Shown here: positions 1-53,426 of the stretch, one piece after another | How the letters are laid out: every line of letters begins with the position of its first letter | How positions within the stretch are numbered: position 1 is the first letter of the stretch | Source: a virus | Taxonomy: Duplodnaviria > Heunggongvirae > Uroviricota > Caudoviricetes | Length of the DNA: 53,426 nucleotides | Reading direction: 5' to 3' (one strand) | Virus record (IMG/VR): IMGVR_UViG_2541047798_000005 | Program-made: the position numbers and the translations under genes | The notes under the pieces: generated by a model | Database searches by the model: none | Seen by the model: the letters and a program-made list of their open reading frames with translations, nothing else | Told to the model about the DNA's origin: nothing

Positions 1-1215
1 ATGCTTACGGATACCAGGTTAAGGGCCATCGCCAACAAGCCATACGACGGTCCAAGCGAGATAGCTGATCGTGATGGCCTGTCAGCCAGGATAAGCCCAA
101 AAGGGAAAATTACTTTCCAGTACCGTTACAGATTCAACGGTAAGCCAGTGCGAATGAAGATCGGTGAATACGGGAAAATGAGTCTGAAAGACGCCCGCTA
201 TGCGGTGTCTGAATACAGGGAGTTGCTTACGAAAGGGAAGAATCCGGCACTGTGCGTAAAGCAGGCCATAGCCTTTGAGCAGGGCAAGCGATCTATATCC
301 GACGTAGTGGAAGACTATCTATCCCTGCCGAACGTCATTAAGCTGGTGGCATATAAAGAAGTCAAAAGCGCATTGATGCGCCACGTAGTCAACAAGTACG
401 GCGACTACATAGCTGACGACGTAACGACAAAACAGTGGATGGATATATTTGGCGAGATCACTGCGGCGGGTCACGCGGTTACGGCTGGTTTGATATTGAA
501 GCGAATGAAAATCATCGTTAACAGCGCAATCAGGCGTGGGCTAATGACTAACACGGCGATAAACAATATCCGTGTAGCTGACGTTGGCGAGCATTATGCG
601 GTGGGGGAGCGTTACCTTTCATGTGAGGAGATAGGCCACTTCTGGCGCACGGTAGACAGTTCGCAGATCTATCCGCAGAACAAAATAGCCTTAAAGCTAT
701 TATTGCTAACCGGGTGCAGGGTTGGTGAATTGCAGAAAATGAGAAGGGAACACCTAGATCTGGACAACGGTGTATGGACCGTTCCGGCGGCGGTGGCGAA
801 GACAAGAAGTGAAATCAGGCGGGGATTATCTGACTTGTCGATAAAAATGCTCAGGGAGGTTTTAACCTCCCATGAGTATGATTATGTATTCCCGCCAGTG
901 ATTAACGGCGGCAACAGGCCAGTAAACGTATCAGTGATAAAAGTAGCTGCAATATTCGTGCGTAAAAGGATGGGCGGTAAATCATGGTCCTGTCACGACC
1001 TCCGCAGGACGTGCCGGACACACCTTTCAGCTATAGGTGTTCCGGTACATATTGCAGAAAAGATCTTAGGCCATTCATTAAGGGGAATACTGGCGGTGTA
1101 CGACAAATATGATTATCTTGATGAACAAAAGGAGGCACTAAATAAGTTTGCTGATTATGTGTTATCTTTGGCTGACGTTAAACCAATCCGATCAAAGAAC
1201 TGCATTACGTCCTGA
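1..1215 (+). CDS. int: Tyrosine site-specific integrase (P4-like family); ATG at position 1, so upstream context is unseen
   Basis: 404 aa; N-terminus MLTDTRLRAI...KPYDG typical of P4-type integrases; C-terminal catalytic region with HDLRRT...H..LGH...Y motifs. Confidence 0.9.
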   Translation: MLTDTRLRAIANKPYDGPSEIADRDGLSARISPKGKITFQYRYRFNGKPVRMKIGEYGKMSLKDARYAVSEYRELLTKGKNPALCVKQAIAFEQGKRSISDVVEDYLSLPNVIKLVAYKEVKSALMRHVVNKYGDYIADDVTTKQWMDIFGEITAAGHAVTAGLILKRMKIIVNSAIRRGLMTNTAINNIRVADVGEHYAVGERYLSCEEIGHFWRTVDSSQIYPQNKIALKLLLLTGCRVGELQKMRREHLDLDNGVWTVPAAVAKTRSEIRRGLSDLSIKMLREVLTSHEYDYVFPPVINGGNRPVNVSVIKVAAIFVRKRMGGKSWSCHDLRRTCRTHLSAIGVPVHIAEKILGHSLRGILAVYDKYDYLDEQKEALNKFADYVLSLADVKPIRSKNCITS

Positions 1216-1385
1216 TAGCGGTACATAACGCCACGCCCGGTCCCAAGTACGTCAACCGGGTCGGGGAACGGAGTTCCGTTCCGTTCCCATTTTTTACGCC
1301 ATAAGTAAAACGTTCCCCTGCTAATTCCCCCAAGCATCCGGCAGATGGCAGGGCGACTAAGAAGGATTGTCCCGGTTTTATCCAT
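1155..1385 (-). CDS. xis: Excisionase / AlpA-family HTH DNA-binding protein
   Basis: 76 aa; segment LSRPAICRMLGGISRGTFYLWRKK...FPDPV resembles AlpA/Xis HTH; convergent with int and overlaps its 3' end by 60 nt; TAATG coupling with upstream gene. Confidence 0.55.
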   Translation of the reverse strand: MDKTGTILLSRPAICRMLGGISRGTFYLWRKKWERNGTPFPDPVDVLGTGRGVMYRYQDVMQFFDRIGLTSAKDNT

Positions 1386-2047
1386 TATTTATCCCCCGTG
1401 TATTCAACGTGTCCGATACATCCATCAATAATAGCTTGCGCCATATTGCGATAATCGCACGAAAAATCATTGTCGTGGTTAAAGTCAATCTCTTTTGCCG
1501 CGTCTTCACCCATAACATTGACAGCAAGTGCAAGCGCGATTTCAGCAAGTGCCTTTTCTTTCGGATCTATATGCAGCTTGAAAGAGCATGTTGTCCATGA
1601 TAGCGGCCTCTCGCCACAAAAATCTTCCTTGCTTTCACATATAGCCCATTTATCACCAACATATTTAAACCTGACGACATCAAGAATAGTTCCACTTGTC
1701 AAACCTACGCAATCAAGCCACACATTAACAGGAGGCTTATCACCTACGACCCATTCCGTTTTTTCTTGTTGTGTTTCGCAGTCACGGCGTTCATCTTCGA
1801 TTAATCCATCAATAATTTCACTTTCTTTATTCATGCCGTCATCATCCTTGTTAGATAAATTAGCGTATTTATCAAATTTCCAGCTTGCCGCCATAACTGA
1901 ATAAGTGCCGCGAGTATCAGCGCGGACGCCAACTAAATAGCATGATCCAAAATTGTATTCCGTGCGGCATGTTGTTACCTCAAACGATGGGTAAACATCA
2001 GGGTTAGTGCGATGACGAATTATGCCAATTACTCTTGATTCACTCAT
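1385..2047 (-). CDS. Hypothetical protein
   Basis: 220 aa from ATG at 2047 with GAGGA RBS; no recognisable motif. Confidence 0.5.
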   Translation of the reverse strand: MSESRVIGIIRHRTNPDVYPSFEVTTCRTEYNFGSCYLVGVRADTRGTYSVMAASWKFDKYANLSNKDDDGMNKESEIIDGLIEDERRDCETQQEKTEWVVGDKPPVNVWLDCVGLTSGTILDVVRFKYVGDKWAICESKEDFCGERPLSWTTCSFKLHIDPKEKALAEIALALAVNVMGEDAAKEIDFNHDNDFSCDYRNMAQAIIDGCIGHVEYTGDK

Positions 2048-2062
2048 TTTGTTTATCCTCAA

Positions 2063-2239
2063 TTACGCCACTGTTACATTGTCAACCTTAATAAAATATT
2101 CAGGATGATTTTCTATTTCGTGCTTAAAGTGCGCGTGACACAATCGCCACTCACGCGCCTGGTTGTGAAAGTAATAAACGTATTCGCCATCAACCTTATA
2201 CAAAATGCCTGTAGGTTTAGCCATGTAATAACTAGCCAT
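2063..2239 (-). CDS. Hypothetical small protein (58 aa)
   Basis: Not in ORF track (<60 aa); start overlaps ninB stop (TAATG). Confidence 0.4.
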   Translation of the reverse strand: MASYYMAKPTGILYKVDGEYVYYFHNQAREWRLCHAHFKHEIENHPEYFIKVDNVTVA

Positions 2240-2670
2240 TATTGCCCCCAGCGTTTTATAAATTCCTCGTTTAATTTCGTATCACCTGACCATTGAACAT
2301 TATGTTCAGCACCGAACGAGTAGATCAGTTCGATTAATTCGCTAAATTCCGCTTTACTCATCCGGCTGGTTGATGTTCCCAGCACAACAAAGCCTGATTT
2401 GTCCAGGTTAGGGACAACGCCATATTTCTTAAGCCCGGCAGTGAATACCGCCTTCCAGTCTTCCGGCGACAGCCTCTTACCGTACCAATTAACCTGATCA
2501 CTAATGTCGGTTAGCAACGCCCATAGAAGGCTATTTTGGCTTAGCGAGCGGGTTTTCTCCTGGATGGTGATTATCAGCGGGCTTTTGCTATCAGGCTGTA
2601 TTTCCCTTATCTGCCTGATAGCATTTTCTTTCACGGCGTCGTTGACTATCTCAAATCTAATTTGCCTCAT
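2239..2670 (-). CDS. ninB: Recombination protein NinB (Orf family)
   Basis: 143 aa; collinear similarity to lambda NinB as recalled (IQEKTRSLSQNSLLWALLTDIS...DWKAVFTA...VVPNLDKSGFVVLGTSTSRMSKAEF...WG). Confidence 0.85.
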   Translation of the reverse strand: MRQIRFEIVNDAVKENAIRQIREIQPDSKSPLIITIQEKTRSLSQNSLLWALLTDISDQVNWYGKRLSPEDWKAVFTAGLKKYGVVPNLDKSGFVVLGTSTSRMSKAEFSELIELIYSFGAEHNVQWSGDTKLNEEFIKRWGQ

Positions 2671-2864
2671 AATACACCGTTGCTATTTTTCCATTGCGCC
2701 CGCGCATACATGATCGCCCATAAAGAAATGAGCCTTGAACTAGCCATATGGTCGTTTTTTAGTTTTTTCATATCAACGACGACAGGACGATCAGGATCAT
2801 CGTCGCGCATGTATTCCGCAATCGTGCTCAGGTCTTCAACTGTTAAATCTAATTCCTTATCCAT
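2667..2864 (-). CDS. Hypothetical protein
   Basis: 65 aa ORF in operon context, overlapping neighbours by 4 nt. Confidence 0.4.
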   Translation of the reverse strand: MDKELDLTVEDLSTIAEYMRDDDPDRPVVVDMKKLKNDHMASSRLISLWAIMYARAQWKNSNGVL

Positions 2865-2873
2865 AACGCCACC

Positions 2874-3080
2874 TCACACAATACGCATTGTGTTTCGTAA
2901 TTCACCGCGCAGCGCCTGCAGTGCATCACGCATTGGTACAAAAACCCGGTTAAATTTTACGTGTTTATATTTCCGCATCAGTGGCGGTGTATACACCTTT
3001 GCGTCGTATACTTCCCACGGATAATAAACGCGCGTATCGTCAATAAACGTTTCAACTGAATAAAAGATTACCCGTCTCAT
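2874..3080 (-). CDS. Hypothetical protein
   Basis: 68 aa ORF in operon context. Confidence 0.4.
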   Translation of the reverse strand: MRRVIFYSVETFIDDTRVYYPWEVYDAKVYTPPLMRKYKHVKFNRVFVPMRDALQALRGELRNTMRIV

Positions 3081-3604
3081 AATTCCAACCCCGTTTCACC
3101 GTTAAGTTTTTCGATCTCAAATACTGGTTTATCCGGCAGCAGGCCGTTATTTTTCCGGTATTCATTCAGGCGGTTGTTAAATTCAAATACGATAGGACTC
3201 GAACAACCATAGAAGCGAGCTGATCTAAAAAAGTATTTCCCATCAAATTTATTAACTGTTAATAAATTTTCACTGCCTAACATCTTTAAAACCCGACAAA
3301 TTTTCCTCTGTTTTATTTCGAGTTTTAATTCTTTTTTAACATCCTCAGCAGAAAAATAATCGCTACTATTCAGAAATAAAGGCATGATTTTTTTTATTGC
3401 CATTTCGCGCACTGACTTCAAGCAATATGATAATCGCGGCCCTCCCATTTCCACAGGAATAATAGCGCCGTCAGAAACCATATCACGCAAACTATTAACG
3501 ATCTCGATTTCAGGACCTGGAATAGATTTAATAATTGTTGCTTCACCAGCAACAGTGGCATCCTGTAAAAATTTCGCTATTTGTGTTTTATAAATGGTTT
3601 TCAT
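3077..3604 (-). CDS. Hypothetical protein
   Basis: 175 aa from ATG at 3604 with GAGG RBS (track ORF begins at an upstream GTG). Confidence 0.5.
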   Translation of the reverse strand: MKTIYKTQIAKFLQDATVAGEATIIKSIPGPEIEIVNSLRDMVSDGAIIPVEMGGPRLSYCLKSVREMAIKKIMPLFLNSSDYFSAEDVKKELKLEIKQRKICRVLKMLGSENLLTVNKFDGKYFFRSARFYGCSSPIVFEFNNRLNEYRKNNGLLPDKPVFEIEKLNGETGLEL

Positions 3605-3682
3605 TGTTTCTAGCCTCGATTTAAGCGCGAAAACAGCCACCAGAAAGCGGTAAACTTTCCGGTAAGCCGTTTCTCAAGTTAA

Positions 3683-5104
3683 TTAAAAAGATGCGTTATT
3701 CTGGTTGTTTCGTGGTGAGAATCGGCTTGCAGACGGACGTTGTTGCATTGACTGGATGCAAGCTGACGCCGCGCGGGCCTGGTCGCATGGTAAGATGTTG
3801 CCGTTGTCGTCAAACCGCTGGTAAACAGTCCCCGTTTTCCCGTGACGGTTTTTCGAAACAATGATCTCCATATATTCGCGGGCAACAGACTGTTCATCAT
3901 AGTACCCGTCGCGGTAGACCATGATGATCCGGTCTGCGTCCTGTTCAAGATTACCGGAATCACGCAGATCAGAATTGTTCGGGCGCTTGTTCGGTCGTTC
4001 CTCAACGCGGCGGGATAATTGCGCCAGTGCCAACACTGGTACGCGCAATTCTTTCGCCATCATCTTCAACGACCATGACAATTGCCCTACAGCGAGATCG
4101 TGACGTTCTGCCTTAGCCAGCTTCATTAACCCGATGTAGTCAATCATTACCATACCCAGGTTGGGATAATCCTGCTTCATTCGTTCAGTTGTGGCGCGTA
4201 TTTCCTCGACAGTTAACTGTGATGCATCAACAATCCACACATCGAGATCAGCAAGTGCGCTCATTCCCTGGGCAACGTGCGCCCATCCTTCGTCATCCAG
4301 TTTTACCGGATTACGTAAGCAATCCGTTGACAAGTTCCCTGCGCCAGCGATAGCGCGTTCAGTCATCTGATCGAGCGACATTTCAAGCGTGAACAACAAA
4401 ACGCCGACCCGCTGACCTTCTCCGCCAGGGTATTGGCGTTCAGCAGCCGCGCGGGCAATTGCCAACGCCAACGCCGATTTACCAGACCCTGGGCGTCCGG
4501 CGATAAGCACCAGATCAGTAGCGTTAATGCCGCCTAACATTTCGTCGAGTGGGTCAATCCCTGTTTTGATGTTGTCAGAGTTCACGCCACACTCCATGCG
4601 TTTACTTAGCACTTCCGTGTATTCCTGGACAGCATCGCGCAACAGCACCGGGATAATCTGATCTTTTGTTACCTTTAATTTTGAATACCGGGAATCAAAA
4701 TCTTTCATCGTCTCTTTGACGACCTCAAGTGTCCCAGTTTCCAGTTTGTAGCGCATATCGTCGATGAGTTCCAACATCTGCCGCCGCTGGTGCTCTTCAC
4801 GTAGTAGCTGTGCATATCCCTTCAGGTTGGCAGCAGAAGGGCACGATCGCGCCGTTTGCATTAGCGGTACAAAGTTTTCATTACCAATCTCATCACCAAC
4901 CAATAACGCGTCGATAAGATTCCTGTTTCTGGCTTGCGCCCGGATAATTTCAAACGCCCGCTTATACAGCGGAATAGTGAACACTTCAGGATCTAGCGTA
5001 GCGAGAACATCTTGCGCGTTAGGAGTGAGGCCGCCTAATAGCAGCCCGCCGATAACTGACGCTTCACGTTCCTGCAGTAGTGAGTTTATCTGCTCAGTTA
5101 CCAT
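3683..5104 (-). CDS. Replicative DNA helicase, DnaB family
   Basis: 473 aa; Walker A GRPGSGKS, DnaB C-terminal RecA-like domain with characteristic N-terminal domain; GGAGG RBS. Confidence 0.9.
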   Translation of the reverse strand: MVTEQINSLLQEREASVIGGLLLGGLTPNAQDVLATLDPEVFTIPLYKRAFEIIRAQARNRNLIDALLVGDEIGNENFVPLMQTARSCPSAANLKGYAQLLREEHQRRQMLELIDDMRYKLETGTLEVVKETMKDFDSRYSKLKVTKDQIIPVLLRDAVQEYTEVLSKRMECGVNSDNIKTGIDPLDEMLGGINATDLVLIAGRPGSGKSALALAIARAAAERQYPGGEGQRVGVLLFTLEMSLDQMTERAIAGAGNLSTDCLRNPVKLDDEGWAHVAQGMSALADLDVWIVDASQLTVEEIRATTERMKQDYPNLGMVMIDYIGLMKLAKAERHDLAVGQLSWSLKMMAKELRVPVLALAQLSRRVEERPNKRPNNSDLRDSGNLEQDADRIIMVYRDGYYDEQSVAREYMEIIVSKNRHGKTGTVYQRFDDNGNILPCDQARAASACIQSMQQRPSASRFSPRNNQNNASF

Positions 5105-5122
5105 TATGTCATTACCTCCGGT

Positions 5123-6241
5123 TTACAAAATGGAATATTCAGGGTAATAAACAAAGCGCCCGATCTCACCATAATCCTGGCTGTAAATAATCACCGCTGC
5201 CATACGACGTGACCGCCAGCCGCCATTAGTTGAGTAAGCGTCTTTACCCGCTAACGTGCCGTGATACTCAACAACGCCTAACGATGATTCAATTAGCCGT
5301 TGATGATGCCAGTGCCCGCAATGAGCGTAAACCGCCGCAGACTTGCCAAAGTCTTCTCGCCAGTCAGAGACGCAGGCAGACAACAAATTTTCAGGTTTTT
5401 TGATAGTATGACCGTGATGATATGCAAGGAATGTTTTGCCGTACTGTGTGTGGTGGACGATAGCAGGGGACACATCAACAGTTACGCGCGGTTCATCTTC
5501 GTAAAAAGCCGCCAGCGCCGCACGTAGCCAAATCATGCCAGACTGATCGTGATTGCCTGATAGTACCTGGATTTCAATATCCTTATGATTTAACAACATC
5601 TTTCCTACCGCCCGACGTACCGCTCGGATCGCTACATAGACAAGTTTTGCATAGCGTGAATCGCAATCCAGTACGTGATTGCTTGATGGCGTAACTGGCA
5701 ACAGCCCGTCAGTGTGAAGAACATCCCCACCGAGAAGCAAAACAGCTTTTTCAGACATCGGCGCAGCGCCCACCGCGTAGTCAAAGAATTCATTCAACAC
5801 GCGTTCAGCGATCCCAGTGTCGTAGCTCTCGCCGCATTCAGCTTTATGAGCAAGCGCCCCGATATGCAGATCAAATACCGGATAAAGGGCCAGGCTTTTT
5901 TGAAAATCAATTTCAGGCACTGGCACGGCCTCCGCGCGTGGTATTTCTTCCGTGAATGCGTCGCGGGCAGCTTCCATTAGCCTTTCCATTTCATCACGGT
6001 CACGGGCAGTTTTAATCCAGCGCATGACCGTATTACCAGCCTTATCGACAAGAACAGATTCACCAGTAACGCCAAAACCAGGCGCGCGACGCGTTGATAT
6101 TAAACCGCGTTTCGCCAGTTTTGCGCCTAGCCGCTCGACGTTGCGTTTTGACATGCCATATTTTTCAGCGATCTGCTTGTACGTTAAACCGTTGTTATAT
6201 TCAGCGATCAATTGCTCATCGCTGATTTTTCTTTGCGACAT
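5123..6241 (-). CDS. N-terminal HTH domain fused to calcineurin-like metallophosphoesterase
   Basis: 372 aa; N-terminal HTH (LTYKQIAEKYGMSKRNVERL); phosphoesterase motifs DLHIG, GGDVLHTD, GNHD, HHGH, GHWHH. Confidence 0.6.
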   Translation of the reverse strand: MSQRKISDEQLIAEYNNGLTYKQIAEKYGMSKRNVERLGAKLAKRGLISTRRAPGFGVTGESVLVDKAGNTVMRWIKTARDRDEMERLMEAARDAFTEEIPRAEAVPVPEIDFQKSLALYPVFDLHIGALAHKAECGESYDTGIAERVLNEFFDYAVGAAPMSEKAVLLLGGDVLHTDGLLPVTPSSNHVLDCDSRYAKLVYVAIRAVRRAVGKMLLNHKDIEIQVLSGNHDQSGMIWLRAALAAFYEDEPRVTVDVSPAIVHHTQYGKTFLAYHHGHTIKKPENLLSACVSDWREDFGKSAAVYAHCGHWHHQRLIESSLGVVEYHGTLAGKDAYSTNGGWRSRRMAAVIIYSQDYGEIGRFVYYPEYSIL

Positions 6242-6274
6242 AATGTTATTTCCTCATGTTTACATTTTGTATAT

Positions 6275-6997
6275 TTATTGACAGCAAACAATCTCTTTAT
6301 ATGTTTCTTCTACCATGTCGAATACTTCCGGCCTGTAATAAAAAAATTCAGTGCTACCATCAAACTTAACAGGGAAGTTTATTTTATAGTCACTGAAAGC
6401 ATCGTGCATTTTGCTTTCTATTTCCTGCATAATCTCAGTAGGCCCATTCCATGTTTTAACTACCTGTAAATCAGTCAGCCTTACACCTGCCTTACGAGCA
6501 CTTTTAAATACTCTGTTCCTCCTTTCGTTCTCTTTTACGCTTACACCAATTTTCATTTGTGTAGGCACTTCAAGATCATCAACCATGATGTAAAGTTTTC
6601 CGTTGTAGTGTGATAAAAACCCGTATTTAGCGCATTTCGGGCAACCGCGCCCGCTCTTAATGTCTCTAGGTTTAGCCGACCACTCATGATCACAAACCTT
6701 GCAGCGGCATAATACTTTTATTTTGTCGCCGGTAATTTCCCCAAGCACTTCAATATCAGGATTAACCTTAGCAATAGCCGATATTTGTTCTTCATGCGAT
6801 AACTTCATATTCCCAGCGCATTTCTGGCAACCACGTCCATATTTAATATTGCTAGGTGTAGCCGACCATTCATGGTTACAAACTTTGCAGCGACATAATA
6901 CTTTTGTACTGTTATTAACAATTTCCCCTAACACTTCAACATCAGGATTAACTTTCGCGATAGCTGCAACTTGTTCTTCATGTGTTAACTTGCGCAT
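6275..6997 (-). CDS. Duplicated zinc-ribbon domains fused to a T5orf172-like (GIY-YIG-related) domain
   Basis: 240 aa; two 63-aa repeats each with CRCKVC...GRGC.KC; C-terminal GKLYIMV...KIGVS...IESKMHDAF...GSTEFF pattern. Confidence 0.55.
   Translation of the reverse strand: MRKLTHEEQVAAIAKVNPDVEVLGEIVNNSTKVLCRCKVCNHEWSATPSNIKYGRGCQKCAGNMKLSHEEQISAIAKVNPDIEVLGEITGDKIKVLCRCKVCDHEWSAKPRDIKSGRGCPKCAKYGFLSHYNGKLYIMVDDLEVPTQMKIGVSVKENERRNRVFKSARKAGVRLTDLQVVKTWNGPTEIMQEIESKMHDAFSDYKINFPVKFDGSTEFFYYRPEVFDMVEETYKEIVCCQ
6629..6985 (-). repeat. Intragenic tandem duplication (about 189-bp unit, two copies) encoding the two zinc-ribbon repeats
   Basis: Protein repeats are near-identical; the DNA copies are clearly related (e.g. 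around 6735 versus 6921). Confidence 0.6.
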
Positions 6998-7136
6998 CGC
7001 TCCAACTCCTTAAGAACATCATGCGCGCTACAACGCAAAAACCCACCGCGACACCCGTTTGCACAGGTTGCAGTGTCTTATTGCGTCAGAGACGCCATCA
7101 GGTGGCTAATTTTCGATTTACAGAATGGTAGGTAGG

Positions 7137-7238
7137 TTATGGATTGATTAGCAGGTACAGACCGCCGAACAAGGCGACGTTAACAGCGATTGCCGCAGCG
7201 ATGGCAAAAGCCAGGGCGAAAACGTGTTTACCGTCCAT
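7137..7238 (-). CDS. Small hydrophobic peptide (33 aa)
   Basis: ATG with GAGAGG RBS; MDGKHVFALAFAIAAAIAVNVALFGGLYLLINP. Confidence 0.35.
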   Translation of the reverse strand: MDGKHVFALAFAIAAAIAVNVALFGGLYLLINP

Positions 7239-7371
7239 TTTAAAATCCTCTCTGTAACGCTCTATAACGAGCTAATCGCAAAAAGGTAAGCAAGTGTAGC
7301 ACCACATGCGATTTAGCTCGCTGGTGAGGTTGTTTTGTGGGTAATTTTGGATTTTTGCGGATCGTGATTGG

Positions 7372-8424
7372 TCAAAGAACGCCAGCGCGCGTATCACGTA
7401 GCGTTTTTGGTTTAAGCAGGAAATCAAGTGTCGCGGTGAAGCCATCGCCGAAGTAAAAATCTGAAGCCGTGTTTTTGAACGTTTCGAAGTAGGCGACAAA
7501 GCCGTTAATGCTTTTGTCTTTCAGGTAGTCAGTGAACGCATAGATCTTGCGTTCAAGATCCCGATCCAGTTCGGCAGGTGGTAACAGGCCGTCAAACGTG
7601 CTGTTAAATGCTTCCACCACGTCGGCAGCGTTTACAGTGGCTGACAGTTTGCGCCATTGTTCAGCATCAGTCAGATACCCATCAAATTTAGTTACCCGGC
7701 AAATGTTGATAGGCTTAGGTACTCCACCACGGCTACGCCATTGGGTTAAAGCCCACTCAATTACTAACGTGATCTCATTCTCCGTATACGCTTTACGTGT
7801 TTTTGTTTCTGTCAGTAGTTCTACGAATGGCTTAGCATCACGACATTTGCATCCTGCCTTGTCGTTGTAGAAGGCAAGGCAACGCAATGCCGCTTCGTTT
7901 ACGCCATCCTGATTGACCATTTTTTGTTCATTTTCGACAATACACGAAGTGTATATATCTTTTTCTCTTTCTTTTTCTACTTCTAATTCTAATTCATGAC
8001 CCTTTCCTGACCCGGTCATGACCCTATCATGACCTTTTTGTGTTGGATTGATTAACTTTTCTAATTTTAATTGCTCCTTCGCTGTGTTTATGGCGGCCCT
8101 GTAAGCGCTTTTAGAAGTCATTGATTGGTCCAGCCTTTTCAATAACTTTAAACAAGTTATGTGGCCTTGAGAACATTCAAACAAACCAATTTCGATGAAG
8201 TATTTCATCATTTCTTCTATACGTTTTTCAGTAGATCCGACGTTTCGCGCAATTATTCTTGCGTCATGTCGTAGGTCAAAAGTTAGATTGTGCTGATCTA
8301 CGTCATAAGTTATTAGTTCTAGGCAATACCAATAAAGCCCGTACCCTTCCAGGCCATAATCTAACAAAACGTTTTGAAGTTTTTCATCGCGGTTCGCATC
8401 GCTGTCATGCTTAAACCACTTCAT
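7372..8424 (-). CDS. Replication initiation protein with phage replisome-organizer-type N-terminal domain
   Basis: 350 aa; N-terminus MKWFKHDSDANRDEKLQNVLLDYGLEGYGLYWYCLELI typical of replisome-organizer / DUF4373-type N-domains; sits where lambda O would be. Confidence 0.65.
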   Translation of the reverse strand: MKWFKHDSDANRDEKLQNVLLDYGLEGYGLYWYCLELITYDVDQHNLTFDLRHDARIIARNVGSTEKRIEEMMKYFIEIGLFECSQGHITCLKLLKRLDQSMTSKSAYRAAINTAKEQLKLEKLINPTQKGHDRVMTGSGKGHELELEVEKEREKDIYTSCIVENEQKMVNQDGVNEAALRCLAFYNDKAGCKCRDAKPFVELLTETKTRKAYTENEITLVIEWALTQWRSRGGVPKPINICRVTKFDGYLTDAEQWRKLSATVNAADVVEAFNSTFDGLLPPAELDRDLERKIYAFTDYLKDKSINGFVAYFETFKNTASDFYFGDGFTATLDFLLKPKTLRDTRAGVL

Positions 8425-8427
8425 AGA

Positions 8428-8685
8428 TCATCCCTCCGGCAACATCACTACATAGACATCACTGAATGCATCAAGACGACAAACAAATCCTTTATCCATT
8501 AACGCGGCGAAGGCATCATGTACCGTATGAACAGGAAGTTCACACATTGCGGCTACTTCTTTGCGTGATGCATCATGTACCCGTCCTTTGTTATCTGCCT
8601 TTTCAGCCAGAGCCATTAAGACAAGTTTTTGAATCGGGCTATTAAGTTTTACGTTCCATGCTTTACTAATCATGTTCATACTCAT
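8428..8685 (-). CDS. Cro/CII-like small HTH regulator, first gene of the minus-strand early operon
   Basis: 85 aa from ATG at 8685 with AGGAG RBS; predicted HTH; divergent from cI-like gene. Confidence 0.55.
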   Translation of the reverse strand: MSMNMISKAWNVKLNSPIQKLVLMALAEKADNKGRVHDASRKEVAAMCELPVHTVHDAFAALMDKGFVCRLDAFSDVYVVMLPEG

Positions 8686-8794
8686 CGCATTTTCTCCTAT
8701 GGTTAGAGTGAACGCGCGGGCGGGCATCCCATTAGCATTAGATAGCAGTGACTGACCGCTCAACAGATCCCGCCGTTGCGTGATATTTGTTTTT

Positions 8795-8827
8795 CGCTTC
8801 GCAGCGACACCGGATTTTTAAAGAGCA
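8795..8827 (-). promoter_or_regulatory. nut-like site (boxA-like TGCTCTTTAAAAA plus hairpin CGCUGCGAAGCG) in leader of the minus-strand operon
   Basis: Minus-strand reading gives a close match to rrn/lambda boxA followed 8 nt later by a short GNRA-type hairpin. Confidence 0.4.
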
Positions 8828-8990
8828 TAAGGTAAGTGCCTTTTTGTGCCTTCAGTTATCTTTTTCCTTGCGTCTTTGCAAGTATGGCCTTACCTTGTCT
8901 GCAAGTTTACAAAATGGAATTTTAAGATCAAGGCTTAAAATACACGTTTTGTGACTTGCATCAAACTTTTTGAGGTTATAGGGTAGCGAC

Positions 8991-9638
8991 ATGAAAACAA
9001 AATGGTATGACTTAGCAAAGCAGCTCATGCGGGCGCAGGGCATGAGCCAGGATTCACTCGCGGATCGTATGGGGATAACTAAAGGCGGCCTGTCACACTG
9101 GCTGAACGGTCGCCGAGAGCCAAATCTTGAAGATATTGCGCGGATTATGCGCGAGCTTGGTCGTCGGCAGTTTACTGTTACACATGATGGCATGGTCATT
9201 GATGATTCTGTTTCTAATACACTTCAGGCCGTGCCGCCGCGTGATTTAGGTAGTTACCCGGTTATTGACTGGAAGGACACAGTAAACAATATGGATGACG
9301 CAAGGCGTTCAGCATTACGACACGTTACGACTAGCGTTATTTGTTCAGATGACAGTTACTGGCTGGTTGCCAAAGGTGAATCAATGAACGCGCCGCAGGG
9401 GTTGAGCATCCCGGCGGGGACGATGATACTTGTGGACCCGCACGCGCCAGCTATTGACGGCAAACTGGTTATAGCCCAGCTTGAGGAAGGGCAGATACCG
9501 ACGTTTAAACAGTTGATTATTGATGGAGGTCAAAGGCTTTTACGTTCGCTCAATCCGCTGTATCCGCCAATCCCTATGAATCCAGAATCAAAAATTATAG
9601 GCGTGGTGGTTGATGCGAAGATCGTAAACCTGCCATAA
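8991..9638 (+). CDS. cI: cI-like repressor (N-terminal HTH, C-terminal S24 LexA-like peptidase domain)
   Basis: 215 aa; HTH (GMSQDSLADRMGITKGGLSHWLNGRR); S24 motifs GESM and K-containing C-terminus; no RBS before ATG, consistent with a leaderless pRM-type transcript. Confidence 0.85.
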   Translation: MKTKWYDLAKQLMRAQGMSQDSLADRMGITKGGLSHWLNGRREPNLEDIARIMRELGRRQFTVTHDGMVIDDSVSNTLQAVPPRDLGSYPVIDWKDTVNNMDDARRSALRHVTTSVICSDDSYWLVAKGESMNAPQGLSIPAGTMILVDPHAPAIDGKLVIAQLEEGQIPTFKQLIIDGGQRLLRSLNPLYPPIPMNPESKIIGVVVDAKIVNLP

Positions 9639-9644
9639 ACATTA

Positions 9645-9668
9645 GCCGCCGAATGGCGGCTTTTCTTT
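9645..9668 (+). terminator. Rho-independent terminator downstream of cI
   Basis: GCCGCC-gaat-GGCGGC hairpin followed by TTTTCTTT. Confidence 0.7.
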
Positions 9669-9761
9669 GCCTGGAAAACACCAAAACGTAAACAGAAAAC
9701 GTTATTTATTATTTAAATATCAATGGCATATAAAATATTTTAAAAAAGTATACAAAATGGA

Positions 9762-9790
9762 TTGACTCGATGTTTTACGGGGCGTATATT
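9762..9790 (+). promoter_or_regulatory. pL-like sigma70 promoter (TTGACT-17-TATATT)
   Basis: Near-consensus -35/-10 with 17-bp spacer, immediately preceded by the TACAAAATGG motif; about 350-nt leader before the N-like gene. Confidence 0.6.
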
Positions 9791-10044
9791 GCGAGTCAAA
9801 GGAAGGGCGCAGGTAACAAAAGCAACTTCCTGGCACTTTAAAAATCAGGCTTAACACCTTGTCAACCGTGGAGTAACTCCCCGATGGGGGACCGAAAGCG
9901 GCACTGATAACAAGGCGCATGGGGTGTTTAAAGCGTTACATCCCCCACGAAACCGCACGCAAGGCGACGAGTCAGCTTGCTTGGAGTGAGCAAGGTCACG
10001 CCGGGAACGGCGATGATTGCGGGATTAGTTGAAAGATGTTAAGC

Positions 10045-10082
10045 CGCTCATTAACAATCTGGTCAGCCGCTGGAAGTGCGGC
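10045..10082 (+). promoter_or_regulatory. nutL-like site: boxA-like CGCTCATTAACAA plus boxB-like hairpin GCCGC-UGGAAGU-GCGGC
   Basis: boxA has one mismatch to rrn boxA GCTCTTTAACAA; hairpin 8 nt downstream; lies between pL-like promoter and N-like gene. Confidence 0.55.
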
Positions 10083-10138
10083 AATTAACGAAGATGATTT
10101 TTTATTAAGTATCATCAAGGATATACGGAGATCAGATT

Positions 10139-10429
10139 ATGAGCGTTACAATTATATATGGTAAATGTGATAGCAAAATGAATGCCAGGGAACGCAGAAG
10201 GATAAAAAGAGAAAACGAAAGAAAATCATCACCTGCAATCAATAAAACAGACAATGTGGATAAAGCTATTCGATTTGCAAACGAGGAAAGATGCAAACCA
10301 AATAGCATTAAAGAACGTCGCAAAGGATCAGTAAAATGGTATACGGAAAATGAAAGCGGCAGCTACTACCACGCAACGCAACCACGCCATTTAGGGGAAA
10401 AACCCCTGGATAAAGTCCGCTACCATTAA
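10139..10429 (+). CDS. N-like transcription antitermination protein (arginine-rich motif)
   Basis: 96 aa; arginine-rich motif NARERRRIKRENERK near N-terminus, as in lambda/P22 N; first gene after pL/nutL-like elements. Confidence 0.55.
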   Translation: MSVTIIYGKCDSKMNARERRRIKRENERKSSPAINKTDNVDKAIRFANEERCKPNSIKERRKGSVKWYTENESGSYYHATQPRHLGEKPLDKVRYH

Positions 10430-10575
10430 TACAAAATGTAAACATCCGGAGATGACATTATGGTTATTCAGGCGCTTCAATTCAAACTGGCAGTAGCGGA
10501 AATGCTTCACGATGCCGAAATGTGGAGCGCCGCGAATAAAGCCTTATACATAGTGTTAACAGCACGGGAGATTAA

Positions 10576-11220
10576 ATGGTGAAAACAGAGTTACATAAAA
10601 AGCTATGGACGATTCAGCAAACGCTGAACGCGCCGAAAAATCAGCGTAATAATTTTGGTGGATATAATTACAGGTCGGCGGAGGATATTTTAGAGGCGGT
10701 TAAACCACTGCTTCAAAGTATTACGCTGACTGTAAGCGATGAAATTGTCCTGATCGGCAATCGCTATTATGTGAAAGCTACGGCGACGCTAAGCGACGGT
10801 GAAGACGAAATAGCGGTAACGGCTTACGCCAGGGAAGAAGAAAGCAAGAAGGGAATGGACGCAAGCCAGCTAACAGGTGCGACATCAAGTTACGCGCGAA
10901 AATATGCTTTGAACGGTTTATTCTGCATTGATGATGCGCGAGATCCTGATACTGACGCATACGCTAAGCAGACAGGCCAGCAGCCTCGCCAGCAGAAAAA
11001 CCCACCAAAACAACAACCACAGCAGCAGAAAGCGCCGCCAAATCCTGATGAAGTATTAGCACGTTTCTGTGATGCAGCAGCGAAAGCGCAGGACGCTAAC
11101 AAGCTGCGTGAAATATTTGGCAAATGCTGGAAATTACTACCGGAAGGATCGGAACATCGAATCAAGGCAAAAGATGTTTATGACATCCGGGTAGCAGAGC
11201 TTAACGGGGAGATGGGTTAA
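10576..11220 (+). CDS. erf: ERF-family single-strand annealing recombinase
   Basis: 214 aa; NFGGYNYRSAEDILEAVKPLL... typical ERF N-domain; Q/P-rich linker. Confidence 0.8.
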   Translation: MVKTELHKKLWTIQQTLNAPKNQRNNFGGYNYRSAEDILEAVKPLLQSITLTVSDEIVLIGNRYYVKATATLSDGEDEIAVTAYAREEESKKGMDASQLTGATSSYARKYALNGLFCIDDARDPDTDAYAKQTGQQPRQQKNPPKQQPQQQKAPPNPDEVLARFCDAAAKAQDANKLREIFGKCWKLLPEGSEHRIKAKDVYDIRVAELNGEMG

Positions 11221-11624
11221 TGAGTTTAAATTCAATCACGCTGGGCGGGAATATCGGTAATGATATGGAGGTTCGCTACACACAAAACGGGAAAGCGATT
11301 GGTAGTTTTCCGTTAGCTGTAACGAATGGCTACGGCGATAATAAGCGGACAATGTGGGTCACTTGCCTGGTATTTGGTGAGCGTGCGGAAAAATTAGCGC
11401 CACATATCCGCAAGGGTGGAAAAATAGTGGTAAGCGGTCGCCTGGATGTTCGGCAATATGACCGGAACGACGGCACGAAGGGAACGGCGGTAGAAGTGGC
11501 GGTTAACGAATTTGAATTCATGAACGTTAACCAACAAGGCCAGCAGCAGAAAGCGCCTCCGCAGCAGCAGAATAATAACGGGAATAATCCGCCGATGGAC
11601 TTTGATGACGATATCCCGTTTTGA
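11220..11624 (+). CDS. ssb: Single-stranded DNA-binding protein
   Basis: 134 aa; OB-fold region, Q-rich linker, acidic C-terminal tail DFDDDIPF. Confidence 0.9.
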   Translation: MSLNSITLGGNIGNDMEVRYTQNGKAIGSFPLAVTNGYGDNKRTMWVTCLVFGERAEKLAPHIRKGGKIVVSGRLDVRQYDRNDGTKGTAVEVAVNEFEFMNVNQQGQQQKAPPQQQNNNGNNPPMDFDDDIPF

Positions 11625-11639
11625 TCCAATAGGTTAGCG

Positions 11640-11918
11640 ATGGTTGATTATCTAAAACCGCCACCACCGCCACGAACAAAAGAGCAAGTATTAAAAGAAG
11701 CCCGTGATCAAATCGATCGCGGGCTTTTTTTATGCGGCACGGCAGCGGAACGGATGGCGAAAAGATTTAGTGACCTGTACGCAAAACAAATATGGTTCGA
11801 CAACTGGCAGGCAAGTTTTTATCCGCTGCAAAGAAAACCGGATATGCACTGGCCTGAATATGTCGATCCACGTATGCGCAAATATCGCGGGCGTATGGGC
11901 CAGGTTATTAACGATTAA
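11640..11918 (+). CDS. Hypothetical protein
   Basis: 92 aa ORF in operon. Confidence 0.4.
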   Translation: MVDYLKPPPPPRTKEQVLKEARDQIDRGLFLCGTAAERMAKRFSDLYAKQIWFDNWQASFYPLQRKPDMHWPEYVDPRMRKYRGRMGQVIND

Positions 11919-12157
11919 TGAGGTTTCAAATCATGATCGAAAAAAAAGATGTTGATAAAGAGCTGCCTGACTCATCTGATGACTATGTCACTTTTAACGG
12001 CGGCCTGTATGAGTTCGAAACGTCTGCCGGGTGGCACGATAAATGGCCTATGCCAACGCGCAAGGAATTAAGCGAACGTAAAACATTTGGCGAAGATGCC
12101 GAACGCCTGGCCAATAACAAATGGCTTGATAAGTTCATTGCGGAGGCTGATAAATGA
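11918..12157 (+). CDS. Hypothetical protein
   Basis: 79 aa; start coupled to upstream stop (TAATG). Confidence 0.4.
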   Translation: MRFQIMIEKKDVDKELPDSSDDYVTFNGGLYEFETSAGWHDKWPMPTRKELSERKTFGEDAERLANNKWLDKFIAEADK

Positions 12158-12273
12158 GCATGGTAAAAATTGCGGCATTAGCCGCCGCCTTCGTTATTGG
12201 GGTGATTTATATCACAGCTTCTTTTTATGTCGCCGTTTTTATTGCTGAATTAATTGTTGCATTGTTGGGGTGA
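12154..12273 (+). CDS. Small hydrophobic membrane peptide (39 aa)
   Basis: ATGA overlap with upstream stop; MSMVKIAALAAAFVIGVIYITASFYVAVFIAELIVALLG. Confidence 0.4.
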   Translation: MSMVKIAALAAAFVIGVIYITASFYVAVFIAELIVALLG

Positions 12274-12276
12274 GTT

Positions 12277-12396
12277 ATGAAGGTTTGCAAGAATATTGTA
12301 AGGGTCGCTTTTTGCGTTATTTGTTTCCTGTTTACGATTGTGTTTTGCGGCGCACTTGCTGCGGTGATTAGCTTTATTTGTAAAGGGGCGATGTGA
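12277..12396 (+). CDS. Small hydrophobic Cys-rich membrane peptide (39 aa)
   Basis: MKVCKNIVRVAFCVICFLFTIVFCGALAAVISFICKGAM; stop overlaps next start. Confidence 0.4.
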   Translation: MKVCKNIVRVAFCVICFLFTIVFCGALAAVISFICKGAM

Positions 12397-12668
12397 TGGT
12401 TACTTGGAATGCAAAAGATGGCGATCTTGTTGTTTTGCCAGAATATCGTAGCGACCCTGGTCTGGTTGTGCTGAACAAGACATATAACGATCTTGAGCGC
12501 CCGATCCTGGTTAAATATCTGGATGGAACGATTATTGAGCCTCGTTTCTTTGACAAGATTGAACTGAAGGCCCGCAATGTTCGCGTTAAGCCGTTCCGGG
12601 ATTATGTTGAAGACCACTGGCGGAAATTGTTTGCCGGGCTGAATGGGATGTACGGCGTATGGCTATAA
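12396..12668 (+). CDS. Hypothetical protein
   Basis: 90 aa from ATG at 12396. Confidence 0.4.
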   Translation: MVTWNAKDGDLVVLPEYRSDPGLVVLNKTYNDLERPILVKYLDGTIIEPRFFDKIELKARNVRVKPFRDYVEDHWRKLFAGLNGMYGVWL

Positions 12669-12850
12669 AATTAGTGAAAGTAAAACACCTGAAAGGCGGT
12701 GAGAAGATCCGCACTTGGTATGGCTATGAGTTTATTATAGCTGCCTTTTCTTTTTTGCCTGGTGGTCAAGTAATATTATTTGATGAGGAAGATGATGAGG
12801 TGGGGAGATGGCATCTTGAACAATATGTTGAGGTGTTAAATGAAAATTAA
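12659..12850 (+). CDS. Hypothetical protein
   Basis: 63 aa ORF. Confidence 0.35.
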   Translation: MAIKLVKVKHLKGGEKIRTWYGYEFIIAAFSFLPGGQVILFDEEDDEVGRWHLEQYVEVLNEN

Positions 12851-13172
12851 ATTACATAAGGCCTATGATAGTCAGACTAACAAGCTATCACTATTTATTG
12901 AGTTCGAACGCCGGATTGTGTGTGTCCCGTGGGCGCGTCGCTTTAATGATGCAGCAGGGCGTAGACAATTCGCTATAGACATGCTGTTACGTGGCTGCGG
13001 CCTTATGCGTCCGCTATCCGATTTAAAACGGATGATGCCTGGATCGTTCGGTCAGATTGATGAAATAGAAATAAGCCCGGAAGAACTGAAACGGGAGCGT
13101 GATTTATTCCTTTCAAGCGAAGGAAACCCGTTTAATTCAGAAACTGAAATGAAATGGCATCATCCACTATAA
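12840..13172 (+). CDS. Hypothetical protein
   Basis: 110 aa ORF. Confidence 0.4.
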   Translation: MKIKLHKAYDSQTNKLSLFIEFERRIVCVPWARRFNDAAGRRQFAIDMLLRGCGLMRPLSDLKRMMPGSFGQIDEIEISPEELKRERDLFLSSEGNPFNSETEMKWHHPL

Positions 13173-13183
13173 GGGTAAATATT

Positions 13184-13804
13184 ATGAACAATATCAAAAC
13201 GGCTTATTCACTCGGCAGCGAAGGCATGTTAATTACTCGCTACACAGAGGACGCGAGCTTTCACGAAGTGGTAACTAAGGATTATCACGAAGTTTTAAAA
13301 GATATGGAAGCAGGAGTGTATGACAGTGACTTAAATCTGGCGCTACAGATTGTCGATATTATGATGAATGCATCAATCCGCGATTACGTGTCTTTAAGCA
13401 TGGAAGAAAAAACATCGGTAGCGCGTTATGTGTTCTGCCTCACTTTCGTAAGACGCATGGAGGAGGAATTCGGACGCGCACCAGTGCCGGAAGATGTTGA
13501 TCCGCTCGCGTTCGGAAGTGCTGTTATTTTCCCGTTGAACAAGGATCTGCTTGTCAGTGTTTCACTGCATTCTATGCGCGGCCTGATGAAAAAGGTCTTT
13601 GAGGTTAAGATGTTGCAGAAATTTATTGAGGAAGGACACGAAGAAGTGAACGTTAAGGCGTTTATTCCGGTGCTTTACGGAAAATTTGTTGGCGATGATA
13701 TGCGCGCTAATGAATTCGGCGTACAGGCGGCTATAGCTACGCTTAACGAAGCAATGAAAAGTGCACAGCCTATTCATGAACAGGAAAAACGTGTACTGCA
13801 TTAA
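13184..13804 (+). CDS. Hypothetical protein
   Basis: 206 aa from ATG at 13184 with AAGGG RBS. Confidence 0.5.
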   Translation: MNNIKTAYSLGSEGMLITRYTEDASFHEVVTKDYHEVLKDMEAGVYDSDLNLALQIVDIMMNASIRDYVSLSMEEKTSVARYVFCLTFVRRMEEEFGRAPVPEDVDPLAFGSAVIFPLNKDLLVSVSLHSMRGLMKKVFEVKMLQKFIEEGHEEVNVKAFIPVLYGKFVGDDMRANEFGVQAAIATLNEAMKSAQPIHEQEKRVLH

Positions 13805-13902
13805 CAGCGTGATTGCGATCACATAAATATACATTTTGTATTGCGATCGCATATCCGTTTTGTAAACTGAAATTAAGAGGTTTACGGCACGGAGGAAACA
13901 AG

Positions 13903-14121
13903 ATGGAACGCGAATTGATGCTTTATTGCGTAGAAGGTGGCGTAGGTCACGATGCCTACGTCGCCGGGAAAGGCTACCCAGCCGATGAAGTGCTTTCTAA
14001 TATGCACTTCAGAGAAAATGAAAGCCAGGTGTCTGTGTGGAAACGGTGCATTGATGGTATTGAGGTTGTAAGTATCGAACGGTATTTAGGCACGTTCGAT
14101 TACGGTGTTATTGAGGCTTAA
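13903..14121 (+). CDS. Hypothetical protein
   Basis: 72 aa from ATG at 13903 with GGAGG RBS; preceded by motif-bearing intergenic region. Confidence 0.45.
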   Translation: MERELMLYCVEGGVGHDAYVAGKGYPADEVLSNMHFRENESQVSVWKRCIDGIEVVSIERYLGTFDYGVIEA

Positions 14122-14219
14122 TTATGGACGACACATTGTTTTATATGTGCTGTTGCTGGGGTTTTATTGCCTTATGTCTGTTTATCAGGTGGTTTATTGA
14201 ATACCATATGAGGTGAGGC

Positions 14220-14414
14220 ATGGAACAGAAAACTGATTATAGAATACCTGACAACCTGAAGTTGGTTGGTATTGGTTTTGGCTGTCATTTTGTATCTGAC
14301 ACAAACGGTGCAATTTATTTAGTGCGCATCATTGATGGCGTTCAGCATATAAGAAGGCTAGGACTTTACATCAAAGCATTCAGAAGGGGTTATTTAAAAA
14401 CTCATGAAATTTAA
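14220..14414 (+). CDS. Hypothetical protein
   Basis: 64 aa ORF. Confidence 0.35.
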   Translation: MEQKTDYRIPDNLKLVGIGFGCHFVSDTNGAIYLVRIIDGVQHIRRLGLYIKAFRRGYLKTHEI

Positions 14415-14607
14415 ACATTACATGGAATGGAAAATTCCAGAAGCAGCAACAAAGGCAGCGCCAGGAAATTATTCTGGCGTTTATTTTTATATGGATGGCA
14501 AATGGTATTTCGGCAGCAGGCCGGATCACTATTATCAGGAAATATGCAAGCCTCACGTATGGGATATTAAAGAGCGTGTGAAAGGCGGGGTAATTGAGGG
14601 CGTTTAA
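14404..14607 (+). CDS. Hypothetical protein
   Basis: 67 aa ORF. Confidence 0.35.
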   Translation: MKFKHYMEWKIPEAATKAAPGNYSGVYFYMDGKWYFGSRPDHYYQEICKPHVWDIKERVKGGVIEGV

Positions 14608-14845
14608 AATGCTTAAGAGCTTTTTTAACTGGTTGGGGGCGTGGCTTTTGGCTACGCTTTTTGTTTTCCTGGCGGCCATGACTGTTATCGGTGTTATTAT
14701 GCTGGGGGCTATTTTTATTACGTGGTCGCTTCCTGAATTTAACGACATTGGGAATATTCTTTTTGCAGCCCGCGCTTTATTGGCTGTTAGCGCATTCATT
14801 GGTTTTTGCTGGACTGCCGCGCCGGATTGGACTGACACATGGTGA
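14594..14845 (+). CDS. Small integral membrane protein
   Basis: 83 aa with two predicted TM segments. Confidence 0.4.
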   Translation: MRAFKMLKSFFNWLGAWLLATLFVFLAAMTVIGVIMLGAIFITWSLPEFNDIGNILFAARALLAVSAFIGFCWTAAPDWTDTW

Positions 14846-14849
14846 TCCT

Positions 14850-15083
14850 ATGGCCTTATTCAATATGTCAGAGCCGCAATTTAACGCCGTAAAGACTGCC
14901 GCCCGCGCCGCGCTTTCGGCCTGCAAAGCGGAGGTAGAGAAGAACGGCTACAGCGATAAAGCCACGCGGCTGATATTAGATAAGCATTATCGCAAGGTCG
15001 CCCCGCTAATCAGTATTGAGCGTTTTGTGTGGTTGGTGGGGTATCTGAATAACCGCTGGGGAACAGATCAGGATTATTTCTAA
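14850..15083 (+). CDS. Hypothetical protein
   Basis: 77 aa from ATG at 14850. Confidence 0.35.
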   Translation: MALFNMSEPQFNAVKTAARAALSACKAEVEKNGYSDKATRLILDKHYRKVAPLISIERFVWLVGYLNNRWGTDQDYF

Positions 15084-15092
15084 GGGGGCGTA

Positions 15093-15632
15093 ATGAAAAA
15101 TGATTACGGCGGCAGCCATACGCCGAAAGAAATAAAGGACTTATGGCAAACGCCAAAACCCGTTTTTAGAGGAATGGATCGAGAATTCGAGTTCGTCGCG
15201 GATGTGGCGGCAAACAAGGCAAACGCATTAATACCGCGATATATAACCGAAGAAATGGACACGCTCCATTATCCGTGGGGAGCGGTGGCGATGCCTGGTG
15301 AGTATGTCTGGATGAATCCGCCATATTCTAATCCGGGGCCATTCGTTGATAAAGCGGCGCTTGAACACAGCCGAAATCATATCGGATGCGTAATGTTATT
15401 GCCCGCTGACATTTCTGTTAGCTGGTTTATGAACGGCGTGGAGACGGCAAACGAATGCCGATTAATCACGCGCGGGCGGCTGGCGTTTATCAATGCTGCA
15501 ACAGGGAAACCAGTAAGCGGGAACAATAAGGGGAGCTTGTTCCTGATCTGGCATCCACGATGCAGACATGAATGTATTTTCACGCAGATAACACGTAAAG
15601 AGCTATATGCAAGAGGTGCAGAAAATGAATAA
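15093..15632 (+). CDS. dam: Phage-type DNA N6-adenine methyltransferase (Dam family)
   Basis: 179 aa; catalytic NPPY motif (VWMNPPYSNPGPF); size and layout of phage Dam family. Confidence 0.8.
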   Translation: MKNDYGGSHTPKEIKDLWQTPKPVFRGMDREFEFVADVAANKANALIPRYITEEMDTLHYPWGAVAMPGEYVWMNPPYSNPGPFVDKAALEHSRNHIGCVMLLPADISVSWFMNGVETANECRLITRGRLAFINAATGKPVSGNNKGSLFLIWHPRCRHECIFTQITRKELYARGAENE

Positions 15633-15945
15633 AGCGGCTGAATTACTGAGACTTGCGGCTGAAACTATCGAGGCAAGAGGGGAGCAAAACGGATACGATC
15701 GAAAAGAAGAAAAATCAGCGCCAAAAATAGCGGCTATTTTCAACGCTAAGATGAATGCGAATTTAACCCCACTTGATGTATGGGATCTAATGATTTGCCT
15801 CAAGGAAGCGCGTTTAGGGGCTATTCTCGCTAATGGAACTGATCCGCTCGACACTCTTATAGACCTTATTGCTTATAACGCGCTTAAGGCCGAACAGATA
15901 TTAGCGTATCGGGAGGAAGAGCTAAATGAAGATGGTGGCAATTGA
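15625..15945 (+). CDS. Hypothetical protein
   Basis: 106 aa from ATG at 15625. Confidence 0.4.
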   Translation: MNKAAELLRLAAETIEARGEQNGYDRKEEKSAPKIAAIFNAKMNANLTPLDVWDLMICLKEARLGAILANGTDPLDTLIDLIAYNALKAEQILAYREEELNEDGGN

Positions 15946-16429
15946 CAGGTTATTAGCCTGCGTTTATGTCGCCGTTTTCGTTATCATCAATCTTATTGTT
16001 AACCACTGTGGCCCGTGGGTAATTCCGATCACCACGGTAGCCGCCGTGTGTGTCAATATGATGATTCGTGATTTTCTGTTATATGACGGCGGCCTTAAAT
16101 GGTCGGCTACAACATGCGCCGCCGCTGGCGCAATCACGGTGCTGATAAATTACGACGCCGGAATGGTGGCGATCGCGTCATTCGTCGCGGTTGTTTCCGG
16201 TGCGCTTATTTCTGGCGGCGTTTACCGGGTTTTACCTGGTGATTTCGATTCTAAACGCTGGCCTGCAAATATAGCGTCCGCCATTGGCGATGCGTTAATT
16301 TTCCCAACGCTATCGTTTATGGCATTCATGCCGGAAATATCAGCTATGCAATTCATCTCAAAAATGGCGGCGGTAACGGTGATCACTATCATCATGCGCC
16401 GCTACTTTACGTTCGAGGGTAGGAAATGA
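15926..16429 (+). CDS. Integral membrane protein, function unknown
   Basis: 167 aa, 4-5 predicted TM helices; GGAGG RBS. Confidence 0.5.
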   Translation: MKMVAIDRLLACVYVAVFVIINLIVNHCGPWVIPITTVAAVCVNMMIRDFLLYDGGLKWSATTCAAAGAITVLINYDAGMVAIASFVAVVSGALISGGVYRVLPGDFDSKRWPANIASAIGDALIFPTLSFMAFMPEISAMQFISKMAAVTVITIIMRRYFTFEGRK

Positions 16430-17190
16430 GTGGGCTTAGAAATTGGGTGGTGTGGTCGCTGTACGACGGCAGCGGATACGCCGTTAAAGATTGGGCCGAC
16501 GCTGGTTATAAATGCTATTGCTTCAACTATGATGGCGCTAATCACGGCGATTATGAAGGCGTCAAAATCATTCATCCGAACATTGAGTATATCAACGTAT
16601 GGATTGACAGCCATTTCCTGGTAATGTTCTCCCCTGAATTGTCTGTTTATCCAGATCCTGACATTATCCTGGGCTTTCCTCCGTGCGACGATCTTGCGGT
16701 GTCCGGCGCTCGCTGGTTTGCTGATAAGCGGAAAAAAGATCCTTACTTCCAGCAGAAGGCGGCATACAACGCAAAACTGGTAGAAACGCTTGCTGATATG
16801 TACCACGTCCCGTGGATGGTGGAAAATCCGGTAGGTGCGCTGTCAACGTTATGGCGCAAACCTGATTTTATCTTCAACCCGTGCGCTTACGGTGGCTACC
16901 TGCCTGAAGACGACAAACACCCTGCTTTCCCTGAATACATAGCTGCCCGCGACGCATACACGAAGAAAACTTGTATCTGGTGCGGGAATGGATTTAAGCA
17001 GCCGCTATTCCGGCCTGTACCTATGCCGGATGAATGGGAAGACAGCAAACAGCACGCGAAGTTAGGAGGAAAGTCGAAACGCACTAAGATGATCCGCTCA
17101 CTAACGCCGCGCGGCTTTGCCCGTGCTGTATTCCTGGCTAACGACCGGGCCATCACTCGTACTACGCTTAACCGCATTTTACCGGACTAA
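16426..17190 (+). CDS. DNA C5-cytosine methyltransferase-like protein with non-canonical PCD motif
   Basis: 254 aa; motif I-like SLYDGSG, motif IV-like GFPPCDDLAVSG (PCD instead of PCQ), motif VI-like MVENPVGAL; too short for a full target-recognition domain. Confidence 0.5.
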   Translation: MSGLRNWVVWSLYDGSGYAVKDWADAGYKCYCFNYDGANHGDYEGVKIIHPNIEYINVWIDSHFLVMFSPELSVYPDPDIILGFPPCDDLAVSGARWFADKRKKDPYFQQKAAYNAKLVETLADMYHVPWMVENPVGALSTLWRKPDFIFNPCAYGGYLPEDDKHPAFPEYIAARDAYTKKTCIWCGNGFKQPLFRPVPMPDEWEDSKQHAKLGGKSKRTKMIRSLTPRGFARAVFLANDRAITRTTLNRILPD

Positions 17191-17348
17191 AGTTTACAAA
17201 ATGGCATCATTGCGTGATGCGGATCACATAATGGCGCTTTTGCCTTGTTTGGTGGTATCCATTTTGTATACTTCAAGCAAACAAAATGCTCTTTAAAAAT
17301 CCGGCAGCGCTGAAATGCGTAGAAATCACCTGAAAAGGAGAGAGCATT

Positions 17349-17525
17349 ATGTCTTTTGATGATTACCAATGGCATGACGACTATGAACGAGAAAGCGTCA
17401 TGCGTGCAATGTGCAATGTATGCAGCACGAAAAAAGGAGAATGTAACGAGTACAACGAATGTGTAGATCACTCGCTAAGGGCCGGACACGCCGAAAGGCT
17501 GAACGAAACAGAGAATCAAAAATAA
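17349..17525 (+). CDS. Small Cys-containing hypothetical protein (58 aa)
   Basis: Not in ORF track; ATG with GGAGAG RBS; follows an inverted-repeat motif pair. Confidence 0.4.
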   Translation: MSFDDYQWHDDYERESVMRAMCNVCSTKKGECNEYNECVDHSLRAGHAERLNETENQK

Positions 17526-17539
17526 TTGGGGTGGTTTTT

Positions 17540-18145
17540 ATGCAAAACCCTAAGAAACCAATAAGACGCCGTTGCAAATGCTGCGGCGTTTTTTTTGAGC
17601 CTAAATATCACAATCAAACGTGGTGCAGCGACGAATGCCTGGAAGAACTGAAATTTGACCAGTTATGCCGCGACCGTGAGAAGGCTATGAAGGCTATGGA
17701 ACGGAAGAAACGCCGTGATAGCCAGCGGGAAGAACGCAACCGGAAGCGGAAGCAGTTAAATCCGCGTAGCTATTGGTTAAAGCAGGCACAAGCGGTATTT
17801 AATGCCTATATCCGCGAACGTGACGCGCGGTTGCCGTGCATATCCTGCGGGACTTACTACGGTGAGCAATGCGGATACGATGCGGGGCATTACAGGACGG
17901 TCGCCGCCGCCGGACACCTTCGCTTCAATGAAGATAACGTCCATAAACAATGTAGGCACTGCAATCAGACATTAGACGGAAACATACAAGCCTATCGCCC
18001 AGCACTGATTCGAAAAATTGGCCTCGCCAGGGTGGAAGCGCTGGAGAACAACAATGATACGCATAAATGGACGATCGCAGAATGTAAGGAGCTAATAAAC
18101 ATCTATCAGGCAAAATTGGACGCCTTAAGGAGAAAGGCAGCATGA
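17540..18145 (+). CDS. ninG: NinG/Rap recombination protein
   Basis: 201 aa; strong similarity to lambda NinG as recalled (RRCKCCG..F.P....Q.WCS.EC; RSYWLKQAQAVFNAYIRERD; HYRTVAAAGHLRFNEDNVHKQC). Confidence 0.85.
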   Translation: MQNPKKPIRRRCKCCGVFFEPKYHNQTWCSDECLEELKFDQLCRDREKAMKAMERKKRRDSQREERNRKRKQLNPRSYWLKQAQAVFNAYIRERDARLPCISCGTYYGEQCGYDAGHYRTVAAAGHLRFNEDNVHKQCRHCNQTLDGNIQAYRPALIRKIGLARVEALENNNDTHKWTIAECKELINIYQAKLDALRRKAA

Positions 18146-18549
18146 ACGAGTATACATTTAGCCTACCTTACCCGCCATCTAATAACCGATATTACCGACA
18201 TTCACGAGGTTTTCACTATATCAGCGAAGTGGGGAAGGAATACCGGGAACAAGTAAAAGACATCATCGAATTATTAAATTTAGACATTAACCTATCTTGC
18301 CGACTGGCAATCGCCATTTATGCCGCGCCGCCGGATAACCGGGTCAGAGATCTTGATAATATCCCAAAATGCCTTTTTGACAGCCTTACTTGTGCCGGAT
18401 TCTGGAATGATGATGGGCAAATCGACTCAATAAAAATTGTCCGCTGCCGGAAGGTAAAAGGCGGGCGATTGTTTATTAAGGTATGCGAACGCGGCGACCT
18501 GCTACCGGATATTAACGAATATGCGACTAATATGTGGGGTGAGCAATGA
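18142..18549 (+). CDS. rusA: RusA-family Holliday junction resolvase
   Basis: 135 aa; LPYPPSNNRYYRH...RDLDN...FWNDD... pattern matching E. coli RusA. Confidence 0.85.
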   Translation: MNEYTFSLPYPPSNNRYYRHSRGFHYISEVGKEYREQVKDIIELLNLDINLSCRLAIAIYAAPPDNRVRDLDNIPKCLFDSLTCAGFWNDDGQIDSIKIVRCRKVKGGRLFIKVCERGDLLPDINEYATNMWGEQ

Positions 18550-18728
18550 AAAACGAAATTAAAGATCTGCAAATAGATGTTCAACGTGACGAGCATGATT
18601 TAGCGACAGTCAGACGAATCCAGGCTTTTCACATGCAGGAATTACTTGCGCTGAAAGAGCTTGAAAGAAAACTGGTGCAAACCATTTCTGATCGCAAACG
18701 CCTTATTGCTCGCTATGGGGGCAAATAA
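18546..18728 (+). CDS. Hypothetical protein
   Basis: 60 aa ORF, translationally coupled. Confidence 0.4.
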   Translation: MKNEIKDLQIDVQRDEHDLATVRRIQAFHMQELLALKELERKLVQTISDRKRLIARYGGK

Positions 18729-19456
18729 TGAATTTAGAATCCATTCTGAAATTCCACTTTCCCAAATCACCGCGATTATCAGACGAAAGCCGGGGAACAT
18801 CCCCGGATGCACTTAATACGACGGATGCGCTTACCGCCGCTGGTATGGCGCAATCGCGCGTAGAGCTTGGCTATAGTGCTTTTTTAGGGAAAATGGAGCT
18901 ATCGCAAGCTGAAAAACACAGGGCCGTAATTTTGCTTACAGAGCGTTTAAGGGTTATGGCGAAAGATTACGAATACGTGATGGAATTAAATGAAGAACAA
19001 CGCAATGATCTTATTATTCTTGTTGCCGTTTTCGCGTTTCGGGATTACTGCCAAAGTGCGGCTACCGAAAAGGTTTGCCCTAAGTGCGGAGGTAACGGGC
19101 TTTTACCGAATCCATATTGTGAATACACATCGACAGTTTGCTCGCGGTGCAACGGCAAAGGCTACGTTAAAAACCATTGCCAGAGGTGCAAGGGGCGTGG
19201 CGAAGTACCGGATAAAGCAGCCAGCGAAGCGGCGGAAATGCCAGTATTCAAAACGTGCCAGCACTGCGGCGGGCGCGGGTACTCGCGTTTCCCTGTAGAT
19301 CTCGTCCGGCAGGCCGTTAACCAGCTTGTTTTCCCGGTAAGCAGATCAACATGGTGGAAGAAATACCGGGTTTTCTATGAAGACGCCATAGCGGAGCTAT
19401 TCAAAGAAGAGGCCCGCGCGGAAAGCGAAATTAAACGAGTGACACGGGGTGAATAA
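18728..19456 (+). CDS. Q: Late-gene antiterminator Q (lambda type)
   Basis: 242 aa; N-terminus MNLESILKFHFPKSPRLSDESRG...AAGMAQS closely parallels lambda Q MRLESVAKFHSPKSPMMSD...; Cys clusters (zinc finger). Confidence 0.85.
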   Translation: MNLESILKFHFPKSPRLSDESRGTSPDALNTTDALTAAGMAQSRVELGYSAFLGKMELSQAEKHRAVILLTERLRVMAKDYEYVMELNEEQRNDLIILVAVFAFRDYCQSAATEKVCPKCGGNGLLPNPYCEYTSTVCSRCNGKGYVKNHCQRCKGRGEVPDKAASEAAEMPVFKTCQHCGGRGYSRFPVDLVRQAVNQLVFPVSRSTWWKKYRVFYEDAIAELFKEEARAESEIKRVTRGE

Positions 19457-19659
19457 TGGACAAGTTAGAAATAAACGATCAGTTTGCCGTTATCTTGTTC
19501 GAAGATAAAACGGGCGGCGCGTGGTGTAAGAAAGTAACTGGTGCAGAAGCGCGATTGATATTGGGTATGGCAAGCGCATTAAACGAAGGCGAATTGCCAG
19601 CCGTACCTATTGAGCCTGTTCACATTTACGGGAGGAATAGAGAAGATGAAAATAATTAA
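19456..19659 (+). CDS. Hypothetical protein
   Basis: 67 aa ORF. Confidence 0.4.
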   Translation: MDKLEINDQFAVILFEDKTGGAWCKKVTGAEARLILGMASALNEGELPAVPIEPVHIYGRNREDENN

Positions 19660-19993
19660 TATCGGGTGGTTATATTGCGAAAACTGCGACGACGACGGCA
19701 TGGTTGTTAAGACTGAAAAAGGTTGCGGCTTCTTTTTGTATCAAGGCGATAAGTTTGTTTGTCCGCGATGCGGTGGTCATGGTGAGATAGAAATTATTGA
19801 AGATAGTGCTACAGCACCAGAGCCGGAGCGCATTGTTCTTGACGAAAAAATAAAAATTCATCCTGATTTATTGCAGCAAATTATCGATCACATATCGGCA
19901 GCAGCAATCTATGCAGATAATAATTATCATCGTAAAATGAACGTAAAACGTGTTCTTGAGCAGTATTTCGAGGGTGGTGATAATGAAGCCTAA
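19648..19993 (+). CDS. Zinc-ribbon hypothetical protein
   Basis: 114 aa from ATG at 19648 with GGGAGG RBS; CENC...CPRCGG motif. Confidence 0.45.
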
Positions 19994-20252
19994 ATTAAAA
20001 GAACATGAATTCAGGGATCTTGTAAACGGAATAACTGATAAGTCCAGGACTTATTCAAATACACAACAATTAAGGGCTGTGATAGTTACTGAATTAAGGA
20101 AATATATAGACCTAAGAGATCCGGTCGATGTTATGACGATGGACGAGGCCATCAAGCGCCGTTCGGCTGAATGGTCAGTGAGTAATACCGGATTAACCGG
20201 ATATATTGAAGGCTATAACGACTGTTTACAGGATCATAGCGATGGCAAGTAA
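19983..20252 (+). CDS. Hypothetical protein
   Basis: 89 aa from ATG at 19983. Confidence 0.4.
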   Translation: MKPKLKEHEFRDLVNGITDKSRTYSNTQQLRAVIVTELRKYIDLRDPVDVMTMDEAIKRRSAEWSVSNTGLTGYIEGYNDCLQDHSDGK

Positions 20253-20550
20253 AGACCTGCATTTGAATCTGAAAGGGGAATACTTCCACGCCATCCGGGC
20301 GGGAAAGAAGGTGGAAGAATACAGGCTTTACAATGACTATTGGCGTAAACGCCTGGAGGGGCGGGAATATGAACGCCTGATCATTAAGCTGGGGTATCCA
20401 GCCAGCCACGAAGCGCACCGGATCATAAACCTGCCTTATTTCGGGTACGAAGTAAAAACTATCACGCATCCATTATTCGGCCCTGATCCTGTTAAGGTAT
20501 TCGCAATTAAATGTGATGTGAATTGGATGTTAAGGTGGGGTGAGCAATGA
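20242..20550 (+). CDS. ASCH-domain-like protein
   Basis: 102 aa; LKGEYFHAIRAGKKVEEYR pattern resembling ASCH (PUA-like) domains. Confidence 0.45.
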   Translation: MASKDLHLNLKGEYFHAIRAGKKVEEYRLYNDYWRKRLEGREYERLIIKLGYPASHEAHRIINLPYFGYEVKTITHPLFGPDPVKVFAIKCDVNWMLRWGEQ

Positions 20551-20762
20551 AAAAAGCTGGCCTGTCAATCAGTCGTGTGTTGTGCGGCGACGAAAGCGAG
20601 ATCCGCATAGAAATTAAATTTAGCACGGGTAAAGAGATAATTCTCTATACGACACCTGAAAACCTGACGCTGGCGCTTACTGGTAAATCTGAAACGCCGT
20701 GCGACGTCCGGTTGCGCAATATTGAGATTAAGGAAATAGGAAGGGTGAGAAATGAAAAGTAA
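20547..20762 (+). CDS. Hypothetical protein
   Basis: 71 aa ORF. Confidence 0.35.
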   Translation: MKKAGLSISRVLCGDESEIRIEIKFSTGKEIILYTTPENLTLALTGKSETPCDVRLRNIEIKEIGRVRNEK

Positions 20763-20964
20763 CCGTAAACGCCTGGTAAGGTCATATGACAAAGCGTTAA
20801 AGGTTTTTGATGATCTGCGACACAATAAACGCCAGCGCCGCAAATGGGCGCGAATGCTTGTTGGTGAATGGCATAACGAAGATTTCTTTCTGGAAGCGCG
20901 GCACATGACGCAAGAAGACGCGGACCAATTAGCTTACGATAACGTTTATTATATGATGTGGTGA
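20752..20964 (+). CDS. Hypothetical protein
   Basis: 70 aa ORF. Confidence 0.35.
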   Translation: MKSNRKRLVRSYDKALKVFDDLRHNKRQRRKWARMLVGEWHNEDFFLEARHMTQEDADQLAYDNVYYMMW

Positions 20965-20968
20965 CAAT

Positions 20969-21334
20969 ATGCAAATAATCCTTGATTACCTTTGCCACGC
21001 TGCAAATACAATTTTTGGCATGTATCAGCAACAATTCCTCAAAGAATGGGACGACATGCTGAATGATATCCTCGATAAAGGATTAATAATGGAGGTTGAC
21101 GAGCTTACAATCAAATTTAATTATGAGGGTGAAATTTATCTAATTTGGGTCGGGAATAGATGGTATTCATACGGTCATATTTATTCAATTGGCGATAAAT
21201 ACATTAAACGAAGCCAGGAATTCAGACCGCGCTTCCGAACAATGCGCCGCCTGCATGATCTGCATATGAAGTTATTCGAAGATCAGGAAGCACGGGAATT
21301 ATTCAAAATTTACGGGGATAAATCATGGAGCTAA
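20969..21334 (+). CDS. Hypothetical protein
   Basis: 121 aa ORF. Confidence 0.4.
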   Translation: MQIILDYLCHAANTIFGMYQQQFLKEWDDMLNDILDKGLIMEVDELTIKFNYEGEIYLIWVGNRWYSYGHIYSIGDKYIKRSQEFRPRFRTMRRLHDLHMKLFEDQEARELFKIYGDKSWS

Positions 21335-21555
21335 AAATCTGGCAGGCTATCGACGTGGTTGATAACGAATTATCTATGTTTGCCACTGACGGAAAGCGCG
21401 TGGTGATCGCCACATGGACGCGCAACCATGATGATATTGCTTTTCGTCGCAAGGCGGCGGAATGGCTTTTCTCTGATGGCGGCTACACGATGAACATCGC
21501 ACAGCTTGCCAGAATGAAAGATGAAAAGCTGGTGGACAGCTACACAACTGCGTAA
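21325..21555 (+). CDS. Hypothetical protein
   Basis: 76 aa ORF. Confidence 0.35.
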   Translation: MELKIWQAIDVVDNELSMFATDGKRVVIATWTRNHDDIAFRRKAAEWLFSDGGYTMNIAQLARMKDEKLVDSYTTA

Positions 21556-21565
21556 CGGGGTAAAT

Positions 21566-21799
21566 ATGCGTATCTATGAACACAAGCGGGATAAAACCCG
21601 CTTTTTTGTTCGTGCTGGCGTGGCGTACCAGTATCACGAATGCGGTTACATTGAGGCGCTTGCTTACGATCTGGACTTCGAGCAAGAAAAGGAATGGTTC
21701 GATTTTAAAATTTACCGTAAGCGCAAACCAACGCGCGACGAGCGCCACGCTATCCGTGACTTTTTAATCAGCATTGAGCGTTGGGGGACAGAAGAATGA
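21566..21799 (+). CDS. Hypothetical protein
   Basis: 77 aa from ATG at 21566. Confidence 0.35.
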   Translation: MRIYEHKRDKTRFFVRAGVAYQYHECGYIEALAYDLDFEQEKEWFDFKIYRKRKPTRDERHAIRDFLISIERWGTEE

Positions 21800-22074
21800 G
21801 AACAAAGAAAACAGCAGATCAGAAAGCGTTAGTTATCGCTACAACGGATGTATCGTTATTTACGAAGGGTGAAGAGATAGATCTTAAATTGCTTTTCGGA
21901 ATGTTTGAGCCACACGAAAAGCCGTGGTTCGTACATGAAGATAAACAAGGCAATATGCGCGTAGTAGTACCTGACAGTAAAAGCGATATATTTTTTGGTG
22001 TTCCAGATCCGTTACATGACGGTGAAATGCTGGCGGTATTGTTGATCTCTGATGCTGTTACTTATAAGGGGTAA
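21796..22074 (+). CDS. Hypothetical protein
   Basis: 92 aa from ATG at 21796. Confidence 0.35.
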   Translation: MRTKKTADQKALVIATTDVSLFTKGEEIDLKLLFGMFEPHEKPWFVHEDKQGNMRVVVPDSKSDIFFGVPDPLHDGEMLAVLLISDAVTYKG

Positions 22075-22076
22075 AG

Positions 22077-22304
22077 ATGAAAGTAAAATTCTTGCACGAT
22101 CACGGTTATCCGTCATTGAAACAGGTTGTTGGTAAGGTCGTTAATGTCGTTCATAGCGATGATGTCACTTGCATGATTAACGGTGCTGATTTAATCGCCG
22201 CTGGCGCTGATGACCATTACATCAATCCTGCCTGGTCGTATACGTTCAGCCTGGGCGACTTCGTTGGCGACAAGGGGCGCGGGCTGGAAGTAGTCGAGGG
22301 TTAA
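22077..22304 (+). CDS. Hypothetical protein
   Basis: 75 aa ORF. Confidence 0.35.
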   Translation: MKVKFLHDHGYPSLKQVVGKVVNVVHSDDVTCMINGADLIAAGADDHYINPAWSYTFSLGDFVGDKGRGLEVVEG

Positions 22305-22308
22305 CATC

Positions 22309-22557
22309 ATGGACGTTTACGAAGATCTATACCTTCAGACGAATACCCACACTTTTTATTTTTTGAAAAACGGCGTTGTATATCGCAGTGACGACGGGAT
22401 GGTAATGAAGGAGTGGTTATTTAAGCGTAAAGACCTACTCGACGATCTGGTTTTTGCCGGGATATTTCGTAAACGTCCGGCTAACCTGGAAGAAGAAATG
22501 TTGATTGAGGTAATTGAAAATGAAAATCAGGGTAAGTTATTTCCGGGCGAAAGATAA
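22309..22557 (+). CDS. Hypothetical protein
   Basis: 82 aa ORF. Confidence 0.35.
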   Translation: MDVYEDLYLQTNTHTFYFLKNGVVYRSDDGMVMKEWLFKRKDLLDDLVFAGIFRKRPANLEEEMLIEVIENENQGKLFPGER

Positions 22558-22771
22558 GGCAACAGGAAAGCAGATGGCGATCCTGGTTAACGAGGCCAAT
22601 TATATGTTTGTGCTTCAGCCGTGGTGCATAGCTGACTATAACGATGATTATCGCCGTCACGGTGCGCGGGGTGCTGTTGGTATGAAAGGCTGGCAACCGC
22701 GCGACATGGGAAACTATTGTGAATGGAAATTGGTGGCAAAATACACGGTAGACTATAAAGGGGTTTTCTGA
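22520..22771 (+). CDS. Hypothetical protein
   Basis: 83 aa from ATG at 22520 with GAGG RBS. Confidence 0.35.
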   Translation: MKIRVSYFRAKDKATGKQMAILVNEANYMFVLQPWCIADYNDDYRRHGARGAVGMKGWQPRDMGNYCEWKLVAKYTVDYKGVF

Positions 22772-22773
22772 TT

Positions 22774-22989
22774 ATGTTTGCAAGATGCGTTTACTCTGAC
22801 ACTGCGTGCTTTACTGTTGGTGAATTATATAGCGTTGATCTTCTTAACGGGTGCAAGCGCGGCGCTGGCAGGATTCATTATGTAAAAGATAATGATGGTG
22901 ATGCGTGGCAATTTTACGGCGATCATGCGAAAGGGGTTGTTAAGGGTAGTTTTGATAATCGTGTAATGGCGCATTTTGTTAAGTGGTGA
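22774..22989 (+). CDS. Hypothetical protein
   Basis: 71 aa ORF. Confidence 0.35.
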   Translation: MFARCVYSDTACFTVGELYSVDLLNGCKRGAGRIHYVKDNDGDAWQFYGDHAKGVVKGSFDNRVMAHFVKW

Positions 22990-23030
22990 GGTGTTGGACA
23001 ACCATAAATGTGATCTGTATCACAATGTAT

Positions 23031-23064
23031 ACGAAATGGCATTGTTTCGACAGTGCCATTTTGT
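23031..23064. promoter_or_regulatory. Inverted repeat ACGAAATGGCA-N12-TGCCATTTTGT (variant of the recurrent motif) upstream of the 23104 ORF
   Basis: 11-bp arms with one mismatch; followed by TTATATATAAG (-10-like). Confidence 0.4.
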
Positions 23065-23103
23065 TATATATAAGCCACGAAAAGGCGGAGGGGAGGCAAG
23101 AAA

Positions 23104-23244
23104 ATGAACGCTAACGCTAAATATCCGGCATGGGTTTTTGAGTTATATGCCCGCTACTTTGAATTGCTGGCACCAGGTGAAGAAGCATTAAGCATTGACG
23201 AATACGCGGAGTGTTTGGGGTTCAAAGGAGGCAAAGAAGGATAA
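23104..23244 (+). CDS. Small hypothetical protein (46 aa)
   Basis: Not in ORF track; ATG with GGAGG RBS. Confidence 0.35.
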   Translation: MNANAKYPAWVFELYARYFELLAPGEEALSIDEYAECLGFKGGKEG

Positions 23245-23287
23245 AGCACGGTGTCGGATGGCTCCATCAAACCAGAAGGGTTGAATC

Positions 23288-23587
23288 ATGAAAAGCGATA
23301 AATTCATTGCGTGCTGTTTTGTTGAAGTGCCTAAAGGTGATGTTTTCTGTAATTACGAATTTAAAGACAGTTTAGGCCGATCTCATGTTGTTGTTGGTAA
23401 GCGCGGCGACTGGTTATATATCACTGATGGAGACAGGATCTTCACTAAAAACCAGTTGTTAAGAATAAAGGCAGAAAATAATGAAATACCAGTAGGTAAT
23501 ATGGGGATCATGAATTATCACGCCTGCCTATGTTTAAAGCATGATGCGGTGAATAAAGCGCGTAGCTTACCTGGTGCTGAATTTTAA
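23288..23587 (+). CDS. Hypothetical protein
   Basis: 99 aa ORF. Confidence 0.4.
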   Translation: MKSDKFIACCFVEVPKGDVFCNYEFKDSLGRSHVVVGKRGDWLYITDGDRIFTKNQLLRIKAENNEIPVGNMGIMNYHACLCLKHDAVNKARSLPGAEF

Positions 23588-23610
23588 TTTATTACGAAGG
23601 AGAATAGCAA

Positions 23611-23934
23611 GTGTCTAAATTTATCAGCGTTAAGGTTTTCCGTGGCACTTTTCCAGAAGATGAAAAAATCGGACAATTCGCCGGACAACCTGGCGCATGT
23701 TTCCGTGTAGCCACTGATGACGAAGCTAACGTCAAGTGCTTCCATGTATCTGAACCTCCTTTTGACGTGAAACACCTTGACGATGCAAATCACGTTAAAC
23801 ATTTTGTTTTCGCATCTGTGGTGCTCAATCCTTGCCCTGATGCTGAAGTGGAATTGCTTGGGGCTAAACTGGTTGCGGAATATAAAATGACTGAAGGAGA
23901 AGAAGGGGGAATTAAAATTGAGCGCATCAAATAA
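23611..23934 (+). CDS. Hypothetical protein
   Basis: 107 aa, GTG start with GAAGGAG RBS. Confidence 0.4.
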   Translation: MSKFISVKVFRGTFPEDEKIGQFAGQPGACFRVATDDEANVKCFHVSEPPFDVKHLDDANHVKHFVFASVVLNPCPDAEVELLGAKLVAEYKMTEGEEGGIKIERIK

Positions 23935-24172
23935 GCTGTATAAAGTCAGGTGTAAAGGCGAATACCCTGGCTTTACGGTTGGTTGCGAATACCTGGGCCA
24001 CATTGGGTACGGTCCTTTCGGTGAGTTGGGGATGAATACAATGGACGACGACGGCGATAGCCGGACGCTTGATCTTGATTCAGATGATTTCGAATACATC
24101 CCGCCAGTAACTTGCCGCATAGTTGATGACTTCCTGGCTGAACATGAAGACGAGGACGATGATGATGATTGA
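23918..24172 (+). CDS. Acidic hypothetical protein
   Basis: 84 aa, non-ATG start; poly-Asp C-terminus. Confidence 0.3.
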   Translation: MSASNKLYKVRCKGEYPGFTVGCEYLGHIGYGPFGELGMNTMDDDGDSRTLDLDSDDFEYIPPVTCRIVDDFLAEHEDEDDDDD

Positions 24173-24365
24173 GTGCCTTATAGCTGTGATTGTTCTGCTT
24201 TATATCGCTGGTGCGATCCTGATGTCGTGTTTTATTAAATTTAGCGGCGCTGAACCTGGTGGCCTTGAGATTCCTTTATGGCCTGTAGTGATATTTCTCG
24301 CTTTCTTCGATGCTACGGTAGTGCAGATCAAGCGAGCCATTAAGGAGCGCAAAAATGGGAAATAG
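24159..24365 (+). CDS. Small membrane protein (start ambiguous)
   Basis: About 68 aa with 2 predicted TM segments. Confidence 0.3.
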   Translation: MMMIECLIAVIVLLYIAGAILMSCFIKFSGAEPGGLEIPLWPVVIFLAFFDATVVQIKRAIKERKNGK

Positions 24366-24579
24366 CGACCATCAATATGACGGTGTTTATCAGTCATTGG
24401 CTTCACGCGCCTATTATCGCCTTGAAGGTGAACACGTAATGATGCGATTGCGCCAGTTTGATCCGTGGCATGAACCGTTTTTAACTATGACATCTGCGGA
24501 GGTCATCACGATGTTTAATCACGGATACTGGCGCAAGATTGGCGATATTAAGTTCAGGATGTTTAAAGATGGCAGCTAA
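24355..24579 (+). CDS. Small protein, paralog family member A
   Basis: 74 aa; shares DGVY...Y.LEGE.VMMR motif with the next two ORFs. Confidence 0.45.
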   Translation: MGNSDHQYDGVYQSLASRAYYRLEGEHVMMRLRQFDPWHEPFLTMTSAEVITMFNHGYWRKIGDIKFRMFKDGS

Positions 24580-24744
24580 ATGATTGAAGATGGCGTGTAC
24601 GCAGCAACAGTAGTAGACAGGTTGTTTTACCGCGTAGAAGGTGATGATATTCGCATTCGCGTTGGCGGTGGTGAGTGGGTAGCGCCAATCATTAGGACTA
24701 CGCGAGAAACAATCAAATATTTCTTGATGCTGGTGAACTGGTGA
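24580..24744 (+). CDS. Small protein, paralog family member B
   Basis: 54 aa, not in ORF track; MIEDGVYAATVVDRLFYRVEGDDIRIR. Confidence 0.4.
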   Translation: MIEDGVYAATVVDRLFYRVEGDDIRIRVGGGEWVAPIIRTTRETIKYFLMLVNW

Positions 24745-24757
24745 GGGTTAGCGATCT

Positions 24758-24934
24758 ATGAACGAGATCGAAGACGGCATCTATTTGCATAAGGTATTTA
24801 ACATCGCTTATTTGGTTAGAGGTGAATCGGTGATGATAAGACCTGATGATGTTCCTTATTGGGAATTAAGCGACATGGATCGGTGGCATATGCAAACATT
24901 GCTTGATAATGGCCTGATATATAGAAAGCCGTAA
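24758..24934 (+). CDS. Small protein, paralog family member C
   Basis: 58 aa, not in ORF track; MNEIEDGIYLHKVFNIAYLVRGESVMIR; GAGGG RBS. Confidence 0.4.
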   Translation: MNEIEDGIYLHKVFNIAYLVRGESVMIRPDDVPYWELSDMDRWHMQTLLDNGLIYRKP

Positions 24935-24942
24935 AGCCGTAT

Positions 24943-24971
24943 TTGTAGGTCGCAAACAAACAGATTAAAAT
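24943..24971 (+). promoter_or_regulatory. pR'-like late promoter (TTGTAG-17-TAAAAT) with -10-like pause element just downstream
   Basis: Reasonable sigma70 promoter immediately upstream of a terminator and the lysis cassette, mirroring lambda pR'/tR'. Confidence 0.45.
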
Positions 24972-24998
24972 ATTACCTAACAATGCGAAACTGTAACT

Positions 24999-25024
24999 AC
25001 CCGGCCACGTGCCGGGTTTTTGCT
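24999..25024 (+). terminator. tR'-like rho-independent terminator upstream of holin
   Basis: CCCGGC-cacgt-GCCGGG hairpin followed by TTTTT. Confidence 0.6.
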
Positions 25025-25041
25025 TTGTTGGAGGTAAATCT

Positions 25042-25242
25042 ATGTTCGACAGAATACGGGAGGCGTGTGCATATGTGACTGGTGCAGTAACCGCTTTTTT
25101 CGGTGCTATAACCATCAATGACGTTGCAGTGTTCGTTGGTATCTTATCAACCATAGGCACATTTGCCGTTAACTATTACTTCAAATCACAGGAGAACAAA
25201 AGGGCGCAAGAGGAACACGACGCACGAATGGGGAATAAGTAA
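25042..25242 (+). CDS. Holin (class II / pinholin-like)
   Basis: 66 aa from ATG at 25042 (GGAGG RBS); two TM segments and charged C-terminus, resembling phage 21 S21. Confidence 0.7.
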   Translation: MFDRIREACAYVTGAVTAFFGAITINDVAVFVGILSTIGTFAVNYYFKSQENKRAQEEHDARMGNK

Positions 25243-25734
25243 ATGATTAGCCAATCGCTGAAAAACAAGATTGTTGCGGCGGCGGCTGGTGGGGCGATCG
25301 CTATTGCGGCGGTGATGATTAAGCCATTAGAGGGCGTTGAGTACGATCCGTATCGTGATGTTGTCGGTGTATGGACTGTTTGCCACGGTCACACCGGAAA
25401 AGACATCATGCTTGGCAAGACTTACACGCAATCGGAATGCGATGCTTTGTTAAATAAAGATCTACACAAAACCGCAAAAGCGATTGACCCATATATCAAA
25501 GTCGAAATATCAGATTTTACCCGCGCTGCACTTTATTCATTCGCCTATAACGTAGGCGCAACCAACTTCAAAACATCAACCTTATTAAAACTACTCAATG
25601 ACGGCAAGAAATCAGAGGCGTGCGCACAGCTTAAACGCTGGGTATACGCTGGCGGTAAGAAGTGGCAAGGGTTAGTTAACCGCCGCGATGTTGAATATGC
25701 CGTTTGCGAATGGGGTGAAACATGGACAAGGTGA
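25243..25734 (+). CDS. SAR endolysin (GH24 lysozyme with N-terminal signal-anchor-release segment)
   Basis: 163 aa; hydrophobic Gly/Ala-rich N-terminus followed by lysozyme catalytic region (E...D...T). Confidence 0.8.
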
Positions 25735-26192
25735 AGACGTTAATCATCGCCGTTGTTGTTTGCATTATTGCCGGGCTTGCTGCCGTAACGTGCTATTACC
25801 AGGGTGAAACGGCAAGGTTGCAGGAAGAAGTCACGGTGACGAAAGGCGCACTGAAAACAGCAAGTAACACTATTCAGCAGATGAAGGAGCGAAACGCAGA
25901 ACTGTCAAAACTTGATAAGAGGTATCACGATGAAATTAAAGCTATCAGATCTGACATTGCCGATCTGCGCACTGGCATTGATAACGGCACTATCAGGCTG
26001 CGCGTCAACGCAATACCCGTGCGAGTGTCCGACTCCGCCGAATCCGCCAGCCGCATTGATGGAGCCTCCTGTAGACTCACTCCCGACGCTGAATCGGCTT
26101 ATCTATCCCTCAGAGAACAACTAAAAACGAAAGACGCTCAGATTACTGGTCTTCAGGACTACATCAAAACTCAGTGCTTACGCAAAGAATAA
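25722..26192 (+). CDS. Rz: i-spanin (Rz)
   Basis: 156 aa; N-terminal TM, coiled-coil periplasmic domain; overlaps endolysin end. Confidence 0.8.
25930..26124 (+). CDS. Rz1: o-spanin (Rz1) lipoprotein embedded in Rz in the +1 frame
   Basis: 64 aa from ATG at 25930 (AGAGG RBS); lipobox LSGC; proline-rich mature region. Confidence 0.8.
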   Translation: MKLKLSDLTLPICALALITALSGCASTQYPCECPTPPNPPAALMEPPVDSLPTLNRLIYPSENN

Positions 26193-26470
26193 CAGCGCGT
26201 GGACGTGTCGCCGTTTCTGCCAGCCAGCCATAACCGGGCCAATCCTTCCCGCGAGCGACGGCGGAAATTCAAAAACACGTAATACCGGATCAACAGTCCC
26301 ATTAACAGGTCAGGCGCTACCTGGGTAGAAGAAAGCGCCACCCACCTATTTTATAAAATTCTGAAAACGGTACTCATGCAGCGCCGTTTTTAGTGTTTTA
26401 TAGCTGTTTTCACTCCCTGCGGTGTCGAGTTTTGCGGGGGTTATATTTTTCAGAATAGGAGATTATTCTG

Positions 26471-27013
26471 ATGGCTAAGGCTAAAGGCATTAAGTTGCCT
26501 CACTTCAAGATCCCGCTTTTTGAGCATACCACTGTTTTCTTTTGCCCGACCCGCGAGATGTTCTATGAATTTTGCGAAAAGGCAGGAATTCCGATTGAAC
26601 CTGATTTCGAGTTGGCTGGAGGATTAACGCTTACTTGCACTGGCGAGAATGGTGGTAACTTCTACGTGATCGCAGTATTCAACAATGAGTTGGGAACGCT
26701 GGTCCATGAATGCGCCCACACTACATTCCACGTTTTAAGTGATGTAGGCGTCGTGGCTACCACGGTTCCTACCCATCCGGCGAATGAGACTTACGCTTAC
26801 ATGGTAGACCGTATCTTCGATGCGTTTTTCCCTATCATAGCAGAATCAAACGAAGCACAGGTTGCAGCAATGCAGGCGGCAGAAGTCGTCGATCAGGCGC
26901 TGGAACAGGCAGAACAGCCGAAGGAAGAGGAAAAACCCGCGAAGAAAGGCAAACGTAAGCCCAAAGCAAAAGAAGCGTATGTGCCGCGCGTAATGAGCTT
27001 TAAACGAGGCTGA
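26471..27013 (+). CDS. Hypothetical protein with HExxH-like motif and Lys-rich C-terminal tail
   Basis: 180 aa; LVHECAHTTFH; C-terminus QPKEEEKPAKKGKRKPKAKE; AGGAG RBS. Confidence 0.5.
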   Translation: MAKAKGIKLPHFKIPLFEHTTVFFCPTREMFYEFCEKAGIPIEPDFELAGGLTLTCTGENGGNFYVIAVFNNELGTLVHECAHTTFHVLSDVGVVATTVPTHPANETYAYMVDRIFDAFFPIIAESNEAQVAAMQAAEVVDQALEQAEQPKEEEKPAKKGKRKPKAKEAYVPRVMSFKRG

Positions 27014-27015
27014 TT

Positions 27016-27105
27016 ATGATTGCGTCAATATTAACGTTTATGGGTGGCGTGGCGTTCGGGTTCATTATTTGCCTGTTTATGGTGATTATGTCTATGCGAG
27101 GCTGA
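27016..27105 (+). CDS. Tiny hydrophobic peptide 1 (29 aa)
   Basis: MIASILTFMGGVAFGFIICLFMVIMSMRG; own RBS (GAGGCTGATTATG, repeated at the next ORF). Confidence 0.4.
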   Translation: MIASILTFMGGVAFGFIICLFMVIMSMRG

Positions 27106-27107
27106 TT

Positions 27108-27203
27108 ATGGACGCTTACATCATCGCCGGATTAATTGGTATTTCTGTATTTCTGGTGAGTTTTGTTATTGCCGTACTGATAACCGTAAAAAGCAAGTAT
27201 TAG
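27108..27203 (+). CDS. Tiny hydrophobic peptide 2 (31 aa)
   Basis: MDAYIIAGLIGISVFLVSFVIAVLITVKSKY; same RBS-start motif as peptide 1. Confidence 0.4.
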   Translation: MDAYIIAGLIGISVFLVSFVIAVLITVKSKY

Positions 27204-27216
27204 ATGGGGTGGCAAG

Positions 27217-27291
27217 ATGATTGACCCGCTAATTATCCTTTCTGCCTGCGTCGCTGTATGGCTGGCGATCATGATATTCATTGAAAGCTGA
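27217..27291 (+). CDS. Tiny hydrophobic peptide 3 (24 aa)
   Basis: MIDPLIILSACVAVWLAIMIFIES. Confidence 0.35.
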   Translation: MIDPLIILSACVAVWLAIMIFIES

Positions 27292-27302
27292 AGGTATCCA
27301 CA

Positions 27303-27383
27303 ATGAACGCATACGAAATGCTATTGCTGGTGGCTGTAGTTGTGGTTATTGCTGTGGACGTATACCGGGAGATGAAAAAATGA
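27303..27383 (+). CDS. Tiny hydrophobic peptide 4 (26 aa)
   Basis: MNAYEMLLLVAVVVVIAVDVYREMKK; AAGG RBS. Confidence 0.35.
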   Translation: MNAYEMLLLVAVVVVIAVDVYREMKK

Positions 27384-27448
27384 AATGGCTTGATTTCTTT
27401 TTCCTGATCGTTGCGATTGTTTTTACCATGATCGCGTTAACTCAATAG
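27380..27448 (+). CDS. Tiny hydrophobic peptide 5 (22 aa)
   Basis: MKWLDFFFLIVAIVFTMIALTQ; ATGA overlap with peptide 4. Confidence 0.35.
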   Translation: MKWLDFFFLIVAIVFTMIALTQ

Positions 27449-27456
27449 GTGAACGC

Positions 27457-27531
27457 ATGAATGCTATTGATATTATGTTGATCGTGTGTACCGTTGCGTT
27501 AATTATTATTGGGGTGATTATCAATGTCTGA
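27457..27531 (+). CDS. Tiny hydrophobic peptide 6 (24 aa)
   Basis: MNAIDIMLIVCTVALIIIGVIINV; AGGTG RBS. Confidence 0.35.
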   Translation: MNAIDIMLIVCTVALIIIGVIINV

Positions 27532-27592
27532 TGGTGATTTCTTAATCATGGCTATATGCACGCTGTTAACTGTTATTGTTTTCTTCGCGTAA
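27524..27592 (+). CDS. Tiny hydrophobic peptide 7 (22 aa)
   Basis: MSDGDFLIMAICTLLTVIVFFA; overlaps peptide 6 by 8 nt. Confidence 0.3.
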   Translation: MSDGDFLIMAICTLLTVIVFFA

Positions 27593-27601
27593 AGGTAAAC
27601 A

Positions 27602-27685
27602 ATGAAAGAATTATTCGATTGGTTGGAAGTATTAACATACTGTGCAAGTTTTGTTGCTTGCGTATATATCATCAATAAATATTAA
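27602..27685 (+). CDS. Tiny hydrophobic peptide 8 (27 aa)
   Basis: MKELFDWLEVLTYCASFVACVYIINKY; AAAGG RBS. Confidence 0.35.
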   Translation: MKELFDWLEVLTYCASFVACVYIINKY

Positions 27686-27696
27686 AAGGTGACGTT

Positions 27697-27840
27697 ATGA
27701 ACGATGAAGAACTAAAAATAGCAGATGAAATAAGAAAGGCACTTGATTCAGCAGAAAATAATGAAACCATCTATCTTTCCGAACAGGAAGTAGAAAAGAT
27801 GATGAATGAATTTAAATTAAGATTTGGAAAAGATAATTAA
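27697..27840 (+). CDS. Small hydrophilic protein (47 aa)
   Basis: AAGGTG RBS; MNDEELKIADEIRKALDSAENNETIYLSEQEVEKMMNEFKLRFGKDN. Confidence 0.35.
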   Translation: MNDEELKIADEIRKALDSAENNETIYLSEQEVEKMMNEFKLRFGKDN

Positions 27841-27850
27841 GAGGTGAATT

Positions 27851-28366
27851 ATGGCCCGCACGAAAAAGGCAAAGGCTGACGATAAAAAGCCGGAAGCCAA
27901 AAAGGTGGGCCGTCCGCATGGCTATACCGAAGAAAAGGCATTAGAGATCTGTGAGCTGGTGGCGGACGGTCAGAGTATTAACAAAATCTCGAAGATGCCT
28001 GGTATGCCGAACCGTTCAACAATCCTCAAATGGTTCCGTGATGTACCGGAGTTTTCCACCATGTACGCACGCGCGAAGGAGATCGGATTTGAGGTGTTGG
28101 CTGATGAGATTATCGATATAGCCGACGCAGCGGAGAACACTGACAAAGATCAATGCCGCCGTCATCAACTGATGATTGAAACTCGCAAGTGGTTACTGGC
28201 AAAACTGCAACCGCGTAAATACGGCGAACGCGTCACACAGGAGATCGTCGGTAACAAGGAAGAAGCACCCGTCCAGGTAGAAGTAAATCAGACTACTGTC
28301 CTTGAGATAATCGATAACCTGAATAAGGAGTACAATACTCATGGAGACTGCGACGACAAAGATTGA
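27851..28366 (+). CDS. Terminase small subunit
   Basis: 171 aa; basic N-terminus, HTH-like region, position immediately upstream of the large terminase gene; GAGGTG RBS. Confidence 0.7.
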   Translation: MARTKKAKADDKKPEAKKVGRPHGYTEEKALEICELVADGQSINKISKMPGMPNRSTILKWFRDVPEFSTMYARAKEIGFEVLADEIIDIADAAENTDKDQCRRHQLMIETRKWLLAKLQPRKYGERVTQEIVGNKEEAPVQVEVNQTTVLEIIDNLNKEYNTHGDCDDKD

Positions 28367-29855
28367 CAGAGAGGTTCTAAGGGGGTTGTGTGTTAAAGGT
28401 TGTGCTCCCAAAGACATATCAGCACCTTTGTTTTTTAGTTCCTACTTTTATAAGCAACAGGTTGGCAAGGACTTTTTGGTTGGGCGTCATCACAGAATAA
28501 TTGCCGATACGCTACAACGAGTTATTAATGGTGAAATCACCAGGTTGATAATCAACATCCCACCGGGCTATGGCAAAACAATGATTGCCACAATTCACAT
28601 GATGGCCCGCTGCCTCGCAATAGAACCCCGCACCAGATTCCTGCATGTATCGTATTCACACGGACTCGCCTTGCTTAATTCCTCAGAGGCAAGAAACATA
28701 ATCACGATGCCGCAATATCAGGAATTGTGGCCTATGCAAATGCGCAACGATTCGAACGCGAAAAACCTGTGGTGGACCACTCAGGGTGGCGGCGTGTATG
28801 CGACGTCATCGCTTGGACAGGTGACAGGGTTCCGCGCCGGGTACATGGAACCTGGGTTTAACGGCGCAATGATTATTGATGACCCCCTGAAACCAGCTGA
28901 CGCTTATTCTGATGTGGTGCGAAAGCAGGTTAATACCAATTACAACGACACGCTTTCTTCGCGCCTGGCTGTGCAAACAACGCCAGTGATCGTCATCATG
29001 CAGCGTATCCACTACGATGATTTATCCGGCTACCTGTTACGTGGCGGTAGTGGTGAGAAATGGCATCACCTTTGCCTGCCAGTGAAGATCGACAACAGTC
29101 TTGACTATTGGGATCTGTACCCGGAAAACAAATTTGCTATTCCTGTTCCTCACAACCTGCCGGATGGCTGGCTATGGTTGCATAAGCATAGTGATAAAGA
29201 TGAATCAACTCTTAAATCACATCGCCGAACATTCGAAGCTCAATATATGCAGTGTCCGCGCAAGTTCGATCAAGAGGGCGCATTGTGGACTGAAGCGATG
29301 ATAACCGCCGCGCACAGGATGCAGATAACGCAGGAGAAAATTCGCACGGTGATAGCCATCGACCCGGCGACAACATCATCTGATGAGTCAGACGAAACAG
29401 GGATTGTAGCCTGTTCCGCTTATGGTGGTGGCAAGAATGCTCAGTATTCAGTAGACGGTGACTACTCAGGCCGCATGTCACCTAATGACTGGGCGCAAGC
29501 AGCAATGAACGCCTACAACATCCATGAAGCTGACGCGATGGTTATCGAAACCAACCAGGGCGGCGAAATGGCAGAGGCCACGCTGCGTAATGCCGGATTT
29601 AAAGGCCGCATTGTTAAGGTACACGCAAGTAAGGGTAAATTCGCCCGTGCCGAACCAATATCTGCATTGTATGCACAGGGTAGGGTGGCCCACACTGGCA
29701 GCCTGTACACGCTGGAAAATCAAATGATGGAATATGTGCCAGCTACCGCTAAAAAATCCCCTGACCGTATGGATGCGATGGTATGGGGGATCACTGAATT
29801 AAGCCAACCACAGGCGATGGGCCTTATGTTACCTAAACGCCTGCGCGGATTTTAA
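28341..29855 (+). CDS. Terminase large subunit
   Basis: 504 aa; Walker A-like IPPGYGKT, acidic nuclease-domain residues in C-terminal half. Confidence 0.85.
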   Translation: METATTKIDREVLRGLCVKGCAPKDISAPLFFSSYFYKQQVGKDFLVGRHHRIIADTLQRVINGEITRLIINIPPGYGKTMIATIHMMARCLAIEPRTRFLHVSYSHGLALLNSSEARNIITMPQYQELWPMQMRNDSNAKNLWWTTQGGGVYATSSLGQVTGFRAGYMEPGFNGAMIIDDPLKPADAYSDVVRKQVNTNYNDTLSSRLAVQTTPVIVIMQRIHYDDLSGYLLRGGSGEKWHHLCLPVKIDNSLDYWDLYPENKFAIPVPHNLPDGWLWLHKHSDKDESTLKSHRRTFEAQYMQCPRKFDQEGALWTEAMITAAHRMQITQEKIRTVIAIDPATTSSDESDETGIVACSAYGGGKNAQYSVDGDYSGRMSPNDWAQAAMNAYNIHEADAMVIETNQGGEMAEATLRNAGFKGRIVKVHASKGKFARAEPISALYAQGRVAHTGSLYTLENQMMEYVPATAKKSPDRMDAMVWGITELSQPQAMGLMLPKRLRGF

Positions 29856-29872
29856 GTTATTGATTATTGTCA

Positions 29873-29889
29873 ACTTCGAAAAATTTTCG
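29873..29889. promoter_or_regulatory. Perfect 17-bp palindrome TTCGAAAAATTTTCGAA between terminase and portal genes
   Basis: Exact inverted symmetry; function unknown. Confidence 0.3.
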
Positions 29890-30003
29890 AAGATGAACAA
29901 GAATAATTCTCAATTGGCTACATAAAATCTGTCTCACAATCCCCCACAAGTTTTTCTATTTTTCGCGTAGCAACGCGTAAACATGTATTCAGGAGTAAAC
30001 ATT

Positions 30004-31374
30004 ATGCCATCCAATTTAGAATTGGCGGTTAATGCTGCCTTGTCACAACGCCAGGCGGCCTTTGCCCGCTATGCAGCCGCTAACCCATTCTCAATGGGTA
30101 TTGATGCAAAACGTGATGCTGCGTGGAGTGAATACGGATTCAAAGAAGAAATCACCTATGCCGATTTATACAAACTGTATCGTCGCGGTGGTATCGCTCA
30201 CGGTGCTATTGAGAAGATCATTACTACGTGCTGGCGCACCAGGCCAACGCTGATTGAAGGTACGGAAGACGAGAAAGCGGAAAAGGAAACTTCGTGGGAA
30301 AGAGAAATCAAAAAACGATTCGACAATAGATTCTGGCGCGTAATTGCTGAATGCGATCGCCGCCGCCTCATCGGTCGTTATGCTGGACTGTTAATTCACG
30401 TCAGGGATAACAAGCCGTGGGATCAGCCAGTAACAAAAGGCGTAGGCATTGCCAAATTTACCCCCGTATGGGCTGGTGCTCTTACACCGAAGGACTTCGA
30501 AGAAAACCCGGATAAAGAAAACTATGGCCTGCCTACATGGTGGGAATACAAGGAGCGCATTAACAGTAAGACCATAGCAAGAAAGATACATCCAGATCGC
30601 ATATTTATCTTCGGTGATTATTCTGATGATGCCATCGCTTTCCTTGAACCGTCCTATAACGCATTCGTTTCACTGGAGAAAGTGGAAGGCGGCAGCGGTG
30701 AATCATTCCTGAAAAACGCAGCACGTCAACTGGCTATCTCGTTCGATAAAGAAATTGATTTCCGTTCTCTGGCTGCAACATACGGTTGCGACGTTACAGA
30801 GCTACGCGAAAAATTCAATGAAGCGGCAGAGGATATAAATAAAGGTAATGATGTGATGATGGCATTACAGGGAGCTACCGTTAGCCCGCTGGTTACTGCC
30901 GTAGCAGATCCTTCCGCTACCTATGACGTCAACCTGCAAACCGCAGCCGCTGGTATCGATATTCCAACGCGTATCCTGGTTGGGAATCAGCAGGGCGAAC
31001 GCGCATCAACCGAAGACCTCCGCTACTTCAATAACCGCTGCATGACCCGCCGTGAGGAAATAGGAGGTGAGCTTGAGGAGCTATTCCGCAAGATGGCAGA
31101 TCTCCGCCTTATCAGTATGCCAGTAGACGTATCTGTACTGTGGGACGACCTTAACGCCATGACAAAAGCAGAGCTACTCGACGCGGCATACAAAATGGCA
31201 CAAATCAATCAGGCATGTCTCGCTACTGGTGAGGAAATATTCAGCGGTGACGAGATCCGCGAAGCTGCCGGATACGATGGCCCGGCTAGTGAGGTAGAAC
31301 TGGAAGAGGAAAACGATGATGAATGTGAAGAAGATAATCAGGCGAATACCTCCAGCCGCGATAATGCCATCTAA
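30004..31374 (+). CDS. Portal protein (putative)
   Basis: 456 aa from ATG at 30004 with AGGAG RBS; position after terminase; acidic C-terminus. Confidence 0.6.
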   Translation: MPSNLELAVNAALSQRQAAFARYAAANPFSMGIDAKRDAAWSEYGFKEEITYADLYKLYRRGGIAHGAIEKIITTCWRTRPTLIEGTEDEKAEKETSWEREIKKRFDNRFWRVIAECDRRRLIGRYAGLLIHVRDNKPWDQPVTKGVGIAKFTPVWAGALTPKDFEENPDKENYGLPTWWEYKERINSKTIARKIHPDRIFIFGDYSDDAIAFLEPSYNAFVSLEKVEGGSGESFLKNAARQLAISFDKEIDFRSLAATYGCDVTELREKFNEAAEDINKGNDVMMALQGATVSPLVTAVADPSATYDVNLQTAAAGIDIPTRILVGNQQGERASTEDLRYFNNRCMTRREEIGGELEELFRKMADLRLISMPVDVSVLWDDLNAMTKAELLDAAYKMAQINQACLATGEEIFSGDEIREAAGYDGPASEVELEEENDDECEEDNQANTSSRDNAI

Positions 31375-32260
31375 CACCGAAGACCCGACCATGACAGGGA
31401 AGTTAAGGTCTGGTGCTATTAAGCGTTTCAAATCCTGCCTGAAAAAAGTAGCCGATCCATATATCGCCATATTGGACAGAATCCAATATAGCCTGGCTGT
31501 TAATAAGAAATACACCTTTCAGATTTACATGGATGAATTTCACGACATGCTGGAGGACGCAAGCGACATGATTGATGAGATATTCGAGTTAACAGACCCG
31601 GAAAACTTCTGGTTCTGGCAGAATTACGTGAAGGTGGCCTATCAGCGCGGCACGGCACAGGAATATGCCAACCTCGCTAACCAGTCTGTCACGTACTCAA
31701 GCGCCTACCCTGATGTATCTGCCGTGTTATCAAGCACAACTTACCGCACCCGCCTTGCCCTGGTACGTACCCGTGTATTTGAGGAAATGCGCGGGCTGAC
31801 CGCACAGATCAAAAAGGATATGGCAAGAAGATTAACCGAAGGTATGGCACGCGGTTTAAATCCACTGGAAATAGCGCGCACATTGAATCAGGAGACGCGG
31901 TTACCGCTATACAGGTGCAAACGTATTGCCCGAACTGAAATATGCACAGCGTTACGCACAGCGCGTATGGATGAGGCAGAAGCGGCGACAGAAGAATTTA
32001 ATCTGCGCACTATGCAAATGCACATTTCGGCATTATCACCGACTACCAGGCTATCGCACGCGCAGCGGCACGGTAAAACATACACCATAGATGAGCAGCG
32101 CGAATGGTGGAGTAGATCCCCTAATTCAATTAACTGCAAATGTAGCACGATTACCGTATTAGTTGACGAAGACGGTAACATATTAAACGAACGAATATTA
32201 GATCGGGCGCAAGAAAACTATAAAGTTGCGCACGCTAAATATGGCGAAGATTGGGAGTAA
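31316..32260 (+). CDS. Head morphogenesis protein (Mu F / SPP1 gp7-like, putative); start uncertain (alternatives at 31364 and 31391)
   Basis: 314 aa; position between portal and scaffold/capsid genes; overlaps portal 3' end in another frame. Confidence 0.55.
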   Translation: MMNVKKIIRRIPPAAIMPSNTEDPTMTGKLRSGAIKRFKSCLKKVADPYIAILDRIQYSLAVNKKYTFQIYMDEFHDMLEDASDMIDEIFELTDPENFWFWQNYVKVAYQRGTAQEYANLANQSVTYSSAYPDVSAVLSSTTYRTRLALVRTRVFEEMRGLTAQIKKDMARRLTEGMARGLNPLEIARTLNQETRLPLYRCKRIARTEICTALRTARMDEAEAATEEFNLRTMQMHISALSPTTRLSHAQRHGKTYTIDEQREWWSRSPNSINCKCSTITVLVDEDGNILNERILDRAQENYKVAHAKYGEDWE

Positions 32261-32265
32261 AAACC

Positions 32266-33555
32266 GTGAGTAAAGAATTAATTCAGGTTAATACCAAATT
32301 AACCGCTAATACCATACGCCGGGAAACGTATAACGGGCGGGAACATATTGTTGTTCCGTCCTACACGTTACCCTTTAACATCGTAATGAACCGGGAATAT
32401 TACCCGGAAGCTGAAATTATCGCTAATTACCAGTCACTGGAGGGTACGCTTGCCCCGCTGGGCCATCCTACCGTTGACGGTAAATTTGTTTCAGCATTTA
32501 GCCCGGAAGGATTAAACACGGGTTTTTGTGGTGCGTGGAACAGAAACGTTGAGTTACGCGGCAACCGTGTTTATGTGGAAAAATGGGTGGATGTGGAAAC
32601 CGCCAGCCATTCAAGCCAGGGCCGCGAATTATTAGCCCGACTGGAAGCACTGGAGAAAGGAGAAAGCAAAGATCCTATCTGGTCGTCCGTCGCTGTATAT
32701 CGTCAGCGTATGCCAGCCACTGAAGAAATGAAAGCCCAGGGTGCTGACAGCGTTGTCAAAATTATGTCGATTGACCATGACGCTATCTTGCTGCATGAGC
32801 CGCCAGCCGCTTCGCCGGAACAGGGCGTAGGCTTAATGGTTAATACCGACCAGGCGAAGCCGTTAATGGCGGTGGCAATGAAAGAAAATAGCTATCGCAC
32901 ACTTGAAAAACAGTTAACCGCTGCCGCGCGGGAAATGTTCCCTGACGCTGATTACGTATACGTGGTGGACTTCACTGATAGAGAGGTGACGATCGCCACT
33001 AATGAAAACTGTGCGGAAAGATACAACTACGAAAAACAGGCTGATAAAATTATTCTCAATAATGGCGAGCTTGCAACCAACGAGGAAAGTAAATCATGGT
33101 TTGCTCAGTTCGCTGAACACCTTTCTAATCTTTTCTCCCTGAATGAAAAAATTAAGGCCAATAAATCGGAGGACGATCCCATGCCTTTGACAAAAGAAGA
33201 ACGCGCCGAACTGGTAAAAGAAATTAACGAAGGCTTAGCCGCCAATATCGCTAATGCAGTAGCAGAGGCATTAAAACCAGTACAGGCAAGCGTAGAAGAA
33301 TTGCAGACCAACCAAGAAGAATTACAGACCAACCAGAAAGCAATTAAAGAAGAAATTGCAGCAAACGCAAATAAAGAAGTAGCAGAAAAACGCGCCGCAG
33401 TAGCAAAAGTTCACGGCGAAATTGTTGCTAACGCATTAAGCGGTGAAGCATTAGAGGCAATGTTTAAATCCCTGGGTAAAGCAACTCCGCTAGCCGCCAA
33501 CACAGCAAGTGAAGACAAAAAAGGCGAAGTCCCTGACTTTAACACTTATTTCTAA
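32266..33555 (+). CDS. Putative scaffold / prohead-core protein with C-terminal coiled coil
   Basis: About 429 aa from GTG at 32266 with GGGAG RBS; coiled-coil heptads in C-terminal third; position upstream of capsid gene. Confidence 0.45.
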   Translation: MSKELIQVNTKLTANTIRRETYNGREHIVVPSYTLPFNIVMNREYYPEAEIIANYQSLEGTLAPLGHPTVDGKFVSAFSPEGLNTGFCGAWNRNVELRGNRVYVEKWVDVETASHSSQGRELLARLEALEKGESKDPIWSSVAVYRQRMPATEEMKAQGADSVVKIMSIDHDAILLHEPPAASPEQGVGLMVNTDQAKPLMAVAMKENSYRTLEKQLTAAAREMFPDADYVYVVDFTDREVTIATNENCAERYNYEKQADKIILNNGELATNEESKSWFAQFAEHLSNLFSLNEKIKANKSEDDPMPLTKEERAELVKEINEGLAANIANAVAEALKPVQASVEELQTNQEELQTNQKAIKEEIAANANKEVAEKRAAVAKVHGEIVANALSGEALEAMFKSLGKATPLAANTASEDKKGEVPDFNTYF

Positions 33556-33569
33556 CTGGAGGGAATACA

Positions 33570-33998
33570 ATGTCTCGTTTTCGTCGTGTAAATATTGATG
33601 GTAAATCCATTACCGAAACCTACACTGCTAAGGTCGCAGTAAAACCAGGTGAACTGGTAAAACTGGACGGAGGTGAGTTTGCAAAAGCAACCAGTGCTGA
33701 TGTCGGTGCAGCTCAGTTGTACATCGTCAACCCGGCATTCCACGAAGGCAAAACCATTACTGATGCAATCGCTGCAAATGAAACTGTTGTTGCTGATTAT
33801 GTGGAACAGGGCCGAGAGTTTGCTCTCCTTGTTCCTGCAGCCGCTTATGTTAAGGGTGCAGCTATTGCTCTCGCAGCCGACGGGGTGAAACTGTTTGTTG
33901 CGCCAAGTGAACAGGCAGCGCCAGATCCGATCATCGCATACTGCCAGGAAGACGTAACCCTGGAGGCGGAAGATCTTATCCGCGTTCGCGTTGCTTAA
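33570..33998 (+). CDS. Putative head structural protein (decoration / scaffold-like)
   Basis: 142 aa, Ala-rich; GGAGGG RBS; between scaffold-like and major capsid genes. Confidence 0.4.
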   Translation: MSRFRRVNIDGKSITETYTAKVAVKPGELVKLDGGEFAKATSADVGAAQLYIVNPAFHEGKTITDAIAANETVVADYVEQGREFALLVPAAAYVKGAAIALAADGVKLFVAPSEQAAPDPIIAYCQEDVTLEAEDLIRVRVA

Positions 33999-34015
33999 TT
34001 TAAAAGGGGAAAAAC

Positions 34016-35080
34016 ATGTACTTTACAAAAGAAAACCTTGCCACCAACGCCCGTATGCAGGGCCATTGGAAAGAACTGTGGGCGCAACGCAATATCTTCA
34101 ACGAGCAGCACAACGCCATGATTGCAGCAAATCAGGCAAATATGACCGCTGAAATGTTGACCTGTAACGCCGTCGGCGGCTTCGCAAAAGAATTCTGGAA
34201 AGAAATCGATAACCAGATTATCGAACTGAACACCGAAGAAATCGGTATTGAGATCGTAAACGACCTGATGGGTGTGCAAACCGTACTGCCAGTCGGTAAA
34301 ACGCTGAAAATGTACAACGTATCCGGTGACATCAATGATGAAGTTGTGATGTCTATGGATGGTCAAGCGCCACACGGCTTTGATCACACCGAATACGATA
34401 GCGATGGCGACCCGATCCCGATGTTCGCGGCTGGTTACGGTGTTAACTGGCGTCTCGCTCAGGGCTTAAATACTGTAGGTATCGACCTTGCATTAGACAG
34501 CCAGCGCCTTAAACTGAAAAAATTCAACAAAGCACGCGTCCAGTTCTACCTGAATGGTAACGATCGCATCGTGGTTGATGATCATAAAGCAATGGGTATT
34601 AAAAACCACAAAAACACCCAGCAACTTAAACTGAAAACTGTCGCTAAAATCGACCTTACCACTGCGGCTTTCGATAAGATTATTGAATTCTTTACCACTG
34701 GTGAGTTCGGGAAACTGGCCCGCGCCAACTTCGTAGCTAAATACGATGTAATGTGGGTATCGCCAGAAATCATGGCTAACCTGGCACGCCCACACATCGT
34801 TAATGGTGCTGTAGTCGGTAGCGTGCTGAGCGTCATTATGCCGTTCGCTCCGGTTGGTGAGATTCGCCAGAGCTATGCATTGTCCGGCAACGAGTTCATT
34901 GCTTATCAGCGCAGCCGTAGCGTAATTACCCCGCTGGTTGGTATGACTACTGGTGTTGTACCGTTACCGCGCATGATGCCGACTGATAACTACAACTTCC
35001 GCATCATGTCCGCTGAGGGTCTGCAAATCACCCGTGACATGGAAGGTCGTTCAGGAGTGGTCTACGGCAGCAATACCTGA
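34016..35080 (+). CDS. Major capsid protein (putative)
   Basis: 354 aa; strong RBS; followed by a strong terminator, typical of major capsid genes. Confidence 0.6.
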   Translation: MYFTKENLATNARMQGHWKELWAQRNIFNEQHNAMIAANQANMTAEMLTCNAVGGFAKEFWKEIDNQIIELNTEEIGIEIVNDLMGVQTVLPVGKTLKMYNVSGDINDEVVMSMDGQAPHGFDHTEYDSDGDPIPMFAAGYGVNWRLAQGLNTVGIDLALDSQRLKLKKFNKARVQFYLNGNDRIVVDDHKAMGIKNHKNTQQLKLKTVAKIDLTTAAFDKIIEFFTTGEFGKLARANFVAKYDVMWVSPEIMANLARPHIVNGAVVGSVLSVIMPFAPVGEIRQSYALSGNEFIAYQRSRSVITPLVGMTTGVVPLPRMMPTDNYNFRIMSAEGLQITRDMEGRSGVVYGSNT

Positions 35081-35099
35081 TTGATATGTTTCTGTAGCT

Positions 35100-35127
35100 C
35101 CCCGGCGCAATGCCGGGGATTTTTTTT
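35100..35127 (+). terminator. Rho-independent terminator after the capsid gene
   Basis: CCCCGGC-gcaat-GCCGGGG hairpin followed by a run of 8 T. Confidence 0.8.
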
Positions 35128-35145
35128 GTATGTGGAGAAAACAAA

Positions 35146-35532
35146 ATGGTTACCACACAACAGGCGCGGGAATATCTCGAAAGCCAGGGGATTGAAATAC
35201 CAGACGTGGTTTTATCTTTGCTGGTGGAGCAGGCAAATAGCGTTAATGAATGCCTTGATGCCAATTATCCGTCCTCCACTGCAACATTGATTCAGCTTTA
35301 TCTCATTGGCCTGTTAGGACTCAGCCAGGCTGATAAATACATTTCCTCGCAGACTGGGCCGAACGGTGCGATCCAGTCCTACCGCTATGTCGATTTTAAT
35401 AAAAGATGGAAGGCAGCTTGCTCGTTGCTTCGTTCAATTGACAAACATAATTGCACAGCCGAACTAATCCCGGCAGATCCCGAAGCCACCGCGCACGCCG
35501 GACTATGGATCGGTAAGAGTAGGAGGATGTAA
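35146..35532 (+). CDS. Head-tail connector / head completion protein (putative)
   Basis: 128 aa from ATG at 35146 with GGAG RBS; position. Confidence 0.4.
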   Translation: MVTTQQAREYLESQGIEIPDVVLSLLVEQANSVNECLDANYPSSTATLIQLYLIGLLGLSQADKYISSQTGPNGAIQSYRYVDFNKRWKAACSLLRSIDKHNCTAELIPADPEATAHAGLWIGKSRRM

Positions 35533-35534
35533 CA

Positions 35535-35720
35535 ATGTGGAACGACCTAACACTACCGAAGCCACTAATGCCGAAGCCGTTTACCCGCGTATGGGTGAAG
35601 ACTGACACCGGGCGACAGGTGGCGGCATATCTCAATGATGCTGGTGAATGGGTGATTCTTTGCCCGCGCGTGGCGAAAACTCATCCAAAGGTCATTAGCT
35701 GGAGTTACGGCTATGAGTAA
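35535..35720 (+). CDS. Hypothetical protein
   Basis: 61 aa ORF. Confidence 0.35.
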   Translation: MWNDLTLPKPLMPKPFTRVWVKTDTGRQVAAYLNDAGEWVILCPRVAKTHPKVISWSYGYE

Positions 35721-36081
35721 GATTGCGCGATTCAGTTACAAGGCATTAGCCACCATCTACCCCGTAACGCATGACGACTGGACAAACGCCGACGTATACG
35801 GCGCACCATACCTGATTAACTGCGCATGGGAGCGCACCGACGGCACTGCAACAGACACAAACGGTAATGAGGTTAGCAATACAATAACCGTATTTACCGA
35901 ACTGCTTCATAATATGCAGCCAGTGCAGCGCCCGAAAAACGGCTGGATGATTGCCACTGGCGACACCACTAATATTTCCGACCCGCTGGTGGCTGGGGCC
36001 AACGTTATTACCGGGATCGTTGAATGGGATATGAGCATGTTTAACGACACGCCGGATTATAAGATCGTGACAGGGGGTTAA
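35713..36081 (+). CDS. Head-tail joining protein (putative)
   Basis: 122 aa; position. Confidence 0.35.
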   Translation: MSKIARFSYKALATIYPVTHDDWTNADVYGAPYLINCAWERTDGTATDTNGNEVSNTITVFTELLHNMQPVQRPKNGWMIATGDTTNISDPLVAGANVITGIVEWDMSMFNDTPDYKIVTGG

Positions 36082-36083
36082 TC

Positions 36084-36548
36084 ATGCCTATCAAGGGGGT
36101 TAAACGCGTCCGTGAGAGATTAAAGCAGGAGCTAAAGGAAATCACCGATAAAAAGACGCACGAAGTTTTATGGCGCGTCGGTATGCTGGCTGGTGGCTTC
36201 GCGGCTAATATGACGCCAGTCGATACGGGCTTCTTAATTAACAGTCAGTTCCAGTACATAGGGAACACGGCGGACGGTATGCAATTACGCCTGGGATATA
36301 CGGCCCGCTACGCTGAATGGGTGCACAATATGCCGGGTACATTAAAAGGCCAGCCGCGCGAAGATTTCGGCAAAACGAATAACCTTTCAGATTTCGGACC
36401 GAAACAGGTAATTAGTTTTGGTGGTGGTACTGGAAAGGGTAATTATTGGGATCCAAATGCGGAGCCTGGATTCTTGCGTAAGGCATTCGAAGATCCTAAC
36501 CACGCCGATGATATTTATAAAGAAATTGTAGAAGGTTACAAAGTATGA
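36084..36548 (+). CDS. Tail component, HK97 gp10-like (putative)
   Basis: 154 aa; position and general resemblance to gp10-family head-tail proteins. Confidence 0.4.
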   Translation: MPIKGVKRVRERLKQELKEITDKKTHEVLWRVGMLAGGFAANMTPVDTGFLINSQFQYIGNTADGMQLRLGYTARYAEWVHNMPGTLKGQPREDFGKTNNLSDFGPKQVISFGGGTGKGNYWDPNAEPGFLRKAFEDPNHADDIYKEIVEGYKV

Positions 36549-36931
36549 AACGCAGCGAAGTTTACGACGAAATAAGGGATTGGATTCAATCCCACGGATA
36601 CGATGAAGGCTATATTTTGCAGGCCCGTTTCTGGAATGAGCGAAGTAATTCGAATAATGACAGATACATCGTGATCCAGCAAAACGGCGGCGCGGCTGGT
36701 GAGGAAGCAATAACCCGTGATTATTTCCGCATCCTGGTTATTTCAGCGCGTAATGATGCAAATATCAGTGAGGTGGAAGACCTTGCCGATGCCATCCGTC
36801 AAAGTATGTTAACAGAATATAAAACTGATAAAATTACACACATGAAGCCAGTTGGCGCTATTCCTGCAATACAGACAAGAGAAGGGCGCTTTATTTTTAC
36901 CGTAGCCTTTCAAACCATCATATCAAGATAA
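36545..36931 (+). CDS. Tail terminator / completion protein (putative)
   Basis: 128 aa; position immediately before the major tail gene. Confidence 0.35.
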   Translation: MKRSEVYDEIRDWIQSHGYDEGYILQARFWNERSNSNNDRYIVIQQNGGAAGEEAITRDYFRILVISARNDANISEVEDLADAIRQSMLTEYKTDKITHMKPVGAIPAIQTREGRFIFTVAFQTIISR

Positions 36932-36944
36932 GAGGTAAATTAAC

Positions 36945-37421
36945 ATGTCTCAGACTTGCGAAAAAGGCACGTTTACAGGCCGTGACGTTGCTGTATTCTT
37001 CGCTATCGCTTGTCCAAATGCGAAGCCGGAAGCTGAAGCGTACAAAGCGTTAGGCATGATGCGTGGTAAAACACTTTCCGTTGAATGGGAAACCGCTGAC
37101 GCCACCGCCGATAAATCAGCCGATTACACGAAAGAATCAATGGTTACTTACAAATCCGTTTCTTTCTCCGGCGACGGTGTGTCCCGCACTGAAGAAATCC
37201 ATAATCAGAAAGCGCTGAAACGCCACGTAATTACGCCAGGTGAAACCACCGGATCACAACCTTATGTATGGCTGAAGATCGTTTCTCCTGTAGACGTAAC
37301 TGAAGGCCCATTCCTTTGCACTTCCTTTAAAGAAGAAGATCCGCATGATGATGTTTCCACCTGGTCTATTGAGTGCGAAAGCGCTGGCAAGGTAACGGTA
37401 GGCGACGTTCCGCCAGCATAA
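36945..37421 (+). CDS. Major tail protein (putative)
   Basis: 158 aa; strong RBS; followed by hairpin attenuator; position before chaperone and tape measure. Confidence 0.55.
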   Translation: MSQTCEKGTFTGRDVAVFFAIACPNAKPEAEAYKALGMMRGKTLSVEWETADATADKSADYTKESMVTYKSVSFSGDGVSRTEEIHNQKALKRHVITPGETTGSQPYVWLKIVSPVDVTEGPFLCTSFKEEDPHDDVSTWSIECESAGKVTVGDVPPA

Positions 37422-37439
37422 CAGCCAATATTAACAATC

Positions 37440-37463
37440 GGGGCTATTTGGCCCCTTTTCTTT
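37440..37463 (+). terminator. Hairpin attenuator / terminator after major tail gene
   Basis: GGGGC-tatttg-GCCCC followed by TTTTCTTTT. Confidence 0.5.
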
Positions 37464-37476
37464 TAAGGTGAATACT

Positions 37477-38175
37477 ATGATCCATGTTCGTACAGGACAA
37501 TTTGCTGCCGTGGTGAACGGTAAGCGCTATGAGTTTAATCCTTGCTTTGCTGCGATGGCTAAAATCGGCAACGATAGTGAGCTTGTCGAATATTTCGCAC
37601 TTATCCACGGCGGCAAATATCCATCACGATTGCCAGCAGATCCAGACCTACGCAATCGCATTCTGGCGCGGTGTTATGGTGAAATAGTTAAGACATCAAT
37701 GCACATCCTGAAATGTTGCTCAGACGACGAAATAGGCCCGTTATTGGGCGAATGCTGGTTTACTCCTTCGGGTAAGTTAAAGTTAAAGCCCGGATTAATG
37801 CCGATCGAGGATATCATCACGCTTGCGCAGCACTGCATGTACCACGGTCTTATTGGTGATGGCCCGGAAGAAGAGTCCGGGGAAATCCCGGAAGGGGAAT
37901 ATAAGCCGACTTTTAACGTCCTTGAATTCGTCTATTCTGCCGTTGCTCACCTGGGCTTGTCAGAATCGGAAGCATGGAATATGACAATGACCGGATATAG
38001 GGCCGCTGTACGCGCTAAAACGCCGCCAGACGAAAGAAACGAGAAAAGCAAGCCAAACATTCACATAAATAAACGTGCTTATGACGAGCAAATGGAGGCC
38101 GCTAAAAAGGCACTAGAAAGAATGAAAAATCGTGAGCAAGAAAAGCCCGGTAGATCCGGGCGTTTTGCTAATTGA
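37477..38175 (+). CDS. Tail assembly chaperone (putative)
   Basis: 232 aa from ATG at 37477; located between major tail and tape measure genes. Confidence 0.4.
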   Translation: MIHVRTGQFAAVVNGKRYEFNPCFAAMAKIGNDSELVEYFALIHGGKYPSRLPADPDLRNRILARCYGEIVKTSMHILKCCSDDEIGPLLGECWFTPSGKLKLKPGLMPIEDIITLAQHCMYHGLIGDGPEEESGEIPEGEYKPTFNVLEFVYSAVAHLGLSESEAWNMTMTGYRAAVRAKTPPDERNEKSKPNIHINKRAYDEQMEAAKKALERMKNREQEKPGRSGRFAN

Positions 38176-38542
38176 AATCTTTAATTGCTGTACCTGGTGA
38201 ACTGTGTGTGATTGTATTGTATACAGACTTTGCCTTACTGCGATCTTTCCATTCTTTTAGGATGCAGTTATCAAACTTTGCGATAACCCTTGAAGGGGAT
38301 AATTCTTCAACATCCATGTAAGTAAATCCTATCGTGCTGGTTACTGAATACCATACGTGATAACTATAATTACCGTCATGCTCGATTCTTTGTGGTTCCC
38401 CCATTATTTTATTCACTTGCTCACAAGTCATTCCAACTTGCAAATTTTTATCAGCTAACTTAACGAAATCAGTTGATCTTGCGCACCCTGTAAGAGCTAA
38501 AGCCATAACACCAATGAGAACCGCTTTGATTATTTTTTTCAT
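38168..38542 (-). CDS. Lipoprotein (moron)
   Basis: 124 aa; signal peptide with lipobox LTGC; AAGGGG RBS; opposite strand to tail operon. Confidence 0.65.
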   Translation of the reverse strand: MKKIIKAVLIGVMALALTGCARSTDFVKLADKNLQVGMTCEQVNKIMGEPQRIEHDGNYSYHVWYSVTSTIGFTYMDVEELSPSRVIAKFDNCILKEWKDRSKAKSVYNTITHSSPGTAIKDFN

Positions 38543-38552
38543 GATTTACCCC

Positions 38553-39212
38553 TTAATTCCAGTTGCAAGCGTTTTTCACTTTGTCGATGTGGTTATAAAG
38601 ACCATCAATGTTAAACACTGCTTTCTCAATGTCGCCAGCTTCCGGCACTACTTCAATGATGAATTGTTTTTCGTTAACCAGTTTTTTAATCATTGGGATG
38701 GCTTTTTTGCCGTCCCATAATCCAAGAGCTTTATAATTAGTTGACCGCCACCACTCAGTAGCTACAGCTTTGTGAACGCCGATCCGGTAGTTAATATAAG
38801 TAGTGTCCCCGGCGTCAGTTACATGGTGTGACCATGCTACGAACATTTTTGTTTTATTACCCTGGCAAGCGATTGTTAATACCGGTTTATTCTTATCCTG
38901 TGCCTTCAGTGTCGGGAAAGCATCAAGACTTCCGCTGAATTGTTCTGCTTTCACAAAAAGGAATACGTTTTTTGCGTCCTGCATATCATCTTTTCTTTCA
39001 ACTACAAGCCACTGTTTACCAGCATTTTCTTTTTCTAACTGTGCATCGTATGCGGCTTGTTTTGCTTGTTGTTCTGCAAGCCATTTAGCATTTTTCTCTG
39101 CTAATGCTTGTTGCTCTTGATTGGTCACTATAGGCGCTTTTTCATTATCCTCATTGCAACCAACCAGACCCAATACCGCCGCAATCATTGCCACTTTTGC
39201 TAACCGTTTCAT
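38553..39212 (-). CDS. Lipoprotein (moron)
   Basis: 219 aa; signal peptide with lipobox LVGC; opposite strand to tail operon. Confidence 0.65.
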   Translation of the reverse strand: MKRLAKVAMIAAVLGLVGCNEDNEKAPIVTNQEQQALAEKNAKWLAEQQAKQAAYDAQLEKENAGKQWLVVERKDDMQDAKNVFLFVKAEQFSGSLDAFPTLKAQDKNKPVLTIACQGNKTKMFVAWSHHVTDAGDTTYINYRIGVHKAVATEWWRSTNYKALGLWDGKKAIPMIKKLVNEKQFIIEVVPEAGDIEKAVFNIDGLYNHIDKVKNACNWN

Positions 39213-39258
39213 AACCCACCACGCTAACTTGATTTACTGACCATTCCCTTTAGCTTCC

Positions 39259-39300
39259 TTATACAAAATGGAGTCGTTGAAGTAAAGCCATTTTGTATAA
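39259..39300. promoter_or_regulatory. Perfect 13-bp inverted repeat TTATACAAAATGG-N16-CCATTTTGTATAA; candidate divergent promoter/operator
   Basis: Each arm ends in a TATAA(A/G) -10-like hexamer facing outward toward the tape measure gene (+) and the lipoprotein genes (-). Confidence 0.5.
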
Positions 39301-39339
39301 AATAGATACACAGATCACATTTTTGCATGAGGTTAAATC

Positions 39340-41682
39340 ATGGCTACCAGTGTAGGTACAATTTATTACGAAGTTGATGCGAAAACTGGTCAACTTCTCG
39401 TTGCACAACGACAGGCAGACCAGGCCTTTGATCGTATAGAGCGCGGCGCAAAACAGGCTGACCGCCAGGTAAACACCCTGAAAACATCCATCAAGGCACT
39501 GACCAGGGTTATCCATCTGCTAATTGCTGCGGAGGCTGTGCGCCAATTTATGGATATGGCGGAGCAAGCAAAAATGCTTCGCGTAAAAATCAAAATGCTT
39601 ACGGGCGATGCGGAGTCCGCCGGACGGGTTTTCGACGGCCTGAAAGCAATATCCAGGGAGACGGGGCAGAGCCTGAAAGATACTGGCGAATTATGGCAAG
39701 GCCTGGCTATCTCACTAAAAAACACCTCCGCTACGGAAGGGCAATTGCTTAACCTGGTTGGCACTATTCAGAAAATGGGTGCATTAGGCGGCGCGTCAGC
39801 GGAACAGATGTCTAACTCAATGCGTCAATTCCGTCAGTCTATCGACGGCGGTGTTCTTCGTGCCGAAGAATTTAACAGCCTGCTTGAAAATACGCCGACC
39901 ATCGTACAAACAATGGCCCGCCATATGGGATTATCAATGGGCCAGTTCCGCGCCGAAATGCTGGACGGCAAGATCACGGCTGAAAGGATGGTTAACGCAA
40001 TACAGGCGGCTACGCAGGAAACAAACGATAAGTTTGCTCAGTTGCCGCGCACATCCGGCATGGCTATCAATGAGCTTAAAGTAGAAATTATGGGCCTTGT
40101 TGAGCAGTTGGATGATCTTTTTGGCGTGTCAGATGGCGTTGTTTCAGCTATCGACTTGATCACGAAAGGCGTTAAAGGGCTTGGCGATGGCGCTAAATTC
40201 GCTAAAACCTGCTTCGACACACTCAAAACGGCTGGTAGCGAATTTATCGACATGTTTGATGATGTGGCTGTTAAGGCTGGAGAGGTGGCAGAGAAGATCA
40301 TCGCAATGGTGACGCCAATCAAGGCGCTAATGGATGGCTATAAATGGATGAAGGAGGTAGTAGGAGAGCAAACCGACGAATATAACAGCAACTACGAGAA
40401 GAAATACGGGAAGACCGTTGGCAAGGTCATGCAACTACAGGATGATCTGACCGCAGCAATCCAGGCTACAGAAGAAGCAAGGAAAAATGAACAGAATGCT
40501 GCCAATGACGGAGCGATTACCGGATTCGACAAGCCAGTAGACAAGCCGAAAAAACAGAAAAAAGAGAAGAAATCGGAAGCTGATCGGCTTGGTGACAAAG
40601 GTATAAGCGTTTCTGATCAGTACAACAAAGACGCCGCCGCCATGCGCAAAGCGTTGGAGAACGGCAAGGCCATTGATGCTGCATTTGCCCAGGGTAAAAT
40701 CACGCTCCTTGAGTACCGCGCCGCGCAAAAAGGGATCGGCAAGGAACTGAAAGAAGAATTAGCACAAATTCCGGTAGATGAATTGCGTGATAAATGGTCA
40801 CAAATAGTAAGCCCGATGGATCAGCTAAAAGGCGAAGTTGACCCCATCCAGCAGGCGCAAAATGAATGGGCCATCCGTAAGCAAATGCTTATAGACCTGG
40901 GCGCTACTGAAGCGCAACAGAAACAGGAATTGTTAGCCTATGAGCAACAGATCCGCGATCTGAAATGGGAACAATGGCAGGCGCAAAGCGACACAAACGG
41001 CCTTATCGGTGATTGTGTTAATGGCCTTAAAGGCGGAATGAGTAATGCGCTTGTTGGCCTGTTAAACGGCACTCAATCATTGAGTGATGTTTTTGCTAAC
41101 TTAGGAAGCAATATACTCGGCAATATCGGTAACAGACTCTCAGACATAGCTGCAAACTGGATAGCAGATCAGATCATGATGGAGACACAAAGCAAGGCCA
41201 CGCAAACAAGTACAACAGCAAGCGCGGTAGCAGCTCAGGGAAGCATTGCTGCGGCGGCGGCCCCAGCAGCGGCGGCAACTGCGGCGTCAACTGGCGGTAG
41301 CTGGGCGGCGGCTGGTTCGGCGGCGCTCACTGCGATCATGTCGCTGGCTACGTCAATTTTCGGCGGCGGTCGCTTTAATGGTGGTAGCGTCATTGGTGGT
41401 AATATGTACCGCGTAGGGGAACACAACAGGCCGGAGCTATTCCAGACATCTAACGGCAATCAATATATGATCCCTGGCGAGAACGGCAGAGTTATTCCGG
41501 GCCGTGATATTGGCGGCGGTGGCGGTATTAGTATGCCTGTCAGTATCAGCATTCAGACCACGAACGGATTCAGCGACGAAGACAGCCGCAGACTTGAATT
41601 AACAATGGAACGTGTAGCCATGAAAATGATAACAAGGGAATCTCAAAGACCAGGCGGAATGTTGCAACCTCGCCGCAAATAA
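39340..41682 (+). CDS. H: Tail tape measure protein
   Basis: 780 aa; extended alpha-helical region and Gly/Ala-rich segment; followed by lambda-type M, L, K, I, J. Confidence 0.85.
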   Translation: MATSVGTIYYEVDAKTGQLLVAQRQADQAFDRIERGAKQADRQVNTLKTSIKALTRVIHLLIAAEAVRQFMDMAEQAKMLRVKIKMLTGDAESAGRVFDGLKAISRETGQSLKDTGELWQGLAISLKNTSATEGQLLNLVGTIQKMGALGGASAEQMSNSMRQFRQSIDGGVLRAEEFNSLLENTPTIVQTMARHMGLSMGQFRAEMLDGKITAERMVNAIQAATQETNDKFAQLPRTSGMAINELKVEIMGLVEQLDDLFGVSDGVVSAIDLITKGVKGLGDGAKFAKTCFDTLKTAGSEFIDMFDDVAVKAGEVAEKIIAMVTPIKALMDGYKWMKEVVGEQTDEYNSNYEKKYGKTVGKVMQLQDDLTAAIQATEEARKNEQNAANDGAITGFDKPVDKPKKQKKEKKSEADRLGDKGISVSDQYNKDAAAMRKALENGKAIDAAFAQGKITLLEYRAAQKGIGKELKEELAQIPVDELRDKWSQIVSPMDQLKGEVDPIQQAQNEWAIRKQMLIDLGATEAQQKQELLAYEQQIRDLKWEQWQAQSDTNGLIGDCVNGLKGGMSNALVGLLNGTQSLSDVFANLGSNILGNIGNRLSDIAANWIADQIMMETQSKATQTSTTASAVAAQGSIAAAAAPAAAATAASTGGSWAAAGSAALTAIMSLATSIFGGGRFNGGSVIGGNMYRVGEHNRPELFQTSNGNQYMIPGENGRVIPGRDIGGGGGISMPVSISIQTTNGFSDEDSRRLELTMERVAMKMITRESQRPGGMLQPRRK

Positions 41683-41686
41683 ACTA

Positions 41687-41716
41687 AACCCCGGTGCAAT
41701 GCCGGGGTTATTTTTC
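41687..41716 (+). terminator. Rho-independent terminator after tape measure gene
   Basis: CCCCGG-tgcaatg-CCGGGG hairpin plus T-run; near-identical to the terminator at 35100. Confidence 0.75.
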
Positions 41717-41768
41717 GTATTTATAAACGACCATTCCGCGCGATATATCCCCTTTCGAATATCTCGAC

Positions 41769-42023
41769 TCACTTATGAGTGCCTTTCACGCCACATAACT
41801 TGTTATAGGCATGGTGCTCAACAATTAACCAAACCTTCAAATCTTCGCTAAACAGCCTCCAATCAAGATTGATATCCATTTTGTATCCGTAACCGTCGCG
41901 TAACTTTTTGGGGTAAACTTCTTTTCTCAGAAAGGCTTTAAGTAATTCCTTACCTTTCTTGATGATCCGGTCCTGTGCGTTTTTCTGTGCTTTCAGATTT
42001 CTGTCAATCGCTACCAGTTTCAT
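41769..42023 (-). CDS. Small basic protein, candidate toxin-like component of a two-gene cassette
   Basis: 84 aa; 17 nt downstream of a 51-aa ORF on the same strand; family not confidently assigned. Confidence 0.35.
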   Translation of the reverse strand: MKLVAIDRNLKAQKNAQDRIIKKGKELLKAFLRKEVYPKKLRDGYGYKMDINLDWRLFSEDLKVWLIVEHHAYNKLCGVKGTHK

Positions 42024-42040
42024 AACTCACCCCATCATCC

Positions 42041-42196
42041 TTAGTTAAGTGCCTTCAGGAAGAAGTCCCGGTATTCATCTTCTTTCGCATTCATCATGAA
42101 TTGACCGTATTTGAATGCGTCGTCGAAACCCTTAACGATTGCTATTTCCACTTGTTCGAATGCGTTATTTAGCATTACTACTACATAGCGTTTCAT
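42041..42196 (-). CDS. Small protein (51 aa), candidate antitoxin-like partner
   Basis: Not in ORF track; ATG with GGAGG RBS; candidate promoter TTCACA-17-TATATA upstream on minus strand. Confidence 0.35.
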   Translation of the reverse strand: MKRYVVVMLNNAFEQVEIAIVKGFDDAFKYGQFMMNAKEDEYRDFFLKALN

Positions 42197-42236
42197 TTTG
42201 GGCCTCCTTCGTTGGTACTGCTTTCTTCTTGCTTTC

Positions 42237-42304
42237 TATATACATCTTGTTGCGTGCTATGTGAAGCCATTTTGTAAACTAGCTATAATCATTGTGACAA
42301 TGAT
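42237..42304. promoter_or_regulatory. Control region: minus-strand promoter (TTCACA-17-TATATA), CCATTTTGTAAAC motif, TATAAT box and perfect palindrome ATCATTGTgACAATGAT (42288-42304)
   Basis: Direct reading; palindrome has 8-bp arms around a single central base. Confidence 0.45.
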
Positions 42305-42363
42305 CTTATTTTTCGCGTAGAAGCGCGTAAAGATATATACAAAATGTAACTTGTGGGGGTTTT

Positions 42364-42717
42364 ATGCCGGAAGTGTTCAGATGGACGCCGCAAAGAAGCT
42401 ACAGCGTGACCAGGAAGCCAGACGTATCTGTTGTTAAGCTGGGCGATGGTTATGAGCAAAGACAGGTAAAAGGTATCAATCCATTGCTTGATAGCTACAC
42501 CCTGGTGTTTAAAGGCAGTAGCGCCGGATGTGGTGATGGTGGAAACGTAGCAATCCAGGCGGAAGCATTCTTGAGGGCGCGCGGCGCGGTCGAGGCTTTT
42601 TACTGGTCGCCGTCAATGGATAACGTGCAAAGGCTTTTTGTCTGTCGGCAATGGAGCATGACTAAAGACGGGCCTTTGTACACGCTAAACGCAACGTTTG
42701 AGCAAGTTGTTGGCTAA
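42364..42717 (+). CDS. M: Minor tail protein M
   Basis: 117 aa; similarity to lambda gpM as recalled (...FRW.....LGDGY.QR...G.N.....Y...F......FEQVV). Confidence 0.8.
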   Translation: MPEVFRWTPQRSYSVTRKPDVSVVKLGDGYEQRQVKGINPLLDSYTLVFKGSSAGCGDGGNVAIQAEAFLRARGAVEAFYWSPSMDNVQRLFVCRQWSMTKDGPLYTLNATFEQVVG

Positions 42718-42914
42718 TGGGGGTTGTTATGTACGGGACTTGTGTAGTTGACAAAACTTACGCTTTTACATTGTTTGACGACTATGAGATCAACGACCTT
42801 ACTGTAAAAGCTGACAACGGCGATATATGGTATCTTCACGACGTTGGTGATGGGTACGTTGGGTGTAGATCCCGGGAAGGGAAGGAGGTTTTATTTTTGG
42901 TTGATGGCGTATAA
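42717..42914 (+). CDS. Hypothetical small protein (moron, between M and L)
   Basis: 65 aa; followed by terminator. Confidence 0.4.
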   Translation: MGVVMYGTCVVDKTYAFTLFDDYEINDLTVKADNGDIWYLHDVGDGYVGCRSREGKEVLFLVDGV

Positions 42915-42918
42915 ACAC

Positions 42919-42947
42919 GACCCCGCGCGAAGCGGGGTTATTTTTAT
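42919..42947 (+). terminator. Rho-independent terminator
   Basis: CCCCGC-gcgaa-GCGGGG hairpin followed by TTATTTTTA. Confidence 0.7.
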
Positions 42948-43070
42948 TCTATTTCCATTAATGCTATATTTTCTGCTATCGTTTTCCAGTCCAGATCTAC
43001 AGCATGAACGCCAAATACTATCAACCCCATTATTATTAGCGCCAAAACTTCTATTTTTATAATCAGTCAC

Positions 43071-43319
43071 CTATAAGTTATCACGCAGATAATTAACGCC
43101 CTTATCAGTGACGAATGAATGGTTAACCTGGTTTTCATCCGTCATGATGATGAATAACTTTTCATGTAGGTATTTCGCTTTCGGGTACAGCGTTAAACAG
43201 ACCTGGTACAGTATCCCGCGCTCAATCAGCAAATCAATAAATTCGTGTTCATGATAACCGATGAGGCGGGCGGCCTGTTTCAACGTGTACACATAATCAC
43301 CGTGATTGCGCCGCCCCAT
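43071..43319 (-). CDS. Hypothetical protein (moron cassette gene 3)
   Basis: 82 aa; opposite strand to tail operon. Confidence 0.45.
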   Translation of the reverse strand: MGRRNHGDYVYTLKQAARLIGYHEHEFIDLLIERGILYQVCLTLYPKAKYLHEKLFIIMTDENQVNHSFVTDKGVNYLRDNL

Positions 43320-43328
43320 GTTGCCGCC

Positions 43329-43676
43329 TTATTTATCGAATGCTGAAAGGTTATCGATACAGAAATCTTTCGCCGCTTTTTCGTATTCGCGTTTTGCTTC
43401 TGGATCGTCAGCCGGGAAACCTTTTGCGTGTATTTCACCAGGGCAAGACTGGTCCATAGAATCTGCATAATAAGCAGTGAAGCTACCATTAATATCTTTC
43501 GGGTTCATATCTTCCACCTCATCAACTATCTGTACCGGATTAGCAGCATATTTCACTGGATGGCCTAAACTACATTCAAGAATCCTGCCTTCTTCCAGGG
43601 CTACTTCTTCGCTATCAAATAATCCGAAACACTCCTTGCTACCACTTAACCACACATCAAGACTGTATTTTTTCAT
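43329..43676 (-). CDS. Hypothetical protein (moron cassette gene 2)
   Basis: 115 aa from ATG at 43676 with GAGG RBS. Confidence 0.45.
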   Translation of the reverse strand: MKKYSLDVWLSGSKECFGLFDSEEVALEEGRILECSLGHPVKYAANPVQIVDEVEDMNPKDINGSFTAYYADSMDQSCPGEIHAKGFPADDPEAKREYEKAAKDFCIDNLSAFDK

Positions 43677-43845
43677 TTTTGTTAGCCTCATATTTGACAG
43701 GTTCGATCTGGTATCCCAAAAGGCGGTCATCCTCAGCAAGTAAAAGCGCGTCAACCAATGCTTCACCCTCGTCGTCATACAGGGCGATAACCTTTTCCCT
43801 ACCGTCTGTCATGAATACCGTCAACTTCCATAGCTTTTCAGTCAT
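43657..43845 (-). CDS. Hypothetical small acidic protein (moron cassette gene 1)
   Basis: 62 aa from ATG at 43845 with GGAGG RBS; overlaps gene 2 start by 20 nt. Confidence 0.4.
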   Translation of the reverse strand: MTEKLWKLTVFMTDGREKVIALYDDEGEALVDALLLAEDDRLLGYQIEPVKYEANKNEKIQS

Positions 43846-43974
43846 AACGCACCTCCGCGCCATTTTGTTAACTATGCTTCCGTTTGAGTAAAATATACAT
43901 ATTGTAAAAACCGCGATCAATCCATTTTGGTATGATTTAGCGTGACGCAGATCACAGAATGACAAGGTGAGAAA

Positions 43975-44679
43975 ATGCGCAATATTCCGAGAGAAATGAT
44001 TATTGATTCCGTCGATGCCGGAGTCGGCGCGGTAATTGACTTGTTTGAATTAGACCTCACGCCCCTGGGTGGCGAGGTTATCCGCTTCCATTCCGGCGTG
44101 AATGGCTATTACGGCCCGGTTATCTGGAAGGGGGTGGCTTACAACAGCTACCCTATCGAGGCCACTGGCTTCGAAATGAAAAACGAGGGTGTCTATTCAC
44201 GCCCGCAAATGGTTGTAGCCAACATTGGCGGCCTAATCACCGGGATGAATAACGATTTCAACGACCTGCGAGGAATGAAAGTTACACGCCGCCAGGTGGA
44301 AGTAAAATACCTGGACGCCATCAACTTCCCCAACGGCAACCCGGATGCAGATCCGTCTATCGAGGCGGTGTCTTTTTACGTCGTTGAGGCGATGAGCGAA
44401 GAAACAGCCGACCAGGTGCAATATGAGCTGTCAACGCCAATTGATGCTGACAAGGCGGTTATCCCAGGGCGCACAATCCTTGCTGACGTTTGCCAATGGC
44501 AATATCGCGGCGACGGTTGCGGATACAGTGGCGGCCCTGTAGCTACTGATAAAGACGAATCGACCAGCGATCCAAAGCTGGATAAATGCAGCCACCGCCT
44601 GAGCGGTTGCCGTTTACGTTTCCCGCGCCCGAATCCGTTACCAATTTCATGTTTCCCAGGATCGAGCAAGGTGGGTTGA
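43975..44679 (+). CDS. L: Minor tail protein L
   Basis: 234 aa; similarity to lambda gpL as recalled (...DLTPLGGEV..F......Y..YPI...GFE.......RP...V.N......GM......L.G..V.RR.V....LDA.NF.NGN..ADP...). Confidence 0.85.
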   Translation: MRNIPREMIIDSVDAGVGAVIDLFELDLTPLGGEVIRFHSGVNGYYGPVIWKGVAYNSYPIEATGFEMKNEGVYSRPQMVVANIGGLITGMNNDFNDLRGMKVTRRQVEVKYLDAINFPNGNPDADPSIEAVSFYVVEAMSEETADQVQYELSTPIDADKAVIPGRTILADVCQWQYRGDGCGYSGGPVATDKDESTSDPKLDKCSHRLSGCRLRFPRPNPLPISCFPGSSKVG

Positions 44680-44681
44680 TT

Positions 44682-45413
44682 ATGGCACTTGAAGATAAAA
44701 TGATTCGCTATGCAGCAGCCCACCCGCGCGAGGAAGTGTGCGGGCTGGTGATAGATAACGATTATTTTTACCCGTGCGCTAACGTGTCTGAAACGCCGCA
44801 CAACAGCTTTAAAATCTCGCCTGACGATTATATCAAAGCTGACGAATTGGGCGTTATAACAGCCGTTTTCCACTCTCACGTTGAAGATATTCCGGTATTG
44901 TCGGCACGGGATCGACAACAGCAGGTTATTTCCGGCCTGCCGTGGTTTTTATGTTCCGGTGGCATGGTGAGGAAATTCCGCCCGGTGGCGCACCTGTTAG
45001 GCCGTAAATTTGAACACGGGAAAACAGATTGCTACTCGCTTTTTCGTGACGCCTATCACCTTTGCGGCGTGGATCTGCCTGACTTTGAACGCCACGATGG
45101 GTGGTGGCTGCGTGGGGAAAACCTGTACATAAAAAACCTGCCATTGAACGGGTTTTTCATGGTTGATGCGCAAAGCATTCAGCCTGGTGACGTGATTATT
45201 CGCCAGCCGTTCAAGGGTGCTGACCCATGTCACGCGATGATTTACCTGGGCGATAACACTGTTTTGCATCATGACAATGCCGGACTGCTAAGCCGCCGCG
45301 AGCAAATGCGGCCCGCGTATGTTCGACAAACGCATTCAATATGGAGATCTGACAAATGCTCAAATTTAGATTTACGGGCAATCTTCGAAGATATTACGGC
45401 AAAGTGTGTTTAA
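44682..45413 (+). CDS. K: Tail assembly protein K
   Basis: 243 aa from ATG at 44682; lambda K-like region (DGWWLRGENLYIKN..., HAMIYLGDN); MPN/NlpC-like. Confidence 0.75.
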   Translation: MALEDKMIRYAAAHPREEVCGLVIDNDYFYPCANVSETPHNSFKISPDDYIKADELGVITAVFHSHVEDIPVLSARDRQQQVISGLPWFLCSGGMVRKFRPVAHLLGRKFEHGKTDCYSLFRDAYHLCGVDLPDFERHDGWWLRGENLYIKNLPLNGFFMVDAQSIQPGDVIIRQPFKGADPCHAMIYLGDNTVLHHDNAGLLSRREQMRPAYVRQTHSIWRSDKCSNLDLRAIFEDITAKCV

Positions 45414-45886
45414 ACGTTGATACGCCAGCACAAGGACTTAGCCTATTGACCGCGCAGAATCAGGAGTTCAAGAAGGCTTTTTTAAATACACCTTTGCGGT
45501 TACGGATTGCCGGGAAAGATTATAACGAAAAGACGGCCCCGGCAGCGGTTAATAGTAAATACCCTGACGGAACTACCGTCATTATTGCGCCAGTAGTTGA
45601 AGGCGGTATTGCTGGGATTGGTGTTGTAGGCTGGATCCTGATTGGTGTTTCGGTGGTTAGCGTTGCGTTCTCAATCTTTATGTCCCGCAACATGAAGATA
45701 AAAACATCGGCAGAAAGCGCACAAGATAACACCATAACGAACAACACCTACACCAGCATTGAAAACAAGGTGGGCCAGGGTAGACCAGTGCCAATACTAT
45801 TAGGTGAAATGAAAATAGGTTCAAACGTCGGATCGTTAGGCATAGACACAAGCAACAATAGAGACGCCTTAGACGTTGTAAGTTAA
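45356..45886 (+). CDS. I: Tail assembly protein I
   Basis: 176 aa; position and hydrophobic central segment as in lambda gpI. Confidence 0.65.
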   Translation: MLKFRFTGNLRRYYGKVCLNVDTPAQGLSLLTAQNQEFKKAFLNTPLRLRIAGKDYNEKTAPAAVNSKYPDGTTVIIAPVVEGGIAGIGVVGWILIGVSVVSVAFSIFMSRNMKIKTSAESAQDNTITNNTYTSIENKVGQGRPVPILLGEMKIGSNVGSLGIDTSNNRDALDVVS

Positions 45887-45899
45887 CAGGAGAAAAACC

Positions 45900-48800
45900 A
45901 TGAGTAGCGGCGGCGGCAAAGCCAAAACACCAACATTATTGAACGATAACCTGTATCACAAACAGTTTTATCGTGTTTTAGATATTCTCAGCGAAGGGCC
46001 GATATACGGTCCGGTAAACCAGAAGGCGCCATTGAATGACGTGATGCTTAATGACACTCCTGTTACTGACGCAAACGGGAATACATCAATTCCGGGGATT
46101 AGTATAGCCTGGCGCAACGGCACGGCTGACCAATCGCCGATTAATGGTTTTAACGCCATTGAGTCAACCGTTATTGTCAACGCAAAGGTAACTCACGACA
46201 CACCAATAATCAGGACTGTTTCAGATCCAAACGTTACCCGCGTCAGGTTGAATCTTGGTGTTGATGCTCTCGTTCAGTCAGATGAAAAGGGCAATCAATA
46301 TAATACATCCGTCATGTTGATGGTTGATGTTAAACCGTCATCATCTTCTACGTGGTCGCTGATTAAAGACATACACATTGGCCCTGGTAAACAAAGCGGT
46401 GAATACCTGGAAGCTCACATCATTAAAGCGCCGGATGAAAAACCGTTTGATATTCGCGTTCGTCGCATAACACCAGACAGCAACGGCGATCTATTGCGGA
46501 ATGATACGCGGTGGAGTAGTTACAGCGAAATAATAGATGATAATCTGTCTTATCCTCATACCGCTGTAGCTGGCGCCGTAATTGACCATGATCAGTATAC
46601 TGATACGCCTACCCGCACCTATCACCTTCGCGGCCTGATTGTTGATGTGCCTGACAACTACAACCCTGAAACGCGCACATATTCAGGTTTATGGCTTGGT
46701 GGATTTAAAAAGGCGTATACCAATAACCCTGCATGGCTTTTCCGGTATCTGGTTAAAAACGAGCGCTTTGGACTTGCTCGACATGCTGGTTACATTGATG
46801 TTGATGATGGCGCTTTGTACGTGCTTTCTCAATACTGCGATCAGTTGGTTGATGATGGCTATGGTGGCCTTGAACCTCGCATGACGCTTAACGCTTACAT
46901 TACGGAGCAAATGAGCGCCCGCGACCTACTGGATAACATCGCAGGTATGTTCCGTGGTATCGCGTTATGGGACGGACAACGTCTTACCGTGATGATTGAT
47001 GCGCCACAAGATCCAATCGCCACCATCACAAATGCAAACGTCGTTGATGGCGCGTTTACTCGTTCAAGTATCGCACGCGCAGAATGCTACAACGCCGTGA
47101 TCGTATCCTGGACTGACCCTGAAAACGGCTGGGAGCAATCAAAAGAATATGTCGCAGATGATAAACTAATCGCCCGTGATGGTTATAACGAAACCACGTT
47201 GGAGGCGTTCGGTTGCACTTCACGCGGGCAAGCGCACCGCGCTGGTAAATGGCTGATCGAAACAGCGAAACGCGAGCCGTCAAAATTCACATTTAAAATG
47301 GCCCGTGACGCCATTCACTTTACGCCGGGGGATATAATCGAGATCCTCGATAATAATCGCGCAGGCGCTCGTTTAGGCGGTCGCATCGTGGCGAACAATG
47401 GCAGAGCGATCACGGTCGACAAGGTTGATTCTGAATATATCGCGGCTGGCGACACCATCAGCTTACTTGATAGCGATGGTAAATTTAAAAAACACCAGAT
47501 CATCGGAGTTAACGGGAACATTATCACCCTTGCAGCCGCCCCGGCGTGGATTCGTAACGGCACTGTTTTTGCTGTATCAACCAACGCAGCAAAACCCGTT
47601 TTATGTCGAATCACCAGTGTAGCAGAAACAGAAAATAACAGCGTATACACCATCGAGGCCGCACAGCATGATCCACATAAGCAGGCCGTAGTCGATAATG
47701 GCGCAATCTTCGAGATCAATAACGACACGCTTAATCACTTCCGCGTGCCGAACATTGAAAATCTGAAGGTGTTAAACGTTGGATCTGAAACGGTTCAATG
47801 TCGCGCAACATGGGAAACACAGACGACAACGCGTCGCCTGACCTTTGAGATTCGCGTGTATAACGCCGAAGGCGCTGTAGTTAAAAGCTACGAAACCACG
47901 AATTACAGTTATGATTTTTATGGCATTGATGCTGGCAACTACTCATTAGGCATTCGTGGCAGAAATGACACGGGCATGAAGGGTGCGGAAAGCATTGTCG
48001 ATCTGGTTATTGGCGCACCAGCGGCCCCAGTTGGCGTTAATTGGGTTCCCGGTGTATTCCAGGCTACAGTTTACCCGATCAGCAGAACAACGCTCACCAC
48101 TGATACCAGTTACGAGTTTTATTACTCAGGTGAAACGCAGATCACTGATCCGGCATCAATAACCACTAAAGCACAATATACCGGGCGTGGTCATCAGTGG
48201 ACGTTTGGCGGCATGAATACAGGTCACACATATTACGTTTATGTGCGCGCGCGTAACGCTTTTGGTGTGTCTGACTTTGTGGAAGCGTCAGGTAAGCCAA
48301 CAGAAAACTTTGATGAAATTACCGATTACGTCACCAAAGACGTAATGAATTCCAAACAATTTAAAGAAATGGTTGGTGACATTAAAGATCTAGGCGACCG
48401 CACTGATCTTATCGAAAGCGCTACGAATGACCTTAAAACTGCTACTGACAACCTCAAAACTGCAACTGATAATCTGACCAACATAACTGACGATTTAAGG
48501 ACTGAAACTGACAACCTAACCATAGAAACAGGATCAATAAAAGCTGATACTGATACGCTCAAAAAAGAAACGGAAGATCTTTATAAAAAAGTTAAGGAAA
48601 ACGCCGATGATATTGGACAGCATGAGTCGAGAATCGACTCGCTGGAGGTGTCTAGCGAAAAAGTTGGCAGCGAACTGGCGCAAGCAAAAGCAAGTCTGCA
48701 AAACGCCTCACTTGCTCTTATTAATAACTCGCTTGCACAGACTAACACTCGCGTAACTCTTACCGCTCAGTACAAGAAAGGCAGGACAGAGACGAAAGCG

Positions 48801-50870
48801 GAAATTGACCGCATTGACAACGTTATCGCTGAAGAGAAAAAAGCGACAGCGGAATCACTGGAAACCATCACGGCAGAAATGAATGTGATGGACACAAACC
48901 TTAAAGGTCAGATCTCTAATGTGCAACGCGCAGTAGCTGACGAGGCCAGCGCCCGCGCTGAAGCTATTAACGGTGTAAATGCCTCAATAAGCAATCTTGA
49001 CAAGAAAACTGACGCCAGCGTAAACCGTCTTGATCAGGCAATTGCAGACGAAACAAGTGCGCGTACTCAGGCTATCAGCGACGTGAACGCAAGTATCTCA
49101 ACACTTGACAAGAAAACTGACGCCAGCGTTAAGCGCCTCGATAATGCAATATCAGATGAAACGCAGGCAAGAAGCGACGCAATAACAGTGGTTAAAGCTG
49201 ATTTAACAACGCTTGAAAATAACACAAATGCCAGTGTTAGCCGTCTTGATCAAGCTATCGCTGATGAATCAAGCGCACGTGCTCAGGCGATATCAGGTAT
49301 CAGCGCGACGCTTGGCGGCGTTAAAAGTGAGGTTGATAAAAACAGCGACGAGATAGATCAGGCGAAAGCAAGTCTGCAAAACGCATCTCTGGCGCTTATT
49401 AATAACTCAATGGCGCAAAGCAAGATGAGCACTGTTATTGAGGCGAAATACAGGAAAGGACAAACAAAAACAAAAGCGGAAATAGCAAGGGTAGACACAG
49501 CAATCGCAGATGAGGCGAGCGCACGCGCAGAAGCTATTAGCAACGTTAACGCCAGCGTCAGTAGTCTTGAAAGCAAAACCGACGCGAGCGTTTCCCGTCT
49601 TGATAAAGCAATCGCAGATGAGGCGAGCGCACGCGCAGAAGCTATTAGCGGGGTTAATGCGTCAATTTCCACGCTCGATAGCAAGGTGACAAGCAACGTA
49701 ACCAGGATGGATAAAGCGATCGCAGATGAGAAGAATGCACGCACTGACGCAATCAGCAGCCTTAACTCATCGCTTACCAGTACGATTAATTCGAAAGTAT
49801 CCGAAGTGTCAACTGCACTTTCTACGCATGAAACATCAAGCGCGGAAAAATTTGGCCAGATCTCGGCATCTTTCGACGATGTAAACTCAAGCATCACGGA
49901 ATGGTCACAGGCTATGGCAACGGCAGACGAGGCATTGTCAACCAGAATCGACCAGTTGAAAGTAACTATTAACGGAAACACAACGGCGATAGAAACGACA
50001 TCAAAAGCACTGACTGACTTCAAAGGTAACGTTGATGCGTCATATTCAATTAAGATTGCCACTGATAAAAACGGTATGAAATACGCTACAGGAATGTCGC
50101 TCGGCCTTACTGGTAGCGGGACTAACGTTCAATCGCAGTGTATTTTCCTCGTTGACCGTTTCGTGCTTATGACTGCGGCAGGTGGCTCCTATCAGACCCC
50201 GTTCTATGTTACTAACGGTGCTTGCTACATCCGTGATGCGTGGATCAGAGACGCATCAATCACTACCGCGAAGATTGCGCAGCAAATTCAGTCAACCAAC
50301 TATAAAGCTGGTTCGGCTGGCTGGATGCTAAATAAAAACGGCAATGCGGAGTTCAACAACGTCACTGTACGCGGTACGGTGTACGCAACATCTGGTAAAT
50401 TCACTGGTGAGATTCAGGCCACAAGCGGGAAGTTTAAAGGTACAGTAGAGGCAAAGTCATTTGTCGGTGACGTTGCTAACATGGGGGTTGGTCCAGATCG
50501 AGTGCTTGGGCATAACGGAAGTTATAGCGCAACCATCACATATAAAGACAGCACGGATAATGCATTGACGAAATCAGTTATGCTTATGGCGACTATTTCA
50601 TTAATGTCTGGTGAATATAGATCCACTTATAACGTAACGTTTAGTTGCGGAGATAAAAACAAAACAATTTCATATTACGTGCCTTATGGTGGATGCACAT
50701 TAACAGTGCAATGCGCTTTTTCTGGTTTAAAAGCATCAGATATTATCGGGAAAATATATTGTCCTCAAACATCATCATCTGAAGGATACGCATATTGTAC
50801 CGCGTTGTATTCTCCAACAATGATAGTAGCAAGAGGCACCGGATCATTTAGAACATCAACGACAGCATAA
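45900..50870 (+). CDS. J: Host-specificity central tail fibre protein J with expanded coiled-coil repeat region and divergent C-terminus
   Basis: 1656 aa; N-terminal two-thirds collinear with lambda J as recalled; residues about 930-1300 are coiled-coil tandem repeats. Confidence 0.85.
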   Translation: MSSGGGKAKTPTLLNDNLYHKQFYRVLDILSEGPIYGPVNQKAPLNDVMLNDTPVTDANGNTSIPGISIAWRNGTADQSPINGFNAIESTVIVNAKVTHDTPIIRTVSDPNVTRVRLNLGVDALVQSDEKGNQYNTSVMLMVDVKPSSSSTWSLIKDIHIGPGKQSGEYLEAHIIKAPDEKPFDIRVRRITPDSNGDLLRNDTRWSSYSEIIDDNLSYPHTAVAGAVIDHDQYTDTPTRTYHLRGLIVDVPDNYNPETRTYSGLWLGGFKKAYTNNPAWLFRYLVKNERFGLARHAGYIDVDDGALYVLSQYCDQLVDDGYGGLEPRMTLNAYITEQMSARDLLDNIAGMFRGIALWDGQRLTVMIDAPQDPIATITNANVVDGAFTRSSIARAECYNAVIVSWTDPENGWEQSKEYVADDKLIARDGYNETTLEAFGCTSRGQAHRAGKWLIETAKREPSKFTFKMARDAIHFTPGDIIEILDNNRAGARLGGRIVANNGRAITVDKVDSEYIAAGDTISLLDSDGKFKKHQIIGVNGNIITLAAAPAWIRNGTVFAVSTNAAKPVLCRITSVAETENNSVYTIEAAQHDPHKQAVVDNGAIFEINNDTLNHFRVPNIENLKVLNVGSETVQCRATWETQTTTRRLTFEIRVYNAEGAVVKSYETTNYSYDFYGIDAGNYSLGIRGRNDTGMKGAESIVDLVIGAPAAPVGVNWVPGVFQATVYPISRTTLTTDTSYEFYYSGETQITDPASITTKAQYTGRGHQWTFGGMNTGHTYYVYVRARNAFGVSDFVEASGKPTENFDEITDYVTKDVMNSKQFKEMVGDIKDLGDRTDLIESATNDLKTATDNLKTATDNLTNITDDLRTETDNLTIETGSIKADTDTLKKETEDLYKKVKENADDIGQHESRIDSLEVSSEKVGSELAQAKASLQNASLALINNSLAQTNTRVTLTAQYKKGRTETKAEIDRIDNVIAEEKKATAESLETITAEMNVMDTNLKGQISNVQRAVADEASARAEAINGVNASISNLDKKTDASVNRLDQAIADETSARTQAISDVNASISTLDKKTDASVKRLDNAISDETQARSDAITVVKADLTTLENNTNASVSRLDQAIADESSARAQAISGISATLGGVKSEVDKNSDEIDQAKASLQNASLALINNSMAQSKMSTVIEAKYRKGQTKTKAEIARVDTAIADEASARAEAISNVNASVSSLESKTDASVSRLDKAIADEASARAEAISGVNASISTLDSKVTSNVTRMDKAIADEKNARTDAISSLNSSLTSTINSKVSEVSTALSTHETSSAEKFGQISASFDDVNSSITEWSQAMATADEALSTRIDQLKVTINGNTTAIETTSKALTDFKGNVDASYSIKIATDKNGMKYATGMSLGLTGSGTNVQSQCIFLVDRFVLMTAAGGSYQTPFYVTNGACYIRDAWIRDASITTAKIAQQIQSTNYKAGSAGWMLNKNGNAEFNNVTVRGTVYATSGKFTGEIQATSGKFKGTVEAKSFVGDVANMGVGPDRVLGHNGSYSATITYKDSTDNALTKSVMLMATISLMSGEYRSTYNVTFSCGDKNKTISYYVPYGGCTLTVQCAFSGLKASDIIGKIYCPQTSSSEGYAYCTALYSPTMIVARGTGSFRTSTTA
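48680..49740 (+). repeat. Nested tandem repeats within J (about 40-aa AIADE.SAR..AIS.VNAS coiled-coil units plus a larger duplication beginning DQAKASLQNASLALINNS)
   Basis: Repetition visible at both protein and DNA level; generates a spurious 234-aa antisense ORF. Confidence 0.7.
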
Positions 50871-50898
50871 AAAACGGGGCATAAGCCCCGTTTTTTTT
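50870..50898. terminator. Bidirectional rho-independent terminator between J and the convergent minus-strand gene
   Basis: ACGGGGC-ataa-GCCCCGT hairpin flanked by A-run and T-run. Confidence 0.8.
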
Positions 50899-50909
50899 AT
50901 GCATTGTTT

Positions 50910-51155
50910 TTATTTTTTACACCCATCATTTACACCAGAAAAATGGATAGGTAAATTACATTCACTGTCAATAATTTTACCTTGTAGTTGTTTTTCTTTC
51001 CATGAGTCAGTATTGAAATAACTCGAACGTTGGTTATCAAGGCCAGTATCACCATATTGAGCAGTGCCAGCATCACTCTTATCTGTCGAATTTACAGAAG
51101 CAAAAGCACCAAAAGACAGAGCTGATAAGATGCAAGCAACAATTAGTTTTTTCAT
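50910..51155 (-). CDS. Small secreted protein (moron)
   Basis: 81 aa from ATG at 51155; Sec signal peptide MKKLIVACILSALSFGAFA; two Cys near C-terminus. Confidence 0.5.
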   Translation of the reverse strand: MKKLIVACILSALSFGAFASVNSTDKSDAGTAQYGDTGLDNQRSSYFNTDSWKEKQLQGKIIDSECNLPIHFSGVNDGCKK

Positions 51156-51352
51156 TGTATTCACCTTACTGTTTGTTTTACTGTCATTTGTTGTTCGTGA
51201 TGATCCACCCATCCGATGAGCAAATCACCGCAGAAGCTATCATTTCGTATGTTGATATAGATCAAAAAATACATTATGTATAAGCCCAAAGTGTAACACA
51301 GATCACAAAATGGTAGAATTGTTTAGTTAATTAACAAAACGGAGTTATTGCG

Positions 51353-53149
51353 ATGATTTACACAACAGGCACTATAGCTGTTAGCGGAAACACAGTTACC
51401 GGGGCAGGGACTGAATTCAACGCCGCATTATCTCTGATCAGAGTGGGTTGCACTCTTATTGCCATTAGCGATCCGGTGCAGATTTTTTCAATCACAAAGG
51501 TAAAAAGCGCAACAAGTTTGTCGGTAACTCCTGCGGCAAGTCCGGCTATTCCGGCTGGAACTAAATTTAGCATCCTGCTTTCAGATTCGATCTCTGTGGA
51601 TGGTCTTGCTCAGGATGTTGCCGAAACACTGCGTTACTACCAGGGCAAAGAATCAGAAATAGCTGACGCTGTGGAGTTTTTCAGCGACAACAAAGATGTG
51701 ATTTCAGCATCAAAATTAGCATTAGCATCAGCTACCACTGCAACCAATGCGGCAACAACAGCGACAAGCGCCGCCGATTCAGCCAAGACATACAGAGACG
51801 AAGCCCACGAATACGCCAATCAGACCGCACAGCCTTACGCGTATGTTTTGCAACCGCTGCCGGACGTATGGATACCGTTTAACGATTCTCTCGATATGAT
51901 CACGGGCTACGGCCCTGGTACTAAAAAAGTAACCATTAATGGGGAAGAAAAAACAATATCATCAGATAAAGTTGTTTCTTTCTCACGCGCAAGCACTGCT
52001 ACTTACATTAACAAATCAGGTGTTTTAACTGTGGCTGGTATTAATGAGCCACGTTTTGAACGCGAAGGATTACTGATTGAGGGGACGCGCACAAACCTGT
52101 TAATAAACAGTACAGACCCTTCGAAGTGGAATAAGTCAACTTCACTGGACGTTACAGAAACAGGCACAGATAGTTTTGGGTTTAATTATGGCCGGTTTGT
52201 CGTACAGGATTCGATTGTTGGTACAAGTAAAGCGCATACCATTATCGGACTGTATTCGAGTGCCGGAGGGGTTGATACTTCAGGGGACGAAAAGCATGTA
52301 ACTATATCCTGTCGGGTAAAAAGTGAAGTTGATAATATCGCCGTTCGTATTTTATTTGAACATTATGATGGGGAGGTAAGGACATCAATAGGAGCAGCAA
52401 ACCTGAACCTTACCACCCGCATAATTAGCAAGACAGGTCAGACAAGCCGTGTTACAGCAAGGTCTGTTAAGGATGATGCAACTGGCTGGATATTTTTTGA
52501 GGCTACATTAAAAGCAGATACAACAGAAAATACGGTTGGTGGTTTCGTCCAGTATTCTCCGGATACAGGTCAGATGGTGGCATCAGGGGATTGTCTCGAT
52601 GTAACCACTCCACAGATTGAGGCTGGTGCAGGCGCATCATCTTTTATTGTTACGGGGTCGGCACCAGCAACGCGGGCAAGCGATATGGTGACAGTCCCAA
52701 TCAAGAATAACCTTTATAATCTTCCTTTTACGGTTCTTTGTGAGGTACATAAGAACTGGTATAAAACGCCAAATGCAGCGCCGCGTGTTTTTGATACCGG
52801 CGGTCATCAAACCGGAGCGATGATCGTAATGGGGTTTGGTTCATCAGGTGGGTACGACGGTTTTCCGTATTGTGATATAGGTGGTTCAAACCGACGAATA
52901 AATGAAAATGCCGGGCTGGAAAAAATGCTTATTGGTATGCGGGTAAAGTCCGAACGGTCCACATGTGTAGTCAGTAACGGTAAGTTAAGCAGCGAAACAA
53001 AAACAACCTGGACTTATATTCAAAGCTCCGCAACTATTCGTATCGGTGGTCAGACAACGACAGGACAACGTCATTTATTTGGTCATGTTAGAAATTTTCG
53101 AGTATGGCATAAGGCATTAACTGATGCGCAATTAAGCGAAATTGTTTAA
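51353..53149 (+). CDS. stf: Side tail fibre protein with C-terminal concanavalin/LamG-like domain (putative)
   Basis: 598 aa; N-terminal region with Ala/Thr/Ser-rich segment resembling lambda Stf; C-terminal pattern suggestive of a lectin-like fold. Confidence 0.65.
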   Translation: MIYTTGTIAVSGNTVTGAGTEFNAALSLIRVGCTLIAISDPVQIFSITKVKSATSLSVTPAASPAIPAGTKFSILLSDSISVDGLAQDVAETLRYYQGKESEIADAVEFFSDNKDVISASKLALASATTATNAATTATSAADSAKTYRDEAHEYANQTAQPYAYVLQPLPDVWIPFNDSLDMITGYGPGTKKVTINGEEKTISSDKVVSFSRASTATYINKSGVLTVAGINEPRFEREGLLIEGTRTNLLINSTDPSKWNKSTSLDVTETGTDSFGFNYGRFVVQDSIVGTSKAHTIIGLYSSAGGVDTSGDEKHVTISCRVKSEVDNIAVRILFEHYDGEVRTSIGAANLNLTTRIISKTGQTSRVTARSVKDDATGWIFFEATLKADTTENTVGGFVQYSPDTGQMVASGDCLDVTTPQIEAGAGASSFIVTGSAPATRASDMVTVPIKNNLYNLPFTVLCEVHKNWYKTPNAAPRVFDTGGHQTGAMIVMGFGSSGGYDGFPYCDIGGSNRRINENAGLEKMLIGMRVKSERSTCVVSNGKLSSETKTTWTYIQSSATIRIGGQTTTGQRHLFGHVRNFRVWHKALTDAQLSEIV

Positions 53150-53159
53150 GGTGGTTAAC

Positions 53160-53426
53160 ATGAAAGACGTTAGCTTGCAATTTACTGACAAACAGCAATA
53201 CAACGACATTGTGATTAATAGCGGCTGGCTGGATGCCAATTGGTCAACCGTGTTTATTGATGATATCGGTTTTGTCCTTGTATTCGACGATCCAGAAAGC
53301 GAGACACCTGTACTTATTGGGAAAAAAGGTTATTACGTCAACGTGCGTATAACTGGTGACGATGTTGATATTTCTCAGCTTGAGCCTTTCATCGTTCCAG
53401 ATCCAGGCGTCCGCGCATGGGCTTAA
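53160..53426 (+). CDS. Hypothetical protein downstream of the tail fibre gene (possible assembly factor)
   Basis: 88 aa from ATG at 53160 with AAGGTGG RBS; stop at window end. Confidence 0.4.
   Translation: MKDVSLQFTDKQQYNDIVINSGWLDANWSTVFIDDIGFVLVFDDPESETPVLIGKKGYYVNVRITGDDVDISQLEPFIVPDPGVRAWA

Follow-up and report, generated by a model that had tools for sequence, protein, structure and literature searches.

Candidate operators of a lambda-CI-like repressor dispersed across the genome of an E. coli prophage

Why does one short sequence recur in the gaps between genes throughout a prophage genome? This question was raised by a stretch of 53,426 nts (IMG/VR record IMGVR_UViG_2541047798_000005; hereafter the window), which is an E. 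coli prophage of the mEp021/mEpimmI group and is 85-89% identical to phages mEp010, mEp044, and mEp021 over most of its length. A first-pass annotation had reported a recurrent intergenic motif and had proposed exhaustive scans of the window against shuffled controls and of related prophages, and the motif proved to be real in both. A total of 11 matches to TTTACAAAATGG with at most one mismatch were identified on both strands of the whole window, compared with 0.71 expected from 100 dinucleotide-preserving shuffles (maximum 3; 0 of 100 reaching 11). Using an 18-column weight matrix trained on 15 copies, we found 24 sites scoring ≥12, whereas 30 mononucleotide shuffles yielded a mean of 2.1 and a maximum of 6. 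The 11-mer core T[AT]TACAAAATG occurs at 26 sites with at most one mismatch, and 17 of these are located in non-coding DNA, which constitutes only 8.0% of the window according to a hand-curated gene list (binomial P = 4e-13); one further site, at 5122, coincides in part with a stop codon. Phage mEp010 and more than 40 related IMG/VR contigs keep the sites at orthologous positions.

The coordinates reported at first were correct to within a few bases. Several were shifted (8905 to 8906, 10430 to 10428, 17269 to 17259, 23031/23054 to 23028/23056, 42346 to 42336, and 43859/43921 to 43860/43920), and the rest stand. The copy near 51303, described as exact or one-mismatch, is present at 51302 but has two mismatches. 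Of the three inverted pairs listed, the one at 39259-39271/39288-39300 does have perfect 13-bp arms. The arms at 17193/17259 differ at one of 15 bp, and those at 23028/23056 match imperfectly. Five additional copies were detected, at 7117, 8941-8955, 9774-9788, 43894-43908, and 51268-51282.

The repeated unit had been taken to be a 12-mer, but this is only the first 12 bases of a 15-bp pseudo-palindrome, TWTAC-AAAAT-G(T/G)AWA. One half-site follows the consensus TWTAC; the other follows the consensus GTAWA in approximately six sites and is a non-consensus GGAWW or GGCWT in most. When the sites were scored as dyads (arms TWTAC/GTAWA), six reached 9-10 of 10, and most others combined one consensus arm with one GG-type arm, which, read as TATCC, matches the consensus arm at four of five positions at best. 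Full palindromes are present at 6259, 10428, 13828, 43894, and 51268, and the site at 42336 is nearly one. Many sites form pairs 24-25 bp apart, center to center (9749/9774, 13828/13852, 23028/23053, and 39260/39285), and the cooperative spacing of lambda operators is close to this value. On the opposite strand, the unit reads CCATTTTG-TAWAC(T), and, in agreement with the earlier suggestion that its 3' half can serve as a -10 element, the outer half-site and the next base form a -10 hexamer, TAAACT or TATACT. Thus, many copies are plausible repressible promoters, in which a single 15-bp cassette could be both promoter core and repressor site. Most copies have one consensus half-site only, yet the AAAAT center and the GG are strongly conserved, unlike the operators of related repressors, in which the center varies. 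Such conservation would be unusual for a site bound by a symmetric dimer and could mean that the sequence has a second reader or was copied recently.

The predicted binder is encoded beside the sites, as is the case for lambda-type CI operators. The gene at 8991-9638 (plus strand) encodes a cI-like immunity repressor, the orthologue of Rep021, with the Pfam domains HTH_3 and Peptidase_S24, and the closest solved structure to its product is the lambda repressor (3bdn, E = 1.4e-20). Rep021 has been experimentally shown to confer immunity to all mEpimmI phages, in a paper that does not report operators, promoters, or a repeated intergenic motif (PMC11893012). Also as in lambda-type systems, several copies in the gaps to either side of cI lie across the -10 or -35 of early promoters. 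O_R1 (TTTAC-AAAAT-GGAAT, 8906-8920, plus) lies over the spacer and -10 of the leftward early promoter (TTGATC 8931-8926, 16 nt, TAAACT 8909-8904), with the nutL boxA downstream at 8827-8815; its architecture matches that of the cro-ward promoters in two related lineages (L094 and L170). A degenerate inverted repeat, O_R2 (GTCAC-AAAAC-GTGTA, 8941-8955, minus), abuts the -35 of the candidate PRM (TTGCAT 8956-8961, TATAGG 8977-8982, then 8 nt to the cI ATG). Its center is at approximately -42 of this cI promoter, which is probably leaderless, and the equivalent at the same place in a more distant syntenic genome (L165) is CCATTTTGTGAC. Beyond cI, O_L2 (TATAC-AAAAT-GGATT, 9749-9763, plus) covers the first two bases of the -35 of pR1 (TTGACT 9762-9767, 17 nt, TATATT 9785-9790; 10/12 consensus), and O_L1 (TTTAC-GGGGC-GTATA, 9774-9788, plus; 10/10 arms, GC-rich center) spans its spacer and -10. 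The two are 25 bp apart, center to center, the same spacing as downstream of cI in L169 and L170. Although this region had been described as cI-cro, an HTH_3 cro gene was not found next to cI in this phage; the first leftward ORF (8428-8763) encodes a winged-helix protein, which PHROGs classes as O-N-terminal-like and RefSeq as "MarR family". In a search for heteroimmune relatives with this backbone in E. coli, all 35 genomes having the region carried the same repressor.

Homologous repressors are accompanied by homologous operators, as for lambda-type CI, in five independent prophage lineages containing a cI homologue. Each has three motif copies in the ~100-bp gap upstream of cI, and this gap is bounded by a cro-like HTH gene in four of the five; the L169 contig ends at this point, so its cro-like gene is not visible. 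The copies have the form AAGTATACA-N4-GT in L094/L096, ATAC-N5-GTAT in L169 and L170, GTAC-N5-GTAC in L171, and AATAC-N5-GTA in L168 (middle copy, AATACAAAATGGAAC). Judged from their sequence, the ATAC-N5-GTAT-type gap sites of these relatives are classic operators. L169 and L170 also have a pair of full ATAC-N5-GTAT copies, spaced by 25 bp, downstream of cI and before the next genes; in L170, this pair directly precedes the N gene. The copy nearest cro in L094 and L170 provides the -10 (TATACT) of the cro-ward promoter. The reverse complement of TATACATTTTGTATA of the relatives is TATACAAAATGTATA, and the 12-mer of the window corresponds to its first 12 bases with G replacing T at position 12. 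The window repressor, P0008, and L094 share the N-terminal arm MKTKW without change, and the recognition helix is conserved or similar; L171 differs both in its recognition helix (TPGGMGHW) and in its operator arms (GTAC). The additional distant repressor lineages came from a large protein database, and an alignment-based search of IMG/VR for more distant repressors found no new lineages.

The motif network is retained in genomes L165-L167, which are syntenic with the window at 35-72% protein identity (only 15% of L165 can be aligned as DNA). They have cro in place of the MarR-like and Lin1244 genes of the window, and the recognition helix of their repressor, ITKGGLSHWLNG, is identical to that of the window. 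Here, ACAAAATGG is the commonest 9-mer, 20 matrix matches occur in 20.6 kb, and the motif is kept at five gaps syntenic with those of the window. All network-carrying genomes share one recognition helix and therefore offer no real co-variation test within this phage backbone.

Confinement to OL/OR, typical of lambda, was not observed: about 20 sites are located outside the immunity region, from 5122 to 51345. In the leftward operon, TTTAC-AAAAT-GGAAT (5122-5136, plus) overlaps the stop codon of gene 5123-6241, and a DnaB-type helicase starts 17 nt farther downstream, at 5104; the syntenic site of L165, at 6708, is a full palindrome. A full palindrome with 10/10 arms (TATAC-AAAAT-GTAAA, 6259-6273, minus) separates genes 6275-6997 and 5123-6241, and TTTAC-AGAAT-GGTAG (7117-7131, plus) is found in the gap 6998-7371, 120 nt upstream of gene 6275-6997. 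The N-like gp17 gene (10139-10429) has at its stop codon the full palindrome AATAC-AAAAT-GTAAA (10428-10442, plus), which is conserved in mEp010 (at 10359) and L165 (at 11276). A tandem pair 24 bp apart, also present in L165, comprises the full palindrome AATAC-AAAAT-GTATA (13828-13842, minus) and TTTAC-AAAAC-GGATA (13852-13866, minus); the latter carries the -10 TAAACT (13863-13868), with TTGCGA at 13841-13846 and a gene start 32 nt downstream, at 13900. Left-facing TTTAC-AAAAT-GGCAT (17193-17207, plus), at the end of the methyltransferase-like gene 16426-17190, pairs with TATAC-AAAAT-GGATA (17256-17270, minus) of the candidate promoter pR2 (TTGTTT 17245-17250, 16 nt, TATACT 17267-17272), which is followed by the nutR2 boxA (17287-17299).

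In the first gap after the Q gene block, an inverted pair consists of TATAC-GAAAT-GGCAT (23028-23042, plus; at 23130 in mEp010) and ATAAC-AAAAT-GGCAC (23053-23067, minus), the latter reading rightward as CCATTTTGtTATATA, an extended -10 (TGn TATATA). Further pairs and single sites accompany the tail-region morons. The left arm TATAC-AAAAT-GGAGT (39260-39274, plus) faces a minus-strand VasI-like moron (38553-39212) and is nearly invariant in 29 distinct relatives, in which only one position of the 12-mer varies; the morons to its left are of at least four different kinds, the arm bases staying while the moron is replaced. The right arm TATAC-AAAAT-GGCTT (39285-39299, minus), in which CATTTTGTATAAAATAG is invariant, faces the tape-measure gene (39340). 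Right-facing TTTAC-AAAAT-GGCTT (42264-42278, minus) lies 85 nt upstream of the tail gene starting at 42364, and the near-full palindrome TATAC-AAAAT-GTAAC (42336-42350, plus; 9/10 arms), 13 nt before the same ATG, faces a ParE-like toxin moron. Between moron 43329-43778 and tail gene 43975 is TTAAC-AAAAT-GGCGC (43857-43871, minus). The full palindrome TTTAC-AATAT-GTATA (43894-43908, minus; 10/10 arms) covers the -10 of a leftward sigma-70-like promoter (43920-43892; TTGATC, 17 nt, TATATT), and the variant CCATTTTGgTATGAT (43922-43936, plus), an extended -10 followed by GTGACGCAGATCAC, is 38 nt upstream of tail gene 43975. The last sites are the full palindrome TATAC-ATAAT-GTATT (51268-51282, minus; 9/10 arms) upstream of moron 50910-51212, ATCAC-AAAAT-GGTAG (51302-51316, plus), and TTAAC-AAAAC-GGAGT (51331-51345, plus), 7 nt before the ATG of gene 51353. 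The inverted pairs were also considered as terminator hairpins, a candidate rejected because a U-tract is absent after them; "terminator T8" in the GenBank entry of mEp010 coincides with an operator pair and is probably a mis-call.

We consider it likely that the motif is the operator of the lambda-CI-like immunity repressor and that its copies form a dispersed operator-promoter network. Most likely, the motif became fused to a promoter -10 box and was copied to about 24 places in this genome. Two of the roles first offered as alternatives, a promoter family and the sites of one regulator acting genome-wide, would then be one and the same thing, with the cI-like repressor as the predicted binder; the back-to-back promoter appearance of inverted pairs would hold for the closely spaced ones, as promoter/operator units. 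In our judgment, the evidence is evenly balanced on the broader claim that a repressor of this type (HTH + S24) runs a genome-wide regulon of ~24 operator/-10 cassettes, including tail-gene restart and moron promoters, through which the immunity state directly gates accessory genes and late transcription. In this scheme, the cassette would serve the canonical promoters of the immunity region (pR1, with its two sites 25 bp apart, and the leftward early promoter that precedes nutL), with a weak site at about -42 of the cI promoter. It would have spread to about 20 more places in both early operons, upstream of nutR2, in the first post-Q gap, and on both sides of the minus-strand morons interrupting the tail genes. 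In a lysogen, the repressor would sit on all sites, keeping every secondary promoter off and blocking read-through at intra-operon sites, and its loss would derepress all of them together. Moron promoters would be repressed, or activated in some geometries. Morons are usually expressed in lysogens, and lambda biology does not predict repressor control of morons or tail-gene restart promoters, which counts against the network. The morons in the proposed regulon are a ParE-like toxin pair, the VasI-like protein, and an antirepressor fragment.

It is unlikely, in our view, that the copies are only a family of phage promoters, with CCATTTTG-TAWACT as a shared spacer and -10 for host sigma-70, perhaps with an unknown activator, and the repressor acting only at the immunity region. 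Of the 15 half-type copies, 11-12 do point, in the CCATTTTG orientation, at a co-directional gene start 17-140 nt away (three are opposite, and the palindromic copies are without orientation), nutL and nutR2 lie just 3' of two copies, the arrangement TTGnnn, 16 nt, TAWACT was found by hand at 8931-8904, 13841-13868, and 17245-17272, and the variants CCATTTTGtTATATA and CCATTTTGgTATGAT are canonical extended -10 boxes. However, a sigma-70 consensus scan (hexamers 16-18 nt apart, at least 9/12) called pR1 (10/12) and 43920-43892 but not the motif cassettes, whose -35 is weak (TTGnnn) or absent. The intra-operon full palindromes at 6259 and 10428 leave no space for a Shine-Dalgarno leader, the conserved left-facing copies at 9749, 17193, and 23028 have no gene to drive, and there would be no explanation for why the element is identical to the tripartite operators of homologous repressors. 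To our knowledge, the eight conserved spacer bases also have no sigma-70 contact. TTTACA as a -35 box was rejected, as most copies lack a -10 at 16-18 nt.

A binder other than the repressor, be it a Cro-like or MarR-like phage protein (ORF 8428-8763) or a host factor, appears quite improbable. Cro and CI share operators in lambdoid phages, the first leftward ORF (8428-8763) is a winged-helix protein, and the asymmetric conservation of the center and GG hints at a non-symmetric reader. L165-L167, however, keep the network with no homologues of ORFs 8428-8763 or 7372-8424, and the sole shared DNA-binding regulator of the immunity region is the repressor with its identical helix. The whole motif is not known to fit the consensus of TyrR, CpxR, OmpR, PhoP, IHF, LexA, DnaA, sigma-54, sigma-32, or sigma-S; TATACT, with C at -8, is sigma-S-like, but a G stands at -13.

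Recombination joints, i.e., short shared homologies for module or moron exchange between related phages, were the remaining role suggested by the first-pass annotation and are very improbable: in a census of the window against 90 related loci, breakpoint clusters do lie beside copies at 5100, 6250, 7000, and 39200-39250, mEp010 has another gene in place of the one between 5122 and 6262, and the morons that abut the 39260 left arm are of at least four kinds, but the largest clusters (15900, 29850-29900, 41700-41800, 43050, and 38150) are away from copies, most copies have no cluster (none at 8906, 9749, 13852, 17193-17256, 42264-42336, or 43857-43936), mosaic phages generally break at gene boundaries, and 12-15 bp of homology explains neither the dyad structure nor the repressor-operator link. 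A Q-binding element was rejected because the same element sits at early promoters upstream of nut sites, and an RNA-level start-codon element because copies there occur in both orientations and as full DNA palindromes. Rfam and tRNA scans gave no matches, and searching the full text of the literature for CCATTTTGTA or TACAAAATGG brought up nothing but unrelated primers. In IMG/VR, the pattern TACAAAATGG-N10-30-CCATTTTGTA was confined to the same phage group apart from two unrelated chance matches, and a search of GTDB species genomes with the tape-measure protein for relatives gave no matches.

Among known systems, the mEp021/mEpimmI coliphages share with the window the repressor, the N-like gp17, and three nut sites (Negrete-Mendez et al. 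2025). The proposed network resembles the CI/Cro operators of lambda (OR1-3 and OL1-3) in what appear to be 15-bp pseudo-dyads with a consensus and a non-consensus half, in its repressor with an N-terminal HTH and a C-terminal S24 domain, and in sites spaced 24-25 bp over the -10/-35 of divergent early promoters beside cI; the weak site at about -42 of the cI promoter resembles lambda OR2 at PRM. It differs from lambda in having about 20 copies outside the immunity region, including the tail-gene region, mostly one consensus half-site, an invariant center, and no HTH_3 cro. In phage P1, single and inverted double operators both occur. Approximately 22 C1 operators with an asymmetric consensus are dispersed over the genome of this coliphage (PMC8546580). 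As proposed for the ~24 window sites, one repressor gates many scattered promoters there, and the number of dispersed sites, about 20, is similar. The resemblance is functional only: the consensus ATTGCTCTAATAAATTT is unrelated to the window motif, P1 C1 is not an HTH_3/S24 protein, the repressor of the window is of the CI/S24 type, and P1 is a plasmid prophage and a myovirus, unlike the window. Cluster A mycobacteriophages have stoperators (L5 gp71 type), many short asymmetric sites mostly in short intergenic gaps that act as promoter operators and elongation blocks (PMC9283540, PMC6550527). The window differs in both sequence and repressor family: the 13-bp stoperator is unrelated to its motif, and the gp71-type repressor is monomeric, uses two domains, and has no S24 domain; stoperators also belong to an actinobacterial host and follow a stricter orientation rule relative to transcription. 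The first-pass annotation had named no equivalent network in lambdoid phages; equivalents exist outside them, and a dispersed repressor-operator arrangement is documented so far for P1 (PMC8546580) and some mycobacteriophages (PMC9283540, PMC6550527).

This analysis proposes operators for Rep021, which PMC11893012 does not report, in a group of coliphages common in the human gut. The 15-bp cassette, a -10 box and operator in one, would be a natural and very compact repressible promoter part. If the binding is true, a lambda-type repressor is not limited to OL/OR and could police a whole genome, tail promoters and morons included, and the accessory genes of this group may belong with induction or infection and not with the lysogenic state. 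Dispersed operators would then also have a third independent origin, after the networks of P1 and mycobacteriophage L5, and such a third case would allow a comparison of why phages evolve them.

The window is an E. coli prophage, a member of the Nus-dependent coliphages that form the mEp021/mEpimmI group. The part tested (region 7400-11200) is 99.8% identical to the E. coli MS 21-1 chromosome, the immunity region was found in 35 of 5,426 complete E. coli genomes, and identity to mEp010, mEp044, mEp021 and MagusPhagus is 85-89% over most of the window length. In this group, the lambda-CI-like repressor Rep021 confers immunity against every mEp021/mEpimmI member, and the N-like protein gp17 acts at nutL, nutR1 and nutR2 (PMC11893012). 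No operators, promoters or repeated intergenic motif were reported in that paper; the 2023 gp17 paper might mention promoters. Three boxA-like elements in the window, at 8815-8827 (minus strand), 9833-9845 and 17287-17299, agree with the three published mEp021 nut sites; nutL and nutR2 share TGCTCTTTAAAAA, and nutR1 has GCACTTTAAAAAT.

The integrase gene (1-1215) and the leftward early operon (minus strand, ~8763 to 1385; replication genes, a DnaB-type helicase and NinB) are followed by the rightward cI gene (8991-9638) with its bidirectional intrinsic-terminator-like hairpin (9644-9661), the rightward early operon beginning at pR1 (plus strand), Q (18728-19456), lysis genes near 25000, and then head and tail genes. 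Four minus-strand morons (accessory genes inserted among the tail genes) lie at 38168-39212, 41769-42196, 43071-43778 and 50910-51212. Their contents include a VasI (type VI secretion) domain protein (38553-39212), a ParE-like toxin with a small upstream ORF (41769-42196) and an 82-aa KilAC/ANT antirepressor-domain fragment (43071-43319), all on the minus strand. The downstream ends of the first three morons carry similar bidirectional hairpins (38145-38161, 41687-41709 and 42919-42939), so late transcription must either be Q-antiterminated or restart at motif copies acting as promoter cassettes.

The first-pass annotation had described a recurrent intergenic motif across the prophage, and both its enrichment and its intergenic bias were confirmed. 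With up to one mismatch, TTTACAAAATGG had 11 matches on both strands of the 53,426-bp window, compared with a mean of 0.71 and a maximum of 3 in 100 dinucleotide-preserving shuffles. A weight matrix derived from 15 motif copies gave 24 sites at or above the cut-off score of 12, versus 2.1 in shuffles. Allowing one mismatch, the 11-mer core T[AT]TACAAAATG was found at 26 sites, 17 of which fall within the 8% of the window that is non-coding according to a hand-curated gene list (P = 4e-13); one further core site overlaps a stop codon. Intergenic copies are absent between 23067 and 39260, which leaves the packaging and head block without sites. The previously noted positions were all correct to within a few bases, including the perfect 13-bp inverted arms at 39259-39271 and 39288-39300.

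When read on the opposite strand, the 15-bp motif (TWTAC-AAAAT-G(T/G)AWA) becomes CCATTTTG-TAWAC(T), in which a -10-like hexamer comes after eight conserved bases. Promoter-like arrangements with 16-nt spacers were found at 8904-8931 (TTGATC/TAAACT, leftward, upstream of the nutL boxA), 17245-17272 (TTGTTT/TATACT, rightward, 14 nt before the nutR2 boxA) and 13841-13868 (TTGCGA/TAAACT), and two variants with one extra base, CCATTTTGtTATATA at 23056 and CCATTTTGgTATGAT at 43922, are textbook extended -10 boxes. Read this way, the 15 half-type copies (one consensus arm and a GG second arm) include 11-12 that face a co-directional gene start 17-140 nt away. That the copies are promoters and nothing else is nevertheless unlikely. 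Three conserved copies (9749, 17193 and 23028) face no gene, and the copies at 6262 and 10428 lie so near a start codon that a transcript begun there would have no leader with a Shine-Dalgarno sequence; some copies thus remain unaccounted for if all are taken as promoters only. It also fails on the full palindromes at 6259, 10428, 13828, 43894 and 51268 (42336 is nearly full), whose structure explains the apparent wrong orientation of these copies. The other sites combine the consensus arm TWTAC and the centre AAAAT with a GG-type second arm, which is at best TATCC (4/5). Finally, promoter function alone fails on the homology of the motif to repressor operators.

Distant repressor homologues were collected from IMG/VR (L094-L096, 38% identity) and a large protein database, and their loci were then fetched. 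In each of five lineages, three copies of one short dyad occupy the ~100-bp gap upstream of the cI homologue, and a cro-like HTH gene lies on the other side in four of them, the Enterobacter locus (L169) being cut at the contig end. The three copies are AGTATACATTTCGTAT, ATATACATTTTGTGT and TTATACGGATTGTAT in a Tatumella prophage (L170); GTATACGTTTCGTAT, ATATACATTTTGTGT and AATACAGTTCGTAT in the Enterobacter prophage; AATACATAACGTACT, AATACAAAATGGAAC and AATACGGATTGTAAT in a Citrobacter prophage (L168); TGTACATTATGTATA, TGTACATTATGTTTA and TGTACATATCGTACA in a Shewanella prophage (L171); and three AAGTATACA-N4-GT in the IMG/VR contig L094. In L169 and L170, the interval from cI to the next genes holds a further two full copies spaced 25 bp apart, which in L170 lie just upstream of N. 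CI-type switches classically have their OR and OL operators arranged in this way, with a three-copy gap and a downstream pair. TATACATTTTGTATA reads TATACAAAATGTATA on the opposite strand, and the first twelve bases of the latter are the window's 12-mer, except for G instead of T at position 12. L168 itself has a GG-type copy among its three canonical operators. In L094 and L170, the copy nearest cro supplies the -10 box (TATACT) of the cro-ward promoter, and the window is built likewise. The window carries, at its immunity promoters and in ~20 further intergenic places, a 15-bp pseudo-dyad that includes a -10-like hexamer and shares homology with the operators used by related repressors. Judging from these sequence comparisons, we consider it likely that the motif is the operator of the lambda-CI-like repressor of the prophage, forming a dispersed operator/promoter network.

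The repressor itself also points in this direction. Among solved structures, lambda CI is the nearest to it. L094 and the related protein P0008 share its N-terminal arm MKTKW without change; P0008 also has the same recognition helix, and the helices of the other homologues are similar to it. L171 combines the most divergent helix with divergent operator arms. Three related loci, L165-L167, are syntenic with the window, with 35-72% protein identity and only 15% alignable DNA. Their repressor is 55% identical overall, with an identical helix (ITKGGLSHWLNG); ACAAAATGG is their commonest 9-mer, and 20 matrix matches occur in 20.6 kb. These loci keep motif copies in five gaps syntenic with the window, the positions being ahead of the helicase gene, in the cro/cI gap, at pR1, at the stop of the N-like gene, before the homologue of gene 13900 (a tandem pair) and at the pR2 equivalent. 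Binding of the sites by another protein appears improbable, somewhat more so than promoter function alone. L165-L167 carry a 75-aa HTH_3 cro, and no homologues of the first two leftward genes of the window (the MarR/O-N-terminal-like ORF 8428-8763 and the Lin1244-type gene) were found in them, which weakens the case for another binding protein. The DNA-binding surface of the repressor is thus the one regulator held constant along with the network. This is the strongest argument for the repressor, and it is one of co-conservation, not co-variation: no phage of the same backbone with an altered repressor helix was found.

Around cI, pR1 (TTGACT, 17 nt, TATATT) matches the consensus at 10 of 12 positions. 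A palindrome with perfect arms (TTTAC-GGGGC-GTATA, 9774-9788) covers its spacer and -10 box, and the motif at 9749-9763 overlies the edge of its -35 box; the centres of these two sites are 25 bp apart, matching the spacing in L169 and L170. On the other side, the copy at 8906-8920 overlies the -10 box of the leftward early promoter. No family-like element other than this GG-type copy overlies the core of that promoter, so GG-type copies must be competent operators if the promoter is repressed at all. A degenerate copy (8941-8955) adjoins TTGCAT (8956-8961), and TATAGG (8977-8982) stops 8 nt short of the cI ATG, a layout shared with L165. Lambda OR2 lies near -42 relative to PRM, and the centring of the weak operator 8941-8955 near -42 of the cI promoter suggests an OR2-like position. 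A usable Shine-Dalgarno sequence is absent from 8956-8993, and a -10 box adjoining the ATG is also present in L094 and L168, which suggests a leaderless cI transcript. No HTH_3 cro adjoins cI in the window; the first leftward ORF (8428-8763, minus strand; 'MarR family' in RefSeq) is similar to the DNA-binding domain at the N terminus of O-type replication initiators. In addition, a candidate ~95-nt RNA (9640-9752, minus strand) from the cI 3' flank, opposite in orientation to cI, could run from the left-facing 9749 cassette (-10 TATACT) to the cI terminator as read on the minus strand (9661-9644); Rfam gave no match for it.

Centre-to-centre distances of 24-25 bp recur in the pairs 9749/9774, 13828/13852, 23028/23053 and 39260/39285. 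Lambda CI-type dimers bind adjacent operators cooperatively, and this spacing would fit cooperative repressor binding. In mEp010, the inverted operator pair (23130/23160) stands where GenBank annotates a 'Rho-independent terminator T8' (23133-23177); the annotation probably mistakes this inverted repeat for a terminator. Upstream of the tape-measure gene, TATACAAAA[T/C]G and CATTTTGTATAAAATAG are unchanged in 29 distinct relatives, among which at least four unrelated morons swap directly to the left of the pair. The earlier suggestion that the copies are recombination joints for moron exchange stood only in part and is very improbable: breakpoints against 90 related loci do cluster beside copies at 5100, 6250, 7000 and 39200-39250, but most copies have no cluster and the largest clusters lie elsewhere. 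The strongest ones, at ~15900 (75 endpoints), 29850-29900 (57 endpoints), 3150 and 3600, are not motif-associated. Shared sequence probably accounts for any role in exchange, as a side effect.

The palindrome GTGAT-N4-ATCAC is a second element present in excess, with four copies against 0.06 expected (13809-13822, 17214-17227, 23010-23023 and 43942-43955), and GTGACGCAGATCAC occurs once more inside an ORF (12202-12215). The element fits the CRP core of E. coli (TGTGA-N6-TCACA), with a perfect match at 23009, and could represent CRP control or a second phage regulator. The four copies adjoin operator sites, their centres lying 46.5-48.5 nt upstream of the -10 boxes of cassettes 13863, 17267 and 23065 and, at the 43922 cassette, over the predicted transcription start; L165 keeps TTTGATTTAAATCACA at its pR2 equivalent. 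Within 18728-23287, the Q antiterminator gene is followed by ~3.5 kb of densely packed small ORFs. The first real gap after Q (22990-23287) combines an extended -10 box with a perfect CRP-like site and an operator pair; it is a candidate for the late promoter region and would then be repressor-controlled.

By mechanism and family, the sites would be lambda-type CI operators. In distribution they resemble the 22 asymmetric C1 operators of P1 (PMC8546580) and the stoperators of cluster A mycobacteriophages (PMC9283540, PMC6550527), although the repressors and sequences of those networks are unrelated to those of the window. This type of network is thus already known; what appears to be new, and is absent from PMC11893012, is a dispersed operator/promoter network under a CI/S24 repressor. 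In the lysogen, the repressor would occupy the dispersed sites and occlude the -10 box of each cassette, and at palindromic sites inside operons it may act as a roadblock. Moron promoters may be either repressed or partly activated, the latter through closely spaced inverted pairs in which each arm lies ~43 bp upstream of the opposite start. Upon loss of the repressor, all cassettes would open together and provide extra transcription entry upstream of nutR2, after the Q block and downstream of the moron-closing terminators.

Follow-up and report, generated by a model that had tools for sequence, protein, structure and literature searches.

The joining of CapR/DUF723/DUF4379 zinc-finger repeats to a T5orf172 domain, and the placement of the resulting genes near replisome genes, were reported by Barth et al. 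2023 (PMC10448857) for proteins such as ICP1 gp174 and gp165. The activities of the component domains had precedents as well, as the T5orf172 domain protein Odn cuts DNA in vitro, with an E180A mutant being dead (PMC8263062), and the CapR zinc finger is DNA-binding (PMC8096241). Among the metallophosphoesterases (MPEs), the P. putida MPE, a Mn-dependent, ligase-associated endonuclease of single-stranded DNA (ssDNA) of the PdeM type, has two histidines, His81 and His113, that are essential for DNA cleavage and dispensable for the hydrolysis of bis-pNPP (PMC7826289). A phage-encoded MPE, Gp48 of mycobacteriophage A10ZJ24, was shown to be a toxic DNase that the phage needs in order to replicate its DNA in M. 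tuberculosis (PMC12287305).

Genes related to each of these kinds of protein are neighbors in the DNA analyzed here, a stretch of 53,426 nucleotides (hereafter the window) whose source is a mEp021-like (mEpimmI) temperate coliphage of siphovirus type. Both ORFs were confirmed on the minus strand, i.e., a free-standing T5orf172-family (GIY-YIG superfamily) gene at 6997-6275 (240 aa) and an HTH-metallophosphoesterase gene at 6241-5123 (372 aa). They sit between the gene for the replication initiator (8424-7372, minus strand), which has a Lin1244_N domain and an O-like C-terminal part according to Pfam and O-like PHROGs, and that for a DnaB-family replicative helicase (5104-3683, minus strand; Pfam DnaB_C 5e-76, DnaB N-terminal domain 9e-12, phrog_19), whose start is 18 nt from the end of the phosphoesterase gene. 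Iteron-like repeats occur at 7994-8034. A scan of the operon for promoters and terminators gave counts no better than chance, and the mEpimmI genome paper discusses neither gene. The sequence-only reading had presented them as an unusual pair in the place where a helicase loader would be expected. We favor, with a probability of roughly 0.68, their being two independent things: a selfish homing-endonuclease gene, and a core phage gene for an HTH-tethered DNA nuclease.

The domain content of the 240-aa protein is that of the ICP1-type enzymes. It was matched by the PHROG 681 ‘endonuclease’ profile (E 2e-45), its homologues bear the name ‘GIY-YIG nuclease family protein’, and Pfam searches found DUF4379 (E 1.5e-15) and CapR (E 2.7e-10), each in two stretches and above the gathering scores. 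Two zinc-finger DNA-binding repeats of CapR/DUF4379 type make up its N-terminal half, repeat 1 in residues 1-63 (6809-6997, minus strand; cysteines C35, C37, C40, C57 and C60) and repeat 2, with 70% aa identity to it, in residues 64-126 (6620-6808, minus strand); the model has two zinc-ribbon units with pLDDT around 90. For the nuclease domain in residues 127-240 (6278-6619, minus strand), the Pfam matches were below the gathering cut-offs (T5orf172 E 5e-3, MUG113 E 8e-4), so that the tandem zinc ribbons and T5orf172-like domain described from the letters alone were borne out with T5orf172 itself sub-cut-off in the query. Many of its close homologues have precomputed PF10544 and PF13455 matches, residues Y136, K149-I-G151, R159, E194, H198 and E217 are invariant among 33 sequences, and fold comparison showed a resemblance to I-TevI and SLX1.

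The 63-aa internal duplication is equally real, residues 2-64 and 64-126 being identical at 44/63 aa and 141/189 nt. The proposal that it reflected recent domain amplification did not hold, because dS between repeats 1 and 2 is about 0.95 (dN 0.19). The pair is old, and part of a family-wide variation in repeat number: sister phages have 1, 2 or 6 zinc-finger repeats, and a regex count found two to four in 119/120 of the closest clusters. The gene has a dN/dS of 0.05-0.11, i.e., it is under purifying selection and so still functional.

Comparisons with relatives revealed how loosely this gene is attached to the locus. BLAST breakpoints, junction sequences and annotated relatives place it in a 744-bp cassette (6280-7023) where MagusPhagus and mEp010 have 10 bp, with clean junctions that are identical in both of these empty-site phages, and the cassette is thus missing from near-identical phages. 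In mEp515 a Bro/antirepressor-type gene is found instead, and unrelated Bro/pRha/ANT genes fill the slot in that phage and in more distant prophages. Among 35 complete E. coli genomes with the phosphoesterase gene, a search at megablast sensitivity found the cassette in just 12, and endonuclease alleles share 77% nucleotide identity, against about 90% in the flanking sequence. Presence and absence, allele turnover and replacement by unrelated accessory genes are together the signature of a mobile passenger, and the T5orf172 gene is an optional one in the slot between initiator and phosphoesterase genes. The suggestion of a nuclease-based selfish module was, for this gene, correct in view of its domains and the cassette indel. 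By contrast, the phosphoesterase gene was found in every relative examined, and the idea that the two form an operonic functional pair was rejected since the cassette is absent or replaced in relatives. A second slot, for an HNH gene, lies on the other side of the phosphoesterase gene in the mEpimmI coliphages.

How such a passenger would spread can be drawn from known homing systems. The two tandem CapR/DUF4379 modules would bind DNA and the C-terminal GIY-YIG-type T5orf172 domain would cut it, the target presumably being the empty allele in a co-infecting relative; repair by recombination would then copy the cassette, along with some flanking sequence, into the cut genome, and the addition or removal of zinc-finger modules by recombination would shift target specificity. 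Both the cutting and the homing are predicted by analogy. The gene would play no part in helicase loading, and the candidacy of its product as a loader was rejected, as it has no loader features. It is improbable, in our estimation, that the protein has instead been domesticated, either as a CapR-like sequence-specific repressor or as a weapon against phages or satellites like Odn of ICP1. Domesticated T5orf172/CapR proteins of the repressor kind (PMC8096241) and of the anti-satellite nuclease kind (PMC8263062) are documented, the gene adjoins the initiator and a putative origin region, and the purifying selection on it also speaks for domestication. Yet the comparisons with relatives show a mobile passenger, the catalytic residues are intact, unlike those of a pure repressor, and the DNA-binding part is of a generic zinc-finger type, whereas that of Odn is a captured replication-protein domain. 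A PADLOC search with the protein returned PDC-S57 alone (E 0.0075, 13.9 bits), short of a match to a known or candidate defense model.

The phosphoesterase (5123-6241, minus strand) is a different matter. Its translation contains the motifs FDLHIG (D124, H126), GGDVLHTD (D173, H176, D178), GNHD (N230, H231), HHGH (H276) and GHWHH (H310, H312), as the sequence-only reading had noted, and the binuclear MPE domain they define (DxH, GDxxH..D, GNHD, H, GHxH) extends over residues about 114-365 (5147-5902, minus strand). Among 42 diverse representatives with 29-57% identity to the query, the metal ligands D124, H126, D173, N230, H276 and H312 are invariant and the seventh, H310, is kept in at least 90%; H176 of GDxxH and H231 of GNH, the equivalents of P. 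putida His81 and His113, are also conserved. The 372-aa query alone had no match to Pfam Metallophos at E 0.01 or better, a threshold reached by 12/42 of its relatives (best 2.7e-5), and for this reason its place in the superfamily is argued from its motifs and its fold, the latter an alpha-beta-beta-alpha sandwich. Model pLDDT falls below 50 in a family-specific loop (residues 179-193) that is home to the invariant T184 and D192. The structural matches of the model are generic for the superfamily, the top one being MJ0936, a small non-nuclease phosphodiesterase, and a BFVD fold search found uncharacterized viral phosphoesterases only.

Sequence searches of the PDB, with the single protein and with two family profiles, gave matches to HTH proteins and no significant one to MPEs; the sub-threshold matches in the MPE part were all to DNA nucleases (SbcD, Mre11 and MPE). 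The sole NCBIfam model of MPE type matched by the family was PdeM, weakly, in 12/42 sequences (best E 2e-4) and not in the query, and neither Pfam nor NCBIfam gave the family a match specific to SbcD or Mre11. The motifs differ from those of PPP-type phosphatases acting on proteins, such as lambda NinI, so that this identity was rejected, and PADLOC gave no match to the phosphoesterase. The N-terminal HTH (residues 8-44; 6110-6220, minus strand), another feature that had been called from the letters, scores poorly in the query (about 1e-3, short of the Pfam cut-offs) and is clear in relatives (Sigma70_r4_2 1.5e-9, GerE 2.4e-8), and it was modeled as three helices with pLDDT 73-86.

Far from being unusual, this protein belongs to PHROG 704 (phrog_704, E 1.1e-138, residues 4-368 against profile positions 2-387 of 390), a family detected by tblastn in 2,048 phage records and falling into 4,346 clusters when grouped at 50% identity; the other gene is of the zinc-finger T5orf172 type already described (PMC10448857). 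PHROG 704 is an ancestral HTH-metallophosphoesterase fusion in which the DNA-binding part has been kept family-wide, and its members in T1-like phages, which have the same HTH and MPE architecture, share 65-68% identity with ours. The label ‘DNA repair exonuclease’ given to the PHROG is homology-derived, and the proteins are annotated as ‘putative phosphoesterase’ in Drexlerviridae, Guernseyvirinae, Vibrio and Rhodobacter phages. Literature searches found no assayed member and no biochemical or genetic characterization of the family. Purifying selection on the gene (dN/dS 0.04-0.11) is as strong as that on DnaB, and it is a core gene both of the mEp021-like phages and, as PHROG 704, of the virulent T1-like phages.

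The family's neighborhoods fall into two kinds. The mEp021-like temperate lineage is the only one in which the gene was found between an initiator and DnaB: it is directly upstream of DnaB in the window, MagusPhagus and mEp013, and in mEp010, mEp021 and mEp515 an inserted HNH gene is all that intervenes. In prophages whose phosphoesterase is 72-79% identical, DnaB is still adjacent (gaps of about 18-30 nt) and the initiator has been replaced. Outside this lineage, annotated records were read for seven loci that represent five groups, namely Drexlerviridae, Guernseyvirinae and phages of Vibrio, Rhodobacter and Campylobacter; the homologues there are 31-65% identical, and neither DnaB nor an initiator is encoded within 4-5 kb or so of them. 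Most of the genes around the family's members in other phages serve DNA metabolism (Dam, helicase, ligase, HNH), and in Guernseyvirinae the gene shares a small island on the opposite strand with one for superinfection immunity.

The phosphoesterase is most likely an HTH-tethered, Mn2+-dependent DNA phosphodiesterase, i.e., a nuclease, an activity and a substrate that we infer from these motifs and affinities. It would be expressed early from the replication operon and held on DNA by its HTH, and its targets would be single-stranded or structured DNA, i.e., phage replication and recombination intermediates and/or host DNA. The possibility that it acts chiefly as a host-takeover or counter-defense DNase, degrading or damaging host DNA at an early stage of the lytic cycle as Gp48 is reported to do, seems to us rather unlikely. 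It has in its favor the precedent of Gp48, a toxic DNase on which the replication of phage DNA depends (PMC12287305), together with the Guernseyvirinae island and the core status of the family in virulent T1-like phages; against it are the N-terminal HTH, which Gp48 does not have, and the occurrence of our gene within the replication operon of a temperate phage. Long odds apply to a non-DNA substrate, whether cyclic or linear nucleotide signals (in the style of anti-CBASS or anti-Thoeris proteins) or phosphoproteins (as for lambda NinI/PPase), with the HTH serving for autoregulation or localization only. The superfamily is catalytically promiscuous, but the motifs DxH[IL]G, GDxxH, GNHD and GHxH together with H176 and H231 fit the nuclease-type requirements of the P. 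putida MPE, the fusion to a DNA-binding domain is conserved family-wide, PPP-type motifs (GDxHG, GDxVDRG, GNHE) are absent, and the family-level sequence affinities are to DNA nucleases only.

There remains the matter of the helicase loader, the slot for which the two genes had been thought to occupy. Neither protein resembles a known loader (DnaC/DnaI AAA+ proteins, lambda P, DciA, P2 B, G39P or gp59), as had been noted from the letters, and for the phosphoesterase profile searches (Pfam, PHROGs, NCBIfam) and fold comparison gave no similarity to any loader family. The premise that a loader belongs in this position is itself weak, in light of the homologues elsewhere that are not beside DnaB or an initiator. 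Moreover, phages exist in which an initiator and the phage's own DnaB-type helicase are encoded without a separate loader, e.g., P22 with gp18 and gp12.

It is nonetheless conceivable, if highly doubtful, that the phosphoesterase and the phage DnaB are coupled in replication, the former either as an unrecognized loader or as a nuclease that opens an ssDNA entry site at the origin. Its adjacency to DnaB persists in the mEp-like lineage even where the initiator has been replaced, no recognizable loader was found among the larger ORFs of the early region, and the protein has a DNA-binding HTH. Weighing against such a role are its lack of resemblance to any loader family, a fully conserved catalytic site that is more in keeping with an enzyme than with a scaffold, the family's distribution away from DnaB and initiator genes in five phage groups, and the existence of P22-like modules. 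A literature search found nothing relevant on a link between metallophosphoesterases and helicase loaders. The tight synteny could mean a replication-specific role that falls outside the nuclease explanation. A narrower version, to which we give little credence, is that in the mEp021-like lineage the protein is an HTH-targeted ssDNA- or structure-specific nuclease that processes the opened origin and is coupled to DnaB. Were something of this sort true, a classical loader would have been replaced by an enzyme whose fold has never been associated with the loading of helicases, and origin nicking would make the entry site for the helicase or drive a switch to rolling-circle or recombination-dependent replication.

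The locus is therefore mostly ordinary, a selfish cassette of a known kind beside a member of a very common phage gene family, and the main value of the analysis is the correction, in that an ‘unusual pair’ splits into a textbook-style passenger and a common phage gene. Each half has a modest value of its own. The mEpimmI coliphages provide a natural series (an empty site and 1, 2 and 6 fingers) for relating zinc-finger number to homing specificity. Over 2,000 sequenced phages carry PHROG 704, among them those of the whole phage-therapy families Drexlerviridae and Guernseyvirinae (nothing relevant was found in the literature on Drexlerviridae escape mutants in its gene), and its conserved nuclease-type active site, with its fixed position before DnaB in one lineage, makes it a tractable target.

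Set beside known nucleases, the phosphoesterase has points in common with several. It shares the binuclear core of the P. putida MPE (PMC7826289) and keeps both nuclease-specific histidines (in GDxxH and GNH), and its homologue in a Campylobacter phage adjoins a DNA ligase; PdeM proteins, however, are about 215 aa and have no HTH, the query had no TIGR04123 match, and there is no Lhr-ligase-Exo operon here. Like Mre11/SbcD, including T4 gp47, it is kept company by DNA replication and recombination genes, but it has the N-terminal HTH in place of any detectable capping-domain similarity, and no Rad50/SbcC/gp46 partner was found among the early ORFs of the window or in 50 kb of a PHROG-annotated sister phage. 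Gp48 (PMC12287305) is, like it, an MPE encoded by a phage and expressed early, with all five motifs intact, a comparison at the superfamily level; Gp48 lacks the HTH extension, has motif I at D10 and comes from a phage of a different host phylum.

The T5orf172 protein can be placed more closely. It has the ‘beads on a string’ organization of I-TevI and other T4-like GIY-YIG enzymes, i.e., a small GIY-YIG-type catalytic domain and a separate DNA-binding region, with the order reversed so that the nuclease is C-terminal, the second tyrosine of the motif replaced by lysine (K149-I-G, typical of T5orf172), and tandem zinc fingers where the I-TevI type has a zinc finger, a minor-groove helix and an HTH. 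The zinc-finger T5orf172 enzymes already described are from lytic ICP1-like, T5-like and Vi1-like phages, with which identity is about 27-34%, whereas the host of this one is a temperate, siphovirus-type coliphage. It follows the ICP1 proteins (PMC10448857) in several respects: N-terminal treble-clef zinc-finger repeats precede the C-terminal T5orf172 domain, their number varies through recombination between repeats, and the gene is free-standing, beside essential replication genes and at a border of mosaic sequence exchange.

The window belongs, as phage or prophage, to the mEp021-like 'mEpimmI' group of temperate coliphages, with 86-91% nucleotide identity over the 5-kb replication region to MagusPhagus, mEp515, mEp013, mEp044, mEp554, mEp010 and mEp021. 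Its early operon, on the minus strand, opens with a small winged-helix protein (8763-8428) and continues with an initiator made up of Lin1244_N and an O-like C-terminal part (8424-7372), the zinc-ribbon/T5orf172 gene (6997-6275), the HTH-phosphoesterase gene (6241-5123) and a DnaB-family helicase (5104-3683), after which come a MarR-like protein and then NinB. The third and fourth of these genes are undiscussed in the genome paper on the group (PMC11893012). The other arm carries a cI-type repressor, Erf, SSB, methyltransferases, NinG, RusA and a Q-like antiterminator. Erf, SSB, NinG/Rap and RusA (10576-11624, 17459-18549) form a recombination set together with NinB (2239-2670); Pfam and PHROG profile searches of the window revealed no recognizable exonuclease partner for Erf, and a 225-aa ORF between NinB and the integrase (1385-2062, minus strand) matched nothing in Pfam or PHROGs. 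The replication module is mosaic (7372-8763 compared with mEp013, mEp021 and mEp010, loci L003-L005): the initiator's N-terminal half and the greater part of the winged-helix gene cannot be aligned with those three phages and are 98-100% identical to MagusPhagus, and the phosphoesterase and DnaB genes are common to all the mEp-like phages compared. Inside the initiator gene, three partly palindromic iteron-like repeats (TCATGACCCnnTC…) at 11 bp spacing (7994-8034) are flanked by AT-rich TTCTAATT repeats (7981-7994 and 8059-8072), and the segment 7981-8072 is a candidate origin of replication, which, as in lambda O, would lie within the initiator gene.

The sequence-only reading had singled out the T5orf172 and phosphoesterase genes as an unusual pair in the position of a helicase loader. 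Everything that it described (motifs, HTH, repeats) is indeed present, but its interpretation was only partly supported; the two genes do not form a functional pair, and neither is unusual: the T5orf172 gene is of a published selfish-element kind, and the phosphoesterase belongs to a common family, with homologues in 2,048 phage records by tblastn. Residues 2-64 and 64-126 of the T5orf172 protein are 70% identical (44/63 aa; 141/189 nt), both repeats match DUF4379 and CapR above the Pfam cut-offs, and Y136, K149-I-G151, R159, E194, H198 and E217 of the C-terminal domain are invariant. The duplication, which had been thought recent, is old, since dS between the repeats (~0.95) exceeds that between phages (0.33-0.70), and a dN/dS of 0.05-0.11 shows purifying selection on the gene. 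A regex count among the 120 closest protein clusters gave two zinc-finger units in 26, three in 72 and four in 21; many homologues are labelled 'GIY-YIG nuclease family protein', with PF10544, PF13455, PF14311, PF05265 and PF21817.

Judged by its sequence, this gene is a mobile homing-endonuclease cassette. In MagusPhagus and mEp010, two of the five sister phages compared by BLAST, only 10 bp stand in place of the 744 bp at 6280-7023, and the empty-site junctions, …GTATATTTATT on one side and CGCGCTACAACGC… on the other, are clean and identical in the two. The same slot holds a 178-aa allele with one zinc-finger unit in mEp013, a 495-aa allele with six in mEp021, an unrelated gene that reads as Bro/antirepressor-like in mEp515 (L002 4608-5351) and pRha/ANT genes in more distant prophages (L014 5165-5968; L015 5285-5986); it is a general accessory-gene slot, antirepressor-like genes included. 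Endonuclease alleles of one slot are ~77% identical against ~90% for their flanks, which fits allele turnover at an exchange boundary. Among complete E. coli genomes the phosphoesterase gene was found in 35 (at >=80% nucleotide identity), and the cassette in only 12, a count at megablast sensitivity. The gene matches the T5orf172 homing endonucleases described by Barth et al. 2023, which bind DNA via repeated CapR, DUF723 or DUF4379 zinc fingers, vary in repeat number through recombination, adjoin essential genes, including those of the replisome, and border exchanged segments (PMC10448857), and it is a new member of that kind. Odn shows that a T5orf172 domain can act as a nuclease, one that the E180A mutation inactivates (PMC8263062), and DNA binding by a CapR zinc finger was demonstrated for a related protein (PMC8096241).

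The HTH-phosphoesterase, widespread among phages and a core gene in the mEp-like lineage, is a member of a large, named, otherwise uncharacterised family: it matches PHROG 704 ('DNA repair exonuclease') over its full length (E 1e-138), and an exhaustive search yielded 4,346 clusters at 50% identity. Its dN/dS (0.04-0.11) is that of DnaB. By tblastn, homologues are 55-68% identical in Drexlerviridae (T1-like) and 38-45% in Guernseyvirinae, with further carriers among Vibrio, Rhodobacter, Roseobacter, Campylobacter and Flavobacterium phages. The motifs D124-x-H126, G-D173-x-x-H176-x-D178, G-N230-H231-D, H276 and G-H310-x-H312, all but H276 noted earlier, are invariant or nearly so among 42 cluster representatives (29-57% identity to the query). 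Pfam Metallophos does not match the query itself; it matches 12/42 relatives, and Metallophos_2 10/42. The N-terminal HTH is likewise weak in the query and significant in relatives, so the fusion is ancestral to the family. Motifs II and III enclose a loop peculiar to the family (5665-5690; residues 184-192), which has invariant T184 and D192 and is followed by invariant R196 (pattern TPxSxHxLDxDxRY); modelled at pLDDT <50, it may be a substrate-binding element without counterpart in other phosphoesterases.

The surroundings of the phosphoesterase vary among phages. It lies last in the early operon of T1-like phages, adjoining lysis genes, near lysis or head genes in Vibrio and Rhodobacter phages, and, in Guernseyvirinae, in a small opposite-strand island within the tail module, alongside a superinfection-immunity gene; the Jerseyvirus and Kagunavirus islands (L007 4759-7694; L013 3771-5985) also hold an endonuclease or 'acid phosphatase' gene. 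In Campylobacter phage vB_Cj_QDYZ (L012 2648-4945) a 27% identical homologue without the HTH lies directly downstream of DNA ligase, an order reminiscent of the PdeM-ligase repair operon in bacteria. A second homing-endonuclease slot (5105-5147) separates the end of the phosphoesterase gene from the start of DnaB; it is empty in the window and occupied by an HNH-AP2-type endonuclease in mEp515 (L002 2951-3505), mEp021 (L004 4451-4954) and mEp010 (L005 2916-3506). Homologous HNH genes (34-42% aa identity) flank the phosphoesterase in a T1-like phage, a Jerseyvirus and a Vibrio phage, and the phosphoesterase gene is thus a site beside which homing endonucleases have settled repeatedly.

Of the roles proposed earlier for the two genes (replication accessory factors, a nuclease-based selfish or defence module, or the loader in an unrecognised form), the selfish nuclease held for the T5orf172 gene, and the loader was supported for neither. 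The lack of loader features had been noted, and neither protein resembles any loader family in sequence or fold searches; the T5orf172 gene is dispensable by the natural experiment of its presence and absence among phages, and the catalytic site of the phosphoesterase is fully conserved, in a family generally unlinked to DnaB. No loader was recognizable among the larger early ORFs of the window, and initiator-plus-helicase modules without one exist in other phages, e.g., P22. A replication-coupled role for the phosphoesterase has a low probability, kept alive by its lineage-specific synteny with DnaB: it is next upstream of DnaB in all seven mEp-like phages (with the HNH-AP2 gene between in three) and directly upstream in prophages with a 72-79% identical phosphoesterase, even where the initiator is replaced. 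Outside the mEp-like lineage, no DnaB or initiator was found near it in annotated phage loci or by a tblastn check.

We infer that the phosphoesterase is probably an HTH-tethered, Mn-dependent DNA nuclease, which would act on phage replication or recombination intermediates, or on host DNA. To the family-wide fusion with a DNA-binding domain are added its affinities to nucleases: the sole MPE-type NCBIfam model matched by relatives is PdeM, a ligase-associated ssDNA endonuclease (12/42, best E 2e-4), and every sub-threshold PDB sequence match to the catalytic part is a DNA nuclease. The structural matches are of the general superfamily kind, with the DNA-directed SbcD, Mre11 and PolD DP1 among them. 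No assayed PHROG 704 member was found in the literature; a mycobacteriophage MPE provides the precedent, one whose DNase activity was demonstrated and which the phage requires for replicating its DNA (PMC12287305). In the P. putida MPE, His81 (GDxxH) and His113 (GNH) are both needed for cleavage of DNA but not of a generic phosphodiester substrate (PMC7826289), and the family of the window's phosphoesterase keeps the corresponding residues, H176 and H231.

Follow-up and report, generated by a model that had tools for sequence, protein, structure and literature searches.

Early antitermination in the coliphage mEp021 is attributed to the protein Gp17, acting via the sites nutL, nutR1, and nutR2 (Valencia-Toxqui 2023, cited in section 3.5 of PMC11893012), and the mEp021 group is described as Nus dependent (Kameyama 1999, cited in PMC11893012). 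The Gp17/nut system has also been compared across 48 group members (PMC11893012), apparently including prophages identical, over the compared region, to the window, by which we mean the whole 53,426-nucleotide stretch of viral DNA analyzed here.

Relationship of the window to the mEp021 group

Over positions 8400 to 10600, mEp515, mEp010, and mEp021 are 91 to 93% identical to the window at the nucleotide level. Over 9640 to 10440, mEp021 is 93.7% identical, and the prophages of Escherichia coli M1/5, GN04592, and GN05505, which are among those analyzed in PMC11893012, are 100% identical. Judged by its sequence, the window is a temperate coliphage of the mEp021 group (mEpimmI). We consider the region, with a probability of about 90%, to be the already known early N-type processive antitermination system of such a phage, the same as the mEp021/mEpimmI Gp17-nut system (Valencia-Toxqui et al. 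2023, Arch Virol 168:92, cited in PMC11893012; Negrete-Mendez et al. 2025, PMC11893012). The mEp021 group and the window share a Gp17 of equal length with the conserved arginines R17, R19, R20, R21, and R24, the repressor, the flanking genes, and the genomic positions of three nut sites at 91 to 100% nucleotide identity, and the differences between the mEp021 system and that of the window are allelic only. Antitermination activity and the use of the three nut sites have been demonstrated in mEp021, according to PMC11893012, and would be expected in the window phage. What is shown for the window itself is the anatomy of the sequence, its conservation and covariation, and the family to which Gp17 belongs.

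The overall layout is lambda-like. One strand carries a repressor gene, a terminator, a promoter, a nut site, an N-like gene, a kil-like gene, erf, and ssb, and the opposite strand carries a promoter, a nut site, and replication genes. Terminator-like hairpins number 32 between 10000 and 29000, compared to 19.9 ± 4.8 expected. The original prediction had read this architecture as an N/nut system, which agrees with the mEp021 experiments as given in PMC11893012, with membership in PHROG 271, with the conservation of the nut sites, and with the covariation of boxB. The core system adds nothing new, and its value is that of a positive control, in which a real N/nut system was recovered from sequence alone.

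Promoters, nut sites, and Gp17

The CI-like repressor gene (8991 to 9638, plus strand; Pfam matches to HTH_3 and Peptidase_S24) is followed by an intrinsic terminator with a T-run (9644 to 9661, terminator scan), and the mEp phage records annotate a cI repressor and a terminator at the corresponding locus. The predicted promoter TTGACT-17-TATATT is present at 9762 to 9790 on the plus strand, as the early promoter of the gp17 operon. It matches the consensus at 10 of 12 positions, and its hexamers are invariant in 16 relatives (alignment A1) and retained in the divergent lineages L093 to L095 despite differing spacers. It had been called pL-like; the promoter holds, and the label gives way to the mEp021 nomenclature, in which it drives the rightward operon. 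Abutting its -35 hexamer is a TACAAAATGGA repeat (9751 to 9761, plus strand), a candidate operator or promoter-associated site that is likewise invariant in the 16 relatives and retained in the divergent lineages. The window contains 16 such sites at up to one mismatch, compared to 1.7 expected, and a copy of the repeat (8908 to 8918) overlaps TTGATC-16-TAAACT (8904 to 8931, minus strand), a candidate promoter for the replication operon on that strand. This candidate scores 8 of 12 in the window, below the scan threshold, and its hexamers are retained in 11 relatives, TTGACC being the form in most of them. We infer that the two divergent promoters flanking the CI-like gene are controlled by the CI-like repressor. 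From a start at about 9797 to the AUG at 10139, the gp17 leader measures about 342 nucleotides, close to the roughly 350 originally proposed.

Downstream of this promoter, a boxA-like sequence and the hairpin GCCGC-UGGAAGU-GCGGC had been predicted, and both were found, with the boxA starting one base away from the implied start. This site, nutR1, consists of boxA CGCTCATTAACAA (10045 to 10057), spacer TCTGGTCA (10058 to 10065), and boxB (10066 to 10082), all on the plus strand. The minus-strand mirror site with a GNRA hairpin was recovered as well: nutL comprises boxA TGCTCTTTAAAAA (8827 to 8815), spacer TCCGGTG (8814 to 8808), and boxB UCGCU-GCGA-AGCGA (8807 to 8794), with GCGA as its loop. 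Two elements went beyond the original prediction, a third full site at 17287 to 17320 (plus strand) and a degenerate copy of boxA plus spacer at about 9832 to 9849. The third site, nutR2, consists of boxA TGCTCTTTAAAAA (17287 to 17299), spacer TCCGGCA (17300 to 17306), and boxB GCGC-UGAAAU-GCGU (17307 to 17320). It lies between a methyltransferase homolog and ninF/ninG, which is also where nutR2 of mEp021 has been placed (PMC11893012). The published nutR1 is placed upstream of gp17 in the same source, and 10045 to 10082 probably corresponds to it, since it is the sole site upstream of gp17 in all group members. The shared boxA plus spacer signature GCTCWTTAAMAATCYGG has four matches in the window, compared to 0.08 expected, and at least four were reached in 0 of 100 shuffles.

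The boxB hairpins of all three sites fold as predicted. Across relatives, nutR1 shows five different stems (GCCGC/GCGGC, GCUAC/GUAGC, GCAC/GUGC, GCACU/AGUGC, and UCGC/GCGA) around loops of UGGAAGU, UGAAAU, or GAAA that keep the loop motif. The loop variants of nutL (GCGA, GUGA, and GCAA) are all GNRA, and the nutR2 stem shows a G.U to A-U change. The check for covariation thus returned fully covarying boxB stems and a maintained GNRA-type loop of the form U-GNRA-N.

The hairpin had been said to precede a gene with an arginine-rich motif. This gene is gp17 (10139 to 10429, plus strand), encoding a 96-amino-acid N-like antiterminator whose arginine-rich motif NARERRRIKRENERK occupies residues 15 to 29 and includes R17, R19, R20, R21, and R24; arginines 17, 19, 20, and 24 are listed as conserved in the group in PMC11893012. 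By sequence comparison, Gp17 is an N-family protein. It falls over its full length (residues 1 to 95) into PHROG 271, “anti-termination protein N-like” (E = 1.3e-13), a family that also takes in lambda N (4e-23) and P22 gp24 (7e-40). The match to Pfam N_peptide (PF25694) stays below the cutoff of 27.9 bits (15.9 bits, E = 0.019). BLASTP aligns Gp17 with P22 gp24 at the N terminus only (E = 0.017, with 50% identity over the N-terminal 20 amino acids) and detects no similarity to lambda N, and a PDB sequence search returned only noise, with no match to solved structures or N complexes. N proteins have their NusA- and RNA polymerase-binding segments in the central and C-terminal parts, and apart from the family profile Gp17 could not be aligned with lambda N.

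Mismatches to the rrnH boxA TGCTCTTTAACAA number one for nutL, one for nutR2, and two for nutR1, whereas mismatches to the boxA sequences of lambda nutL and nutR number three and five for nutL, three and five for nutR2, and four and four for nutR1. The suggestion that these boxA sequences resemble rrn more than lambda is borne out at one to two versus three to five mismatches against the fetched sequences. The boxA of P22, however, has the same GCUCUUUA core, so that the lambda boxA is the unusual one. A stronger dependence on host NusB/NusE, hinted at in the original prediction, is conjectural. In lambda, a consensus boxA tends toward robustness to nus mutations rather than greater factor dependence. 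Nus dependence of the window phage would be consistent with its near-consensus boxA.

In the mechanism we propose, transcripts from the divergent promoters would carry nut sites composed of boxA, a spacer of 7 to 8 nucleotides, and a boxB hairpin. Gp17, encoded by the first gene 3' of nutR1, would bind the GNRA-type boxB loop through its N-terminal arginine-rich motif, and host NusB/NusE would be recruited by the near-rrn-consensus boxA. With NusA and NusG added, these components would convert RNA polymerase to a terminator-resistant form, and the modified polymerase would pass terminators to reach the recombination genes via nutR1, the replication genes via nutL, and the nin/late-regulator region via nutR2. 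For the contacts between the arginine-rich motif and boxB and between NusB/NusE and boxA, this proposal follows the analogous lambda and P22 systems. An rrn-type mode, in which the near-consensus boxA is enough to recruit NusB, NusE, NusA, and NusG plus SuhB and neither the hairpins nor the basic protein plays a part, appears extremely unlikely to us. It fits the one or two mismatches to the rrnH boxA and the additional boxA-like copy at 9832, which has no adjoining boxB-type hairpin, but it leaves aside the covarying boxB stems and constrained GNRA-type loop at three sites, as well as an N-family gene after nutR1. In rrn operons, the boxB hairpin comes before boxA and no phage protein takes part; in the window, the order is lambda-like, with boxA first. 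PMC11893012, moreover, credits antitermination to Gp17.

The dimorphic leader and its conserved segment

The leader of gp17 is dimorphic. A segment of about 213 nucleotides (9834 to 10046, plus strand), which appears as an indel in alignment A1, is present in the window phage and most relatives (long-type) and absent from the others (short-type). Five characterized or sequenced relatives are without it, among them mEp013, mEp044, and mEp554, and since these three phages are viable, the segment is dispensable. We observe nutR1 in all long and all short leaders, and nutL is conserved in every lineage. The conservation across relatives anticipated for the leader is seen in the promoter, in nutR1, and, among long-type leaders, in the segment. 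Within the accessible literature, a dimorphic leader with a conserved, apparently folded segment is the one undescribed feature; the leader dimorphism, the segment of about 213 nucleotides, the second boxA-like copy, and the association of long leaders with a degraded boxA are all unmentioned in PMC11893012.

At about +35 of the leader lies the degenerate boxA plus spacer copy, GGCACTTTAAAAA-TCAGG (9832 to 9849, plus strand), which is found in long-type leaders only. It matches the boxA plus spacer of nutL and nutR2 at 15 of 17 positions, is invariant in 21 unique long leaders, and has no adjoining boxB-type hairpin. The segment lies between this copy and the boxA-boxB pair of nutR1. The downstream boxA retains an intact GCUCUUUA core in all short-type leaders, which match the exact rrn 13-mer at nutR1 (consensus rrn boxA, UGCUCUUUAACAA), and at no more than about 2 of the 92 long-type loci; the other long-type loci depart from it in three different ways, and in the window phage, the departure is U6 to A.

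Additional RNA structure in the leader had also been proposed, and here the result is mixed. The segment is predicted to fold into a closed domain (minimum free energy of -78.8 kcal/mol; z = -3.1 to -3.5) sealed by a 9-bp helix, P1 (9848 to 9856 with 10037 to 10045), and containing a GNRA loop at 10004 to 10007, in the hairpin of helix 10 (9995 to 10017). The consensus fold has 58 pairs in ten helices, and covariation supports just one of them, helix 9 (9976 to 9982 with 9988 to 9994), which shows three double compensatory changes plus a wobble, with seven clustered substitutions that all retain pairing. Paired cells make up 99.8% of the consensus fold, compared to 37 to 45% in slid controls, and most other substitutions in the segment fall at unpaired positions or preserve pairing. 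Fifty of the 58 pairs are invariant and speak neither for nor against the fold, and the covariation of helix 9 is essentially one lineage event. The segment as a whole is nearly invariant. It varies much less than the 5' leader and gp17 do in the same genomes, and lineages in which Gp17 identity drops to about 70% still carry it in near-identical form.

Inside the segment lies an open reading frame of 37 amino acids (9919 to 10032, plus strand), annotated as gp16 in the mEp021, mEp010, and mEp515 records and uninterrupted in 20 of the 21 unique variants. Very probably the segment is not the gene for such a protein, and this open reading frame is probably not a protein-coding gene. Its substitutions are distributed 7:4:6 over the codon positions, with no third-position bias, and comprise 13 nonsynonymous versus 6 synonymous changes. 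One variant has lost the stop codon, and the only candidate Shine-Dalgarno sequence (AAGG) lies just 3 nucleotides from the ATG. There is no PHROG match, and the reading frame is not called in the NCBI annotation of the prophages. In addition, the clustered changes alter five of seven residues yet keep the RNA pairing of the covarying hairpin.

Searches beyond the group returned no relatives of the segment. Rfam 15 gave no match for the whole window at gathering thresholds, and at E values up to 10 nothing overlapped the segment in 8400 to 10600 or in the leader alone, the weak matches nearby being due to chance; ARAGORN detected no tRNA or tmRNA. An exact 22-mer of the segment occurs in viral contigs at 35 loci, all between the gp17 promoter and gp17. 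A two-anchor pattern gave three chance matches, in unrelated GC-rich coding DNA, among species-representative genomes, and only near-identical copies and chance matches, with no divergent homologs, in metagenomes. The segment was not found in plasmids, and among E. coli genomes and phages it occurs only in members of the mEp021 group. On the basis of these contexts, we rejected the possibilities that the segment is a mobile element dispersed among genomes, a sequence derived from the host, or a member of a widespread RNA family. A hammerhead was rejected by eye, as the segment reads CUGAUAA rather than CUGAUGA, and Rfam gave no match to one. One metagenome contig (L109), whose leader is interrupted within the boxB loop and runs into a ComM-like bacterial gene, was treated as an assembly chimera.

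Alternatively, a single recombination event between boxA-like sequences could have brought the segment in as a neutral passenger, which homologous recombination then spread recently among these phages, so that its invariance would reflect youth rather than constraint. Copies of boxA plus spacer indeed flank the segment (9833 to 9849 and 10046 to 10062), its presence is dimorphic, and its near-identity persists where Gp17 has diverged. The seven pairing-preserving substitutions in helix 9, however, require selection acting over time, and the flanking repeats have drifted apart (13 of 17 positions identical) without a matching divergence of the interior. No donor emerges from E. coli genomes, plasmids, phages, viral contigs, species-representative genomes, or metagenomes. 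On balance, we regard a passenger as a serious but somewhat doubtful explanation.

We give roughly even odds to the segment being a functional cis-acting RNA domain, whether it serves RNA processing or stability, regulates gp17 expression, or acts as the scaffold of a “split nut site.” The closed fold and the compensatory changes of helix 9 point in this direction, as do a conservation exceeding that of the surroundings with no coding signature, and the degradation of the GCUCUUUA core specifically in the downstream boxA of long-type leaders. The near-single lineage event behind the covariation, the lack of divergent homologs in the sequence sets searched, the viability of mEp013, mEp044, and mEp554, and the absence of the segment from the accessible literature all weigh against it. 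Among the forms that a cis-acting RNA domain could take, we put forward, as a speculative and rather unlikely proposal, that nutR1 in long-type leaders works as a split or augmented nut site, with a domain of about 200 nucleotides and a 9-bp closing helix placed between the upstream boxA copy and the boxA-boxB pair. In such a site, P1 could place the upstream copy of boxA beside boxB. If this were true, the degraded downstream boxA would mean that NusB/NusE binding had been handed over to the upstream copy, and the segment might tune Nus-factor loading or Gp17 expression, shield the leader from Rho, or yield a stable phage RNA. Closely related viable phages with and without the segment offer a natural comparison for a structured RNA between boxA and boxB, one that bears on the loading of Nus factors and N, on Rho sensitivity, and on N expression.

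Comparison with lambda, P22, and rrn antitermination

Lambda and the window share an N-terminal arginine-rich-motif protein of the same PHROG family and, on each of the two divergent early operons, sites made of boxA, a spacer, and a boxB hairpin of 5 bp, with N first after nut and the gene order of repressor, promoter, nut, N, kil, and recombination genes. Lambda has two nut sites whereas the window has three, and its boxB pentaloops (GAAAA/GAAGA) contrast with the GNRA tetraloops set between U and N in the window (UGCGAA, UGAAAU, and UGGAAGU). The lambda boxA reads GCUCUUA whereas that of the window has the rrn-like GCUCUUUA core, and, unlike in lambda, no cro-like gene lies between the window promoter and nutL. 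The RNase III-sensitive leader structure of lambda is located downstream of nutL; in the window, the extra structured segment is located upstream of the nut site at nutR1. Dependence on host Nus factors is a further likeness to lambda, according to PMC11893012.

The closest classical N protein is P22 gp24 (MSVTIIYGKCDSKMNARERR versus MTV-ITYGKSTFAGNAKTRR, 50% identity over 20 amino acids). P22 also shares the PHROG family and a boxA with the GCUCUUUA core, but it differs in its GACAA pentaloops and its two nut sites, and the rest of gp24 is unrelated to Gp17 at the BLASTP level. Finally, compared to the E. coli rrn system (NusB/NusE/SuhB), the window boxA TGCTCTTTAAAAA is one position off the rrnH sequence TGCTCTTTAACAA, whereas the window system, unlike rrn, involves a phage protein, and its three sites have the boxB hairpin after boxA.

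Divergent early transcripts in an mEp021-like phage

Across 8400-10600, the window shows 91-93% identity to the Mexican E. coli phages mEp515, mEp010 and mEp021, and 9640-10440 is 100% identical to prophages of E. coli M1/5, GN04592, GN05505 and other strains, the three named strains being covered by the mEpimmI prophage analysis of Negrete-Mendez et al. 2025 (PMC11893012). A CI-like repressor gene (HTH_3 and Peptidase_S24; 8991-9638, +) is followed by an intrinsic terminator (9644-9661, +), the gp17 promoter TTGACT-17-TATATT (9762-9790, +; consensus score 10/12), a leader of ~342 nt and gp17 itself (10139-10429, +), which encodes a 96-aa basic protein. A kil-like ORF of 40 aa, then erf and ssb, lie 3' of gp17, and the replication genes run divergently on the minus strand from ~8685 downwards. 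The gp17 promoter hexamers are unchanged in 16 relatives and retained in three divergent lineages despite differing spacers. Conservation also points to a candidate minus-strand promoter, TTGA(T/C)C-16-TAAACT (8931-8904, -); with it, a divergent promoter lies on either side of the repressor gene, and there is a nut site in each early transcript.

We also observe a near-palindromic 11-mer, TACAAAATGGA/TACAAAATGTA, which with at most one mismatch occurs 16 times (1.7 expected; none of 100 shuffles gives as many), at 4740, 5124, 6261, 8908, 9751, 10430, 13830, 13854, 17195, 17258, 31189, 39262, 39287, 41875, 42266 and 42338. In the subset compared with the ORF map, the sites fall within or beside intergenic gaps; one adjoins the gp17 promoter -35, another falls within the candidate minus-strand promoter, and a further two are shortly upstream of nutR2. 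The repeat may serve as an operator or be bound by another phage regulator; PMC11893012 does not define operators.

Directly 3' of gp17, the kil-like ORF (10460-10582) matches lambda Kil in Pfam below threshold (E = 2e-4); its PHROG has no assigned function (E = 4e-32). An HNH endonuclease gene separates this ORF from erf in one relative, the E. coli E21845/O/A prophage (L007, 1995-2580), and is missing from the window and the other relatives. On the minus strand, there is no cro-like gene between the candidate promoter and nutL. The first gene past nutL (8428-8685, -) encodes an 85-aa winged-helix protein matching the N-terminal domain of replication-initiator PHROGs (E = 4e-23), followed by genes for a Lin1244_N-domain protein and DnaB helicase. 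The ~100 nt from nutL to the ribosome-binding site of that first gene (8700-8793, -) are near-invariant even in the most divergent lineages and hold a long hairpin closed by GGCGGG...CCCGCC (~8772-8717), without a U-tract, which may represent either a regulatory structure or one of the published terminators.

Three nut sites and the Gp17 antiterminator

All elements named in the original prediction, namely the promoter, boxA sites, hairpins and basic gene, were found in the sequence. Its plus-strand site comprises boxA CGCTCATTAACAA (10045-10057), spacer TCTGGTCA and boxB GCCGC-UGGAAGU-GCGGC (10066-10082); the minus-strand site, nutL, comprises boxA TGCTCTTTAAAAA (8827-8815), spacer TCCGGTG and boxB UCGCU-GCGA-AGCGA (8807-8794). 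A complete third site that had been missed, nutR2 (17287-17320, +; TGCTCTTTAAAAA-TCCGGCA-GCGC UGAAAU GCGU), lies between ninF/ninG and a homolog of the mEp021 methyltransferase gene. The boxA-plus-spacer signature GCTCWTTAAMAATCYGG has four matches in the window against 0.08 expected, a count reached in 0 of 100 shuffles. In mEp021, the N-lambda-like early antitermination protein Gp17 enables terminator read-through via three nut sites, located upstream of the repressor gene (nutL), upstream of gp17 (nutR1) and downstream of the cytosine methyltransferase gene (nutR2) (Valencia-Toxqui et al. 2023, cited in PMC11893012, section 3.5). We infer that the plus-strand site is the published nutR1, because it is the sole boxA-boxB unit upstream of gp17 in every group member, short-leader phages included.

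Over its full length, Gp17 falls in PHROG 271, "anti-termination protein N-like" (E = 1.3e-13). Two divergent Gp17 types (1.7e-9 and 1.1e-7), lambda N (4e-23) and P22 gp24 (7e-40) also match this family. The Pfam N_peptide match is sub-threshold, and BLASTP aligned Gp17 with P22 gp24 over the N-terminal 20 residues only (50% identity) and with lambda N not at all. The protein family is narrow: clustering down to 60% identity gives 31 clusters, of which none is informatively named. Arginines 17, 19, 20 and 24 are kept in 48/48 group members (PMC11893012), and the window's Gp17 has R17, R19, R20, R21 and R24.

Across relatives, nutR1 boxB takes five stems (GCCGC/GCGGC, GCUAC/GUAGC, GCAC/GUGC, GCACU/AGUGC and UCGC/GCGA) with UGGAAGU, UGAAAU or GAAA loops, nutL loops vary only among GCGA, GUGA and GCAA, and the nutR2 stem shows a G.U to A-U change. 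Such differing stems with GNRA-type loops indicate, at the level of sequence, that the selected feature is a short hairpin with a GNRA tetraloop flanked by U and N. Phages with different Gp17 arginine-rich motifs share the same nutL hairpin, so specificity is unlikely to be set by stem sequence. PHROG 271 membership, boxB conservation and the published mEp021 system thus uphold the N/nut reading, and the system itself is already known (mEp021, Valencia-Toxqui et al. 2023).

Terminator-like hairpins downstream are moderately enriched (32 versus 19.9 +/- 4.8). Within gp17, an antisense terminator-like hairpin (10356-10372, -; GTGGTAGTAGCTGCCGC then TTTCATTTTC), which also appears as an ARNold-predicted terminator in the annotations of mEp013 and mEp044, might halt antisense or convergent transcription. 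One metagenome contig (L109, OQVL01004386.1, 6647-6840) carries the long leader and boxA, breaks within the boxB loop (GCCGCTGGAAG/AATCCC) and runs on into a ComM/Mg-chelatase-like bacterial gene; we treat this contig as most probably a chimeric assembly.

A dimorphic, structured segment in the gp17 leader

The gp17 leader is dimorphic, with ~213 nt (9834-10046) either present or absent. The segment is lacking in 5 of 16 relatives (mEp013, mEp044, mEp554, the PAR prophage and the strain 190 prophage) and in the three divergent lineages; in short-type phages, nutR1 lies ~45 nt past the start site. Since phages without it are viable, the segment is dispensable. It was found nowhere outside this locus in E. 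coli genomes, plasmids, phages, viral contigs, species-representative genomes or metagenomes, and neither segment nor dimorphism is described in the accessible literature. In the long form the segment is near-invariant in 21 unique sequences, even in a lineage with only ~70% identity in Gp17, and the 5' leader directly upstream varies at 17 of ~40 columns.

The additional leader structure suggested by the original prediction is partly borne out by a closed fold of the segment, but covariation is confined to one helix of 10. With an energy of -78.8 kcal/mol and a z of -3.1 (-3.5 for the whole leader), the segment is predicted to fold into a single domain closed by GGCUUAACA with UGUUAAGCC (9848-9856/10037-10045). 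In the consensus fold of 58 pairs and 10 helices, 99.8% of cells are paired, against 37-45% in slid controls. Fifty of the 58 pairs never vary; helix 9 (9976-9982/9988-9994) alone changes on both sides, at three pairs plus a wobble, essentially in one lineage, and other substitutions mostly fall at unpaired positions or preserve pairing. We put at roughly 0.5 the probability that the segment is a constrained RNA element; that it is a neutral passenger which spread recently is a serious rival, somewhat less probable. The segment matched no Rfam family, and no tRNA or tmRNA was found in it. The 37-aa ORF annotated in mEp021 as gp16 (9919-10032) lacks a coding signature, with substitutions of 7:4:6 by codon position, 13 nonsynonymous versus 6 synonymous changes and a stop codon lost in one variant.

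Two boxA-plus-spacer copies bracket the segment. The degenerate upstream copy (9833-9849, +; GCACTTTAAAAATCAGG), the fourth signature match, agrees with the nutL/nutR2 version at 15/17 positions. The downstream GCUCUUUA core is intact in all short-type leaders versus ~2 of 92 long-type loci, where it deviates in three ways (U6A, G2A+C3U, G2U); neither count is of phylogenetically independent loci. The sole lead worth following is this dimorphic structured segment and how it relates to the two boxA copies.

In the minimum-energy leader fold, the boxA end and nutR1 spacer (AAUCUGGUC, 10056-10064) pair over 9 bp with GAUCAGAUU (10130-10138), between the gp17 Shine-Dalgarno and AUG, which recalls translational control of lambda N. 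As this predicted pairing is weakened in STEC308-type phages and absent in the divergent L095 lineage, it may be clade-specific or due to chance.

Comparison with lambda and P22

By analogy with lambda and P22, the Gp17 arginine-rich motif would bind the GNRA-type boxB loop and boxA would bind NusB-NusE; the Gp17-nut-NusB-NusE complex, with NusA and NusG, would make RNA polymerase terminator-resistant. The boxA sequences were compared with rrnH, lambda and P22 reference sequences and are, as predicted, closer to rrn: rrnH boxA (TGCTCTTTAACAA) differs at one position from nutL and nutR2 and at two from nutR1, against three to five mismatches to lambda nutL/nutR, and nutR1 of short-leader relatives is the exact rrn 13-mer. 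The stronger NusB/NusE dependence suggested by this likeness does not follow from sequence. Because the GCUCUUUA core is present in P22 as here, lambda is the outlier among N-dependent phages. Unlike the GNRA tetraloops here, boxB loops are GAAAA/GAAGA pentaloops in lambda and GACAA pentaloops in P22. The plus-strand operon has the N, kil, recombination order of the lambda pL operon, whereas the minus-strand operon, with no cro-like gene before nutL, is unlike the lambda early-right organisation.

Follow-up and report, generated by a model that had tools for sequence, protein, structure and literature searches.

The four tightly overlapping genes at 15093-17190, all on the + strand of the window (the whole stretch of 53,426 nucleotides analysed here, which holds a prophage of the mEp021/mEpimmI type with E. 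coli as host), are likely to be a stretch of an mEp021-type early-right operon that carries two orphan DNA methyltransferases and two accessory genes. The block is largely explained by an ordinary phage Dam and a small methylase from a widespread, already studied phage family, and what remains odd is a single membrane gene of transporter type, which stands here without its usual partner.

Gene content and layout of the block

The limits of the block are exact: Dam starts with its ATG at 15093, and the last base of the TAA that closes the 254-aa open reading frame is 17190. A first-pass annotation had counted three genes here, for Dam, a membrane protein and the 254-aa protein; these three are present but the count fell short, as a DUF6378 gene sits between the Dam and membrane protein genes (Table 1). 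The DUF6378 gene overlaps the 3' end of Dam by 8 nt and is in turn overlapped by the membrane protein gene by 20 nt, and the methylase ATG overlaps the stop codon of the membrane protein gene (ATGA). This succession of overlapping start and stop codons across four genes suggests translational coupling. The hairpin downstream of the methylase gene marks the end of the four-gene block and may form part of the nutR2/terminator region: the mEp021 record annotates a terminator 14 nt past the homologous methylase gene, and the mEpimmI paper locates nutR2 downstream of the methylase gene.

Table 1. Positions of genes, motifs and the downstream hairpin in the window
Feature	Position	Strand	Profile or basis
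Phage Dam-type DNA N6-adenine methyltransferase, 179 aa	15093..15632	+	PF05869, TIGR01712, phrog_111
Dam catalytic motif NPPY, residues 75-78	15315..15326	+	Read off the translation
DUF6378 protein, 106 aa with the RefSeq start codon	15625..15945	+	PF19905, phrog_474
Short VUT/YhhQ (COG1738)-family membrane protein, 167 aa	15926..16429	+	phrog_4899; six predicted helices
Compact Dcm-like DNA cytosine-5 methyltransferase, 254 aa	16426..17190	+	phrog_757
Methylase motif I, Y13-D-G-S-G17, SAM-binding loop	16462..16476	+	Aligned to DNMT3B F-D-G and M.HhaI F-A-G-L-G-G
Methylase motif IV, P85-P86-C87-D88, predicted catalytic Cys	16678..16689	+	Family consensus PPCT; preceded by F84
Methylase motif VI, E133-N134-P135, ENV equivalent	16822..16830	+	Aligned to ENV of M.HhaI
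Methylase K180-K181, at the place of the motif VIII arginines	16963..16968	+	Predicted substrate-binding residues
Methylase motif IX-like R224-S-L-T-P-R-G230	17095..17115	+	Conservation; by-eye likeness to M.HhaI R-x-L-x-P-R-E
Hairpin GCATCA-ttgcg-TGATGC	17204..17220	.	14 nt past the methylase stop; also found by scan

The Dam gene is routine. It had been read as a phage Dam with an NPPY motif, and that reading holds, as the motif is present and the protein matches PF05869 over its full length (E 1.9e-51, with 174.5 bits where the cut-off is 28.1) and TIGR01712 at 140.9 bits (cut-off 97.05). The protein also matches phrog_111 (E 5.8e-64), the RefSeq label of the gene is 'phage N-6-adenine-methyltransferase', and we see no notable difference from the PF05869/TIGR01712 phage Dam family, with which it shares both the profile and NPPY. 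The product of the second gene, for which an ATG at 15607 is an alternative start, matches PF19905 (E 3.4e-09; 37.3 bits, cut-off 27.1) and phrog_474 (E 2.1e-17), and a sequence search found no PDB relative of it. The PHROG label of this DUF6378 protein, 'phosphofructokinase', is not credible.

Family and relatives of the compact methylase

The 254-aa methylase is not an oddity; hundreds of phage genomes carry members of its family under the label Dcm-like. It matches phrog_757 at E 2e-87, with residues 5-246 lying on profile positions 13-225 of 247, and this family numbers 2373 clusters when grouped at 90% identity; at 50% identity and E<=1e-3 there are 2109 representatives, mostly of 210-260 aa. 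A homolog is present in 1516 of 50,697 phage records (~3%). On its own sequence the window protein matches nothing in Pfam or NCBIfam, with no PF00145 match even at E<=1; among its relatives, 27 of 56 match PF00145 at E<1, the best at 1.2e-5. A PDB sequence search with the 254-aa protein returned chance matches only, and a PDB profile search with the family gave weak matches to DNMT3B and HaeIII (E 0.27-1.2) that are useful only as an alignment of motifs I-IV. The protein has the C5-MTase fold, and its best structural matches are DNMT3A/B, in which motif IV reads PCN, ahead of CmoX. At 12-16% identity to the catalytic domains of DNMT3A and DNMT3B this likeness is one of fold and compactness and not of close kinship, and we see no evidence in the window methylase of DNMT3-style oligomerisation or CpG specificity.

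The window methylase is 61% identical over 232 aa (E 2e-102), a full-length match, to the Dcm of phage KarlJaspers (Bas06), encoded by the 711-bp gene bas06_0055, and the genome of phage K42 is 95.4% identical to that of KarlJaspers (10.1101/2023.08.16.553469). The 711-bp dcm of K42 raised 5mC in the msDNA of retron Ec86 as measured by LC-MS, its product triggers retron Ec86 (Eco1), and the C82A/E128A/K175A/K176A mutant gave no 5mC rise and no retron triggering (10.1101/2023.08.16.553469). By setting off the retron, K42 Dcm works to the disadvantage of its own phage. The CCWGG target of K42 Dcm is an assumption by analogy with host Dcm (10.1101/2023.08.16.553469), and our literature search for a mapped methylation motif of the compact Dcm-like family found nothing beyond the retron study. 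Of the identities first offered for the 254-aa protein, a minimal cytosine methylase is the best reading, by analogy with the KarlJaspers Dcm and with the related K42 enzyme that raised 5mC in vivo. For the window methylase itself, an activity, a target sequence and any protection from restriction are inferences.

The K42/KarlJaspers Dcm and the window methylase share phrog_757 membership, an N at motif II and a compact build (236 versus 254 aa), and they differ at several points. KarlJaspers Dcm reads PCT at motif IV where the window methylase reads PCD, and the window methylase has ~18 more C-terminal residues. The K42/KarlJaspers gene is found in a virulent phage of the Drexlerviridae, where it is isolated among replication genes and has no VUT neighbour, whereas the window gene belongs to a temperate mEp021-type prophage and is wedged between the VUT gene and the nin region.

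Motifs, selection and proposed mechanism

The C5-MTase motifs I, IV and VI first recognised in the 254-aa protein are confirmed as YDGSG (13-17), PPC (85-87) and ENP (133-135), aligned to DNMT3B and M.HhaI; at motif IV, alignment with a known C5-MTase upheld the assignment, placing the family profile PCTDLA on PCNDLS of DNMT3B. Canonical C5-MTases (PF00145; M.HhaI, M.HaeIII and E. coli Dcm) have the same class I fold and the same order of motifs I, IV (Pro-Cys) and VI (Glu-Asn), whereas their PCQ, ENV and QxRxR are PCD (PCT in the family), ENP and YxKKT in the window methylase, where YxKKT occupies the motif VIII strand. Across 113 representatives the motif IV Cys is found in 107 (95%), the motif VI Glu in 111 (98%) and K180 in 105 (93%); R224, P228 and G230 are conserved at 92%, 92% and 93% across representatives, and K181 is at least 90% conserved among 56 closer relatives. 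Alignment with KarlJaspers Dcm equates C87, E133, K180 and K181 with C82, E128, K175 and K176 of K42 Dcm. Position 34, the ribose-binding acidic residue of motif II, is D in 90% of the family and N in both the window methylase and the KarlJaspers homolog. We identified no conserved motif X GN in the family, N239 being invariant in close relatives only. Given YxKKT for QxRxR and a motif X Asn that is not family-wide, the cofactor pocket cannot be equated with that of the canonical enzymes.

The motif IX assignment was made by eye: when the family was compared with M.HhaI in hhalign, motifs I, IV and VI were matched up but the C-terminus was not, and the match obtained from a C-terminal sub-alignment was meaningless. 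The spacer from YTKKT (178) to RSLTPRG (224) measures 46 aa against 111 aa for the motif VIII-IX spacer of M.HhaI, and the earlier view that the protein has no conventional target-recognition domain is borne out. How a family as common as this among sequenced phages would recognise DNA without a normal recognition domain is a point of some interest.

By analogy with C5-MTase chemistry, Cys87 would attack C6 of the cytosine and Glu133 would protonate N3, the SAM methyl group would pass to C5, and β-elimination would then free the enzyme. For DNA recognition the enzyme would depend on a variable region that is very short, as it is in DNMT3A/B, and not on a full bacterial target-recognition domain. 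Asp88 in this scheme would be a clade-specific substitution at a tolerant position that leaves the chemistry unchanged.

The Asp that follows the catalytic Cys is indeed present, as D88; the suggestion that PCD marks something unusual does not hold up. The residue after the motif IV Cys is T in 98 of 113 representatives (87%) and D in 5, and DNMT3B, which is an active enzyme, reads PCN; PCD is a clade variant of the family PCT at a tolerant position. All 18 methylase copies of the mEp021 group carry PCD and the median dN/dS over 146 methylase pairs is 0.12; the variant is fixed in its clade and maintained under purifying selection.

Alternative substrates, products and modes of recognition

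The protein had also been suggested to be an inactive relative. That it is inactive on DNA, or that it acts on RNA or tRNA (DNMT2-like) or on single-stranded or hairpin DNA, with a regulatory or decoy role, is unlikely given this median dN/dS and the retention of all catalytic and all family-conserved residues; moreover, a relative with N34 was active, and DNMT3A/B, the best-scoring structures, also work with a small recognition region. We are similarly doubtful that the PCD clade has changed in function, whether by taking another cofactor, by making another adduct or by coming to rely on a compound that is imported, or, more modestly, that the minimal family practises an unconventional form of DNA recognition. 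Near-nonspecific binding, a preference for hairpins or single strands, or dimer-based recognition might each be involved in the latter case, and would explain how sites are chosen without a normal target-recognition domain.

A further proposal is that the C5-MTase fold is used to place a non-methyl adduct on cytosine, for example 5-carboxymethylcytosine from host Cx-SAM as made by CmoX, or to use some other cofactor. The criteria for CmoX are an Arg in place of the motif X Asn and a neighbouring phage-encoded CmoA or ligase, and CmoX genes typically lie beside a phage cmoA or ligase (PMC12783734). In the window methylase no Arg can be placed at the position of CmoX R350, the prophage annotation lists neither a cmoA nor a ligase, DNMT3A/B are the better structural match, and LC-MS gave 5mC for the K42 family member, a relative of the 61%-identical KarlJaspers Dcm; a non-methyl adduct is therefore highly improbable, and a CmoX-type carboxymethyltransferase identity, just as improbable, is not supported.

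For the minimal cytosine methylase that we prefer, and for Dam, the anti-restriction role first proposed is plausible. In the BASEL study these methylases showed no simple relation to resistance against restriction. Phages of the mEp021 group grow on McrBC-positive K-12. A McrBC-positive host would be awkward for a frequent-cutting m5C pattern. An active methylase should make retron Eco1 incompatible with lysogens or induced cells, which would constitute a prophage-defence interaction. As it stands the block carries little weight, Dam being routine and the methylase family already having published data as a trigger of retron Ec86.

The VUT-type membrane gene and its neighbours

The third gene had been described simply as encoding a membrane protein, and that description is borne out but its anonymity is not, as phrog_4899 and tblastn identify the product as a VUT/YhhQ-family homolog. 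This protein and E. coli YhhQ each cover almost all of the phrog_4899 profile, with E-values of 2.7e-46 and 2.4e-37, respectively, and tblastn gave 28-36% identity to phage genes (E 1e-10 to 1e-22), several of them annotated 'VUT family protein'. Pfam Vut_1 is the top match of the membrane protein, yet stays below threshold (12.3 bits against 27.2), and it also tops the list for all three homologs tried, at best with 20.8 bits (E 5e-4). Direct hhalign comparison with YhhQ yielded 35% identity over 71 columns at an E-value of only 0.1, and a Foldseek search of BFVD had 'Putative vitamin uptake transporter' as its top match, which is weak alone, the AF2 model being moderate (pLDDT 70.5). The protein, at 167 aa, is similar in length to the short VUT homologs of other phages (~155-160 aa), whereas YhhQ, which belongs to the COG1738 queuosine-precursor transporters, has 221 aa.

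In all seven other phages examined the VUT homolog adjoins a DpdA gene, which encodes a DNA transglycosylase. An HMM of these seven DpdA sequences, run against 630 ORFs from all six frames of the window, found no match (best E 1.2), and a search for DpdA/TGT in the prophage by PHROG scans of ten larger unannotated ORFs and by tblastn found none. DpdA, adjacent in the phage VUT-DpdA 7-deazaguanine pairs, is thus absent beside the window gene, which looks like a remnant or transplant of such a pair.

The four genes had been thought to act as a single modification module, a view that in its fullest form would have the VUT protein import a precursor that is then used or required by the PCD-clade enzyme together with DUF6378. 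The start/stop overlaps that run across all four genes speak for such a module, as do the gene order kept in a relative (L088) whose VUT protein is 54% and whose methylase is 65% identical, the constant placing of VUT homologs of other phages beside DpdA, a DNA-modification enzyme, and the fixation of PCD only in the clade with a VUT neighbour. The conserved order is, however, explained by whole-genome synteny within one phage lineage, and no chemistry connects the import of a 7-deazapurine to a C5-MTase. In phages beyond the mEp021 lineage, members of the methylase family stand alone, without any VUT homolog, as is the case for the K42/KarlJaspers enzyme; at more than 60 non-mEp021 loci the methylase is present without Dam or VUT neighbours, and when the ORFs lying within 3.5 kb of it at 64 such loci were clustered to look for a partner that recurs, only lineage-specific replication genes emerged. 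A natural variant (L010) is without most of Dam, the DUF6378 gene and half of the membrane gene and keeps an intact methylase gene. The module is thus a weak proposal that we hold to be very unlikely, and the DUF6378 and VUT genes would not be needed for the methylase. The orphan VUT gene offers a clean natural case for what phage transporters do without DpdA.

Organization of the 15093-17190 block

The interval 15093-17190 lies on the + strand in the early region of the prophage and is occupied by four ORFs. Their translation agreed with the coordinates and motifs of the first-pass annotation, which had recovered the Dam, membrane and 254-aa genes but missed the DUF6378 gene between them. This 2.1-kb stretch occurs with 100% identity in E. 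coli 2017C-4173W12 and shares 85-90% identity with its counterparts in phages mEp021, mEp010/013/044/515/554 and MagusPhagus; these phages form the Nus-dependent 'mEpimmI' group (PMC11893012); in the matching E. coli chromosome the prophage starts at an integrase gene beside ogt. The hairpin that follows the methylase gene occupies the position of an annotated terminator after the homologous gene of mEp021, nutR2, a second nut site, is located downstream of the methylase gene in the mEpimmI paper (PMC11893012), and the hairpin could be a boxB-like element. The mEp021 gene 'ipe' (inducer of pleiotropic effects) has its counterpart just ahead of Dam, where it may bear on operon expression.

Features of the block and of comparison loci (L-numbers); positions without an L-number refer to the window
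Feature	Position	Strand	Remark
'ipe' counterpart	14691-15083; L001 3758-3991		directly upstream of Dam
Dam	15093-15632	+	first ORF of interval
DUF6378 protein	15625-15945	+	8-nt overlap with Dam
Membrane protein (VUT)	15926-16429	+	20-nt overlap with DUF6378 gene
254-aa protein	16426-17190	+	ATGA overlap with membrane gene
Hairpin GCATCA-ttgcg-TGATGC	17204-17220		14 nt past methylase stop codon
Dam-VUT fusion (P0279)	L010 4657-5001		Dam fragment fused to C-terminal half of VUT gene
LHE71 (Tunavirus) methylase homolog	L092 175-854	minus	about 2 kb from VUT-DpdA pair
456-aa protein	about 30825-32195; L004 35733-37103		RefSeq 'anti-CBASS protein Acb1 family protein'
Lar-type restriction-alleviation protein (PF14354)	L088 9188-9415		right after Q antiterminator

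The 254-aa protein as a putative DNA C5-methyltransferase

The 254-aa protein had no match in Pfam or NCBIfam and was matched by phrog_757 'DNA methyltransferase' (E 2e-87). Its homologs form 2373 clusters at 90% identity and, at 50% identity, 2109 representatives with E<=1e-3 (212 with E<=1e-30), mostly 210-260 aa long among the best 150 of these 2109 listed. They occur in 1516 of 50,697 phage records, including Escherichia, Klebsiella, Salmonella, Shigella, Vibrio and Xanthomonas phages, under labels that range from 'DNA methyltransferase' and 'Dcm-like C5 cytosine methyltransferase' to hypothetical. Across 113 diverse representatives the conserved residues were L12, D14 and G17 in motif I, F84-P-P-C87-T-D-L...G94 in motif IV and E133-N-P135 in motif VI, together with K101, W143-R144, D176-x-Y-x-K180-x-T182-x-x-W185 and R224-S-x-T-P-x-G-F. 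The Asp after the catalytic Cys had been read correctly, and PCD occurs in 18/18 mEp021-group copies; its description as an unusual replacement of PCQ did not hold, as the residue after Cys was T in 98 representatives, D in 5, E in 3 and R in 3. Judged from these alignments, PCQ is no feature of this widespread family and PCD is a minor, normal variant. The median pairwise dN/dS of 0.12 (range 0.02-0.19, 146 pairs) indicates clear purifying selection on the gene.

An AF2 model built from 56 homologs (mean pLDDT 88), of which 27 touched PF00145 at E<1, has a seven-strand class I methyltransferase core. In structural comparison it scored 13.6 against DNMT3B, 12.2 against DNMT3A, 11.7 against the carboxymethyltransferase CmoX (8yf3), 11.6 against the prophage methylase 3g7u, 10.9 against ZMET2, 10.6 against M.HhaI and 9.9 against M.HaeIII. 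These matches aligned over 180-199 residues versus <=138 for unrelated methyltransferases. The best 40 or more Foldseek matches were DNMT3A/B/C throughout (E about 3e-6). Motifs I-IV of the family profile aligned with DNMT3B, placing the family's PCTDLA opposite PCNDLS. From YTKKT at residue 178, in the strand resembling motif VIII, to RSLTPRG at residue 224, which resembles motif IX, the distance is 46 aa compared with 111 aa in M.HhaI, implying a minimal target-recognition region, in keeping with the earlier remark that no such domain was obvious.

The family is a known one for which functional data already exist. In K42, a KarlJaspers strain, escape mutants fall in a 711-bp dcm gene, whose expression is toxic only with retron Ec86 present; 5mC measured by LC-MS was raised in msDNA from cells carrying K42 Dcm and Ec86, the effect was abolished in a C82A/E128A/K175A/K176A mutant, DNMT3A gave the best superposition for the AF2 model of K42 Dcm, and Dcm of this kind was found in 34/35 Ec86-sensitive phages (10.1101/2023.08.16.553469). 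The CCWGG target named there was carried over from host Dcm, with msDNA mutants as its only backing, and was not mapped; the work has since appeared under the title 'DNA methylation activates retron Ec86 filaments for antiphage defense'. KarlJaspers bas06_0055 is exactly 711 bp long and its product is 61% identical to the 254-aa protein over 232 residues (E 2e-102), with the four mutated positions corresponding to C87, E133, K180 and K181. Both proteins carry N at the motif II position, where 90% of the family have D; since the KarlJaspers enzyme has the same N, this residue is compatible with activity.

The initial reading of a compact cytosine methylase was thus right in its broad outline, given the phrog_757 match, the C5-methyltransferase fold and the KarlJaspers relative. 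We consider it likely that the 254-aa protein methylates C5 of cytosine in DNA in a SAM-dependent reaction; Cys87 and Glu133 would carry out catalysis and a minimal region would recognize DNA in the manner of DNMT3. A non-methyl adduct like that made by CmoX and action on non-duplex or RNA substrates are each improbable. By convention such an enzyme would be expected to counter restriction; in the BASEL study, however, methylases of this kind in Drexlerviridae showed no simple relation to restriction resistance, and K42 Dcm also triggers host immunity (10.1101/2023.08.16.553469).

Neighboring genes and the case for a module

The 179-aa Dam exceeded the curated cut-off of PF05869 (E 1.9e-51) as well as that of TIGR01712, an equivalog, and carries NPPY at residues 75-78, so that its identification stands, and it is predicted to be an ordinary phage N6-adenine methyltransferase. 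The DUF6378 gene comes next after Dam in the window and in the distant relative L088, and homologs follow a Dam gene at a distance of ~1.2 kb in two further loci (L044, L046), a placement that makes a Dam-DUF6378 association possible. The PHROG label 'phosphofructokinase' for this protein looks spurious.

Close homologs of the membrane protein form 12 clusters confined to the mEp021 phage lineage, the most distant 54% identical. It was matched by phrog_4899 (E 2.7e-46), which the queuosine-precursor transporter YhhQ of E. coli matches over nearly its full length (E 2.4e-37); Pfam Vut_1 was the top, yet sub-threshold, match for three homologs, the top Foldseek match in BFVD was a 'Putative vitamin uptake transporter', and tblastn returned short phage genes (about 155-160 aa, 28-36% identical), several labelled 'VUT family protein'. 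By these matches we assign it as a short VUT/YhhQ-family homolog. In 7/7 other phages examined (L090-L096: PEAT2, Opt-719, LHE71, Phc, RCIP0319, AB3P2 and ECO111 5-P, from Peatvirus, three Drexlerviridae lineages and Obolenskvirus, with two unclassified) the VUT homolog directly adjoins a DpdA-type 'queuine tRNA-ribosyltransferase' homolog. Searches of the window in all frames by tblastn or HMM of the seven DpdA proteins found none (best E 1.2), and none emerged when the larger early ORFs that lack annotation were scanned against PHROG; in the mEp021 lineage the Dcm-like gene takes that place, immediately after the VUT gene. The VUT gene, separated here from DpdA, is the strangest feature of the block. 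The LHE71 methylase homolog is split between two reading frames (two tblastn pieces), reflecting either a frameshift in a pseudogene or an error in sequencing.

To functional coupling of the 254-aa protein to the VUT gene we assign little probability. The four-gene order is retained in the mEp021 group and in L088, but says little because these are syntenic throughout. Beyond the lineage the methylase stands alone amid replication genes, we found no recurrent partner gene, and Dam lies nearby in only 4 of roughly 60 loci. The deletion variant L010 (IMGVR_UViG_3300045988_049781) has kept a fragment of Dam and half of the VUT gene but nothing of DUF6378, yet its methylase is intact and 95% identical. 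The case for one DNA modification module is therefore weak, and we conclude that the four genes are co-expressed neighbors in a region gathering DNA-modification genes.

Two other loci of the prophage group were noted. The Acb1-labelled 456-aa protein is encoded between the putative large terminase and the minor head protein, the portal protein position, so the label may reflect either mis-annotation or a fused gene. The Lar-type protein of L088 represents a further anti-restriction function in the mEp021-like phage group.
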